The notes beneath the pieces were generated by a model that saw only the letters and a list, made by a program, of their open reading frames with translations, was not told where the DNA came from and did not search any database. A stretch of DNA of 63,810 nucleotides, filler included, from Dimorphilus gyrociliatus (Eukaryota > Animalia > Annelida), in assembly GCA_904063045.1 (NCBI GenBank). It is 4 parts of 4 records of this genome, joined end to end, with 100 filler letters (N's around TTAATTAATTAA, not from the genome) between each part and the next. Parts side by side here need not be neighbours in the genome. Positions count along the whole stretch, not along the records: positions 1 to 30,973 come from CAJFCJ010000213.1; 3 more parts are not named here. One strand, written 5' to 3'. A program made the translations under genes and the position numbers. This document shows positions 1 through 63,810 of this stretch, in pieces; the stretch's first letter is position 1; each line of letters starts with the position of its first letter.

Positions 1-1223
1 TTTTATAGTTTTTTTGTTACACTCATATTGAGTGTAATTTCTCTTATTCTATATCCTTCTAGTATGTTTATAAATACCTTTAGTATTTTTTAAATATCTA
101 TTTTCATGTATTCATAAGATATTCCTACAAGTTTAGTAGTTTCAAATCTACATAATGATTGGTTACACCGAAAAAATATTTGACTTTCGCCCAATTACCT
201 TCCTTTTTTATTGTATTTAATATGTTATGTAGCTTTTAAATTGCTATTGAGGATTTTTATGCATAAAATGATGTTTTTTTTTAAATCTTTTTTGAAAATT
301 TTTAGCATTGTATAGGAGTAAAATTTTTAAAATTAAGGTCTATTCCCAGGGCGGATTGGAGAGCCTTAAAATCCTAATATCCTTCAACCAAATATAAATA
401 CATCATAATAGTGTAGTTTCTGATTTTTAAACAGGTTGATTCAATCTTATTCTGACTGTACAGCACCATAAAAAACGAATACACCACATCTGAAATTTTT
501 ATGAGTTTTATAATAATACTAAATCTACTAATAATATAAGCTTTCACCGACCAATGCTTACTGATTCTTTATCTATAGATTTGATTATTATTAGTATCTC
601 AAATGAGTATATTATTTATTTTCTTCTTTTTTGATATGTTAGGTTTGAGTTTTTATATATTAATCATTCATTTAAATCCTTATATTCTGTTATAGAAGTA
701 TTTAAGAAAGTGTACAAAGTAAATGGTTTCTTTAGAAGATATTGCACTTTAGACACTTTCTCGGTGACTATTTTAATTCACAAATAGTAAAAAGCGATTA
801 TTTAAAAAACTTACTTTTAATAAATATAGGTTTCATTAGATTATCAATTTTAGCTAAGAAAAGTACTTATTCAGCGCTTTTTTTTACTTATTACATTTCT
901 AAGTATCATTGACGGTCGTAATCCAATCAACAATACATTATAAATATAAACAAGAAATACAAATCATAAGAAAAGACCCATTAAAATACTTTAACAAAAA
1001 TTTATGGTAAATTAATATAAGAAATTATAAAAGGAGAATTAAAAATTATCTTACCAATCATTGTAATTTGTTAAATTGATTTTTTTTCTATAAAAATAAT
1101 TAAAATTCAATCTAAGTTCCAAATAGAATAAAATTATTATCAAAATATTTATAAAAGGTGGAAAGAATATTTTTTTTAGAATATATATAAATGGAAAGAG
1201 TCAGTTATGATGTAAACAAATTC

Positions 1224-1251
1224 TATAAATAATTTTTAAATTTCCCCTTTT
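1224..1251 (+). promoter_or_regulatory. AT-rich box plus CCC-type motif immediately upstream of LRR gene 1
   Basis: TATAAATAATTTTTAAATTTCCCCTTTT|ATG; near-identical to the sequence before the ATG at 6560. CCC-like motifs just upstream of ATG are an established microsporidian transcription signal. Confidence 0.6.
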
Positions 1252-3035
1252 ATGAAAAGTTACAGAAGATGTTTGTTCTTGTTCTTAATATTTGTTATAA
1301 AGTTTATAGAATGTACTCAGAACAGCTCAACAACAGAATTAACGTTTAGTGATGTTGAAAAACAGAGCTTAAAAAAAATTTTCAAAAATTTTATTCAGTC
1401 TTATGGAAAAATTAGATATCTTTTTTCTTTTAAATTTGATGAATCTATGACTAACAATATATTCAAATATAATATAAAAGCTTATGGAGCAATTGATAGT
1501 ATTTTAGATGATACAGATAAACTAACTAAACTTAGAGATATAATGGTAGGATTTTCTCAGAAATTAGAACTTAAAGTACGAAGAAACATTTTTAAGATAA
1601 AAGATTATGTTAGTTCAATGTTATATGATTACATGGTAAAAGATAAAGAGTATTCCGTGGAAGAGATAGAAAGCATTATAGAGAGATCTAAATCATACAT
1701 AAATGAAGTCTTAGAGCGTCCTTTAAAGAGTTTAAAGCGTGTTTATATGCTAAAAAAATTACAATCACTGAATTTATCAAATTGTAATCTTAAGGATGAT
1801 AGTTTAGATGGTTTAGATGGTCTTAAGAAACTTAGAATATTAAATGTTTCAGATAATAAAGATATAACCAAAGAAGGATTTGATAAGCTATCTGTTCTTA
1901 AAGATCTCGAATCTATATCTTTGTATAGCTGTAATATTCAAGGGAATGGAGATCTAGAAGTGTTAGGGGAACTACCTAATCTCCAGGAACTCTTTTTCGA
2001 CTCTAGTAAAAGCATTAATAGTAGTAATATTGACTCAATCTGCAAAGCCACTCAGTTGACGAAACTAGCGTTGACCAATTCTAATCTGGAAAGTAATATA
2101 CTAAAAAATAGACTAAAAATTTGAAAAAATTAGAAACTTTAAATCTTTCTTTACTGAAAATGCAGATAAAGAATTACTTGAAGAAATTTTTGATAATCTC
2201 ACGCAACTCAAAGATTTAAATATATCATTTTGTGTTGATATAAACCAGGATCATTTGAATTAATACATAATTTGAATAACTTAGTAAGTTTAAACGTAAA
2301 CATATAAAAAATCTCAATGAAGCAGATTTATCAAATATATTTAATCTGAAAATGCTTGAATCTCTTAATTTATCTTACTGTGAACTAAAAATGGGATCTT
2401 TAAAAGGAATAGAAAAGATAGAACATTTAACAGAACTGTACGTAGGCAACAATGAGATTTCCAAGGATGATACAACTTCTTTATTTAAACTAGAAAAGTT
2501 AGAGATTTTGAAAATGGATGACTGCGAGTTTGAAGAAGGAAGTTTAAAAGGTATAAAAAATTTAAAAAAGTTAAAAGTTTTAAATTTGAATTGGTGCACA
2601 GCCATAGGAAATGAAGAAATGAAAGAAATATCACAACTAAGTAAACTCGAAAAATTAGAAATAATTTCATGTGAACTCAAAGCTGAGGTCTTAAGCAATG
2701 GTTTCAGGGCATTAAATAATCTAAGAGAGCTTAGTATTGGATTCAACCAAAACTTCTCAAATAGTGATATGTCAGAAATTTTCAATTTAAAGAATCTAGA
2801 ACATCTTACAATGCTTGGATGTGATTTAAATGCTAATCATCTTAAAGGAATTCATTCACTTAAGAAGCTAAAAAGTTTAGAAGTATCAGGCAATCAAAGT
2901 CTAACTAAACAAGACTATATAGGAATTAGTAAGCTACCCAACCTATACAGATTATATGTTGATAAATCTTTTTATTCTATAAATGGTATAGAAGACATAA
3001 AAAACGAACTTAAAGAAAGGCGGATTCTTGATTAG
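1252..3035 (+). CDS. Secreted leucine-rich-repeat protein 1 (about 595 aa when reconstructed; interrupted by four 1-bp frameshifts at 2110-2310)
   Basis: ORFs 1252-2124 and 2352-3035 both carry LxxLxLxxN/C repeats. The gap reads as LRR text in shifting frames (KNLKKLETLNLS / TENADKELLEEIFDNLTQLKDLNISFC / IHNLNNLVSLNV / NLNEADLSNIFNLKMLE). Four single-base insertions restore one frame. The N-terminus is hydrophobic and signal-like. Confidence 0.8.
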
Positions 3036-3267
3036 ATACACATATGAACTTAAAAATAGATGCACACGTGTTTTAAGAGTAACCTCTCTCTTTAAAAGAA
3101 ATATACTTCAAAATTATTTAATAAACCGAGGATCTTCGTTTATCTTTTTTATTTCTAATATATAATTCCACTGTATTCATATACTATTTATTCCTATGTT
3201 TTTTTTCTGAGATATTACTTATTTCAATATTTTATGTATATAAAAAATTGATAAAAATTTGTCTTCA

Positions 3268-4070
3268 GGGACCTAAAAAAATGTGGAAACTCCCCTTATC
3301 GGATTAACTGTAGATATAGTAGAGAAGAATTTTTTAAGCTGACGATGAATAACTTATCATTATTTAATTTTTTACTAAAAAACATATTCATTATTGGAGA
3401 AAAACTGTGGAAGGTGAAAAACTCTACGATTTTAATTAAAAACTATGATTTAGAGAAGTATGCTTGGCATTGTAAATGTTTAAAAAAGAGTTCTATTAGA
3501 AGAATGTATTTATTTTTTTGTATAAAATTGCCTTTAGTAAAAATTATAAAGGTAATTTATAGAATAATAAAAACCATATGTGATGAAATACAAGTGAATA
3601 AAGCGGGGGTAACTATAAAACGCTTATTATTATTATATTGAAAAAATATGTTTAAGTATAGGTGATGTTGAAAAAAAAGTATAAATTGCCCCCAAACCGC
3701 AATCACCAAAAGGTTTTATAATGTTAAAAAACATTTTAATTTTTAGATATAAAGCACTTTTTTTATAATAACAAAGACAAGAACTACTTATAAACTAAAA
3801 AAGACTATTTATCGTAACATAAAAAGTAATAATAATAGCTGATAAATAACATCCAATCACTTAATATAAAACACTTGAAAACAAACCATAAAAAATATTT
3901 TGTAGATTCAAAAGATCGTAAAATTAATACAATTAGTATAAAAATGGAAACATCTAAAAAATCTAATATTGAGAAAAAATCTTAGAAATAATATTGTGAT
4001 AAAAAAAAAGGGCATTTCCCGAAGTGATAGAACTATTTAGAATAATTTTTTTCACATTTGTTTAGGACCC
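3268..4070 (+). mobile_element. Degenerate Merlin (IS1016/ISXO2-like) DNA transposon, copy A
   Basis: Imperfect 22-bp TIRs: left GGGACCTAAAAAAATGTGGAAA, right (rev. comp.) GGGTCCTAAACAAATGTGAAAA. Internal remnants YAWHCKCLKKSSIRR (Zn ribbon) and NHKKYFVDSKDRKINT (ISXO2 NH..FV....HT motif) at about 3881-3930. Confidence 0.65.
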
Positions 4071-4499
4071 TTCAATACGACTTTTTACCAAAAAATTTAA
4101 TTATGATCAATCGTAACTAGTGTATGGTTTAGAAAGCATGATAAAAAAATGATTACATCTTTTATTTCAAACTCTTTTATAACAGCCTTATAAGAGTTCC
4201 ATTCAAAAGCGATTATATTAGCTCTTTAAGGAGGTAAGCAAACAGTAAACATTAAAAAAGCGCTTGCTGAAGTACAGCGCAATAACTTTCTTATCACCAG
4301 AAATTGAACCCAAACCACTCACTAAGGATTCGGCCTGTAAAAGCTGAAAAAGAGTCAATTAATTGAATTATTAATCTATTATGAAGATTTCAACCAACTT
4401 GAGATAAAATAAAAAAATTTTATACGTCAAATTTAAATAATATTTAATAAAATTTTTAAAACACTTAACATATTAATAGTTTCTAATTTAAACCCACTA

Positions 4500-5628
4500 A
4501 ATGTTTTCTAGTTTTACTATTGCAGCTATCATTTTTCTGTAAGATGAGCCATATCGAAATGGTACTATTTTATTAAAGAGAGCTTCCGAAATGGAATTCA
4601 TTTATTTGCTAATTCTATTAAACTAAAAAAACATTCTCTATAGAATTTAAAAATGGAGAATATGGTGAAAGCATTTTATGCTCAGATTTTTTCTGATTAA
4701 TTCGTCCTTTAGTGCCCTGTAGTGCAAATGTGATCATTATTTTTAATAAAAACATTTGTTGGAGGTCCTTTTATTCAACTGCTCTAATTTACAGAAAAAT
4801 CCATCTTGTGATATATCATTCCACACTTATTCATAGCAGTAACATAAGATACCCCGCATAAATCCCACTTCATCCATTAAAATCAACCTATTATCATTTA
4901 TGTTATGATTCCATTTTACAAATAAAATCCTCATTTTGTTTTTATTTATCCTAGCATAAGATATATGTATGATTTATTTAAGTATAAAAGAATTAACAGT
5001 AGTATGTAATAAAAACTTACTGTTGTCGTGTCAAATAAAATACATTTTACAAATAAACTACAAGGGGAAAATCCTATTAAATAGTATAAATTTCACAAAA
5101 ATAAATTATTTTAAGCCTTATTTTCATGAATTTGGTCGGGTCAAATAAACTACATGGTAATTTAATAGGATTTCCTTTTTTTATTTAATACAAAATTTTA
5201 ACATAATTTTTTTTTGGAAACACTCCAACAAATAAACTACATAACTAATTTAATAGGGGTTTATAAATAAAAAAAATTTATGGTAAAATTTTGTATTAAA
5301 TAAAAAAATGAAATCCTATTAAATTACCATGTAGTTTATTTGACCCGACCAAATTCATGAAAGCAAGGCTTAAAATAATTTATTTTTGTGAAATTTATAC
5401 TATTTAATAGGATTTTGCCATGTAGTTTATTTGTAAAATGTATTTTATTTGACACGACATTTATTACTTTTTTTTAGTATAATCTTTTTGGACCTGTGAT
5501 CTTTTTATTACTCTAAGGATGTTAGAACTATTTTTTTGATACTTTTCTGCAAGTTTAGTTGCAAGTCCATCCATCCTCATATCTAACACAGATTTCAGTC
5601 TTTGATGTTTGTTCAGATGTTGCGCCAT
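4500..5628 (-). pseudogene. IS630/Tc1-like transposase remnant, split by the 5024-5459 foldback element
   Basis: ATG at 5628 preceded by TTTCCCCCCTTA; N-terminal MAQHLNKHQRLKSVLDMRMDG.... Below the insertion are LILMDEVGF (first catalytic D), VTAMNKCGMIYHK and MLSPYSPFLNSIENV (LPPYSPxLNPIE motif). The lower boundary is approximate. Confidence 0.65.
5024..5459. mobile_element. Foldback/MITE-like palindromic element with about 175-bp inverted arms
   Basis: Left arm TGTCGTGTCAAATAAAATACATTTTACAAATAAACTAC... is the reverse complement of the right arm ...GTAGTTTATTTGTAAAATGTATTTTATTTGACACGACA. The spacer is about 80 bp and CAAATAAACTAC sub-repeats recur internally. Confidence 0.85.
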
Positions 5629-6559
5629 TAAGGGGGGAAATATTAATGTTTTTGAATTCTACTAATACTTTTTTAAGTATTTAGAAAACATGATGCATTT
5701 TTTATTTCCATGTTTTTTATTTTTTCCCTAAATGCAAAATTATTTAATATGAGGAATAACATTAAATTTTGAAATTGTTTATTTTATAAGAATAAATTAT
5801 AATTAAGATATAATTCATTTTAAATCGCTTAAAATTTAGGATTTTAAGGGGAATGCATTTTTTTTGCCGCCATTGTAATTTTGAAAAAGTCTCAAATTTT
5901 ACAGCCTTTCCCTTTAAAATGAAAAATTAAAAATAATCGGAGAACTTTAACTCTTTAGTAATTTAATATAAATTTGTGGTGATTCTCATTTGACTATAAA
6001 AAAATTATTAGTAATGATCTTGAAAAAATAGTCCATCGAAATAAGCTGAAGAAGATATAATCGACAGCAATAAGTTTTGATAATTAAATATTTTAATATT
6101 CAAATATTTTTATAATTAAATTAGTGCAACACAATGATACAACCAATAGTTTAACATACAACAAATATTGAATTCTTTTATTTGAATTTTTTTTGAAAGA
6201 TCTTTTTCCATTCTTCTCTTCAATTTTTCTGTTTTTGAAAAATATCATTGCTTGATCGAAGGTAATGAAATAATTCCAATTTCCCAAAAACCTTCCTCAA
6301 AAGATGTTTGGAATTGTTTCATAATGTAACATAGTTCCTAAACAAGAAAAAGACTCCTTTACAAAAATATAAAGAACTAACCAAATAAAGTAACAAAATT
6401 ATTGATAAACTCAACCTTCAAAGTTTTCTAAAATTCCATTATTAAGCATGTTTTTATACTTAATAGGACTAGTTTAAGTTTTTTTAAAATATTTTATTTG
6501 CTGTTTTATCCAAATATAGTAATGGGAAAGTATAAATAAATTTTATATTTCCCCCTTTT

Positions 6560-8275
6560 ATGAATCTCTACAAAACAAAAACAATAGCGACTTTACTGCT
6601 TAGCTTTTATATCACATTCATTGTTTCAAGTGAAATGATACATAATCAAGTAACAACTCAGCTGAGTGAACAAAGTAGTACTTCATTCAATACAGAACTA
6701 TTCGAAAGTCTGCAAAGTTATATGAAAGATAAAAAGCAACCTTTAGCTGAATTTGATCTCAATAACATTGAAGTTTTAGAATTTGAATTCTCTCGAGAAA
6801 ACTTAGAAGCATCTGCTAAGGCAGATTCTGTTGTCTTAACGGTTAGTGAAAAGAGGTATCCAGTTATAATAGACGAAATAAATAGCAAGTTAATCGTTTT
6901 GAGAACTTCTATTGGCGATGAAGTTTCTATTTTAAACGATATAGACAAACTAACTAATCTTAACACATTAAAACTCAAAGGACATCATATATTCACAGTA
7001 GATGAATTCCAAGCTATTTCAAAATTGGCCCAACTTAAAAGTATAAAAATAAATTATATAGATGAAAATAGCAGTCTAATAAAAAACTTAAATACAATAG
7101 AAAGTTTAGAAAATGTTACGTTACAAATAGACCATGAGATGAAGGATGACATGTTACAATCATTATTACATTTAAAAAATATAAAAAATATTTATGTTGA
7201 AGTTGACAACAAGCAACACAGGTATAGTAAGTACATATCCCTACGAGAAAATCTTACTGAATTCGACGCTTGTGCATTTAATACACTTATTGATAAAAAC
7301 GATACTAAAATTTTAGCGTATCTACCAAACTTAGAAAGTATGGAAATAAGTCAAACTAGTATCTCACCTGGTGCATTAAGTAAAATAGAAATACCAAAAA
7401 GTGTTACACAATTAGATCTGAGTTTCTCTAATGGAATAAATGATGAAGATTATCTCAACTTATCAAATTTAGTGAACTTGACCAACCTAGATTTAAGGAG
7501 ATGTAATCCTAGTGAAAATGGCTTCGGTTATTTCGAAAACAAGCTCAAATATTTGAAGGTGTTGCATTTAGACGGAAATACAAACTTAACACAACGACAT
7601 TTTGAAGTTATAAACACATTTGAAAGTTTAGAAAGACTATCTCTTGAAGGCTGCCTTTTAAAAAAAGATACAATTGTACCAATAAGTAGCCTAAACAAGC
7701 TTACTGATCTAAGCCTGTTTCATAACACAGATTTAGATGTTGAAGATTACAAAACACTTAACAAATTAACCAGTCTAAAATCATTATATTTATTTATGGC
7801 TATACAAAAAGGAGATCTCTTAAAAGAGCTCAAAGACCTCAAAGAACTTCAATCTCTGCATTTGGGATTTTGCAAAAATCTTTCACAAAATGATATTAAT
7901 ACAATGCTGGGCTTTGAAAATCTAGAAGAATTAAATCTACATAGAACTGAGATACCACCACAATCACTTATAGAAATAAGTAGACTAGAAAACTTAAAAA
8001 CATTAACCTTAGCTAATATAAACTTAACTATTGAAGAATTTGATTCATTATCAAAATTAAGAAGTATTAAAAGTCTTGCAATTTTCGCATGTAATATTCC
8101 AAAGAATGTGTTACCAAAACTACGATGTTTAACAAACCTAGAGAAATTCTACTTTGCCACAGAATACAAAATTGGTAATGAAGATTTGGAATACTTAGAA
8201 GAAATGAAATCTTCAAATAAATTAGGAGGAGAAAAAATTGAGTACCTTAGAAAAATAGTAGAAACTTCTAATTAA
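6560..8275 (+). CDS. Secreted leucine-rich-repeat protein 2 (571 aa)
   Basis: Intact ORF; signal-like TIATLLLSFYITFIVSS; many LxxLxxLxLxxN/C repeats; TTTCCCCCTTTT directly before the ATG. Confidence 0.9.
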   Translation: MNLYKTKTIATLLLSFYITFIVSSEMIHNQVTTQLSEQSSTSFNTELFESLQSYMKDKKQPLAEFDLNNIEVLEFEFSRENLEASAKADSVVLTVSEKRYPVIIDEINSKLIVLRTSIGDEVSILNDIDKLTNLNTLKLKGHHIFTVDEFQAISKLAQLKSIKINYIDENSSLIKNLNTIESLENVTLQIDHEMKDDMLQSLLHLKNIKNIYVEVDNKQHRYSKYISLRENLTEFDACAFNTLIDKNDTKILAYLPNLESMEISQTSISPGALSKIEIPKSVTQLDLSFSNGINDEDYLNLSNLVNLTNLDLRRCNPSENGFGYFENKLKYLKVLHLDGNTNLTQRHFEVINTFESLERLSLEGCLLKKDTIVPISSLNKLTDLSLFHNTDLDVEDYKTLNKLTSLKSLYLFMAIQKGDLLKELKDLKELQSLHLGFCKNLSQNDINTMLGFENLEELNLHRTEIPPQSLIEISRLENLKTLTLANINLTIEEFDSLSKLRSIKSLAIFACNIPKNVLPKLRCLTNLEKFYFATEYKIGNEDLEYLEEMKSSNKLGGEKIEYLRKIVETSN

Positions 8276-8711
8276 ACAAAATTCTTATATTATAGTTTAT
8301 TTACATCTAACAATAATTGTCGCACGACGCGCAACCGAGTTCGAGTCTATGTATTGTAAATTTTTTATTTTTTTGAAAGAAATTTTAAAAAAAATTAAAA
8401 TAAATAGAATAGAATATATTTAACAATTTTAGCATATCCTAAACTCACTCTTAATAATAAATACACTTTTCTTGGAGATAAATCAAAAATTATCTTAACA
8501 TTTTGTAAAAGATATAGACAAAGAGTTTACTCAAAATAAATCTAAAAAAAATGCTAATTTTATTCTATAATTTAACAGAAACATGAATGATAAAAGAAAA
8601 TAAGTAGCAACACTTTATTTTTAATTTTTCAGACTTGATTTTTACTCACAATTAATTCGATAGCAGTGTTTAAGTTTTTTATCTTGATGCGATTCATTGA
8701 TTGCATCTCAA

Positions 8712-9440
8712 CTATTTATATAAAAACGCTTTAGTTTTTTCTTCATTTTTGAATTCTTCTCGACCCCCTTTTTTAAAATAACAATATGATATTTCGAGTT
8801 CATATTTAGAGTTATGAACATCTGAATTTCTATCAATTCGGTTTATATAGTTTTTTAAAATTTTAATTTGGATGTAATTATTCAATTCGGATATTTCATC
8901 ATCTCTTTTAACTAAATTATTAATAAAGTTTGTTTTAAAAAATATTTCAAATGGTGTTTTACGATGTGCTGAATGAATTGTTATATTGTAATAGTAAACA
9001 CTTTCATTAAGCACCGATATCCAATTCTTATCACTTGAGCTTACTTTTTTATTCAAAGTCCTTGTGATAGTCTGGTTGAATCACTAAACTTGGCCTTGTG
9101 ACATGGGGTGTTGTGCACGCCCATGTATTTCTTTGATATCATTTTTTTTAATATAGTACTTTTAAAGTTTCATTTTTAAATTCCTTTCCGTTGTCAGCTT
9201 GAATTGATTCAGGAAGTCCATACATATATAATAAATTTTTTATTCTTTCTTCAAGACATTTAGCAGATTTTTTCAATAATGGATAGCATATCTCAAATTT
9301 ATAATATTCATCGTTTATCGATAAAGTCCAGTAAAATCTCATTTAACTTTCTTTATAAATAGACAAATCAAGTAAATCTATTTGTATTCCTTCCCAAACT
9401 CTTAATACAGTTATATGAGAGACTACATCTTTTACCTTAA
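8712..9440 (-). pseudogene. Retroviral-type (rve) integrase remnant, Gypsy- or Ginger-like
   Basis: Fragments WEGIQIDLLDL, YGLPESIQADNGKEFKN, GRAQHPMSQGQV*xFNQT and YYYNITIHSAHRKTPFEIF, with stops and frameshifts. Confidence 0.75.
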
Positions 9441-10074
9441 GGGGGGGGAGTGCTTTGGCAAATACCTCTCTTATTATACTTCTTTTTATGGATCAACTAA
9501 AAAAAGACTATTTGCTTTTTTCCAGTTGTGTAAAATATTATACAACCCATGGCTACATTATATGAAAACACTTTAAGACATTTACTGAATGATACCAATG
9601 AAGAAATAATAAGATTCTTCAAGCAAATAGGAATTCTTAAATCTAATTTAAACTGTATGTCATGTTCTGATGTTCTTTCAATGAAAAAATCTACTGCTAA
9701 TTTAGATGGGGATGTATATAGATGTAGCAATAGGCAATGTAGCTTACACCAAAAGATAATATCAATAAGAACAAATCCATTCTTTTCTGTTTCAAAAATT
9801 ACACTAAAGAGTTGGGTTGAAGTTTTATTTAGATGGTCTCAGGGAGATTTGATAGAGAGGGTGATGCGTGATATAAGCATATCACAATCCACTTTAATAA
9901 AAAAATATAAATTAATAAGAAATGAAATTACAAAACTCTTATTTCTAAATCCTGTTAGACTTGAAGGAGAAAATGTAATTTGTCAAGTAGATGAGTGCTT
10001 ATTCTGCCATGAACCAAACTATCATCGTGGAAGAGCTTCTGAAGTGCAAGTATGGGTATTTGGAATTGCATATA

Positions 10075-11556
10075 CAGTGGAGGAAAAAAAAACGGATCAT
10101 TTCTAAAAATAATTAATCCTTCTATTTATGAACATCTTTTAATAAAATATTATTCACTACATATAATCAAATATATTTACCTTTCTCAAGTATTTTTTTA
10201 ATATAATTTTATTGATGTTTAACCAAAAAAATCCAAAAATTTCATGATAAGGTGGAAAAAAAAAACGGATCATTTCATATTTATCCTATTTCCCTCCATA
10301 AATGATGATAATTCTCCTTAATTTGTACCCCTCAATGGGAAAACATATTACACCTGAAGTTTTCGGTCAGATAAAAGCAATGAGAGCTCTAAAAATTCCA
10401 TATAGGGAAATATCAGAAAAACTGAAAATTCCGTATACAACTGTTTATAGACATGGTGTTTTATGTAATAAAACTGACAATCTAATAAGAAAAACAGGTT
10501 CAGGGCGAAAGAGATCACTTTCACAAGAACATTTTAGATTTATTAAATCTAAAATGGATGAAGATAAAAATTGTACGCCCAAAAAGCTATCAAAACTATT
10601 AGATGAAAATCATGGAATAGTTGTTTCCAGAAGGACCATCTCTAACCATCTAAACAAGATAGGATTTCAAAGTGTAGTTCCTTGTTTCAGACCACTTCTA
10701 ACAGCTAGACATAAGATTGCTAGATACGAGATATCTAAAAATTGGTTAACAAAGCCAATAGAGTGGTGGAAGCAAGTTATATTCTCAGATGAAAGCAAGT
10801 TTAATTTATTTGGGAATGATGGTAAGCATAAAAAATGGATTCCTGCTGGGAAAAGGTTAGATCCCCGATATTCAATTAAAACAATCAAATACGGAGGCGG
10901 ATCAGTGATGGTTTGGGGTTGTTTTTCATATCATGGTGTGGGGAAGCTTGTTTTTATAGATGAAATAATGGATGCCTCTTTATATGTAAACATTCTAGCG
11001 CAAAATCTTCAAGCATCAAGTGAAAATATGGGACTCACCAATTACTTCTTTCAACAAGACAATGACCCTAAGCATACATCAAAGCTAGCGAAGGCATATT
11101 TTAGAGAAAATAATATAAAATTAATAAGCTGGGCATCTAACTCGCCCGATTTAAACCCAATTGAAAACCTCTGGGCTATTATTAAGAGGAATTTAAAGGA
11201 TAAAACACCAAAAAACAAGAGAGAGTTAAAAAGGTTAATAATAGAAGAATGGATGAAAATATCCCCAGATTTGTGTAGAAAACTAGTAATAGGAATGCCA
11301 CAAAGAGCTAGACAATGTTATCTAACAAAGGGAGACCATATTAATAAATAAATATGAAATGATCCGTTTTTTTTTCCACCTTATCATGAAATTTTTGGAT
11401 TTTTTTGGTTAAACATCAATAAAATTATATTAAAAAAATACTTGAGAAAGGTAAATATATTTGATTATATGTAGTGAATAATATTTTATTAAAAGATGTT
11501 CATAAATAGAAGGATTAATTATTTTTAGAAATGATCCGTTTTTTTTTCCTCCACTG
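10075..11556 (+). mobile_element. Complete Tc1-family DNA transposon with long IR/DR terminal repeats and TA target duplication
   Basis: TA at 10073-74 and 11557-58. TIRs 10075-10284 and 11348-11556 are essentially perfect (CAGTGGAGGAAAAAAAAACGGATCATTTC...), and each carries the GTGGAAAAAAAAAACGGATCATTTC repeat at both ends. Confidence 0.95.
10335..11351 (+). CDS. Tc1 DD34E transposase (338 aa from the likely true start MGKHITPE)
   Basis: VIFSDESKF, FFQQDNDPKH and SPDLNPIENLW, with 34 residues between the second D and the E; N-terminal HTH and GSGRKR linker. The ATG at 10335 is preceded by CCCCTCA; the ORF-track start at 10302 is probably too early. Confidence 0.95.
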   Translation: MGKHITPEVFGQIKAMRALKIPYREISEKLKIPYTTVYRHGVLCNKTDNLIRKTGSGRKRSLSQEHFRFIKSKMDEDKNCTPKKLSKLLDENHGIVVSRRTISNHLNKIGFQSVVPCFRPLLTARHKIARYEISKNWLTKPIEWWKQVIFSDESKFNLFGNDGKHKKWIPAGKRLDPRYSIKTIKYGGGSVMVWGCFSYHGVGKLVFIDEIMDASLYVNILAQNLQASSENMGLTNYFFQQDNDPKHTSKLAKAYFRENNIKLISWASNSPDLNPIENLWAIIKRNLKDKTPKNKRELKRLIIEEWMKISPDLCRKLVIGMPQRARQCYLTKGDHINK

Positions 11557-12025
11557 TATAAACTATGTTCATGCTAGATGTTTTTTAAAGGTAGTGCCTA
11601 ACAGAAGAGCAACACCCTTTTACCAATAATCAACGACGTGTGTTTACCTCATACTATAATATTTTCTGATGAATGGGCTGCATATCAGAGAATAAGTGAA
11701 GGCAGTTATATACATGACACTGTCAACCACACTTTGGTGTTTGTAGATCCTAAATCAGAAGTACATACACAGAATATTGAGTCATGCTTGGACTCAATAA
11801 AAAGAAAATTTAAATATATGAAAGGTGTCTATAAAATTCTCCTACAATCTTATTTAAATGAGTTTATGTGGAGACAAAACTCAACAGAAGATATTTTGAA
11901 AGATTGTTATTTTTAATATCAAATTATGTTATTTAAAGTTATTTTAATTAAAAAAAAAGGTAAAAATTGCTTTCAGGGCCCCCCTTAAAATTGGATATTA
12001 GAAAGAAATAAAAATATAATTAAAT

Positions 12026-12558
12026 TTAAAATGACATTTTAATAATTTTCATCCGAGACAAAATGTCTAAAAATGGATTTTCTTTTTTTAGAAATAAATA
12101 ATCGTTTATATGTGCGTTTATATTATTCTTTATATTACTACCACGACTTTTTAGGTAGTGTTTTAACCATCTCCATTGATTTTCAATGTTTTGTGTGTGG
12201 ATTTCTGGTATATTTTTGTCTTTAAAGTTAGTTTTATGTTTAATTGTAAAATGCCCATAATCATGATATTTTATGTCATTATATCCTTTCCATTCATCGG
12301 TTATAATAATGGAAAGTTCTTCTATATGTTTATTGATAATTCTCTGTAGAGTTAATGAATCTCTTTTTTCTACAACTTCAAAAAAGCATCTTTTTGTGGT
12401 TCTACAAAGACCACCAACCACCCACAATTGCTCATTACACCTTCCTACATTATATTTTCTCTTGGTCACAGCACTTTCATCAATCTCTATGACTAAACCA
12501 GGACCTCCTATTTTAGCTGAACTGTCAGATGTAATTTTACTTCCTAATTAGGATATAC
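12026..12558 (-). mobile_element. Merlin (ISXO2-like) transposase, copy D, 5' part lost in the assembly gap
   Basis: KIGGPGLVIEIDESAVTKRKYNVGR..QLWVVGG, IITDEWKGY and HTQNIENQWRWLK. Confidence 0.9.
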
Positions 12559-13290
12559 NNNNNNNNNNNNNNNNNNNNNNNNNNNNNNNNNNNNNNNNNN
12601 NNNNNNNNNNNNNNNNNNNNNNNNNNNNNNNNNNNNNNNNNNNNNNNNNNNNNNNNNNNNNNNNNNNNNNNNNNNNNNNNNNNNNNNNNNNNNNNNNNNN
12701 NNNNNNNNNNNNNNNNNNNNNNNNNNNNNNNNNNNNNNNNNNNNNNNNNNNNNNNNNNNNNNNNNNNNNNNNNNNNNNNNNNNNNNNNNNNNNNNNNNNN
12801 NNNNNNNNNNNNNNNNNNNNNNNNNNNNNNNNNNNNNNNNNNNNNNNNNNNNNNNNNNNNNNNNNNNNNNNNNNNNNNNNNNNNNNNNNNNNNNNNNNNN
12901 NNNNNNNNNNNNNNNNNNNNNNNNNNNNNNNNNNNNNNNNNNNNNNNNNNNNNNNNNNNNNNNNNNNNNNNNNNNNNNNNNNNNNNNNNNNNNNNNNNNN
13001 NNNNNNNNNNNNNNNNNNNNNNNNNNNNNNNNNNNNNNNNNNNNNNNNNNNNNNNNNNNNNNNNNNNNNNNNNNNNNNNNNNNNNNNNNNNNNNNNNNNN
13101 NNNNNNNNNNNNNNNNNNNNNNNNNNNNNNNNNNNNNNNNNNNNNNNNNNNNNNNNNNNNNNNNNNNNNNNNNNNNNNNNNNNNNNNNNNNNNNNNNNNN
13201 NNNNNNNNNNNNNNNNNNNNNNNNNNNNNNNNNNNNNNNNNNNNNNNNNNNNNNNNNNNNNNNNNNNNNNNNNNNNNNNNNNNNNNNNNN
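12559..13290. other. Sized scaffold gap (732 N)
   Basis: Run of N without the TTAATTAATTAA linker. Confidence 0.98.
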
Positions 13291-13313
13291 ATATTAAGAA
13301 TATGACTAATGCT

Positions 13314-13386
13314 AGGGGATTAGCTCACATGGTAGAGCGCTCGCTTAGCGTGCGAGAGGTACTGGGTTCGATTCCTTGATTCTCCA
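13314..13386 (+). tRNA. tRNA-Ala(AGC), imperfect (possibly a pseudogene)
   Basis: AGGGGATTAGCTCACATGGTAGAGCGCTCGCTTAGCGTGCGAGAGGTACTGGGTTCGATTCCTTGATTCTCCA followed by a T-run. The anticodon stem CTCGC/GCGAG and G3:U70 are present, but there is an A1:C72 mismatch and a T:T mismatch in the T-stem. Confidence 0.8.
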
Positions 13387-14745
13387 TTTTTTTATTTTTT
13401 ATCAAATTTAATCTTTCTTCCGTTCCTATATTTAATTTTATTTTCTTTAATGAACAAAGTACCAAAACTTAACTCCTTTTCTTTCTTTTTCTTTTTTTCT
13501 AAAATTTTCATGAACTTCATTTCTTTTAGATTGTTTGAAATATCCATGGGTTATAAAATAATACTTTTTAATTAAGTGAGTTCTTGATAATAAATATCTG
13601 ATTTCAATGTCTTTTGTTATAATCTGTTTTTCTAGTGGTTGTGGTTATGAAAAAATATTAAAATATAGAAAATTTAGTTTAATATTAACAAAATAGGATG
13701 CAACCATTTTCATTAACTAAAATCTTTACTTCATGTTTCTTTAATATATGAACACTTCTTAATACAAAATAAAAAACATTAAATAGTTTTAATAAAACCA
13801 TAATTTACGACCAAAAAATATCAAATCACTTTCAAAAATACTGAAAAAAATTTAGAACAACTGAAAAGAAAGTACGTGGTAATATTGTCATTTAACATTC
13901 TTTTTTTGCTTTTTAACTCATAAAATCTAACTTTATTTTGGAATTTTTTTTTTCTTTTAGTAGAAATTAAATTTAACAATAACAGAGATGAATTTTTGAA
14001 TAAATTCCTATAAAATTTAATTCATAAAGAAAAATAAATAAGACTTTAACTGAAGAAACTTAAAAAGATCAACCTAGAGTTTAATTTATTTATACTATAA
14101 CTAAATTTCATATTAACAAAAATAAGATATAAGGATTTGTTATTACATTTTATAAGTTATCTAACATTTAAAAAATGGGAATTTTGCTATACATATACAA
14201 AATATAGAATATAATTATAGTAATAAATTTATATTTAGGTAAAACATAGGAAATGAATAAACTTGGTTTTTAAAATATAAAATATGCAATTTCTGTTTAT
14301 TTAAATGGTTTTTTAATAAAATTAGGTAAAAACTAATACATATGTTTTTTATATCCTTAGATAATTAAGGTATACTTAGTATATTAAGTTTATTTATAAT
14401 AATAGAATGTTTGGAAAATAATTTTGTATTAAACTAAACAACATATATACAATAAATTAAGGGGTTTCCTTTAATAAAAAAAAATTTTTGATCTTTTGAA
14501 AGCTATTTTTTGTTTTCAAAAAAATAAAATTTTAACTTCAAAATAAGAATTGTGTTGTTTTTTTCTGATTAATTTTTTATTCTTGCTTTGGAAAGTTTAT
14601 GACAGTTATAAAAATTGCTTTAAAATAACCCAAAAACACGGATTTGTATTTCAAGAAATTACACTTTTTCTTGAATTTAGAGAGAATTTAATTTTCTTAA
14701 TAAGGAAAGTTAATACGTTTATTAATTGGAGGATTTTTATACCAT

Positions 14746-15900
14746 ATGAAAGTTTGTATTTACTTGCTAAGTGTTATTTCTACGAATAGTTATACACAAG
14801 ATCTCTCAACCATACAATATTACGTCACAACTAATCCACCAATAAACAGTGCAAAATTGGATTTTAAGCACGAAAACAGTGGTACTACTATGAAGGATAT
14901 AGGCATTAAAAACCCCTTAGATAGTATGCCTGAACAAGGTTCATCGCCTAAAGTTTATAATTTGACAGATAGTGGACAAAATAGACCAAATAACATAAAA
15001 GACCCTAATAAAGAAATTGATATGAGTTATAATAACGAAGTTTATGAAGAAACAGCTGATTATGAAAAGAATACCGAGTCTAGTAATAAATCACTACAAG
15101 ATGAAAAATTACCAAACAGTCTTTTTATAAGTGATAACAAATTAGAAAAACTCAAGCATTATAATAATAAAGATAGGTCATTTTTCTCTATAAGCGATGT
15201 TTTAAATCAACATACTCAAGTACCTAGAGATAACATATCATATTTATATAACACAGTAACTCATAACAACACAAGTAATGTTTTCAAAACAGAGAGTAAT
15301 TTTGATATAAAAAAGCTAAACGACCTTGTTAATTTTCAAGGAAACTTACTACATCATGCTTACAACAAAATACATAGATTAGAATTATTAAATTCTATTT
15401 ATATGAAGGATTTTATAAGAAGAAATCATGAAGAAAAAAAGAAGCTGTTGCCTGAAAAGAGAAAATTTTATTATAGTGATGATTCTGATAATAGGGCTAA
15501 AAGACAAAAAATAAACAAATTATCATCAGAAATGCTATTAAATGAAGAAATGTCAGAAAATAATTTATCAAATAAACAACCATGTTTTAATTTGGAACAT
15601 AAGGTTGAAAATCCCGTAAATACAGTATCCAACAAAACAATAACAGAACTATACACAAAATATAAATCAAATATATGTAAAAACGAGCTTTTAAACGAAA
15701 ATTTATTGTTTCTTATACGCGGTGAAGTTTTATATTCTTTTGACATTTTATCAAAAAAGAGGGACCTCGGCAATATTGTAATTCCTAGTAATACAATTAG
15801 ATGTTACGAATTTAAGAATCATAAAGAAGCTTTTTGTCAGGCTAGCATCCAGATTTTGTATTACCATCTTTTATCACAATATATAAAAATAGAAGAATAA
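14746..15900 (+). CDS. Hypothetical secreted protein (384 aa; may continue to about 16053 after a -1 shift in an A7 run)
   Basis: Long ORF with signal-like MKVCIYLLSVIS; no recognisable domain. The downstream frame KFQIGNINNLILDKSKLAINSKG... looks coding. Confidence 0.7.
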   Translation: MKVCIYLLSVISTNSYTQDLSTIQYYVTTNPPINSAKLDFKHENSGTTMKDIGIKNPLDSMPEQGSSPKVYNLTDSGQNRPNNIKDPNKEIDMSYNNEVYEETADYEKNTESSNKSLQDEKLPNSLFISDNKLEKLKHYNNKDRSFFSISDVLNQHTQVPRDNISYLYNTVTHNNTSNVFKTESNFDIKKLNDLVNFQGNLLHHAYNKIHRLELLNSIYMKDFIRRNHEEKKKLLPEKRKFYYSDDSDNRAKRQKINKLSSEMLLNEEMSENNLSNKQPCFNLEHKVENPVNTVSNKTITELYTKYKSNICKNELLNENLLFLIRGEVLYSFDILSKKRDLGNIVIPSNTIRCYEFKNHKEAFCQASIQILYYHLLSQYIKIEE

Positions 15901-17449
15901 AAAAATTCCAAATAGGTAATATTAATAATCTTATTTTAGATAAATCTAAACTTGCAATAAACTCTAAAGGTTTAGATAATTTCATAGATCGTTTATTGAT
16001 AAAAATAGAGAAGGTAAACAAAGCTTCCAAAAACTATATCAATTATTGTTTATGATCAACAAGTTAGTATTATAGAGCATTATACAAAATATTACACTAT
16101 GAATACCACGAATAGCCTGGATACATTATATATAGTATTATCAACTGATTATATTGAAAGTCAATATGTTGGAAAACTTAAAGATGCAATAATAAACTTC
16201 TTCAGCTCATATTTTAATGAAGATTAAAATTGTTCTAAGACTTTTTTTACCAAATAGCTTTATCATTATTTAACGTTAAAATTTTTATTTAATTTCCTTT
16301 TTGTATAAAATTAATTTTATTGAGGTTAATATAAATATTTTTTAAATAAAAGCAAAATTTATTATACACTTAATTTTTTGTATTATAAATGACTTTTGAA
16401 ACGTTTTAAAAACGGATAAAAATTCAATTTTCGTAATATAAGTTTAAAAATTACTATTGTACTAATTTAAAGACATTAGAATATACAAACAATCTACTCT
16501 TTCAAATTAATACATTTTTTTTGTTCTTCTTTTATTAATACTAAAAATCTAACGTTTTGAGAGTTTCTCAGCAAAAAAGTGTCTGTGTTTAGTGATTGAT
16601 ATAAGAATTGATTTATTTTATCGCCCTTTAACTCATCAGATATTTTTGTAGAAACGATTTTTTTTAGCGTATATTTTATATTTCAGTGGCTTGAATTTTA
16701 TTTATTTATTATGTATTGATTTCTTTAGCTTATCAAGAGTTTATGTTTCTTCTTTGTAAAGAAGTTCTTATACATTCAAAAATCTAACCAATTAAATTTT
16801 TTATGTAATAATTTATCAATTTTTGCTATAATTTACTTCATTTTAGTATAATAAAAGAATCTATACTAATATAAGAGGCAGAACTGCTTGGAAAAATTAG
16901 TTAGATAAAATAATATTATTAATTACCACAAAAAACTGTTTTTTATTAACTATTTTACCCATATTTTATTCATTTTGGTAAGGATAAATTAGGTAGATTG
17001 GTATGAAGGTTTCTATCTATCAAAAAATAAATAGAGTTTTTATCGGCTTTTTTGTCTCCATCGTTGAACTTATGTATATATAAATTTATTGAGCAAAATT
17101 GAATATTTCTTCCAAAAAAATAAATAAAATTCTTTATTCAATAAATTTTTCTGAAACAATCTGGCTGAAATTCTAATATTATTATTCTATTATTATTATG
17201 AATTATATAAGAGTGTAAATCTCATTATAATATAACAGCATTAATGGATATCTTATCTTATAGTATTGGTATTATTATCTAAATATCTACCCTTTAGTAC
17301 AACTTGTCACTATTATTTGCCTCTTTTATTATATTCCTATATAGCTAGCCACATCGTTTATATAGTTATAATTGCTTCTGAAAGTGAAAGGTTGCTACTA
17401 TCAGTATAGTTATTTGGCCTACATTCCGTGACAATACAAAGGACCTATT

Positions 17450-17900
17450 CCCTGTAGCACTATGTTTTATATTGTAATATTGATAAACTTTTTCTCATAA
17501 ATTCCATTCTCTATAATTCCCCACCCAAAGCCTTTTTATCCTGCTTTTAAAGTTCTATTAAACCTTTCTATACCCCCTGTGATTATGAATGTAAAGGACT
17601 CCCAGTTATCTGCTCAATATTGAGTATCATATATTTTTATATCTCTCTGGAAATTAATTCCCTTCATTATATTTATACAACATTTTCTAAGGTCCTTTAG
17701 AGTAAATAATCTTTTAACAATCTCTGATACAGATTCTAAGCTTTATAATATAAATTAAAAATGGATACATACTTGGAAAATAGTCTATTAAGCTCAAAAC
17801 GAATCCTTATCCCTCGTAAAACTCGAATTATAAACCTAGATCTACAATGTTTGCTTGTTGACGTTCATGTATATTATATATAAGACCCTGTGTTATAAGC
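17450..17900 (-). pseudogene. Second, more decayed rve-type integrase remnant
   Basis: Minus-strand fragments IVDL...GFVLSLIDYF(S)KY and SQG-IERFNRTFKSRIK with stops and frameshifts; not in the ORF track. Boundaries are approximate. Confidence 0.55.
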
Positions 17901-19526
17901 CTTGCTATTTTAATTAGTTCTTTTTTGTAGCCTCCATATGAAATTATAAACATGTAGTATCATATACTTTACTATTTTCATAAAGATTGTCAATGATTTC
18001 CTTCATTTTATTAGCACAAACATAGTTTAGTAGATGATATTCTCAAATTATACTTTTCTTTTATTAATACACGAGGTCAACAGATATCTTTTTTCAACTC
18101 TATTTCGTTCAGAATAAATAGCCGAATTATCGTAAAATAATACCTTGATTTCTTGATAAACTTTTTTTACATTCACATGGAATAACTTCACTAGCGACTA
18201 TGAGATGATGTTGTTTTTCTTATCTAATTTGAAATAACTGGAGTAATGGCTATGGATGATGCGCAAAATACTGAAAAATAGCTTCATTCAATTACCTAAT
18301 ATTTTGATGTACCTAATTTTTACGATTGAGATAAAAGAATCAGGTTAAAAAAATCGAACTGATTTTTATGAGAGTATCCCCCTCCTCACAACCTACCATA
18401 TACAAAACTTACCTGACCAAGCTGAAAAAATAAGGGAGAAAAAAATTAAAAAAAACGGTTTGTGGTAATTTAGTAGGATTTTTGTGTAATTCATTCATCA
18501 TAGCAATATTATATTTAAAAAAAGTCTAGTTTCGTTAAATAGGATTTGATTAATGTAAAATTTTATGAGTAAAAAAAGTAGCTAAGAGCATTCAATCTGT
18601 ATTTCATTTATAGTCATCATAAAAGAATTGAATAGAAAGAAACTACATTTCAAATTATTAAAAAGTATAAAATATTATCTTGTTATACAATAATATACAA
18701 TAAAAAAAATCAAGCAGTTTTTCTGTAATAAAACATAGTATAGAAAGATAAATATAACTTAAATTCGAGGGGAAAGAGTAGAATTCACGACTATCTTTGA
18801 AGCTTTTATGGGGAAGTACTATATTTTATGCTATATATTAGTTATCAATTAACCTCTTATGTTTCATAAATATAACATGACTTTAAGCAGCAACGGTATA
18901 CAAACACGAGTCTCAGACTTATAAATAATTAATAAAATATAAAAAATAGATTATTGCTTCTTGAATAAGCTATTTACAAATTTAAAAATAGGCAAGTTAC
19001 GGAGAAAAATGTAAAACTTCCCTAAATGTAAGAATTGACATACAATGTCTTTAATCGAGAAATAGATCTTTTAAATAAGGAATATAAATTATCTTACTGG
19101 TATGTATGACAAAAGGTGAAAAAGTGTTATAACTCAAAATTAATTAACCAAGTGTAATTGTGAGGATTTAGCAAAAAATATATATGAATATAGTACGATA
19201 AGCAGGATAGGGTAAATATTGTTAGGATAATAAACAAAAGTATTTTTTAATTATTATCTTTTCAGAATTTAAGTATTGAAAGATATAATTACAATATCTG
19301 AAATAGTTATAAACCATTTATTTATAAACTTTTTGAAAGCTTTACACTTTATTTTATAAATAAACACCTTTTGTGATAGATAAAAGAGACTTATCTTTAC
19401 TTAATAAGATAGGTTTTAAAAATTATAATTTATTGTTTTTTATAGAAAATACTTTCAGTTAAAATAAGTTATAAAAAAGGCTTATTTATTAATTTTTAAA
19501 TACAAATAATATTTTTTTAATTTTAA

Positions 19527-19795
19527 TATTAAATTCTAAATTAGTAAAAAAATTAATTTTGAAAATATTTTTTTTGATTTTTGATCTTAATATCAAATTC
19601 TAAGTAAGTGAAACAGTTGAACTTTTAAAACATAAAAATATATTATAAAAATTATATAAAACATTTTTTTATCTTTATATTAAATTCTAAATAAGTAAAA
19701 AAGTAGAAATTTCAAAATAAATATAAAAACTTAATTTTATATTTTTTTTGATTTTTGATCTTTAATATCAAATTCCAAATAAGTGAAAAAGATAA
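19527..19795. repeat. Imperfect AT-rich tandem repeat upstream of the RhoGAP gene
   Basis: ATAT(T/C)AAATTC(T/C)AAATAAGT-like unit recurs four times; TTTTTTTGATTTTTGATCTT(T)AATATCAAATTC occurs twice. Confidence 0.5.
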
Positions 19796-19898
19796 CTTTT
19801 TTGAATTATATTTTTGTTTAATTTTCAAAATTAATTAAAAATTTGAAAAATTTTGTTTCAGGTTTTATCATAAAAAGATTTTCAAAATTGATCCCTTA

Positions 19899-21421
19899 AT
19901 GACTTTCAAAATAAAAGAATTAATAAACTTTTACGAAAAGCTTTCTGCTGAGAGTAGCAGTGCATCATTTGTCAGTGGCTCCACTGACAATGATAATCAC
20001 TGTATTAGAGAGAATGAGATGGTTGATGGTTTGAAAGGACAAGTATCTAAAGACAAAATGATAGTTGCTCTATTTCAAGCTGCTTTATAAGTAATGGTGA
20101 AGAGATCTCTTTAGAAGTTAAAGAATATTGTAAACAAAAAGAACACAACTCTAGTTTAAATAACCTTTGTACTGCCAAAGAAGCTGATCTTCCGAATGGA
20201 TCAATGCAACCCTCCCAAAGGATTCCAAAGGTAATACAGAAAACGTCGATGATAAATCTAGTCCAATACAACTCAAGTGATAACGATTCAAAAACAAATG
20301 ATATTAAAGGTTCTAACAAAAAGTTTGATATTAATAAACACGCTTTATATAAGATCATAGAAGAGGATAACGTTACAGAGGAAAATCTAGAAAAAGCTAA
20401 ATACAGGAAATTTCTTGTATCTGATATACATGATAAAAAAATAATTAGTTACATTAGTAAGTATGACACTGAGCCATCACTATATGGCAAAAAGTGGTAT
20501 TCTAACGACAAGGACATGGGCTATAAAGCCGACCAGAAGATACTGTCCGACTCATATGACTTGAAAATACAATATCGCTTCTATACGGATGTTGTGCTTA
20601 CAGAAAAATTAGATGAGGCAAATCTTGAAAGCCCTAGTAAGCTGACAATACAAAGAAAAGAAAATTTTTAAATATTCACAACATATGTTAAAAATTACTT
20701 AAACAACAATGTAAAACTCCCTCTAAAGAAGAAAGCTTAAATTGCATATGATAAGTTTATGCATGGACAAAGTTTGCAAGATGATGACTTTTATGCATCA
20801 CCACAAATTTACGAGCTCATTAATTATATCAAAAAAAATTGCAAAGTAATTAACATGTTTCGAGTGGAAGGCGAGAAAAATGTATATGAGGCTCTTGCAA
20901 GAAGAATAGAAGATAAGCCAGCAGAAGAAATAGATTATAACAAATATGACATGTTCGATTTATGTTCTGCCTTAAAATACTACTTCAGAGAGGTTAAAGG
21001 AGGTATATTGACTAGAGAAGTAACAGAATCTTTGTTTCACGCTTTTATGAATAATAAACAAGGCGATCTTAAGGAACTTTCAAAATACTTAAGAGGTTCT
21101 CTCTACGGTGAGAGAAGAAAGTTCTTAGCAGCAATTTTTAGTTTATATAGTGAAGTAGATAAATACAAATCTTACAATATGATGGGAATAGATAACTTGT
21201 TGATATGTTCTTTCCCTAGTTTTTTTGCTGATGTCCCGATTATACCAAGGAAAATTGAAATAATTACAGTTATGAGAATACTCGTGGAAAGTTTAATAGT
21301 GGAACTGGAAGCAGAATACCCAGCCTCATTAATAAAAGAAACAGAAGAATTTTTCGACAGAGAAGATGTTGTTAATAATAGAGTAAAACCTGGGTACTTA
21401 AAATACATATGTTATAATTAA
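19899..21421 (+). pseudogene. RhoGAP-domain gene, interrupted by one frameshift near 20050-20090 and two in-frame TAA codons
   Basis: The C-terminal ORF has NMFRVEG (arginine finger), DLCSALKYYFRE and NMMGIDNLLIC..P. ORFs 20204-20671 and 20759-21421 are in the same frame, separated by ENF*IF...KKA*IAYDKF. The ATG at 19899 is preceded by CCCTTA. Confidence 0.75.
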
Positions 21422-21789
21422 ATAGATTGTATTAAAATATTTTTATAATTAATTATTACCATTCATTAAATTATTAAATCAATGTGACATATTTAAATAT
21501 AAATTTACCCCTATGTTTTATAAAGATAGCATTATATAAAAATTATTTTAAAAATTATTTAAAACTTTATATACAACTGTGGAAAAAAATGCACACTCCT
21601 TAAAATCTTAAATTTAAGTGACTTAAAATAAACGCTATGTAGCTATAATTTATTCTTATAAAATGAAGAATTTTTAAATACAATATTAGGTGCATGCACA
21701 ATATACCATCCTTTTGAAAAAATAAAAAAATTTAAAAAAATAAAAAAAAATAAAAAAAACTTTAAACTTTTATTAAAATTAATATTTCA

Positions 21790-22680
21790 CTAAACCTATT
21801 GTTTTTTTTAGTTTTATAAATCCATAAAAACTCAGTTAGATGTAAATATTGGTCACGTCTACTAGCACCATTTTTTCTTCGGAGATGATATTTCGATTGA
21901 GAGAAAAATCCTTCTATTGTTTGTGTCTAAAAAGAAGGATCTCCTGGATTTACAAAGTGATAAGTATGGTTGACGATGTCATGTCCATAATTTATATTAT
22001 ATAATGTGTTGATTCTACTGAATACAGCACTATAAGCAGCCCATTCATCAGTTATTACTCTTGTTCCAGGTTCTATATTTTCTATAATTATTCTTCTTAT
22101 AGTAGATGCATTTTCGTTTTTTACTGGTACAATAAATGCCTTCTTTGAGCCTATTTCGATTCCTGCAGCCTAACATCCCCTATTGGTTATTCTCCTTCTA
22201 TTATATTTCCTCTTGAAAAATAAACACCCTTCTAATTCCCGTATTATTAATGTTATTTCTCCTAACTTTGGTTATTTATTATTATATGATTAGCATGGAA
22301 CTCGTTGATAAAACAAGCCCACTTTGATGTTGAATTTCGAGAAACATTTATATCAAAGACAAAAACACATATTTTAATAATTTCATAAAGTTTAAATATA
22401 ATTTTAATTATATTGAAAGTTTCATTCTATAACTTAAGAAAAAAGCTTCCATTTCTTATACTACTTCTTTTTCCACAAGTACATTTTCACCGAAACTTAT
22501 CAATATCTACATTAGATTTGACACAACTCATGTCATTGCTGCAGGTAGAACATTTACTTTTGCTTTTATTAAGCCTATCAAGACTAGGAATTCGTTAGTC
22601 TATTCTTCATTATAAAGTCTATTATATAAATACGGCCTCTGTTTCAGCCACCTAATTGTGTCGTTATTTAAAATCTGGCA
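21790..22680 (-). mobile_element. Merlin (ISXO2-like) transposase pseudogene, copy E (absent from the ORF track)
   Basis: Minus-strand translation gives KCSTCSNDM..DKFR*KCTCGKRSSIRNGSFF, FKRKYNRRR, IEPGTRVITDEWAAY, IVNHTYHFVNP, TQTIEGFFS and HLTEFLW. Confidence 0.85.
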
Positions 22681-23514
22681 CTTATTTACTATATTTTTAC
22701 TTACAATTCTGATTTTGATAGGAAGTTTTGAAAAGGATGTTGTAATTCCAAAGGATAGTATAGTGTGCGTGCACCAAAATAATAACGGAATGAAAAAAAG
22801 CTTTTTTTTAAAGAAACCTACGATATATATTGTTTTTATTATAATCATAACCTTTATCGAATAATTTATGATCAAATTCGTAATGTTTTCTATTTTTTCC
22901 AGTCTAATGTTTCTTCGGCACTTTTTTAAGGTAGAACAACTTCATAGATGTTTATGATATTAAAACATTCTTTTATATTTGAATTATTGAAAAGTCATTA
23001 TACCATCGATAAAAAACATTTAAAATACTGTTTATATATGTTTCTGTTATGGAAAAATCATCTTAAAGTGCTTTTTTTATGTTTTAATACATTATTCTTA
23101 TATTATAAAAAGTATAGTTTTTGTGATAATTTATATTTTTAGAAAAGAGAACTTTTATATATTTTTTAATTTCATTGAGTTTCCTAGTTTTAAACGGACA
23201 AGTAAATTCTTCTTGATTATAACATTGTCTAAAAAATATAAATTTTATTTACAATAAAATCAGATCACGGCTGTATTAAAAGTCCTAGATAACACGAAAT
23301 ATAAAAATTTTATATTGAAAATACTAATTGGAAAGTTATAAATAAATATAACTCTATATAAAAACACTTTTTATCCAATTATAAAAAAGATATAACAACT
23401 TTGAGTAATGAAGACTTGCAGATGTCTTTTAAAATTAAATATGAAATGTTATTAGGAAAATACAAAATATATTATAAAAGAATTAAGAATAACTTTAATC
23501 AAGTATAAATTTAC

Positions 23515-25650
23515 TTATTGAAAAATAGATAAGACATCTGACCCACTAGTATCTATGATATCTACCTCATCTGAATATACCTGTCGAATTCCGCTATTTT
23601 GAAGCATAGAATATAACTCGTCGAAATCACAACCTATATTATACCGAAAATTAAAACCTAGTGATCTCAAGCGAGGAAAACTTGTCACAACCACTAAAAA
23701 GTCTTCTTTACATAACATGTAATTACAATGTACTATTAGTAATTCCAAGCTTTTAAGGTCTTTTATGAACTTTAGAGAACCTGCTAATAAAGAGCATGAC
23801 TTAAAACTTAACTTTTTTAAACTTGTTAAGCTATTAATTGCTTTTAAACAGTCTGTTCTTAAATTTATACCATTTCCGAAAGACAATACTTCTAAATTTT
23901 TAAGTTTTTGAATTTCAGTTATTTTTAGGTCGTAAAAGTCTAATCCTAACAATTTGAGTGACTTGAGATTACTTAATCTACAAATACAACTAAACTCTTG
24001 TTCAGTTAATTTAATAGAATCAAAAACACCATCACATGTTAAAAATAAACTTTCCAAATTGGGCATATTGTCCAAGTTTTCTAATGCACCCTTTTCGATA
24101 TCACAATGAGACAAATCAAGTAATTTTATACTTTTAATCTTTGAAATGCTATTTAAGTCTTCTTTAGTCAAAGAAACATTATAAGCTAAATGCAATTTTT
24201 CAATCTTACATTTACTATTAAAATAGGAAAATACACTAGGATATGTTATACACCTTTTTTGGTTGAGTATTTTTAAACTATTAAGGTTTGTTACAAAATA
24301 CATTGTTTTATAACTTATTAAATTAAGTGATAAATCAAGGTATTCTAGTTTAGGAAAACCACCTACATCTTCTAATATATTCTCTCCTAATTCACAATTT
24401 GATAAAATTAGTTTGGTTAAATTTGGTAATTGACTTATTCTTTTTATGTCTTCTTTTGTTATTTCTTTATTATTAGAAAGATTTAAAATTTCCGTTTTTT
24501 TTAATTTACTTATATCGTTGATTGTTTCCTTTTTGAGTAGACAAAAATTTAAATTTAATTTTCTCAACCCAGTAATCATACAAATTTGTTGGAAAGTTTT
24601 TTCGTCTATATTTAGAATATAAGAAAGGTCTAGAGTTTCTAAATTGGATAACCTATTTATATTTTTAAGTATATTTCCATTTATATAACAGCCAGACAAG
24701 TTAAGTTCTTCTAAATTATGTAATTCAATAATTTGTTCAAGTTTCTGTTGATGATCAGTAAGCCAAGTATTAGATAAATTTAATTTTCTCATTTTAGTAA
24801 GGATTCCTATATCACTACAAAACAAATACCTTAAGAAGCAATTGTGAATATCAAGAATTTCTAATTTCTTTAATTCAAAAATTCGAATTAAATCAATCCT
24901 ATTAATTAGTTCAACCTCAACCATGTAAAGTCTTTTAAGATTTACTAACTTGCTTATACAACTTAAAACACCAGGATCAAAAATACAGTGGTTTATATTT
25001 AACTCTTGTAAACTACTTAGTGAGGTAATTGAATTAAACAACCCTCTACTTATAATTCCATTGTATGAAACATTCAATTTTTCTAAAAACTGGAAATTAT
25101 CAATTTTTTTAAAAACATCTTCTTTTAAATAACATCCTGTTATATTAAGTTCTTTAAGTTGCTTAATAAGGCATATTGATGTAAAATCTTCTTCAGTCAA
25201 TCTTATATTATAAGACAAATCTAGTTTTTGAAGATTACTTAAAGAAGTAATATTTTTTAGTGAATTGCTAGGAAGTTTACAATCATATAAATTAAGTTTC
25301 TTGAGATTTTTTAGCTCTAAAATGGAACTTATGTCGTTTTCATTTAACCATGAATTGTAAGAGAGATCCAGTTCTTCTAAGCTTTGGAGATTACGAATTC
25401 CATTAAAAAGTCCTTCTTTTAGATTACCATCTATTAACTTTAGTTTTACTAAGTTTGGTAACCTAAAAATTATTTTTAAATGCTTTTTACACTCTTCTAA
25501 GTGTTCATCTTTCTGATTGTTCACTTCTTGATTGAGTAATTTAGATTTACTTTCTTGAAAAGATGTACTTCCTAATTGGTCTTCATATGAAATAATTTGA
25601 ACAATATATAAACTGAATGTAATTTTTATAAAATCAGAACTAAAAATCAT
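23515..25650 (-). CDS. Secreted leucine-rich-repeat protein 3 (711 aa)
   Basis: Intact ORF; hydrophobic N-terminus FIKITFSLYIVQIIS; more than 20 LRRs in 25+24-aa doublets; CCC directly before the ATG. Confidence 0.9.
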   Translation of the reverse strand: MIFSSDFIKITFSLYIVQIISYEDQLGSTSFQESKSKLLNQEVNNQKDEHLEECKKHLKIIFRLPNLVKLKLIDGNLKEGLFNGIRNLQSLEELDLSYNSWLNENDISSILELKNLKKLNLYDCKLPSNSLKNITSLSNLQKLDLSYNIRLTEEDFTSICLIKQLKELNITGCYLKEDVFKKIDNFQFLEKLNVSYNGIISRGLFNSITSLSSLQELNINHCIFDPGVLSCISKLVNLKRLYMVEVELINRIDLIRIFELKKLEILDIHNCFLRYLFCSDIGILTKMRKLNLSNTWLTDHQQKLEQIIELHNLEELNLSGCYINGNILKNINRLSNLETLDLSYILNIDEKTFQQICMITGLRKLNLNFCLLKKETINDISKLKKTEILNLSNNKEITKEDIKRISQLPNLTKLILSNCELGENILEDVGGFPKLEYLDLSLNLISYKTMYFVTNLNSLKILNQKRCITYPSVFSYFNSKCKIEKLHLAYNVSLTKEDLNSISKIKSIKLLDLSHCDIEKGALENLDNMPNLESLFLTCDGVFDSIKLTEQEFSCICRLSNLKSLKLLGLDFYDLKITEIQKLKNLEVLSFGNGINLRTDCLKAINSLTSLKKLSFKSCSLLAGSLKFIKDLKSLELLIVHCNYMLCKEDFLVVVTSFPRLRSLGFNFRYNIGCDFDELYSMLQNSGIRQVYSDEVDIIDTSGSDVLSIFQ

Positions 25651-25871
25651 GGGTTAGCTAATTAATACAGTAAAATAATCAATTTTTGATTGATTTAAAA
25701 TAAAAACCTTACAAATTGATTTCCATTATAATTTTTTAAGAAATAAAAATTTCCTAAAAAAGCTTAGAAGATTAATATTAAAGTGATAAAATTTTGATTA
25801 AAAAATCCTAAAAAGAATAAATGAATAGATTTTTTATATTTATTATAAAACTGCTTATAATTAGTATTCTA

Positions 25872-26939
25872 TTATAATCTTAGACCTAAATATTCTCCCA
25901 AGTTAATATAATCAGATGTAAAAGCAGTGATTTCTTTTAAAACCTCACAAAATTTATAAACCAAATTCTTTTTTGTCTGACATTTTGGTATAATAAAAGA
26001 CTCGTGAGGTGTTTTAATATATCTGTGGTAAAATGGTGGCTTATTTGACTTCTTTTTAATTCTATTTCCATGGGCTGTATATTTGTATACAAAGAATTTA
26101 GAATCATAATAAGAAAATCCATACATGTTAGTTTTTGATCTATTTTGATTTTCTTTGACTAATTTTAAAAGTATTTCATAAAACAATGCTTTTATGGTAT
26201 CTATTTCAAGTTCTATCAACATTTCTAATAACCTAACTAAGAAGTTATATTTTTTGTCAGATCTAACATCTATCGAATATGGAGTTTATCTAGAACTGAA
26301 ATATATATTGTTCAAATAATAAATGGATTGTATTTCTCCAGATTGATTTTTACATATTACTTGTACATAACTACTATCTTTTGCTATGTTTCTTGTATAC
26401 TATGGTATAAATTTAAAAGAACAGCTGTTTGGCGTAAATAAAAAGAAATTTTTAGCAACAGTAAATAAATTTTTACGTCTGCATAGCCTTTTTATATCCG
26501 TAGTCTTGCATATTAATAAAATCTCTTTTAAAAGGGACATTTTTAAAAATAAAGACCAGTTGTAGTCTTTTCTCAGTGTTTTCTTACAAGTTAAAGTTTT
26601 ATTAAATTCATTAGAATGTTGTTGATTCAAATGTTTAGTTTCTTCCCAAATAGTGTTTATTATTTGGTTATTGATATATTTATGATCTCTACTATATTCA
26701 TAAAGTTTTACAAGCTTTATAAATGATTTGTTTTTAATACAAATTTCATTTTTATAGATACAACCTGGTGTAAATTTAATAAGCGAATTGTTTATCTCTT
26801 CTTTATATTTACTAATTTTATACTTTAGTTCATCTGAAATAAGAGTTGAGCTATGAAATAAGGTTATATTAAACCAATAAAACATGTTAAGTAAAAACAA
26901 TTTTTTTTTATATAAAATTTCTAAATTAAGAAGTGTCAA
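25872..26939 (-). pseudogene. Orphan (probably secreted) protein gene with two in-frame stops
   Basis: ORFs 26400-26939 and 25872-26222 are in one frame, joined by 59 codons (YTRNIAKDSS...FSSR*TPYS...LLE) containing one more TAA. Confidence 0.55.
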
Positions 26940-27146
26940 TCACAAAAATAGATACAATTAGATTTATGAGACAAAATAACGAATGTTTTGTTTTCTTATT
27001 CTATTTTTATGTATTTTTTAAAGTTTTACTGAATTACGTTTAAATGAATTAAAATATGTATTAATAATCTGCAATAGAATTTATTTTACACATTCAACAC
27101 ATCAATTCCTAAAAATACAATAAATTTGTATATTATTATAATTTAT

Positions 27147-27343
27147 AAATAATCGAATTATTCTAAAAATCAAATTTTTGATTTCAAAAACCGTTTTAAT
27201 AACTTTTTTTATATTTAAAAACCTTAACGAATTTTAAACATAATTTTTATAAACTAATAAATAAAGTAAACCAAATATTAAAAAAATTATTAAAGTGACT
27301 TTTTGACATCAAAAATTTGATTTTTAGAATAATTCGATTATTT
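27147..27343. mobile_element. Short MITE-like inverted repeat (about 45-bp arms)
   Basis: AAATAATCGAATTATTCTAAAAATCAAATTTTTGATTTCAAAAA matches the reverse complement of the sequence ending at 27343 with one mismatch. Confidence 0.7.
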
Positions 27344-27767
27344 TAAATTTTGTATTTTCTATTCTTATATATTGGAAGTTTTTTATACTAATTTAAGTAA
27401 ATTTGCAATTTTGTTAAATTAAGCTAAATGTTACAATTCTCCTGATTTTAAAATTTTTGAAAAATTGGTTTATATGGTTTCCTTATTTAGTTTTTTTTAA
27501 TTTATTATACAATTAAAAAATATGTGTAGTAAATTTTAAATGAATTTTAAAAAGTCTATATTTACAGTATATATGAATATTATTGTTATTAAAATGCTAT
27601 TTCTAATTTCCATTAATAAAGTTATTATTTCTATAAAAAGCCATTGATATGTATCATAAATAAACTTTGTTTAGTATCGAATTCCAATGGTTTTATAAAA
27701 ATACGAATATTAGATGATGTGTCAAATTAATAAAAACTATAAAAGTGTGTTTTTATAATCGGGCCTT

Positions 27768-28398
27768 ATGAATTTAAAAGTTTTATTTGATAGTAAATAC
27801 AGAAATAATGAAATAGGAAGTTTCATTTTGCTTAAAGTAGTGTTTTATTGTGTTAAATTAACGTTTTGTGCTGATAAAAAAACTGGATATTTTTATTCAA
27901 AATTATCATCTATACGTAAATTATTTAAACCAATAACAGAAAATCCCGATATTCAAAACAGTACATCCATTTTTAACAAAAAAAAGCAAGAAATTGAGTT
28001 TGATAGCGAATTTACTCCACTATATCTACTAGAAAATCTCAAATCTAACTGTTCTACGTACTCTGATAGTCTACATTTAAACAATACCCGATTACATGAA
28101 TGCATTTGCCAATATTATAATTACCACTTTCGTTTTAGAAGTGGAAATACTCGTACCAGAATGGAAAATTCAATTATAAAATATGTTACAGAAAATAACA
28201 CTAAACCCGTTCAGTAAAAATCATGAGTCTTGGTTCTGGTGGATGTCTTCAAGAGTTTATTTTGATTTTAGAACTAATAAAATTAGAATTAAAGGAAATA
28301 AATATAACACTAGTAGAGCCAACCCAAAGTTTATTGATTCAGTTGCAGATATTAAAAATATATCAGAAAAAATAGTAAATTTTATAATAATAGTATAA
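27768..28398 (+). pseudogene. Frameshifted orphan gene
   Basis: Overlapping ORFs 27768-28217 and 28183-28398 in different frames; GGGCCTT before the ATG; no recognisable domain. Confidence 0.4.
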
Positions 28399-28740
28399 AA
28401 ATTAAAATAGAGTCCTATTCTTATATAGATGAGGTACCAAAAGAAAAAAATTTGATATAATTTATGCTTTTGACTTTCAAAGCTATGTTCCTTATTTAGA
28501 TTATTCAGAAGGGATGTTATTAAGCAATTCAGGTAACTTTGAAAAAAAAGAAAAATCAACTGAGGTAGGAAATAATCCATATAAGTCAATAATAGACTTT
28601 ATAAAAGCTAGCAATTATATTAAGTCAGTAAAGGAAGGATTATCGCTTTCTCACGTACCACCGATATAATATCCCATACTCCTTATGTTATTGGATCAAA
28701 ATTCAACCAACTTGCAGTTTTTACAGATAAAGACTATAAA

Positions 28741-29135
28741 ATGGATAAAATCGATATTTTTTATATAAATAGAAACATTTGTGTTCTTACTCTTAGTCTG
28801 AAACTCTTTCTAGATCACCCAAAAAAAAATTATTAATAAATGAATCTATTATAAGAAAGGAAGATAAGCAGAGTTTAGAAAAGTTTCTTTGCAATTACAG
28901 CATTAATTATGAATTTATTAAAAACGAACAAGTGCGTAAATTAGCTGAGCGAAAGTGTATTCTTGTACTAGACCTTGTAACGCTTAAGAATGAAGAAGAA
29001 CAAAGTAAATTTTTAGAAAATTATAAACATTATAATAATTTACATGTTGTTAAAACAATATGGGATTCTTTTTCTTCGAATGGACTAAGATTACGAATAC
29101 AGCCCCCATTAGAGCTAAAAGACGAAGAAAGCTAG
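28741..29135 (+). pseudogene. Small orphan gene with a frameshift at an A9 run
   Basis: MDKIDIFYINRNICVL... continues after a shift as LLINESIIRKEDK...KNEQVRKLAERK, which is in frame with ORF 28932-29135. Confidence 0.35.
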
Positions 29136-29756
29136 TCAACTAGTAAGTTAAAATGGAATTTAGCTAAATGGTAGTTTTATTAAACTAATACCACTTATAT
29201 TATGTTTATTTGGAGTTTTCAATTAAGCTAATTTAATATTATCAATAGATATTAGATTTAAATTTTAACCTTATTTTCTATTATAAAATGATAATTTATC
29301 TCTTTTTATAATTTTATATAAAAACCAAATACAATATTTCCAAGTTTTAAAATCCTCTGATTTTTTTAAAAAACTCAAACATTACTTTTAAGTAGAAATA
29401 TTAGGGTTTATGGTATTATAAGGGATTTTTGGATTTTTTAATAAAATCTAAATTCCTTAAATAAAAAAAAAATTCTCGAGAACAAAATTAAGAGATTAAT
29501 TAATCTTTTAACTTTATCATGCTTCCTAAACCAAGTTTTTTGTAAAATATATATAAATTGTAAATCTTTACATTTCGTATATTTTTTAAGTTCTCATTTT
29601 AAAATACTCTGAAACTATTTGATGTCTTGGATGTGTATTTCTTTATTTTGAGGGAGACAAAATTATACGAGTGATTGAGAGTTTCATGCTGATAGATAAG
29701 AATCATCCCTAAACCCAGCTTGATAATATGCCCAATAACCTGTTACAGAGCTATCA

Positions 29757-30973
29757 GGGGTAAAATGGACAATTTTAAATTTTTTTTTAATTTTTTTTTT
29801 CAATTTTTTTTAGTTTTTTTAAAATTAAAAGAACATTGCATTTAAATATTACCTTTATTGATTTAACGTACTATTTAGATTTTCCCACATTTTACGATAG
29901 AAATTACGAAAAACATTTTGGTCATTCTCATTAAAAGAATCAATGGCCTCAATTATATAACTTTTTAAGATAGAACTATTTGTTGCCACGGGTCTTTTAC
30001 TACAAACTTTTGATTTTGATACTGAAAATACATTCTCAATGGGATTAAAGTCTGGGAATATGGTGAAAGAAACTTAAATGAAATATTATTTCTTCTAAGA
30101 ATATTTCTGACTGTTTCGGTTCTGTGTATAGAAGCATTATCCATTACCAAAAGAGTGTCATTTGTAAGGCTTTGGCGATTCACGTAATTTTGTATAAATT
30201 CACCAAACTGATTTGAGCTAAATGATCCATCAACTATAGTATAATCATTATACCATTTAGGCTAAACATTGCACAAAGTGATATATTTCTTCCTCTAGAT
30301 GGATTAACAGATACCAATGCATCTGTATTAGCAGGGAATATCCATAACTATTTGATACATGTAAATTAAATCCCGATTCATCAAAGAAAACTATTTGCTT
30401 ATGCCTATTGAGCATCATTTCAGATGCATATTGTGCTCTTTTCTCAGTATTTGACTGTTCAAATGTCACTGACGCTCTTCTTTTCAACCTTTTTCGGGTC
30501 AATCCTGCTTTTTGTCAAGATACTCATTTTAGTTTGGGATAGAGGAATATTTTCACTGTTTAAAATCTTCTTGCTCCCTTTTGGTAAGACCATTATCTCT
30601 GCTAAACACTTCAATTATATTTGCTTTTAAAGTAGTGTTATCCCTCCGAGCTGGTCCTTTTTTGCTTACTAGTTTGGAAAAGGTGGGCTCTGACTCTGTT
30701 TCAAGAAATTTTATGATTTCATAAATTCTTGACCTTGATACATTGGTTGTACTGCTAATTGTAGGCACTTTCATGGTATCTTTTAGTCTTTTAATTTGCT
30801 CAAAAGGTTTTCATCAAGCTTTTGGTATTTTCTTGCTCGGTTGTTATCTTCTCTCATTTTTTAGGGCTAAAAAATTGATGGCCAATCGTAGAAAAAAAAC
30901 CTATCTAGTTGGTAATACCTTAGAAATAAAAAATATTAAAAAAAAAAAAATTTCAAAATTGTCCATTTTATTT
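29757..30973 (-). mobile_element. IS630/Tc1-mariner element with a broken transposase and terminal inverted repeats
   Basis: TIR TAAAATGGACAATTTT(A/G)AA at about 29761 and its reverse complement ending at about 30970. Fragments are HTH (TISSTTNVSRSRIYEII), IVFFDESGFN, LVMDNASIH and FLSPYS. Confidence 0.8.
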
Positions 30974-31073
30974 NNNNNNNNNNNNNNNNNNNNNNNNNNN
31001 NNNNNNNNNNNNNNNNNTTAATTAATTAANNNNNNNNNNNNNNNNNNNNNNNNNNNNNNNNNNNNNNNNNNNN
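30974..31073. other. Artificial scaffold linker 1 (44 N + TTAATTAATTAA + 44 N)
   Basis: The same 100-nt structure occurs three times; TTAATTAATTAA puts stops in all six frames. Confidence 0.97.
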
Positions 31074-32123
31074 TACATGCAACAACTAAATTAAGAAATA
31101 TTCCAATAATCTCTTAATCATCATTAAACACTTTAAAACATTATCAAATGTAGATCGATTGCAATTTCCCTTTTTGCTGTGTTTAAATTTTCAAGATTGT
31201 CATAAAGGTTAAAGATATATTTTTTCAAGATGAATGGATAAATGATTTCATCTTTAACTACTTGAATAAATAATGTCAAAGATACATCAATTTCTGTGAT
31301 TTCAATAATTTCATTTGAATTAATGACGGTAGATGTCGCCTCAACATATAAATTTTCAGTACATAATGTATCGGTTGTAGAATTTGTCATTGAAGATATC
31401 GAGGTGGTATTGACAGTATTTGTCGATCTCTCCAGTTGAATATCAAATATTAAAGATGAATTTGCATTTAAAACTATATGTAAATATAAATATGTATATA
31501 TATCAATATGTAGGAGAAATGGATGGTAAGATTCTCTTTACTTCTCTTATCAATCAGTTGGCCATAGACTCTAATATCGCAGATAGACAAAACGAGGCCT
31601 TTGTTTTGAAACAGTTTTAAAAACGATCCTACAGTGTTGTAATTACAGTTGAAACAGTCGTAATCGTTTACGCTTGTGACTTGTTTTTATTGGTGTGTTT
31701 GATGCAGGCCTACATACATTTTCTTGTTTGTCATATAGGCGTTTTTTTGCAGTTATTTTAAACTGTGCAAGTCGGCCACCTAAGGAAGTATATATATAGA
31801 GAAATTATCTAAGTGTCGATGACATTTTTCTAAGTATTTTACCAGAAGTTTCTCTATTAAGTAAGCAAATTTTATTGATATTATAAACATTTTTCAAATC
31901 CGATACCCACCAATTGTAACCCTGTTTTGAAGAAGTATAGCTACAATGCAATACTGACCCTTCAAAGCCAATTTTAATGCTATCGTTATTGGCTTTATAA
32001 GCCCTTGGCTGTACCTAACCTTTTCCATTAGCCTTAACCCTTAGAGGAGACCCTCGTAAGTACAAATCAGTTGCTGTGTTCTTCTTCCTAACCATTTCCC
32101 AATCTAAAATCTAGTCTTAAAAT

Positions 32124-32154
32124 TTCTCATTTGTGGACGTTTTCTGTCGATCCC
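32124..32154 (-). mobile_element. Solo terminus of a MULE-type repeat family (GGGATCGACAGAAAACGTCCACAAATGAGA)
   Basis: Same terminus and adjacent about 90 bp as at 33279 and 57520; same terminus as at 55971. Confidence 0.6.
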
Positions 32155-32206
32155 GGTTTTTCGTATTGAAATTGTAAGTTCTATAGCAACAAGGAAATGC
32201 TGAATG

Positions 32207-33113
32207 GGGTGCAGGAGAAAACGTCCATAACTTAGGAAAAAACATCAACAGTAATTTTTTGTATGAACAATGGTTTAGAGATTAATATTTGGTATAGATA
32301 AATAGGTTTAAATATTGTTATTGAGATTATAAAAATTATGCAATGATAGATCCGCCATTTTGTTGAGGAATTATTTCCATTTCTACCATCAAACATCATT
32401 GAGAGTGCATTTAAAAACATGGAGCAGACCACTTCAACACACTTAGGACCATTTATTGATTATATGAAGAACCAGTGGTTATATAGATATTACCCACCAC
32501 ACACTTGGTCTATATATGGTGAAGCAATCAGAACCAACAATGATCTGGAAGGATGGCACAACAGATTAAATAGGAATATTCATGCAAATTCATCATTGTA
32601 TGTGATCATTGATGAATTAAAGAGAGAAGCAGAGTTGATTACACTTTACAAAAAATTATTAAGTGAGAGAAAGATCTGTAGACAGCAAAGAAAACCATAT
32701 CAGAAAATTCAAAGTCAGATTTTTGGTATATGGGAGCAATTTGAAGTTAGATCAGTATCTGCATCAGAGTTATTAGAAAAGGCAGCAAGCATTTATATTA
32801 TGTCATGAACTACTTTAGCTGGTTACAAAAAACTTAGAAATTTTTTGGAATTCATATTCTGCTAGTTTATACATGTTTTGTAGTTATCTCTTTTATATTA
32901 GACATATCTTATTACATGAATAAAATATTACACATCTTTTTTTCTAATTTTTCATATTTTCATTCAAATATTAATCTCTAAACCATTCTTCATATAAAAA
33001 ATTGCTGTTGATGTTTTCTCCTAAGTTATGGAAGTTTTCTCTTGTGGACATTTTCTCTTGTGGACGTTTTCTCCTGTGGACGTTTTCTCTTGTGGACGTT
33101 TTCTCCATAAACC
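32207..33113 (+). mobile_element. Internally deleted Mutator-like element (MULE) with a perfect 9-bp TSD
   Basis: TGCTGAATG at 32198-32206 and 33114-33122; G-starting termini (GGGTGCAGGAGAAAACGTCC / GGTTTATGGAGAAAACGTCC); about 80-bp imperfect TIR. The internal transposase C-terminus reads FLP..IESAF, FIDYMKNQWL and WSIY...RTNNDLEGWHNRLN. Confidence 0.9.
33042..33105. repeat. Four tandem 16-bp subterminal repeats (TTGTGGACGTTTTCTC) inside the MULE
   Basis: Direct reading; degenerate units continue to the left (33005-33041). Confidence 0.9.
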
Positions 33114-33278
33114 TGCTGAATGTGATATACAACTTTAACAAAAGTTAAATATAATATTTTAGTAGATTGAAACAATTGCCAAAAGTAAGCTTAGACAAGA
33201 AAACAACATTACATTCTACCTTAACCCTAACTCTTAAAAATTGAAATAATCAAATATCCTAGCTAAGAGTTTTCAAAC

Positions 33279-33427
33279 GGGTCCGACAAAAAACGTCCCC
33301 AAGTGAGATTTTTGAGAGCAACATTTCGGATTGAAAAATGGTTAAGAGGAGTAAATTAGCTTTTGATTTGTAGTTAGGGGTTAGGGTTAAACCATGCAAA
33401 TGTATGGGGACATTTTCTGTTGTGTCC
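33279..33427. mobile_element. 149-bp MULE-type MITE
   Basis: TIRs GGGTCCGACAAAAAACGTCCCC / GGACACAACAGAAAATGTCCCC; flanks TTTTCAAAC and ATTTCAAAC (8/9 TSD); internal GGGGTTAGGGTTA. Confidence 0.75.
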
Positions 33428-35158
33428 ATTTCAAACAGTTTGATGACAAAAATGATGACTGTTACTAAAACTGAGATATACCTTTTCATAACAAGTCTAT
33501 TATGAGCGCTGATTGCCAGATTATTGATTACTATAAGTACTGTTTTCCTATGCCAAAAATACAGGAAATCACGATAGCATCTTTAGATCAGGGTTGGGTT
33601 AAAACTTGCAAAATAGGCACGAATTTTTTCATTCCCTTAAAAAAAATCCAGGCACTTTTATAACCAATACAGTGCCAGTTTTGTATTTTGTGAGCTAATT
33701 TGCATATTGAATTCACCATCATAAAACAATTGTTTCTTTGAATGCTGCTATTGTTTTTGCTTACAATATCCATTGTTGGTCAATTTTCAATATTCTGTTG
33801 TAAAAACCAGTTGAACATATTTTATGCTTGTGAAATAAGAGAAAAAAATTGAAAAATGAAAATTTTCGCTCTCTACTTACTTCTAGTATTTTTTATAGTT
33901 TGTCAAGTGAATTATGTTTCTCTCGGCGATGAAAATTTACTTCAGCAATCCTTTTTAAGGTCGCTTGAAAGGCGCTATTCAAACAGTTTACAAAAGAAGG
34001 TAAACATTTTAAGAAAAATGAATAAAAAAGGTAATTTTTACAAATTTTAGGGAATAAATCTGTGCCAGTATTGCATAATGAGAAATATGAAAGCGGACAT
34101 TTGTTCATCAAAAAATTACTTCCAGATCTGTGTAAATTAGACTTTTTCCAACATTAAAAAGAATTCGAGTTGAACATTAATTTTTTTTAACTAAAAAACA
34201 ATGTAATAGCTGATAATAAACTTTCAGTTCGTCTCTAAGAGGTTTTACTAGGAAAGATGAACAATACATGAACAGATCTTCTAAATCATGTGATAAATTA
34301 TTCACATAAACATTCTTTGAATGATTTCTTTCATCCAAGATATATTTCAAACCATCTGTTTCTTGACTACTCTCTGAATGCATCGCAATCAAGTTGTTCT
34401 GTTCGATAAGGCCAACGTACAAGATCTGTCAAGAAAGAGGCAGCTAAGAGGTTAGGAGAGAGCATGTCAATAGGTTAAAGTTTAACACAAGGTTGGCGCA
34501 TTTATGGACGTTTCTCGTACATTTAGATTTTTTCAAAAGCAAAACAGTGTTTCTTATTTTTTAAAATGTCTTTGAATTTCTCAAACTCCGCAATATTTAT
34601 AATAATTTATTTCAGAAGAACAAATTGAGAACCACTCTCTTGTCAGATGTTTGACCTAGTTCCTGGTTCTCATTATAACACCATTCAAATATTTAAATTT
34701 TGTAATAAATATTGATGAAAAGTTGATGGGAGTAAAGATTTTCAAAAGAAGTCATTAAGGTTTTATTTTTTCACGATCGCAGATGGCTCAAAAGCTCCAT
34801 ACGACTGGGAAGTGCCATCTGTAGGAAGGGAACAACTGAGGTTTATTGAGTGATTGTTATATGCATTCAAGTATTATCAGTCAAATAGATAAATTCGTCG
34901 CTATAAAAACCAAGGAAATTATTTTGGCAGATGGCCAAAAAAAATTCAAAGCCGAGAAGAAAATAAAAGACAGTGAAAGTACTGGTTCATTCAATTTCAT
35001 CAATTCTGAAATAAATTGAAAATATTGAATTTTAAACATTGTAAATATGTCTGAAAATCAATGAACTAATGATTGAATTTATTATTCATATTATCAAAAA
35101 AGTAAAAGACTTAATGAACTGCTTTAATTGTTAATTAAAATGATGTGTTTCCATAGAA

Positions 35159-35232
35159 GCTTCCATAGCTCAGTTGGTTAGAGCGTTGTGCTAATAACGC
35201 GAATGCCCTGGGTTCGACCCCCAGTGGGAGCA
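35159..35232 (+). tRNA. tRNA-Ile(AAT)
   Basis: Full cloverleaf: GCTTCCA/TGGGAGC acceptor, GCTC/GAGC D-stem, loop CT-AAT-AA, CTGGG/CCCAG T-stem, A73, T-run terminator. Confidence 0.92.
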
Positions 35233-35507
35233 ATTTTTTTATCCTTACGACATACACCACTTCTCTCTCAATTCCTTTTCAACGGAGTAGTAATGTTGTC
35301 GCTGGTGGTGAAAGACGCCATTTGGAATACTATTAGTCTATAATGATATTTTCTCATTTAAATCACTGACAAGAACTTATGTGCCTAATCACTAATACAT
35401 ATATCTAAAGGCAACAGAACGGAATGGTATGAAATACAAAAGTCTTGCGAACTGACAAGATGATTTTGAAGATTCGAATTGAAGCGTTCCACATTCTTGT
35501 ATTTATA

Positions 35508-38012
35508 TTATGGAGAAATGATATTGGGAAAACCTTTAAGAACATTTTGAATTTTTGTAGATTGACCTTCTGTTTGTTTACATTCTTTAAAAATAAATTT
35601 TTTAAAAGTATTTGATGATTGATTGAGACTTTCACAGATCTCAATTAATCCATTTCCGGTTCTGGTATTCCAACTAAAATCGATTTGTTGAAGATTAGAA
35701 CACTTTTTGATCAGTTTTCCAATCTCACTGCATTGATAGTCAGTTAAATCACATCTGCTAAAATCAAGATTTTTCAAAGTATTTGACGATTGGGTTAGAC
35801 CATCGCAAATCTGTTTTATTCCTTCTTTCATTTTTGCATTTCCTCGAAAATTGAATGTTTCAATTTTAGAACATTTTTTGAGCAAGTTTCCAATATTAGT
35901 AACTTGAAATTGATTAAAATCACATCGTCCAAAATCCAAAAGTTTTAAACTATTTTTTGATTGGATAAGACCATTACAAATATCTATTAGTCCTTTTTCC
36001 ATTGAATCATTCTCAAAAAAATTGATTATTTCAATGTTGGGACAATCTTTCAGTGTCATTCCAATTATTTTAGATTGTTTCTCATCTAAATTACATAGTC
36101 CAAAATCTATATGCTTTAAAGTATTTAATGATCTAATTAGACTATTACAAATCACTTTTAATCCATTTTCCATATTGTCATTCTGTTCAAATAAGATTGT
36201 TTCAATTTTTGAACAACTTTTAAAAATCTTTGAAATCATTGAACAATCTTGTTCAGTTAGTTTACAATCGCTAAAATCTAGATATTTTAAAGTATTTGAA
36301 GAATTAATTAAACTATCACAAATCCCTGAAAATTCATTTCCCATATTTCTATTATGGCTAAGATTAATTATTTCAAGTTTAGAACACGAGCTAAGCATCT
36401 TCGCAATGCAGATAGATTCATTCTCAGTTAGCTCACAAGAACTAAAATCCAGTTGTTTTAAGGTGTTTGCCGATTTATTTAGATTATTGCAAATCTCTTT
36501 TAATCCCAAATATTTACAGCAACTAAGATTAATTTTCATAATTTTTGAACAATCTTTGAGAATTATTCCAATTTTTATGCCTTGATCTGCATTCAGATTA
36601 CATAATCCAAAATCTAGTTGTTGTAAAGTATTTGTTGATTGGCGTAGACCCTCACAAATCTCTAATAATCCATTTCCCATATTTTCATTGTCATTTAAAA
36701 TGATTGTTTCGATTTTAGAGCAAGTTTTAATCATTTTTGAAATCTGTATGCATTGATACTCGGTCAGTTTGCAATGTTTAAAATTTAAATGTTTCAAAGT
36801 TTTTGATGACTTTTTAAGGCCAACGCAAATCTTGAATAATCCATTTTGCATATTTCTATTTCCACAAAAATTAATTACTTGAATTTTAGAGCAAATTTTA
36901 AGCATATTTCCAATTTTTATACATTGATAATCCTTTAAATTACACCAACTAAAATCAAGGTTATTTAAAGTGTCTGATGATTTAATAAGACTCTCGCAAA
37001 TCTGTATTAATCCATCTCCCATATTACAATTTTCAGTGAAATTGATTTTTTCAATTTTTGAACAGTTTTCAACCATGTTTGCAATCATTGAGCATTCAGC
37101 CTCAGTTAGTATACAACTACTAAAATCCAGTTCTATTAAAGTATTTAATGATTGATTGAGTTTTCTTGATAAATTTGGTAATAAATCTTCGGAAAGTTTC
37201 CTTTCTGCCTTAATAACTGTAACTAATTTATCTTTATTCCTGGAAATATTATCTACACCTGTTGTATTTTTCTTGACACTATTCACCTGTGGGCGTTCTG
37301 TTAATTGATTAATAATTGTTGTATACTTTCTTGAATCGACAGTTTGTAGTTTATAGTCGATTTTAATTGGTTTTAAAAATTTAATGCTCAAATTTTCCTT
37401 CAAAATATCTTGAACATTAGCAGGTAGAGTACAGTTTAAATTTATCAACTGCAATATAGATTTTAATTTATCTTCTCTATCAGTTGCTATTTTTAGAAAG
37501 TTAGTTCTAATTTCTCCAAATTCTTCATTAATCTTTTCAATAAAACATTTATGCATGTCATCTATCTTTTGACAAACAGATTTTATACTTTGTCTCTCTT
37601 GCTCCAAGTAGAATTGTATTTTTTCTTTCTTCTCCTCAAATAATTCAGCTGGCCAAATATCGCAATTTAAATGATTTTCTTTAAAACAGTCGACGCATAT
37701 ATTCTCAGTATTATGAGTATTACAGTAAAGAGAACTGTCTTTTTTATGCTTATTGCATAATCGTTCGATTAAGTGAAGAGAAGGGGCAAAAATATTTTTT
37801 CCAAATTTATCAACTCGGCCTTCAGGCGGTGTAAAATTTTTTCTACAAATTGGACAGGTAATTTGTAAGTTATTAACAGGTAATTTCTGTAAACATTTCA
37901 GGCAGTATGAGTGAGAACAAGGTAGCATTTTTGGATCATTTTCAACATATGACTCTTGACAAATAACACATAGAAAAGCTTCCTCTTCCATAAAATATCC
38001 TCTTGTAGCCAT
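35508..38012 (-). CDS. Intronless TRIM-like protein: RING - B-box - coiled coil - ribonuclease-inhibitor-type LRRs (834 aa)
   Basis: C3HC4 RING CVIC..LPCSHSYCLKC..CPIC; B-box CNKH..LYCNTH..ICVDCFKENH..C; heptad-rich region; then about 9.5 copies of a roughly 57-aa (28+29) LRR doublet TLxxLDFxxC...CSKIExINFxxN. Confidence 0.9.
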   Translation of the reverse strand: MATRGYFMEEEAFLCVICQESYVENDPKMLPCSHSYCLKCLQKLPVNNLQITCPICRKNFTPPEGRVDKFGKNIFAPSLHLIERLCNKHKKDSSLYCNTHNTENICVDCFKENHLNCDIWPAELFEEKKEKIQFYLEQERQSIKSVCQKIDDMHKCFIEKINEEFGEIRTNFLKIATDREDKLKSILQLINLNCTLPANVQDILKENLSIKFLKPIKIDYKLQTVDSRKYTTIINQLTERPQVNSVKKNTTGVDNISRNKDKLVTVIKAERKLSEDLLPNLSRKLNQSLNTLIELDFSSCILTEAECSMIANMVENCSKIEKINFTENCNMGDGLIQICESLIKSSDTLNNLDFSWCNLKDYQCIKIGNMLKICSKIQVINFCGNRNMQNGLFKICVGLKKSSKTLKHLNFKHCKLTEYQCIQISKMIKTCSKIETIILNDNENMGNGLLEICEGLRQSTNTLQQLDFGLCNLNADQGIKIGIILKDCSKIMKINLSCCKYLGLKEICNNLNKSANTLKQLDFSSCELTENESICIAKMLSSCSKLEIINLSHNRNMGNEFSGICDSLINSSNTLKYLDFSDCKLTEQDCSMISKIFKSCSKIETILFEQNDNMENGLKVICNSLIRSLNTLKHIDFGLCNLDEKQSKIIGMTLKDCPNIEIINFFENDSMEKGLIDICNGLIQSKNSLKLLDFGRCDFNQFQVTNIGNLLKKCSKIETFNFRGNAKMKEGIKQICDGLTQSSNTLKNLDFSRCDLTDYQCSEIGKLIKKCSNLQQIDFSWNTRTGNGLIEICESLNQSSNTFKKFIFKECKQTEGQSTKIQNVLKGFPNIISP

Positions 38013-38700
38013 TGCCGAGTTTAAAATAATTGTTTACTTGATTAAGTATTATATGGTTTCAAAATGGTTATAGATTAGTCGTATAATATCGACTATTAAT
38101 AAATATAACAGTGATTGCTTATATATTTCACAACCATTCAAGTTAAAATCGCAAACTGTGACAAATGAGGACCATATAACCATTTACCTGTGGTTATAAC
38201 TTTAAAGATGGAGTTTCCATTTATAATCAGTAGTAATAAAACAATTAAAGGTGATTAGAGATATTCATTGGTCAGTTAAAACGACAATTTATTGATTACA
38301 TAATGAAATATTGAAATATCAGTTTTATTCAACAATTTTGCTGTATATTTAATTCAGCAGCACTATTTTAAACAATGATACTGATGATAGGTCTTAAAGT
38401 TTATGGGTATTTTTTTCTTTCAAAATAGGCTTAAGATAGTACTCAGACCTATGTGAGTTAATGAACTCTGACAGTTTTAATAACGTATTTAAAATTGGGC
38501 CTCTTTTGAAGTCTTGTGATAGAGATCTATAAGTTTATTATTCTTCGTCTAGAAACAAGTTTAAAGTACGAATATATCGTAAATATAGAAACTCAATAAA
38601 TGGATATTTGTTTAGCTATTATTACAATGTCTGTTTTATCCACTTGTATTCGATTTTAAATCGCCCTTTCAAACAAATATTTTCAGACAATGACTCTTTC

Positions 38701-39684
38701 TTAGCTTAATTGGTACTTTTGATTTAGTGCTTCTCCCAAAAGTCCACCAGCAAACTTATAAGATTGAATATTATTGATGAAAACATCTAAATGTGCACCA
38801 CTCATTGAATTTATTAATTGTTTTACAAGGAATGAATGTTCCTTAATTTTTCCTTGTTTCTTCTGAACAGTGAGATGCAACATATCTTTTTCTATGTCGA
38901 CTCTAATAGATCTTCCCTTTCTTTGTGCCTCAAAAAATTGGTCACTCCATTGAATTATATTGGATTTGTGCCAAATAATCTCATCAACATTTACTTGAAG
39001 TTGTTCACCATTTATATAAAAGTGTATCTCGTGCATGTAATAATCATCTTTCAACACACCATTTATGGTAATATTCTCTTTAATATCTTCAAAAATGTGG
39101 ATTGTATCTCCCTTCGTAGAACTGACATCAAAGCAGATATTTTCAGTTCTATCCCCATTTCTTCCATCTAGAACCATATATCTAAAGTGAGGATCACCAT
39201 TACCACCAGATGGGTCAATAACTTGGACAATAGTGGCCAGATTTTTTGGTGTGGTATTTTCCATGCAATTCAATACTACAACCACAGACTCCTCAGCTTC
39301 TGTTTCAGAATCAGCTAGTAAACTAATAGACATTGTATGTTGTTGACCAGCAGCAACACTAAACGTTGTTGGTCCAAGAAAATCATAATCTGCACTTTGT
39401 TCATTTAGGCTTTTAAAACGAAAAAAGTATATTTTAAAACTGTTTCTACAATGAACATTGAAAGTTTTCCCCTACTTGCAGTCCAGTTGAAGACCTGCTG
39501 CTGAAATGACAATGGAAACTTCTACACCTTCTTCAAAAGGTCCACTTCCTACTAAAGCAGCACTCTGGGCTGATACTTTGTCAACACCTGGACAAACACG
39601 TATTGATCAGTATTGTTATATTTGTATTTATAATTACTCACCAAAACAGCAAACTAGAATTGCAATGACAAAAACAGTTTTCAT
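38701..39684 (-). CDS. Secreted protein: signal peptide - Calx-beta-like domain - GDPH - ITIH C-terminal-like domain (three exons; 3' end uncertain)
   Basis: Exons 39684-39642, 39587-39476 and 39409-38701, with GT-AG introns of 54 and 66 nt in consistent phase. MKTVFVIAILVCCFG signal; ADYDF..TFSVAAGQ..SISLLADSETEAEESVVVVL (Calx-beta pattern); GNGDPHF..NICFDV (ITI heavy-chain C-terminal pattern). Confidence 0.75.
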
Positions 39685-40115
39685 TCTGCTTCTCTTCAAA
39701 CTTTTTCAACTATTCAGAATATATTAAAATTTTACATTGAACCTTCTAATATAAATCATTTGTGAAATTGTTCTTTGAGTAGGATAATTTATTATTGTTT
39801 AGCCAATAAATATAAACTTCTAATTTTATTTCTAAATTTACCTTATAAATACATTTTTCACTTGAATATCTATATTTATTGAAAAACTAAATATAGAAAT
39901 TTTATTAATAATTTAAGTAACATTTTAAATGCTTATGAAAAATAGCCTATCAGTTTGTCAGGTGAGCAAAGCAAATGCGTAATGTCTATTTAGGTGAAAA
40001 GTCTTTAACAAAATGCCAAAGTTAAATTAATTCAAACGTAATATGCAAATGAGTATGAAATAGAAACATCTTTTAATAATTAGAATTTAGGTTGATGGTT
40101 TTCCAGTAAAGAACT

Positions 40116-40336
40116 AAGACTCTTACTCCATAAGATCGATGTAGAGTCAATTTTGCAAGGATACCGATCAAACTTGATCGTGGCAACTAAATCACGATGA
40201 TGAGGCATGGTGTCCACTACCTGAGCGTGAAGCTGATAGGAAGAGATTGCTACGCTATCTTTAACCTATCATTGAGGATCGTTCCGCCTTGAGTTATTTT
40301 AATCTTGGTGGGGGGTAGTGGCGCGGCCTGAGTGAT
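40116..40336 (+). ncRNA. U3: U3 snoRNA
   Basis: 5' AAGACT; box C' GATGATGA; box B TGAGCGTGAAG; box C TGAGGA; box D CTGA; terminal stem ATCAC/GTGAT; internal stem TGATAGG/CCTATCA; length about 220 nt. Confidence 0.9.
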
Positions 40337-40720
40337 ATTATAAATGTCAAATTATGATATTTTTCTATAATAAAGATTAATGCGTAATCTGAAATCCATA
40401 ACAGCGTATTTTTCATCTTTATCAGCTGTATTTGGACAATGCATGGAAAGGTCTTTTCTCTTTTGTAAAATTGTTCTTAAAATCATTCCCATTGTATTTT
40501 CAAAATACTAATACAATTTTCTTTTCACTTTCTAATGTCTTAAATTGTATATCATTCATATTAATACTAAAACTGATTCTTACATCTATCCATTTGTATG
40601 CTGCAAAAAACTGCCAATTAATTACCATTTAATGATGAGCAAATTGAAAATCATGCAATGTTAAATAATTATTTCTTCTCTCTCTAATAACATATGTAAC
40701 TGAAAAGACAAGTGTAAACT

Positions 40721-43260
40721 TTAAAAGAAAAAGCAACTAGAGGAAATAGAAAATAAGATTGAGATCATTTTTACATTTTGAATAATTATCCAATGATATA
40801 CTATGAACCATATCATTTCTAGGCAAGTTAATTTTTGAATAGTAATAAAAAAGAGTAGCATATTTTCTTTGAACCTCTTTTGAATTGAACGTAATTTAAT
40901 CTCACGTAATCTGGATAAAATCTCTTCGGATATAAACACTAATGGATTAATGAGAGAGTTTAACGCTGGGATGAGCGATAAAAATAGACTGTATATATCA
41001 TTTTTTTATTCTTATATTTATAAATAATGATAAAATTCCCGAGTTGAGATAAAAGTGTCAGTAGCATTTATAGGATGAAAATGGCACACCAAAAAAATGC
41101 TTTTTTATCTTCATCAAATAGGCAAATTTAATAACATTTGAAAATGTCTGAATAAAAACACTTGTCTTAATTCTCCTTAAGCTTTTTTCACCAGTTTTGT
41201 TCTGCTTAAATTGATGTACCGATTTTTTAACAATGAAGATTAAATGAATATAAAGAATTGCTATGAAACTACAAAAATTGGTATTATTATTCTAAATGAA
41301 ACAAATGATAGAATCCACCCTTTCTCTTTGTCACTTCTTATATGAATATTGAAACAAATTGGTGTATGACTGTATGCATCCTAGAATTATATAAAAGATA
41401 AAACATATTACATAGGCCTATATGTACATATATAGATACTGAATTTGCAACTAATGGAAATGTAAATGTCACCATTGACATCAATATTGCCACAATTGCC
41501 AAAAATTTGGAATGATTTATTAGAAATGAATTATTAAATGGATTTACAACTGCTTGATGTCTGTCTAATATTAGAAATATCATACTTGTTGTTGATACAA
41601 GAACTGAGAATGTTGTCACTGTTCCTAAAATTTGACATATCGTACTGTAATGCCAATATTCGTCGTATTGGAGGAAAATTCCATCGAAATATAAATCTAC
41701 AATTGCCAGTGTTAAAGCATAGATTGCTGTTAACAAATCTCTTATAATCAAAAGTATATGAAAATACTGGAATTTTTCTTTGAAGAGAAAAGAATACAAA
41801 ATGATATTGAGTTTCCAACACAACCAAACATTCCATAAAACCAGTATATGAATATTTTGAAATTTGAACTTATAAAACTTGAACACGCATTGAATACTGT
41901 TGATTATGGTTCACAGTTTAAATTATTTCCAATATACTGCCAACAAACACAGCAGAGAGAGAAACTATTTTTATAACTATTTTCACTCTCTTCAAACTTT
42001 TAAAAATGTTTGGTAGCCATATTGTTGGTATTTTTTTAATTATTAAGTACCAGAATAAAAATATTTGGAAATTTTGAAAATGTATTGCTATTTATTGTTT
42101 TTATGTGAAAGTTTGTCATTTTAAAAAATTGTAAATATTTATTATATTGAAATTGATATGAAAGTATTGAATGGATTTTAGTATTTGATATATCAATATA
42201 TGCCAAAAAAGAACTATTTAAAATATTTAAAATGATAATGACTCAATTAAATTCTTCATTACGTCTAAATAACATAAATACTTAAACGTTGTTCGAAAAA
42301 TTTACTACCAGTTTTTAAGCTATTGTCAAATAGATTTGAATAAACAAGATTTGGTAAATTGAATATAATTGAATTCCAATTTTTGTCATAATTATTATTT
42401 ATATTCATTTTAGATATTTAGTTTCATTTTGACATTTAAAATAATTTTTGTGAAAAGAACTTTTATAAATAAAGAATGATGGAATTTTTCTTGTTTTTTT
42501 CTAAATTTTTAAATATTTGAATTTATTAAAAAGATACCACAATTTAATTCATCATTACCCAAGAAACAACGATTCACACCATCACAAACCAACTCTATTG
42601 ATATACAATATTGATCTTGGGAGCAAAGGTAATATCCGGCCAAGCAAAAAGTAAATGGCATAAGTTTGACAGTTGAAGAGATCAGTAAACAATCCTCCTT
42701 TCGAATTCTTTTTCACTGTATATTCATAGTTGTTATTCTTTATATTCTCCTCAGAATTCTATCATTTCTTATGCACTGTCTTTTATCTTTACACAAGATT
42801 AAATAGGTAATTGTTTGAATAATGTTAGTGGCATTTCTATGAAAATAAACCTATCTCCTTCTGGACAAGACTTTCTAGTTACTGAATAACACCGAAAAAA
42901 AATGGTCAACATTTCCCCAAAAAACAGCTCATTACAAACCGTAATATTTCTCATCTGATCCGTCTGAAAAATCTCGAACTAAGTTACAAACAAACATAAT
43001 GTGAATGGCCTCATTTTCAGACAAGCATATAAACTTTAACACAGCTGTGATAAAAAACACCAAAGCTTTAATGAAAGAGAATGGAAATATTTGCTTTTTA
43101 TATACCTAAATCCGGCAAGAGAAAAGAGAATTCCGTTAATGTATGTGTTTCTTTGTTGCAATTAGCTTCATCATCACCATGGAAACAATCCATATTTCTA
43201 TCGCATAAGTAGCCAACATTAATAAAGATTTCAGGGTTGTAGCATAAGTAAGTATTGTCT
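40721..43260 (-). pseudogene. GRL101-like LDLa-LRR-GPCR, decayed (stops and frameshifts)
   Basis: LDLa repeats YLCDRNMDCFHGDDEANC and CLAGYYLCSQDQYCISIELVCDGVNRCFLGNDELNC; LRR remnants; TM segment DLYFDGIFLQYDEYWHYSTICQILG..LILDRHQAVVNPF; TM7 LIPALNSLINPLVF. Extent is approximate. Confidence 0.75.
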
Positions 43261-43534
43261 AGACGAAGAATATTTTAATAGAGAAAGAGAGAGAGAGATA
43301 AACCAAAAAAGTATTAAAATCACTTTTTATCTCTGATATTGACATTTCCAATTTCTCTAAAATAATACTTTCTATCCAAATGAAAATACAAACAAACAAA
43401 ACCCATTGAGTAGTTTTTTGTAATTGTTCTCATACTTTTCATTTTTTGACATATTGTCCTTGATGTCATAACTTTGTGACAGTCAACATCTTTCAAATCA
43501 AGTTCAAATGTTTCTCCAATTAACTATATATATA

Positions 43535-44450
43535 TAAAGTAAAGGCCTAAAATACCAGGCACAGTAAATTTTGATAGGCCGAACATTAAAAATCTTTTTC
43601 ATTATCAAAAAAGATGTTTTTTCTATATTTTAGCTATGAAATATCACGTGAAACTTGGATCTACATATAAATTTCTATCAAATAGTATTTAGACAAGTTT
43701 TTACATCACTTTTTACGTTTTTATATTATTTTTGATAAGTTTTCTTTTTTGACTGTAAGTCATATTAATCTGGACAATGGTTTGGGGACCAAATTTTTTT
43801 TATTTTTGAATTTGACAACCTTCTTTCTCAATGCACCTACTTATCCTATCCCCCATTTAGCATAAAGATTTGGTAGCATTATCTTGTTGGAAGATGTAAT
43901 CTCTCCCCATTTTATCTGAGATTTCTTCTATAACTGGGAGGACAACTTCAACAGCAAAACTAGAGTAAGTTTGTGCTTTTAATTTTTTGCTTACCCTCCA
44001 GACTTCAAACACACCATCTGAGGTTATTAGTCCCCAAACCATTACTCCACCTTTTCCCATATTTTTCGTCAACCTCAACACATTTTCACTTTCATTTGTC
44101 CAGATCCTGAAGTCATCAGGACCAGTCAGTGAAAACCTTGCCTCATCTTAAAATATCACTCTGGACCAATCTAAATTATCCCAAATAGTTTTTAGACAAT
44201 ACTGTTTTCTTCTTTTACAGTCATTGCTTGTCAAATTAACTCTTTATTGAATTCTTTTATACTTAAAATTTTGCTATTTCAGCTCGCTCTGAATTGTCTT
44301 AAGGCATACATCTACCTCCAATTCATTTAAAATTTTCCCTGCTGTCACCCTTCCCTTGTTTCTTTTAAGCCTCTTGATGATCATACTCATTCTTGCCAAG
44401 ACTCTTTCTGTGACTCTCTTTGGATGACCCCTAATTTAAAAGCTGTTTTT
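43535..44450 (-). mobile_element. Truncated Tc1/mariner-superfamily element
   Basis: Fragments GHPKRVT, WSRVIF*DEARFSLTGPD, GGVMVWGLI and YIFQQDNA. The terminus (TA)n-TAAAGT..CACAGTAAATTTTGATAGGCC recurs at about 47375-47423. Confidence 0.7.
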
Positions 44451-45649
44451 TAAAATTTTCATCATTAATTCTTTTTTTAAATTTACTATAATTTTTCATC
44501 TCTTCACATTTGGGTGTTAAAAGACCAATTTTTAATCTTTTCACTTGTTTATTAATAGTAATTAATTAGAATGTTGGAAATTTTCTAGAAAAGGACTCTA
44601 ATAGAAGAATGTTACTAATTATTCAATACAAGTCATATTTTTGCTTTTACTTCATTAATAGAATATTTTACACTGCAGGAACCAGTTACCAGCAGCATAG
44701 ATAATTGATTACAAATGTAATAACACCCATTTAATGGCGTCATATTTGAAAGCTTGAAATATGCTTGCATAGCGTCAAAGGTTTTTGAGTAGAATAGATA
44801 TGTTCATTTATGTTTTAATGTAGATATTTCCAGATTTATTCTTAATTGAAACACTTTCTCTTCACTGAAAATTCTATATATAACCTTAAATTCTTAGAGG
44901 AAAGAAAAAGTTTAAATATGATGAAAGTCAAAATGGAAAAGATGAAATATTCTTTTTTTAACATTTTGAAATGGCGCCGAAAGAAGAAATAATATTTCTA
45001 AAGTAACTGTTTTTTTAAGAGAAACAAAAGGAAATTGTTTATGTCCCTTGACACGGAGTGTAGCTAGATTTTTTTTCTTCTGATAGAATATGAACAATTC
45101 ACATTGTTTAATAGACTTTTCATTGTGTTGAAGCAAAATGAAAGAATTTTTGACCTAAACAGTGATGATTAAAGTATGAATGGAATGAATCATAACCAAA
45201 TTTTGAACAGATTTGTTGACTGAATCCATAAGGTATGTTTGTTTGAGCATATTCGAAATACCTTGAAAAATTCTCTCTAGAATATTGAACCGTAACAATT
45301 CTAATAACAAATCTATCAGTGTCTTAAATAATCTTTAATGTTAGATTGGCTCTTGTATAATGTTCCATTCCAATAGCTTTTTAGGAGTAATTTTCATTTG
45401 ATTACATGAGAATAAGAATTAGAGGGAAAGTGATGCGATTCAATCATACTAACTCGATCGTGGTAAACCTTTACAAATTGGCCTTCCTATCATAATATTT
45501 TCTTTCACTTTTCCAATTTGTAGATTACATTTCAGAATTATTCCATTTTATATTTGGCAATCTTTTATATATGAATGATTATTCTGAATATTAAGAATAA
45601 AAACTGGTTATATATTTTGCCTTATTCGTTTATTGGATAGATGGAAAAC

Positions 45650-45750
45650 GAATTTGTAGAATTTGTAGAACCCGGGTATGGTTTCACCCGCTACCGAGAG
45701 CGGTGTGGTTAAATGTAAACTGCCGTGAGGAAGTTTACATTCTTTTTTTT
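45650..45750 (+). ncRNA. Candidate unidentified small structured RNA (two hairpins followed by a T-run)
   Basis: GC-rich island in AT-rich DNA: stem CCGCT/AGCGG (45688-45703), perfect 10-bp stem AATGTAAACT/AGTTTACATT (45712-45741), T8 at 45743-45750, and tandem AATTTGTAG upstream. Confidence 0.4.
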
Positions 45751-47179
45751 CTTTTCTGAGTAATCTTGACCTTAATTTACCAGAAAGGAAACTGCTATAA
45801 AATACTATCAGTATACTTCTTTTTGAATGTTTTTAACTTACCTATCCATTTGTTGAAAGATATATCAACTTTTGAAATATTAGTATTATGGCTAATGATA
45901 AATCCATTAAAAAACAACAATATATATATATATATATATATACAGTATATTACTACTTAAAGGGTTGTCAACATTTTTAAGTATAATGATTGTATATATA
46001 TCTAAAAAGATATATATATTGTTATTTATGATACGAAATGCATGTTTCAATTATGAATTTCAATATATAAATAATGATCAATTTGGCCTAGATATCTTAA
46101 AGGAAAATCAAGTGTCCAGCCTAGGTCTTTTATACTTAAAACGGGCAAATTCAAATAAGAATTATACTGTTAAATATTTATCTTTTAACTTTGAAATATT
46201 AAATTTTGTTTGTCATAAATTAAATTATGACAGAATTCATTCAATTGGTTTTAAATGTTTATTTCCTAAAAGAAAATATTTTGCAAAATATAGTAAAAGT
46301 GAAGCTGGAATTTTTAATAAGTTAAGCCTGTTTCTTTGAGTTTTTATCTTTTAAAATCATAATTTCTACTAATTTACTCTTTCCTTATAGAGTCTTATCA
46401 TCAGAAACTACCAAATCTGGATTATGTTTGAAATGTTTCAAGAAAAATTCCAAATGTTCCTAAAATAGATACTTGCTGAAAAAATTTAATATTATATTTT
46501 GTTTTCTTTAGATATTTTTGCATTAAAGTCGAATTTAAAGACGAGGAGAAAATTTCTATTATTTTTGAGTAGTTTTGAAAAAATTTATCAAATTTTTCAA
46601 AACGAAAAAGAAAATATTGAAATTTGCGATAAAGCTGAATTTTTTATTCGAAATATTAGTAATGTTAAAAAAAGAATTGAAGATCAGAAATATTGTATTT
46701 TGAATAGAAATATGAGCTGTTCAATTTTTCAATTAAGGACAAGAAACACTACCTTTTCACAATATAAATGCATTTTCTCACAACTTAAAGGTTTCTTTGC
46801 GTATTATTTGTTTGAGAAAGCTTGCAAAAAAAAGTGTTATTTGACCCAGTTTATTAAATAATTCAAATAGATTTGAAATTTCAAGATCCAAGAAGGAAAT
46901 CTTCATTACAGATAAATAACAAACAAATAAAGCTTTCAGTTAAATTTCCATCTTATTTCGGTAATTCAAAAACTTTTGGATATTTTAAATTAACACTTCG
47001 TAAAAAGCATCACAATTTGAAGACTAATATGCTTCTTCTCCGAGCAATATGTTCGTTCTTCAATATGTCATTGGTTCCCTTGAAGTTGACAACTAAGTCA
47101 TCGTTTAACTATCAAGTAATATTAGGGTTAGGGTGAGGCGTCTTTTTCGTTGTTCTATCTGAGTTTTTTTTTAGAATAT

Positions 47180-47279
47180 NNNNNNNNNNNNNNNNNNNNN
47201 NNNNNNNNNNNNNNNNNNNNNNNTTAATTAATTAANNNNNNNNNNNNNNNNNNNNNNNNNNNNNNNNNNNNNNNNNNNN
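47180..47279. other. Artificial scaffold linker 2
   Basis: 44 N + TTAATTAATTAA + 44 N. Confidence 0.97.
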
Positions 47280-47769
47280 TTTATATTAACCTTGACCTAA
47301 CTCAGTGAATTAGTTATTATTTATGTTTATCTTATCATATACAGTAATTTAGACTATATATATATATATATATATATAAAGTGGACAACATGTATATATG
47401 GACACCGTAAATTTTGATAGGCCAATTTTTAATTAATGGTTAAAACTGTTTGTCCTCTGCAAATTAGTATTTTTTGTCTAAATTTATATAGAAAAAGAGT
47501 TAAATTGACATAATATTGAAAAAAATTTAAGAAAATGATAATATCTTGTGAAGATTATTAGCAAAAATTTTTAATAATTTTCATAAGTTTTTTCTTTATT
47601 TGGCTGCGTGACATGTTTATTGGAACATTGAGTTGACATCCAGTTTGACATTCAAATAGACATCTCAAACAAAAACTTTTTTCCTGTTTTAAGTTAAGTT
47701 AATTAGTTATTGAATATTATAAATTACTGAACATAATTTATATTGTATTTTTTTAAATATGGTTTAGAG

Positions 47770-50100
47770 TCAAGATATAAGGGATTTTGTAATCAAGAAA
47801 TATAGTGAAATAGGCAAATTAAGGGCAACAGCAAGAGTTTCAGGAATGGCACCATCATCAATTAGCAACATACTAAAGTATAAGAAGCCAGAACAACGCA
47901 ATACTGAATAAATTACATCGTTCAAAGTCAGTAGACCTTTCTGAAAAGGGATTTGTAAAGAACATCCCAAATTGGAAAGAAAGTACTTTAGAAAGGCACA
48001 TGGGAATTTGAAAATATCATTTTAAAAAAAAGAATCCATTATTGATAACATTACTTCTCCTCAAACCTTTAACCACAGTGTTTAAGCCACTTCAGAAGGC
48101 TAATTGAATTATAACTTGGCCAAAATTTAACTGAACATATCTAAAAAGTATACACTAGTTTTTGTCCTTTAATTTGTCCAGAGTTCTTCAGTACATGAAA
48201 ACAAATAAAGGCTGTAACAGATGGAGTTAGTTTTGATGCTAGTTTGGTAATTTGACAATGTACTTTTACAAACTATCTACCATGCCATTAAACTTTCATA
48301 TTGTTACTTGCTTAAGTATTCTATTTTGAATAACCATTTTTACTGCAAACTATGTCAACATTAAATTGACTATATTTGAATATAATTATGTACAATTGCA
48401 AAGTTAATACTATAATTTCCTAAAATTGGTGAAATGGTAAATCAAGCAGCAATTATCTTCTGATAAGTCCAACTTTTATGCTAGAAATGGGACAAAATCA
48501 TTTTCCCTAACTACACTCAAAACTCTACTTGAAAAAGGTAAGGAAAGCTTAAGTATCATATTCTGAATGGCTGACTCCTTCTTGGGAAGTAGGCCTTTGT
48601 TGGTTTTAAGTGTTAGTTTAACTGATTTCATCTTCAAGATAATAAGAGCCTGGGCAAAGATGAAACATTTGGATGAAATTATTTTGAAATTTACACCTTT
48701 TCTATGCAAGGACTGAGAAAAAATCAGTGGCAGATATAATTTAAATATGAAGTCTAGAATTCTTTATATATTAACAAGTCTCAAAGTATCCTCTTTTATA
48801 ATAACATGCTTTTATGATGTTGCTTGTAAATTAAATGAAAATTTAATAGAGATTTTATAGAAGAAATGTTCAAATATTCAAATATTAAAACTCTACCCAC
48901 AAAATACTAACATTTAGAATGAATTCTGTTTTAAATGATACAATTGTATGTCCAGAGTTTTGCCAAAAGAATATGTTTTGAGTCAATGATTTGCAAACTA
49001 ACAGTACAGTGTTGCCTATGATAAGATCAAATTACAGCATTTTTATGCTAACTCCATCTGGTGTTGCATAACATTTAATAGTAATAACTGGTTAGTTACT
49101 TGAGTAGAAAAGGTCAGAGATATTTAAATTTTCAGGTAGACAAATAGCCTAAAGGTAGATAATTCAGCTTTTTTTATAATTTACCTTAAAATAACAATAT
49201 ATCTTTCATTTATAATTCATTTGTTTCCTATAAAAAGCATATCTAAATTACTAAGAAATGTCTTTCTGTTGAATTCTCTACATAATTCAATTGCATTGTT
49301 TAATTGTTAATTTTCTAACAATTCCCTCTTTTTTCATGTAAAGATTAACCTTTTGAAATATAAATTAATGATTCATTAATATTCTATGCTTAATAATATT
49401 ATAGTAGGTAAAATTGTGTATTTTAGAATCAAAATTTCATTTTTGCTTTTAGAGTAGTGAATAGGAGAGTGAGAATGTGTGTCTCTGTTCAAACATTTTA
49501 ACAAACAATTTATTTCAACACACACCATTAATTCCCAGTTCAAACCTAACACAGTCTAAAAATAGTAAAGTTCTATTTTCTTATCATAGTATCTCTAATC
49601 TAACCCAAACTACTAGACATATTCTCCCATTCACAGTTATTTTATCAATTATTTTATTTGACTGCTTAATTTTTTGAAGATATACTGCAAAGTTATTAGA
49701 TTGTTAGTCTACTTTTTAAATTATTATTTGGCCTAGTAAACGGATACGTTTAATAATTTCATTTTTGCTGAACTTAAAAAATCTATCCTTAATTTTTTTC
49801 CCATATATAGCTGATTTTTCAGTGCAGCTATTCTTCCACTATCTTCCCATTAAGTTTGTATTTGTATCTTGTGATGTCCACTTTGAATTAGGCCTGTACA
49901 TTTTTAAAAGATGAAGGGACATCAGTTTGGCCTTGTTTTCTATTTTCACTTTTTCTTTGTTTTCGTAAGAATTTAACATTACTAAAAAACACTAAACCTT
50001 TAAATAGAACTTTAAAGAGTTATTTTAAGACAAGCTGTTCTGTTGGTGAATATGATTGAAGATGACTTGATAAAGACAAGGCTTGGGTTACAGTTAAAAT
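47770..50100 (-). other. Possible multi-exon gene or pseudogene, unresolved
   Basis: Several AG-preceded open segments, including a hydrophobic terminal one (KGLLTLNDVIYSVLRCSGFLYFSMLLIDDGAIPETLAVALNLPISLYFLITKSLIS*). I could not build a consistent gene model. Confidence 0.3.
48339..48523 (+). repeat. 185-bp near-identical direct duplication (second copy at 50124-50308)
   Basis: TTTACTGCAAACTATGTCAAC...CTACACTCAAAAC is present twice with only a few substitutions. Confidence 0.9.
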
Positions 50101-50404
50101 AGATAAAAGTAGGCTAAAAAATCTTTACTGCAAACTATGTCAACATTAAATTGACTATATTTGAATATAATTATGTACAATTGCAAAGTTAATACTATAA
50201 TTTCCTAAAATTGGTGAAATGGTAAATCAAGCAGCAATTATCTTCTGATAAGTCCAACTTTTGTGCTAAAAATGGGACAAAGTCATTTTCCCTAACTACA
50301 CTCAAAACGTAATAATTGGGTCATTAATTTTGTCCAATTTGACAAACTTGTATTAAAAGAGACAACACGAAACAAGAACTGTAACAGTTGTTTATGAAAA
50401 TACA

Positions 50405-52500
50405 ATGAAAATCATTCTATATTTAACAATTTCAATATCTTTGCTTGTTTTTAAAGTAAACTCAGATGGTAACAATTTGGTGTTAAGTTCATTTATTAAT
50501 CCAGAAACATGTTCCCAGTTGGCATATAAAATTTCAAATTGGTTTAACATTGAAATGTCTCATACTTTAGACAGAGAAACTTATAACCTTGTAATAGTGT
50601 CAATTTCACGTATTATTGATTTGGAAGTACTAAATGATCCTAAGCAACTGTCTAAAGGTATTTGTGCAGTTTTAAACACTAAAACACTGATTGGATTGTG
50701 TAAAGAAATTAGAAATCATTTCAAATCTAATAAAACAATTGTTGATTTGGCATTGATGTTTGAGACTCAATATATGTTTTATTATGATTATCTCAACACT
50801 GACTACTATTTAAAGCATATAAGAGAGATGAAAGATTTCTTCAACTATCTTCATAAATATATTGTTGGGAAGAATGTGACAAAATTACTGGAAGATGATA
50901 AGGATATTGATATACTAGTTAATAAAATGTCTTCGGAACATGGCTATTATTGGTTGTTTAGTCTACAGGAATCTGGAATTTATCAAGATATTTTTCGAAT
51001 TAATGCTAATGGACAAAATAATGAACAAATTAGGCCTATTGCTTTGGCAATAATGGGTAATATTCATTTTTTATACTATTTCTTCATTCAATCATTCTTA
51101 CTTTCTTGCCTCTAGAAAAATGCCCACAGAAATATTCCAAATATCATCCCTATCACAAAAATGTACAAAACTTTATCATGACAGCCTACACCCTACTGCA
51201 AAATGGAACAGCCATCAGTAGATCAGCAGAAGCTTATGAAAAAGGTTATGAAATAGTTGAGTACTTTAATGAAGCTGGTTTATTTGATAGGCCTAAATGC
51301 AAAAATGAAGAAACTGTTTATAAAATTATTGCATTTCTAACTGAGCATAAAAGTGAAATATTTAAATTTTTACCTGGAATGGCATACCTCGATAGAGAAT
51401 TGATAGGGTCTGGTACAGGTATTAAACTTGTTGTTTGTACTCTCATTAATTCTAAAGATTTAACACAATTCAATAATATATTGGGAATGTATACTTTTAC
51501 ACCCAAATTGAATATTGAAAAATATGTACATCTAGCAGCATCTCTTTTCGTCCTTCCTTCAGAGTTCTATCACAAAGCAATGGAGTTTAGCAAAGATTTC
51601 TTGTTGAGAAGTATCCTCATTAACAATTCACCTGGAAAACAGAAAAATCTGATCAAAATGGGCAAACAATTGATGGATATCTATGAAGATTTAAAGAATA
51701 TAGGCCTAGTCAAGTTAATAGAGCAAACTCCAAAAACATGTGATGGTAGTAAATATGAAATTGTTGGTGACATTGTGAAATATTTAAAAAAGAATGAACA
51801 TGTTCTATCAAATACAATCTTTGCTTTGGGAGAAAAATATATCAACTATTCAATCCCTTCTGTAGATTTCTCACATTGGATTTCAGACTTTTTATGCCTA
51901 CTTTCTGAATCTTCTATGCAAGACTTTCATTCCACTCTCTATGGTTATTTAGGCAGTTTCAATACAGTCTACTATGGCAAATATGTATGCACCATTTCTG
52001 AATTTCGGAACAAAACTGGTAATAAACGTTTTCAAAAGGCATTAAATCTTTGGGAATTGATTTTAGATGGTTACGAAAAAATGAAAAAAATGAAAGCTAA
52101 TAAGCAAGATAATGAAAAGATTTCTTCATTTGTTGAGAAAGTCCTTAAAGTCATAACAAAATCTTTTGGAAGAGATCATTGGACAAATAATTTAGATCCA
52201 ACTGGAAATTTTTACTACTATTTGGACATAAGCTTTTGGTTTAATGAGACAGAAGTAGCTAAATATCTTGTGGAATCCAAAACTGTTGGCGAATTTAATA
52301 CCAAAATGATGTTTTGGGATTATATGTACAACACCAGTGTTGTTGTGTTTGATATTGTTGAAAATTTCACTAATTATGGTTGGAGAAAAGTTCTAGATAC
52401 TATAGAAGAGCTTGGAAATCTTATAATTAAGTCACGTGATACAGATTTAATGAAAAATTTAGAACAGATTTGTCTTAAACATGAATACTATTATTATTAA
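50405..52500 (+). CDS. Secreted 678-aa helical protein of unknown function (two exons, intron 51057-51115)
   Basis: A 59-nt GT-AG phase-1 intron joins the two track ORFs (..AIM-E-KCPQ..). Signal peptide MKIILYLTISISLLVFKVNS. Confidence 0.85.
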
Positions 52501-53803
52501 AAAACAATAGTGAATTTTGCTAAGCTTTGAAAAGGAAAAAAAAAAGTTGAGTAATAACTTATAAGAAATTTTACAAACTTTTTTTTCATTTTGTGATTGC
52601 TAACCCTAGAAAAGCTTAAAACATTGCTTTAAACTTAAACAGCATTTGATAATGACACAAAATACACTTTTTTTGATAGAACTTTGTCACTTGCATTCTC
52701 TTTGATAACTGTTTTCTTATTACATGCCCTTTTTGCCAGAAATATTTGAAAGTAGAGTATAAATAAAATCATTAGGAAGACATGTTATTGCTATACAAAA
52801 GAAAGAAATAGCTACTGCTATACTTAATGTATGTAATTCAAGTGTCTAAAGTATTTAATTCATAGAATACTTAAAAAACCAGTCTATTTCCAAGTAAGAT
52901 ATTTACTGTTGGTCATGTCTATGTCTATTTATAAGAGAAAGACGGAGATGTTTTGTGCAGTGAGATGCATAAAAATATCAAATATTTATTATCTTCCATT
53001 AAAAAATATACAGATGATGAGATCATTTTTCTAACAATAATGAATATTTTAATGACAACCTTTTAAAAGCTTTATACTTTAGCTTTGATCAATATTTTAG
53101 ATTATCATTAAAGAGATTATCTGGGAATGATAAAACTAATCTATTACAGTAGTTACAAACAAACACAAGCAGAATGAGTGATTACAAAACATTGAAAGCT
53201 TAAATTAATGTAAATTCGAAAATACAAAACTACATACATTTCTATTTTAACCTTGACCTTTAAAAGAAAATTACACTGCTACTGGAAAACAAAACTTTCC
53301 CTAACCATCTATTTTAGATCAAAAAGAATTCGACATTGTTTTATTGTGATATCAGTTTAAGATAAAAAAATCCGGAAAAAACCTAGGCATAAGGTTTATA
53401 GTAAACAACATTGATCTAGAAAATTCCATAACTTATAACAATTTTTTAATGTCAAAACTAAAAAAAAAGAAAGTTTGGTAATTTTTTACATAATCAGCGT
53501 TTTTTGAATTATGTAATGTGAATTTTTTCCCTGAATATTAGAGGAAGGAAGTTGATGAAAAAACTAGTATTTTTTTATGACCTAGTCTCTAAGTTGGCTA
53601 TCTCATCACTATTCTAAAACTTCTAGTCATGAATGCTTTTTTATCTGCTGCCTTATCAGTTGTTCTGCTTGTCTGTAAGATTAGCAGTTGAGTTTAGGTA
53701 GATTATCTTTGCTTTGGCTAATGAGTATTGTAAAGAGGGACATAGGTTGAAAACTGAGCATTCCTGGCTAGCTGTATAATGCTTCTATGTGGACAATAAA
53801 CAT

Positions 53804-54799
53804 TCATTTCATTAGAAAGTGTTCATTAAGCATCGGCAAATGTAAATCGTTACTCAGGTTGAATTTTGATCCAGTAACATTTTTACCAGTTTTGTCATTT
53901 GCAATAAAATATACAAGTTCAGCAATTTCTTCGCAATCTGGAATTCTTTTAAAAAGCATGTGTTCTCTCATTTCTTCTAGTATCATATCATTTTCTTCCT
54001 TTCCTGCCGCAAGACCAGAACTGAGGAATGTGTCTGTGTTGATAAGTCCTGGAAGAATAACATTTACCCTAATGCCGGCGTCTGCTCCGTATTCTATTTA
54101 TAGAAAAATTGAATTAGTATCTATTATCAATTCTCTTTGCTACTTATAGACTGAAGAGCAGGAGATTTCTTACCTTTTGCTGCCATTTGAGTTATAAGAT
54201 TCAGTCCAGCTTTTCCGACAGAGTAAGATGATAAAGCAGGTGCCTTTGGGAAATTTAAATACATTTATTACCTGGTGAGAGAGAGAGAGAGATGATAGAT
54301 ATTTACCAGTACCATGTCAGATACGATACTACTAATATTAATGATGTTGCCCTTTGTCTTTTTCAAATAGGGATAGGATAATTGCATGAAGTTCAATGGT
54401 GCTCTTGTATGCATTCTAAACATTAAATCATAATCATCCAGTGTTGTGTCCTGAAATTTTTTCTCCACTCCATATCCAGCATTGTTAACCAATAGATCCA
54501 ATCTCTTAAACCTATCAATAGTTCTGTAAAAAGCTTGATGTACTTGCTCATCATTCAAAATATCGCAGGAGATGGTTAAAACCTGTGGGAAGGAACAAGA
54601 ATGATAACAATCAAATAAAAGAAAATCTTTTTTAGCCTACATCTAATTTTGAAAAATCGCCACACAATTCTTTAGTTTCATCTAACTTTTTAATTCTTCT
54701 TCCAAGTAGAGCCAAATCGTAACCACTTTTAGCCAGTTTTATAGCGATTGCTCGACCAATACCAGACCCTCCTCCAGTTATTAAAGCAACTTTTGACAT
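53804..54799 (-). CDS. Classical short-chain dehydrogenase/reductase (264 aa, four exons)
   Basis: Exons 54799-54641, 54582-54307, 54243-54174 and 54093-53804 (introns 58, 63 and 80 nt). TGGGSGIG, LVNNAG, NISS, YSVGK (YxxxK) and IRVNVILPG. Confidence 0.92.
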
Positions 54800-55970
54800 T
54801 GTTCTTGTATTGTAGAATAACGAAAATTTAACGAAAAGTTCTACCATTTTATAGAATTCCTTATCAGTCATTTATAACAAAGATTAAATTGATACCAACA
54901 GATAAGTAATGGACAACATGCTAACCAATAACTCTCTTAAGTATTGCAATAGTAGATTGATGAGGTAAAAAACATTCGCTTTCCAATGTTTCTTTATCCC
55001 TTTCAATTTTACATATATACTCAACTGAACTGTTATACAATCACAATATTAAGTAATTGTTACAAAGATAAATGACAGTAAAAATGTGAGCAAAATTGAA
55101 AATATTAGGCTAAATGGATAGAAACTAAGGATGTAAAAAATTTTTATGGATTAAGTACTAAATGCAAAGAAAAGCTAAGAAACAAAGACAATAGTCAGGT
55201 CTGTTCTATAAAAATAAAAATTGAATTGAACTGGCATTGGACACTATTGATTACACTGATAAAGAACAAGTAACATTGACCCAGTTTTAAGAAGTATTGT
55301 AAATGCGAGATAAAACATTCTAATAACTTATTAACAAATTATTCTCATCTCAAACTTTAATATTACAGTTCATTGATCTAAAAATACTATTATACATTAA
55401 CATGCCTTAATCAGACAATTTTTTCTCAGCATTCACTCATCACACATTTATTAACTGAAGCAATAAATTATTATTACTAAAGAAGAATACAAAACTGGTC
55501 AAATGGAACAATACTTATATTTTTTTCATTGTTGAACTTGACCTATGTACACTTAGAGATAACGTTAAAGTAATAATTAGGCTATAGATATGAGGGAACT
55601 TTGGAGGAACTTTTACCTCTTGACTCTATTGAGAGTGCCGATTGCACTGATAAAGATTAGCAGGCTTGATCTATTTTTGCATATGTAATGCATGGCAACA
55701 CGTTTTAAAAACAGTACAGCATTGTACTACTCTTGCCGGGTCAATTTATGCATTTGAAAATTATAAGAGTCTGGGAAAAAACGTCCCAAGGAGTGGGAAA
55801 AGATATTTGAATGTTAAAAAAGTTGCTCTATTTTGGGAACTAATGGTAATATAGTGAGAATATAATAATTAATAATTAATATATGTTTATAAAAATGTAT
55901 TAAAAATGTAAAAAGCAAAGAATGTTAGACAAAGTTTAAAAGTTACTAGAATACAAGCAAACTATGTAAA

Positions 55971-55999
55971 GGATGCGACAGAAAACGTCCACAAATCAG
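55971..55999 (+). mobile_element. MULE-type terminus (same family as 32124 and 33279)
   Basis: GGATGCGACAGAAAACGTCCACAAATCAG; a related GGGAAAAAACGTCCC lies at about 55773. Confidence 0.55.
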
Positions 56000-56223
56000 T
56001 GCTTTTACCATAATCCTATCCCAGCCCTTGGCAAAAGAGGGAAAGTGGAGACTTTATATTTCAAATTGGTAGTATTTTGAAGGCAAAGTAGTTAATCACT
56101 ACCAAAAGTATAATTAATAATTCCATTGCACACTTTTGCTATAAGGAAAAATTGACTTTCATTTCTATATTTAAAGTAACATTTTGGTGTGAAATTGCCT
56201 ATTGGTGATGAATATACCTGTAA

Positions 56224-56560
56224 CTATTTAATGTTATTGTACATTGATTGCAAGCAATATTCACCACATAAAAATTCATCATCGCCACACAATATAGTGA
56301 TTGACACTTCTTTTGGATATTTAGTGTTTGTAAATAAATTTCCCATTGAATCAAAAACTACTCTACACTTTGTCTTTGAGGCATTTTCAATGCATAATTG
56401 ATTTTGAATATTTTGATAATCCAAAGTGCACTTGCCTATTTTTTCATCAGTATTACTTCTGCAATCTTTTTGATGATTACACATATAACTTTTTTGAATA
56501 AACTTTCTTGGGCATGCCACTTTGAAATGATCTGTTGAAAACTCAAACTTTACATGACCT
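56224..56560 (-). pseudogene. LDLa-repeat fragment (GRL101-like N-terminus)
   Basis: CPRKFIQKSYMCNHQKDCRSNTDE and CGDDEFLCGEYC. Confidence 0.5.
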
Positions 56561-56637
56561 TTTCATCAATTATATAAAAAGCAATTCATACCATTGTAAT
56601 AATTTTTTGACTGAGAATATTTAAAATTTTCATCACT

Positions 56638-57220
56638 TTTCAATTTTACATATATACTCAACTGAACTGTTATACAATCACAGATCCTCCTCCAGTTATT
56701 AAAGCAACTTTTGACAATGTTCTTGTATTGTAGACAAAAGAAAATATGACGAAAAGTTCTACAATTTTATAGAATTCCTTAGCAGTTAATTACACTGAAC
56801 AAGCAACATTGACCTAGTTTCAAGAAATCTTCTACAATACTATTATACATTAGCATGCCTTAATCAGACATGCTTCCTCTGCATACACTCATCCCATATT
56901 TATTAACTGAAGTAATACATTATTATTATTAAAGAAGAACACAAAAATTGTCAAATAGAACAATACTTATTGGTTTTTCATTGTTGAACTTGACCTATAT
57001 GCGATTAGAGATAACGTTAAAGTAATCATTAGGCTTTATATAGTGGGGAACTTTGGAATTTCTTTTATCTCTTGACCCCATTTCATAATCTATAAGTGGT
57101 ATTGAGCAAAGTATTATGCTGTATTAATAGCACTGATAAAGATCAGCAGGCTTGATCTATTTTTGCATATACAATATATAGCAAAACACATTTTAAAAAT
57201 AGTACAGAACTGTGCTGTAT
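56638..57220 (+). repeat. Rearranged duplicate of the SDR 5' end and upstream region
   Basis: 56638-56682 matches 55001-55045; 56681-56786 matches 54763-54868 (SDR ATG changed to TTG); 56787-57220 matches about 55248-55725 with deletions. Confidence 0.85.
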
Positions 57221-57246
57221 AAGCACTGCTTATAACTAATTCAAAA

Positions 57247-57500
57247 TCAGAAAATCATCTGGTATAAATGTTGTATTAATTTGAAAATCAATATCATTTG
57301 GTTCTTTTGGCCTTGATTTTGCCTATTGATATTAGCTAATCTCTTCAGATTTTCCAGTTTTGGTATGCTATTTTCACTTTCATTGAAATTAATTAATAGA
57401 TCTTCAGAAGCAATTGCTCTTCCAGATGACTTGATGTCTACTCTGAATTCTTTTCTAGCAGAAATATTCACAATAAGGCTTTGATCCACCTAGATTGGGA
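57247..57500 (-). pseudogene. MULE transposase remnant
   Basis: IPKLENLKRLANINRQ, then after a frameshift RPKEPNDIDFQINTTFIPDDFL, typical of the region preceding the MULE catalytic domain. Confidence 0.6.
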
Positions 57501-57739
57501 TAACATAGTTGAAATTAAACAGTGAGGAAAACGTGTACAAATGAAAAATTTCAAGACAAAAATTTGGTTTGAGAAATGGTTAGGGAGAAGAAAAGAGCAA
57601 TTGATTTGTACTTAGGAGCTTTGTAACATCACTTTTACTGCCAGCTAGGCCTTTAGAAATTCAGTTAAATTGTTAACATTTCGGCTTTAACCTTGGCAAA
57701 TTGGTTTTTCCCATGTATTGGACAAAGACAATAAAAACT

Positions 57740-58147
57740 GAAATGTATTGCCCACCAAATTCAACAAGCATTGACAATTGTAAATATGTTTATAGACTGT
57801 AAGATATCTTACGATTTTTACAATTATATAATCTACAACTTACACAACCGATATCTATTCTAAAGAAACCACTTAACTTACCATAATTTGCATATCTTTT
57901 GTAAAAAAAACTGGTAAAAGTAATATTTTTCTAAAAATGTATGGCATTATGTCTGTATGGTGACGATGAAGTAAATTGCGGTATTATAAAAAATCATTAA
58001 GTTGTCATATTTCAATGTTATGGAATTTAGATTGTATCAATGAACAAACTGATAATTTATTAAAATTCAATTTCTTATCCAGAACAGGTTTTAAAAGAAT
58101 ATCAATCAAAGGAAAATAATTTTTGAATTTTCATGGTTGTTTCTTGC
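57740..58147 (+). pseudogene. Further GRL101-like LDLa fragment, cut by the scaffold end
   Basis: CPPNSTSIDNCKY and CLYGDDEVNCGI, parallel to ..GNDELNCGI at about 42540. Confidence 0.45.
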
Positions 58148-58247
58148 NNNNNNNNNNNNNNNNNNNNNNNNNNNNNNNNNNNNNNNNNNNNTTAATTAAT
58201 TAANNNNNNNNNNNNNNNNNNNNNNNNNNNNNNNNNNNNNNNNNNNN
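58148..58247. other. Artificial scaffold linker 3
   Basis: 44 N + TTAATTAATTAA + 44 N. Confidence 0.97.
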
Positions 58248-58263
58248 AAGCGATATACGGAAT

Positions 58264-58266
<3 letters not shown>

Positions 58267-58302
<36 letters not shown>

Positions 58303-59382
58303 ACGGACGAACAGATAGACAGGCGTACTAACTAAATGAATGAACGAATAAAAGAATAATGTAATACTAAAGCAAAAAAAGTGCCTAGAATAATAATCGC
58401 AATGAACAAGAGGCTATCGTCTATAAATAATAGGTGGCACTTATTAAGTTAACCTCTTTAAGTTGACAACTAATATACTAAGGCGTAAGCCTTTACCACA
58501 ATCAAATGTAATTCTATACATAGGAAAAACAATGATAATATCTCACCAAACGTTCAATTATCGAATAATATTTAATTTGGTATCCTTTTTGTTATAAAAA
58601 AAAAACTTCACTATAAGGCGTATATTATATATTACGTCTCTCTTTCAATCCTTCTTTCACATTGTGTCTCTGTGTGTGTGTGTATTCATTTATATATACA
58701 GTATATATATATATATATATCTATATATTATATATTAATATATATATATATATATATTCTGTATATAGACCTCAATCTCATTAACTGTAACCAATTAATT
58801 TTTCATCTTACTTTCTCTTCAGCTCACTTATCCTTTAATCATAAAAATCATGTTTTTTCTTTGCTTACCTCCTACCCGCTATCTCTTTTTCTTGCTGCAT
58901 TTGTCACTTCTATCCCAATTTTTTTTACCCATACCGCACCCTTTCTCAACCCAACTGTGTCACAACTTTTGACCTCTGATAGGCTTGGTAACGAGTAATA
59001 GGACTATTGTCTAAATAATGACAAGTTCTTTTCGTGATAGGTTATACAATTTAATTGTAACATTTATCAGAGAAAATATTTCTTTCCTTTTTCATTTGCC
59101 TCAATAAATGAAATGTTTCTTGTATGGCTTTATCTTTCTCTCTCCTCTCTTCCCGTCCCTCCTCCCCCTCGTTTTTTTTAGTTTTTAAGCCATTTCTTTT
59201 CGTTTAATTCAATATTCGAGACTTTTACACTAAAGCCTACATTTAGACGCCTCCATAAAGCTTAGTAATTCTCTCGAGTAAACTCTATAAGAATCTATTA
59301 CTTTGTGGATAGATTGATTTAAGAAAGGAAATTGATTCGTAGTCGAAGAAACTGCGAAAATCACGACTAAAATTGTATAGAA

Positions 59383-59430
<48 letters not shown>

Positions 59431-59651
59431 TGCAGAGATACAGAGACAGAGAGAGCGAGAGAGGATGATATAAACAGAGGGGACAAGAGAGTGCATAAAA
59501 ACAAATCTTATTTTTTACATCTTATTACGAATATCTATTTGTGAGGGACAAATATACAAACATATAGTTGATATGTTGTATATATTCATAGGTTGTATAT
59601 TATATATATAAAACGAAGAAGATATTTATATATATATATAAATATATACAT

Positions 59652-59705
<54 letters not shown>
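58267..59705. repeat. Cluster of microsatellites: (AG)n at 58267-58299, 59386-59412 and 59656-59705, plus (AT)n and (ACAG)n
   Basis: Direct reading; more (AG)n, (AC)n and (AT)n runs continue to about 62885. Confidence 0.95.
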
Positions 59706-59710
<5 letters not shown>

Positions 59711-60060
59711 AAGAGAAATTATAGAGATAGGTATATACATTGTATACTAAATAGTCGGAAAAGACAGAGAAAACGGGTGTAGATATGTCATGAATTCCTT
59801 ATATTGATCTCGTAGATCTGGTAGCTGTAGCTTTATCCGTTAAATACATCACTAGGCAGTAAATCACCCTGTTCCTTCTCTCACTCGCTCCACAAGTCGT
59901 TTAAGTGGCCGTGGATTATTATAAATCATATTCCTTGTCTTCTCTTTCAATCTGTTAGACTAATAAAAATTAGCACTTGTACCTATTTAAATTAAATTCA
60001 ACAATCATTAAAAATACATCTCCATTGAATGGATTAACATTTTAATTTGAATTAATACAG

Positions 60061-60369
60061 GTAATTGAGCTAGCTCATCCCGAGAAGATAGGATGCTGTG
60101 GGGCGAGGCTAGTATTGAACGAAGAAATCCGACAGGTGGAGCCATTTACGTCAGGTCTAGCGCGAGTTGTCGAGGAATACGAAGGCCAGAATGGTAGGGG
60201 ATGGGTTCGCACGAAGAAGACAAGGTTAGATTGGGCGCAGCTGCTCTACGAATTCAATTGGAAGTTCGACGGAAGTACTACAATTACGAGACGTTTGCCG
60301 GACGTTACTGGAGGAGAGACTGATTTGTGCCACGTAATTGATAGGTGGCACAAAATTGTTTCGGATTAA
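60061..60369 (+). CDS. Probable terminal exon of an unidentified gene (102 aa)
   Basis: GC-elevated open frame after a TACAG acceptor: VIELAHPEKIGCCGARLVLNEEIRQVEPF...LCHVIDRWHKIVSD*. Upstream exons were not identified. Confidence 0.5.
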   Translation, partial: VIELAHPEKIGCCGARLVLNEEIRQVEPFTSGLARVVEEYEGQNGRGWVRTKKTRLDWAQLLYEFNWKFDGSTTITRRLPDVTGGETDLCHVIDRWHKIVSD

Positions 60370-61001
60370 AGGATTTTCATATTTCGTTCATCATCATTTC
60401 GTCAATTGGAAAAAAAAGTAACGCTAGAAGATAGCCAAACGGTACAACGAAACAAACAAAAAAGAGACCCCAACTAACCAAAAAACAGACTGTAAAAAAG
60501 GCAAAAAGGAAAAGACTAAAAGGTAAAAAAAGAATGAAAAAAATACGAATATATATAGATATATCTATAGTTTCTATAGTTAAAATATACAGTATATATA
60601 TAATCTAATAAAATAAATAAATTTCAATAGATAAACTCTACTCTTCTCCTCCTCTATCCTATATCCCAATTTTCCCTATTTTTCTTCCTTTGTTTTCTTT
60701 TTTTCAACCGTTTTTTCCCTCCTCCCCCATTTATATACAATAATACTGTATAAGCGTTAATAGACGTACGAATATTAACAATAGAAACAACTGCAACAAC
60801 TGTAGCAACTGCAGTGACGATTTATATCAGCTGAATGCTTACGCTTGTAGTGTGTGCTTTACTTTTTTTGGTTAGTTTTCGAGAAGAGTGGAAAAATTTC
60901 CGCTATTTTTGTCTCACCTGTTAATGGCTTTAAAGTAAGATTCAATCTGTTTTCCTTCCTAACTAAGTAATCAGGGGAAGGAAAAGAGAGGAGAGAGAGG
61001 G

Positions 61002-61035
<34 letters not shown>

Positions 61036-63571
61036 AGAGAGAGTGTTTGTATGTGTGTGTCTAGAGACGTGTGAGAGAGAAAAAAGAATCTATAAATAAG
61101 GAGGATAGTTAAGTCTTATTCGTCTTCCGCTAGTAGCGTATTGGCGGTAATTAACATGCGCAAATAATGGACTTTAACGCTACTGATGGCCAATGAAAAG
61201 AGTCAGAAGTGGAAGATAGAAAATTTCCCAGTTAAAAAAAGATAGGACAAGCTTTAAGGAAGAAAGTAAAGAGCTTTATCTAATGCACTATTTTTGTCTA
61301 TTAAAAATCAGTATTTGAGATTTCCCCACCCTACTTTTTCGTTTTCACCTTCATCTTCTTCTTCTTTTTATTTAAATCATTTGGAGAAGAGAATTTCGCA
61401 ATTCTTCAGCGAATAACCTTGTCAGCTATGCGGAAATAATACTTTGACAGGGAGTTTACGTTTAAGGACAGAATTGAGTTATACAGTATAGTATAACTTG
61501 GAATACATGAGCAATGCTTTTCCTTTTCTTCTTCTTTTTCTTCCTCCTCTTCTCTTTGTAGTCGGCCGACTACTGCTCGCCGTAACAGAGAATATAAAGA
61601 GTACTTTTATTTCAAGCGAAGGAATGAAGATAGAGAGCATGATGAGTTTTAGTTATAAAATCCAGGAAGAGAAAGGAGGAAGTAGATAAGAAATATTCAA
61701 TCAATTTTCATACGTTAATTCCTAATCATTGTAATGATTACCAACAAATACAATTTCACAATTTAAGCGAAAAAGGAAGTGACACGGACTGTTGAAAGTC
61801 ACGTGACCCGCTCCTTTCAACCTTCTCCTTTCATCCTTCAGATAATAAAAGATAAGATTAATTGTTTGTCGAGTTTATACATACAATATACATAAGTATA
61901 CGGTCGGCGCATTATCATTACAAAGTTATTAGGAGGAGAGGGTTGTCGGGCCGCGAACGGTCGCGTGGGTAGTATTAGTGCATTGTTATTAATTGTAATT
62001 GTATAATAGGCGTAACATAAACTGGAAAAATGACTTGGCAGAGAAGGCAGTAGCAATTGACTATTGTTCTTGTATTCTATCGAATATAATGGACGTCGAT
62101 CGTAGAGTTATTCCACTAAGGTAGAAGAGAAAGTTGGTGAAACAGGTTGTAATTACTTATTGATTAACTCTCCCTCCGTACACGTTTTCTATAGTACTTT
62201 CGGACATGAAAGGTGTTAAGCAAAGCTTAACATAAACCTATTGACGGCCTACCGAATAAATCAAAAAGTCTTTCCTAATGCAAATATAACAGTAATAAGC
62301 ATTAGCTTTGAAATACGAGGCTTTCACCTTCAAAAAAAAAACGCTTTATGTCTCTCTTTCCGCGAGTATAGAGAAAAGAGAAATTGTTCTTTTTTTCCTG
62401 TTTTTTTTTCCATCTCCTCTCTGACTCTCCCTCCCTCTCTCTCTCTCTCTCTTTGTAAATATCTATTTATCTTCATAAAACATGTATATAGCTTCGCTCT
62501 CCTCCCTTCCTCCCACACACACACACACACTGTCAACTTTTCTCTGTTTGCCACTCTACCGCAATATTTTACATCGTTCAGCGTCACTTACCGAAATAAC
62601 TAATAGACTTTGTAGTTAGAAACGATATTACGTAACGTAGAAAGAAGAGGATGTGTATACAATACTTTTTTCCGGCCAATTATTAGGCGAAAGAAAAGAA
62701 AAGGAGGATTAGTTTGCTCTATACCCTTTTCCCTCATATTTCGACATTAGGGGACATTGAAGAAAAGTTTACAGCAGATAACTTTTTCCCATGTAGAATA
62801 GCTAGTGCACGTTCTTGAGAACATTGATCCATTATTTTCTTCTCAACTGAAGGAAAGGAAGAGAGAGAGAGAGAGAGAGAGAGAAGGGTTAGCAAAAGCC
62901 AAAAAATCTATAGATTCGTTAAAAAAAGTCCCATTCTGACCTCTCCTTTTACTTTTCTTGGCAAACACTCGATAAACCCTTAGTTTTTTTTTGATTGTTT
63001 CCTTAGCATGAATAATAAGAAAAAGTTGAGGAAAAGTTTTCTTTTTCTGCCTTTTTCGTAACGTACGGTAAATTAAAATTAATGAATTAATTATACAAGC
63101 TCTTATACTACTCGACATGGGTATTCTCCAGATCGGAAGAGGTCTTATTACCGTATTTGAGGATTGCGTGCTGATGAGAAGCGAGATTTAAAACTTTTCA
63201 TGTCGGAATCCCTTGCATCGCATTTCTCTTCTCCAGCACCCACTAAATGCAATATAATCAGAGCGCAACTTTTGCAGATTTTCTGACAGAAATCTGCAAA
63301 AGTAGCATATCAAAGAGGCATGAGTCGGGGTGACGAAAGAGTGGGTGGAATAATATGTATAGATGCATGTATTTATGCATGTATGTAGGTATGTACGCAT
63401 ACATGTGTGTATAATAGAGAAAGGGAGAAAGAAAGAAAGAAAGAGAGAGAATGAAATTAATAAGAGAAGTGCAGAGCAGATTGAGGATAAACAGTAATTG
63501 GAGAGGGATTGTATGGAAAAAATGAAAGGAATTTCGTAATATTTTGCAGGAAGCAAAAAGGGAGAAAAAGT

Positions 63572-63810
63572 ATGGCTTGTAAAGAGAACATACAATCGAC
63601 CAAACTGATTCGAATAGCTCTTCTAGGAGCGTCGGGTGTTGGAAAGACGTCTCTCGTTCGACAGTTTGTTACTCAGTCTTATAATGACAATTACCAACCA
63701 ACTTTAAAAAGGACCGTATATTATCCTTGCGTCGTTATTAATGAGCAGATATATGGCGTTGAATTAATCGATACACCACCGCTTCCATTCTTCCCAACAA
63801 ACTCGTATTG
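63572..63810 (+). CDS. RASL10: Ras-like small GTPase, RASL10 family (5' partial; runs off the window)
   Basis: MACKENIQSTKLIRIALLGASGVGKTSLVRQFV...YYPCVVINEQIYGVELIDTPPLPFFP. P-loop GxxxxGKT and DxPP in place of DxxG, as in RASL10A/B. Confidence 0.8.
   Translation, partial: MACKENIQSTKLIRIALLGASGVGKTSLVRQFVTQSYNDNYQPTLKRTVYYPCVVINEQIYGVELIDTPPLPFFPTNSY

Follow-up and report, generated by a model that had tools for sequence, protein, structure and literature searches.

A 31-kb scaffold of probable microsporidian origin in the genome assembly of Dimorphilus gyrociliatus

The window analysed here is a stretch of 63,810 nucleotides from the assembly of the annelid Dimorphilus gyrociliatus (GCA_904063045.1), and its first 31 kb are a scaffold (C213) that is one contig of a 77.9-Mb, 349-contig assembly. 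The question raised by this scaffold is whether it is animal DNA or, as the first-pass annotation proposed, derives from a microsporidian within the sequenced invertebrate. We conclude that it is not animal DNA but transposon-rich DNA of a microsporidian (an intracellular fungal parasite). Very probably the sequenced invertebrate carried a microsporidian, part of whose nuclear genome was assembled along with the host's and is represented by this scaffold. The parasite would have been there as a true infection and not as carry-over from the body surface or gut. The proposal is supported by SSU rRNA genes, shared gene families, tetranucleotide composition and protein relatives. The sequence features of the scaffold, the distribution of its families, the rRNA genes of the assembly and the protein relatives were all observed directly.

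Gene content and start signals of the scaffold

The scaffold has a GC content of 25% and contains three LRR genes, a small RhoGAP gene, one intact and two decayed Tc1/mariner elements, two Merlin copies and a tRNA-Ala gene (Table 1). Its genes are long uninterrupted ORFs (571, 711, 384 and 349 aa) and a GT-AG intron is not needed at any of them, bearing out the earlier description of intronless genes. The region is repeat-rich, as in large-genome microsporidia, with LRR family members lying between transposons and accompanied by the multi-copy small RhoGAP, several orphan ORFs and a tRNA.

Table 1 Features of the 31-kb scaffold (positions along the window)
Feature	Position	Strand	Details
CCC site	1252	+	AAATTTCCCCTTTT before ATG
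LRR gene	1252–3035	+	Pfam LRR_4/LRR_14; hydrophobic signal-like N-terminus MKSYRRCLFLFLIFVIKFIEC; ATG after AAATTTCCCCTTTT
Decayed Tc1/mariner-type transposase gene	4600–5628	–	ATG 5628 after TTTCCCCCCTTA; HTH, DE.GF and SPYSPFLNSIEN motifs read directly
Palindromic MITE-like insert in the 4600–5628 gene	5007–5476		151-nt arms, 96% complementary
CCC site	5628	–	TTTCCCCCCTTA before ATG
CCC site	6560	+	ATATTTCCCCCTTTT before ATG
LRR gene, intact, 571 aa	6560–8275	+	LRR_14 1.2e-15; signal-like N-terminus; ATG after AAATTTTATATTTCCCCCTTTT
CCC site	9549	+	ACAACCC before ATG
Merlin copy A, 5′ half	9549–10070	+	185-aa ORF, ATG after ACAACCC; cut by Tc1; blastp to related ORF on C277
Complete Tc1-type transposon	10071–11560	+	Inserted into Merlin copy A
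CCC site	10335	+	TACCCCTCA before ATG; internal Met, longest ORF begins at 10302 after TTTCCCTCCATAA
Merlin copy A, 3′ half	11561–11958	+	ORF 11638–11916; PF12762 3.9e-12, IS1595-type DDE domain positions 76–153
Merlin copy B	11959–12558	–	First 598 bp of 987-bp element; PF12762 4.9e-14; truncated by gap
Assembly gap (N)	12559–13290		No reading frame traceable across
tRNA-Ala (AGC)	13313–13387	+	tRNA
Orphan ORF, 384 aa	14746–15900	+	Pfam: no family
Repeated unit, 2.9 kb	18656–21562	+	Also on C233 (88%) and C200 (91%)
CCC site	19899	+	GATCCCTTA before ATG
ORF within 2.9-kb unit	20204–20671	+	Same frame as RhoGAP
RhoGAP, 220 aa	20759–21421	+	Pfam RhoGAP 4e-20
LRR gene, intact, 711 aa	23515–25650	–	Signal-like N-terminus; ATG after CTAACCC
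CCC site	25650	–	CTAACCC before ATG
Decayed Tc1/mariner copy	29761–30970	–	40-nt terminal repeats; DDE_3 fragments, PF13358 1.4e-6

CCC-like signals, with or without an AAATTT-like element, lie just upstream of microsporidian start codons (PMC2803860). The first-pass annotation placed CCC directly before seven ATGs of the scaffold, and it is present immediately 5′ of the ATG at all seven (Table 1). The site at 5628 heads a decayed transposase rather than a cellular gene, the ORF at 19899 has only 63 codons and a different frame from RhoGAP, and the ATG at 10335 is internal to a longer ORF. For ORFs of at least 100 aa on the scaffold, CCC occurs in the 15 bases 5′ of the ATG in 5 of 14, compared to 44 of 955 (4.6%) for all ATGs (binomial p = 3e-4). 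With sister contigs included and a threshold of 200 aa, CCC is found at 10 of 24 ORFs versus a background of 5.9%, and it precedes none of five ORFs on host contigs. A compact microsporidian contig used as a positive control gave a rate like that of the scaffold (6 of 12 ORFs, background 11%). The full AAATTT…CCCC…ATG signal, as published for microsporidia, is present at two of the LRR genes. Genes of the scaffold start a few bases past a CCC-like box, sometimes with AAATTT before it, corresponding to the microsporidian short-leader promoter/start signal, and the box probably has a promoter role in this species.

Because of several frameshifts between 2124 and 2352 (three-frame reading), the first LRR gene is likely a pseudogene or carries assembly indels. 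The family of the 711-aa LRR gene has at least 65 matches assembly-wide, and intronless LRR ORFs number in the dozens across the contigs, pseudogene-like members included. The best named LRR match is from Hamiltosporidium tvaerminnensis (29% identity), the LRR matches being low-complexity-like. In Spraguea lophii, 97 LRR ORFs have been reported, with signal peptides in 37 of the 52 complete ones, and the LRR expansions of different microsporidia are unrelated to each other (PMC3749934). The family studied here resembles that of S. lophii in being expanded and intronless, with hydrophobic N-termini in the three scaffold genes and pseudogene-like members; however, the likeness is one of kind, the best named match being to Hamiltosporidium, and the signal-like N-termini were judged by eye from hydrophobicity. 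We hypothesize that the LRR proteins are secreted or displayed on the surface, where they would meet the host.

The 2.9-kb unit contains an ORF that is parted from RhoGAP by two in-frame TAA codons; the C233 copy has one 377-aa ORF, which opens at the same start codon and extends into the RhoGAP domain. RhoGAP was found on 6 contigs of the assembly. Its best match is a 60%-identical protein from an AT-rich JGI environmental contig, on which the neighbouring gene starts at an ATG after AAACCCTAAA. Further matches, with 30–35% identity, include ELQ75255 and ELQ76131 (which we take to be from Trachipleistophora hominis) and KAF7683043 of Astathelohania contejeani; another protein comes from compact intronless contigs bearing the microsporidian Actin_micro family. 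Of the four named matches, one is annotated as an ant protein (‘Nylanderia fulva’), and may be a parallel case of hidden microsporidian sequence.

The complete Tc1-type element displays all the marks of Tc1/mariner transposons: TIRs of ~214 nt with 100% complementarity (10071–10284 and 11348–11560), edges reading TA/TACAGTG...CACTGTA/TA (TACAGTG termini and a TA target duplication), and an intact 349-aa transposase ORF (10302–11351) with DDE_3 (1.6e-15) and HTH_Tnp_Tc3_2 (1.5e-11) domains in Pfam. A second copy on C277 is 99.7–100% identical, and together with the perfect TIRs it indicates that some transposons of the scaffold have been recently active. Among the 120 matches listed for the transposase, 13 are named and 5 of these are microsporidian (Dictyocoela muelleri twice, D. 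roeselum, Enteropsectra breve and Cucumispora dikerogammari); they are the most identical named ones (39–47%), and the remainder are from the catfish Hemibagrus guttatus and one bacterial IS630.

Merlin, which occurs in large-genome microsporidia (PMC4202319), is represented by copies with an IS1595/ISXO2-type DDE domain. The copy B element has 38-nt terminal repeats beginning GGTAAAAATTGCTTTCAGGGCCCCC, and a full 987-bp copy on C179 has the 38-nt TIRs and an 8-bp duplication, GAAAATTT, as expected for Merlin/IS1595 elements (8–9 bp). Since the left edge of the assembly gap is base 598 of this 987-bp element, the remainder of copy B should account for ~390 bp of the gap; on its right the gap borders unique sequence, with tRNA-Ala beginning 22 bp further on. 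The two sides are alike in composition and gene families, so the assignment of the scaffold is independent of the join. Since transposons pass between microsporidia and animals (PMC4202319), the Tc1 and Merlin matches alone are weak taxonomic evidence.

As judged by these comparisons, the nearest named relatives of RhoGAP and the Tc1 transposase are mostly microsporidian, at low identity. No close sequenced relative was found in the RhoGAP, Tc1 and LRR searches, where the best named identities were 29–47%. The published background that the first-pass annotation had drawn on for CCC-like signals, expanded signal-peptide LRR families and Merlin is borne out (PMC2803860, PMC3749934, PMC4202319).

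Ribosomal RNA genes and related contigs

SSU rRNA genes of two kinds were detected in the assembly with Rfam. The host-type genes (RF01960, 1722 bits) lie in ordinary eukaryotic rDNA arrays on C5, C164 and C223. Complete microsporidian SSU genes (RF02542, 1178 bits, 1353 nt, model positions 1–1311 of 1311) are present on C184 and C222, a positive outcome for the SSU search that had been proposed earlier as a check. At both, the SSU is followed after ~5 nt by an LSU of ~2.65 kb aligning from model position 1 (C184:27845–30493). No separate 5.8S was called there, where Rfam clan competition hides overlapping 5.8S matches, and the arrangement points indirectly to a 5.8S fused to a short LSU, with no ITS2.

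C184 also carries at least four LRR genes of the scaffold's family, a Tc1 transposase and a Merlin copy. The scaffold's families were found only on ~40 contigs, all C79 and above, with at least 65 matches for LRR, 42 or more for Merlin B and ~25 for Tc1, and with RhoGAP on 6 contigs; none of the LRR, Merlin, Tc1 and RhoGAP families was found on C1–C78, including the sampled megabase host contigs. The tetranucleotide correlation of the scaffold is 0.991–0.994 with C184, C79, C277, C233 and C200, and 0.943–0.959 with host contigs C1, C7 and C10; after GC normalization it is 0.67–0.71 for parasite-type versus 0.15–0.18 for host contigs. The tie to the rDNA contigs, of which C184 is a gapped scaffold, comes from these shared repeat families, the composition and k-mers, and the protein relatives, an rRNA gene and a microsporidia-specific protein both being absent from the 31-kb scaffold itself.

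Two GlyRS genes, 42% identical to each other, are present in the assembly. One, on C277 together with the near-identical Tc1, is an intronless 618-aa ORF whose ATG follows AACCCC, and the host gene on C19 is exon-split. PTP2, MICSWaP, Actin_micro and the TLC nucleotide transporter (NTT) gave no match assembly-wide; with such highly divergent families, a fragmentary set of parasite contigs and control genomes that also gave no match, the blanks are weak evidence.

Alternative origins

Could the scaffold be an AT-rich, transposon-rich region of the animal, possibly with genes transferred from a microsporidian? The host itself is AT-rich (GC 30–34%), animals too have Tc1 and Merlin, which they exchange with microsporidia (PMC4202319), and one group of named Tc1 matches is from a catfish. 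However, the confinement of all four families to contigs outside C1–C78, the low GC-normalized correlation with host contigs, and the intronless genes with CCC-box starts, set against the exon-split host GlyRS, make a host origin the least probable reading, and a highly improbable one.

Hardly more probable is an origin from another AT-rich, intron-poor eukaryote (for example an amoebozoan, apicomplexan, ciliate or rozellid), the microsporidian rDNA contigs coming from a different organism. Expanded LRR families exist also in Entamoeba and Trichomonas, and the lack of an rRNA gene or phylum-specific protein on the scaffold and the blank searches for hallmark proteins, shared with the control genomes, would fit such a source. 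Against it, the rDNA scaffold C184 shares the LRR, Tc1 and Merlin families and the tetranucleotide profile, the CCC/AAATTT signal at gene starts is that of microsporidia, and most of the nearest named relatives of RhoGAP are microsporidian. All ORFs close with standard stop codons, so there is no ciliate-type genetic code.

The microsporidian source can be tentatively described, at somewhat less than even confidence, as a lineage without a sequenced genome and possibly an undescribed species. Its genome would be large, AT-rich and transposon-laden, with the environmental RhoGAP as its closest public trace; the host is a small-genome invertebrate from which the parasite would be unreported, and the ~40 contigs would stand unflagged in the public assembly.

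Comparison with microsporidian genomes and implications

The scaffold resembles the large genomes of Anncaliia algerae, Hamiltosporidium, Nosema bombycis and Dictyocoela in its low gene density, many Merlin and Tc1/mariner families, intronless genes and CCC-like start signals (PMC2803860). Its Merlin is likewise compact, ~987 bp for the element compared to an average transposase coding sequence of 880 bp in A. algerae (PMC4202319). It differs in a GC content at the low end and in the low named identities, the environmental RhoGAP being the sole closer sequence. As with other microsporidian sequences hidden in host assemblies, parasite contigs were deposited as animal and are revealed by rDNA, composition and duplicated single-copy genes. 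Unlike those cases, the portion recovered is seemingly fragmentary, mostly repeat-rich, and blank for hallmark genes, as were the control genomes.

The scaffold reveals no new kind of biology. In the host's public assembly, ~40 contigs consist of parasite rather than animal DNA; if they stay unflagged, comparative analyses would count LRR proteins, RhoGAPs and a second GlyRS as false ‘host’ genes and pick up spurious signals of horizontal transfer. To parasitologists they offer an initial view of a microsporidian that has probably not been sampled before and of its association with a host, displaying active Tc1/Merlin elements and a large family of LRR proteins, a type put forward as factors in host interaction.

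Microsporidian rRNA genes in the assembly

The rRNA genes were located by searching the whole Dimorphilus gyrociliatus assembly (349 contigs, 77.9 Mb) with a universal SSU pattern and scanning the matched loci with Rfam. Eight of the ten sites are host rDNA arrays on contigs C5, C164 and C223, and the three host SSU genes scanned (two on C5, one on C223) scored 1722–1723 bits against RF01960, the host-type eukaryotic model. The other two sites, on C222 and on the gapped scaffold C184, carry full-length SSU genes of microsporidian type (RF02542, 1178 bits, model positions 1–1311, 1353 nt; on C184 at 30498–31850, minus strand), the very genes whose search had been proposed in the first-pass annotation as a check on its claim of a microsporidian origin. 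An LSU of ~2.65 kb, aligned from model position 1, follows ~5 nt past each SSU, and no separate 5.8S was found in the Rfam scan of these two units. Fused, shortened rDNA is typical of Microsporidia. A microsporidian is present in the assembly.

Downstream of the LSU on both scaffolds (C184:21000–27800, locus L022; C222:~800–7800, locus L024) lies a non-LTR retrotransposon with AP-endonuclease and RVT_1 ORFs and a GC of 45–50%, as against ~25% for the genome; it may be a LINE that is rDNA-associated or recently acquired. The host rDNA repeats are spaced at 9.1 kb on C5 and C164 and at 10.76 kb on C223, where the difference represents either spacer length or an insertion; one SSU from C5 and one from C223 have an identical Rfam score (1722.4 bits).

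Evidence for assignment of contig C213 to the microsporidian

Four families of C213, the contig that covers positions 1–30973, namely its Tc1, Merlin copy B, LRR and RhoGAP, occur on ~40 contigs, none of them numbered below C79. C184 is one of these contigs, and it encodes LRR proteins and a Tc1 transposase within a few kb of the rDNA. None of the four was found on C1–C78, which include the sampled megabase host contigs. The tetranucleotide composition of C213 correlates at 0.991–0.994 with C184, C79, C277, C233 and C200 and at 0.943–0.959 with host contigs; after GC normalization the values are 0.67–0.71 versus 0.15–0.18. Two glycyl-tRNA synthetase (GlyRS) genes were found, one an intronless 618-aa ORF after AACCCC|ATG on C277, which also bears a near-identical (99.7–100%) copy of the C213 Tc1, and the other an exon-split gene on host contig C19, 42% identical to the first. 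Two eukaryotes are thus represented in one assembly. Together with the protein relatives described below, the shared repeat and gene families, the composition and the two GlyRS genes indicate that C213 belongs to the organism of the microsporidian rDNA.

Transposons transfer between microsporidia and animals (PMC4202319), which calls for caution in using Tc1 and Merlin as taxonomic evidence. The weak LRR similarity and the gaps in scaffold C184 are further grounds for caution. The ORF map and Pfam scans gave no phylum-specific gene on C213 itself. PTP2, MICSWaP, Actin_micro and the TLC transporter had no match in the assembly and were equally silent in control genomes; these families diverge strongly, and the parasite's share of the assembly, ~40 mostly repeat-rich contigs, is clearly fragmentary.

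The gene starts were also compared. As the first-pass annotation had claimed, CCC precedes the ATG at every site it listed and no ORF read on C213 requires an intron; the full AAATTT...CCCC...ATG arrangement is seen at two LRR genes. A CCC at most 15 bases before the ATG is found at 5 of the 14 C213 ORFs that reach 100 aa, compared to 4.6% of all ATGs (p = 3e-4), at 10 of 24 ORFs that reach 200 aa when sister contigs are added (background 5.9%), at none of five ORFs on host contigs, and at 6 of 12 on a compact microsporidian control contig (background 11%). At three of the listed starts the reading of what follows the box had to be revised: the ATG at 5628 heads a dead transposase rather than a cellular gene, that at 19899 opens an ORF of just 63 codons in a frame other than that of the RhoGAP, and the frame of the LRR gene at 1252 is shifted several times. 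The same CCC/AAATTT signal is known in Encephalitozoon, Nosema, Anncaliia, Antonospora and Enterocytozoon (PMC2803860). On C213, the box would serve both as promoter and as start signal, the leader being very short, like in E. cuniculi.

Genes, transposons and the assembly gap of C213

Features of C213 were read from an ORF map and Pfam scans; GC is ~25% along its entire length.

Features of C213 and of related loci on other contigs
Feature	Contig	Position	Strand	Remarks
LRR gene	C213	1252–3035	+	ORF map, Pfam; short hydrophobic signal-like N-terminus; several frameshifts
Decayed Tc1/mariner copy	C213	4600–5628		Interrupted by palindromic MITE-like insert
LRR gene	C213	6560–8275	+	ORF map, Pfam; short hydrophobic signal-like N-terminus
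Merlin/IS1595-type element (copy A)	C213	9549–10070 and 11561–11958		Two halves around Tc1
Tc1-type transposon, complete	C213	10071–11560		349-aa transposase; TA duplications
Merlin, second copy (B)	C213	11959–12558		Enters assembly gap
Assembly gap	C213	12559–13290
tRNA-Ala	C213	13313–13387
RhoGAP-bearing unit, 2.9 kb	C213	18656–21562		88–91% identity among copies
RhoGAP-bearing unit, 2.9 kb	C233 (locus L032)	3100–6039
RhoGAP-bearing unit, 2.9 kb	C200 (locus L033)	5248–8013
RhoGAP	C213	20759–21421		220 aa; PF00620, 4e-20
LRR gene	C213	23515–25650	-	ORF map, Pfam; short hydrophobic signal-like N-terminus
Decayed Tc1/mariner copy	C213	29761–30970
Orphan ORFs, several	C213			ORF map
XP_029166590.1 locus (L040)	SGBU01000351.1	68083–85216		184-kb contig; GC 34% in 17 kb examined

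The complete Tc1, nested in Merlin copy A, has terminal repeats of ~214 nt that are 100% complementary; these perfect repeats and the near-identical copies point to recent transposition of the family. The Merlin families comprise dozens of copies at 67–98% identity. Inserted within the dead Tc1/mariner gene is a near-perfect palindrome of 470 bp (5007–5476; 151-nt arms 96%, outer 64-nt arms 84%), which resembles a MITE or a foldback element. Just 3′ of an LRR gene, positions 8320–8360 resemble the 3′ half of a tRNA, with T-arm GAGTTCGAGTC and 70% identity to the 3′ end of the tRNA-Ala region; no tRNA was called there by ARAGORN or by Rfam, and the stretch is probably a tRNA remnant.

The left edge of the gap falls at base 598 of a Merlin element of 987 bp. 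Where this element is complete, on other contigs, it has terminal repeats of 38 nt and a target duplication of 8 bp. Since the sequence ends mid-element, ~390 bp of the gap should be the remainder of Merlin B, and this repeat is a plausible explanation for the gap. On the right the gap is bordered by unique sequence that no Merlin copy matches, with the tRNA 22 bp further on; no reading frame spans the gap. The two sides correlate at 0.99 in tetranucleotide composition (0.83 GC-normalized) and both contain members of the LRR and Tc1 families, so the identification stands for each side alone.

In a further departure from the first-pass annotation, two in-frame TAA codons stand between the RhoGAP and the ORF 5′ of it. 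On the paralogous C233 a single 377-aa ORF with the same start codon reaches into the RhoGAP domain. Reassignment of the stop codon was rejected, since of nine main ORFs examined seven terminate in TAA, and the other two, which are the pieces of the broken LRR gene, in TGA and TAG. An intron in the interval 20671–20759 was likewise rejected because the C233 ORF runs unbroken through that stretch. Nor are C233 and C200 alleles of C213, their similarity being confined to the 2.9-kb unit; more distant RhoGAP paralogues are on C181, C299 and C201. Since stop codon positions vary between copies of the unit, the family is either partly pseudogenized or carried by an unrecognized mobile element. Four 59-nt repeats (19504–19801) lie inside the unit, 5′ of the RhoGAP ORFs.

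Protein relatives and significance

An exhaustive HMMER search for RhoGAP relatives returned one close sequence, 60% identical and encoded on an AT-rich environmental contig from JGI (L001; 3300019033, Ga0193037_10044102). The next matches, at 30–35%, include one Astathelohania contejeani protein, two that from their accessions we take to be Trachipleistophora hominis, and a protein from compact intronless contigs bearing the microsporidia-specific Actin_micro family. For the LRR, the best named match is Hamiltosporidium tvaerminnensis, with weak similarity. In this comparison the named RhoGAP relatives are mostly microsporidian, at low identities. Among 120 listed Tc1 matches, 5 of the 13 named ones are microsporidian (Dictyocoela muelleri twice, D. 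roeselum, Enteropsectra breve and Cucumispora dikerogammari, 39–47%) and are the most identical named ones; the others are catfish and one bacterial IS630. ESM Atlas confirmed family membership of the RhoGAP and GlyRS, giving no taxonomy.

On L001, a small neighbouring gene on the opposite strand starts after AAACCCTAAA|ATG; the contig suggests that a related microsporidian was present in the environment sampled. Beside the microsporidian proteins, the closest RhoGAP relatives include XP_029166590.1 (P0248), annotated as Nylanderia fulva. SGBU01000351.1 might be a parasite contig within the ant assembly, although no CCC box was found at any of the three genes neighbouring the RhoGAP. Near-identical 31-mers of 19800–25700 occur in sequencing runs from five studies, covering three organisms and one metagenome of marine sediment. 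The best run contains only 36% of them, and the runs of the other two organisms and of the sediment have small shares.

Among the matches listed, no named relative of any C213 protein searched exceeds 47% identity, the sole closer sequence being environmental, and the lineage may be new. C213 is an AT-rich genome segment, rich also in transposons, whose genes lack introns and start behind a CCC box. It agrees with what is known of large-genome microsporidia (Anncaliia, Hamiltosporidium, Nosema bombycis, Dictyocoela), and its organism represents no new kind of system. Microsporidian contigs concealed in host assemblies are an already known phenomenon. The LRR proteins, which form a large family, would be secreted or surface-exposed host-interaction factors, a role proposed for an LRR family in Spraguea lophii (PMC3749934). 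The organism would live as a parasite inside the cells of the sequenced animal and not be a passer-by, and its recognition serves decontamination of the host assembly and provides a lead to an unsampled parasite.
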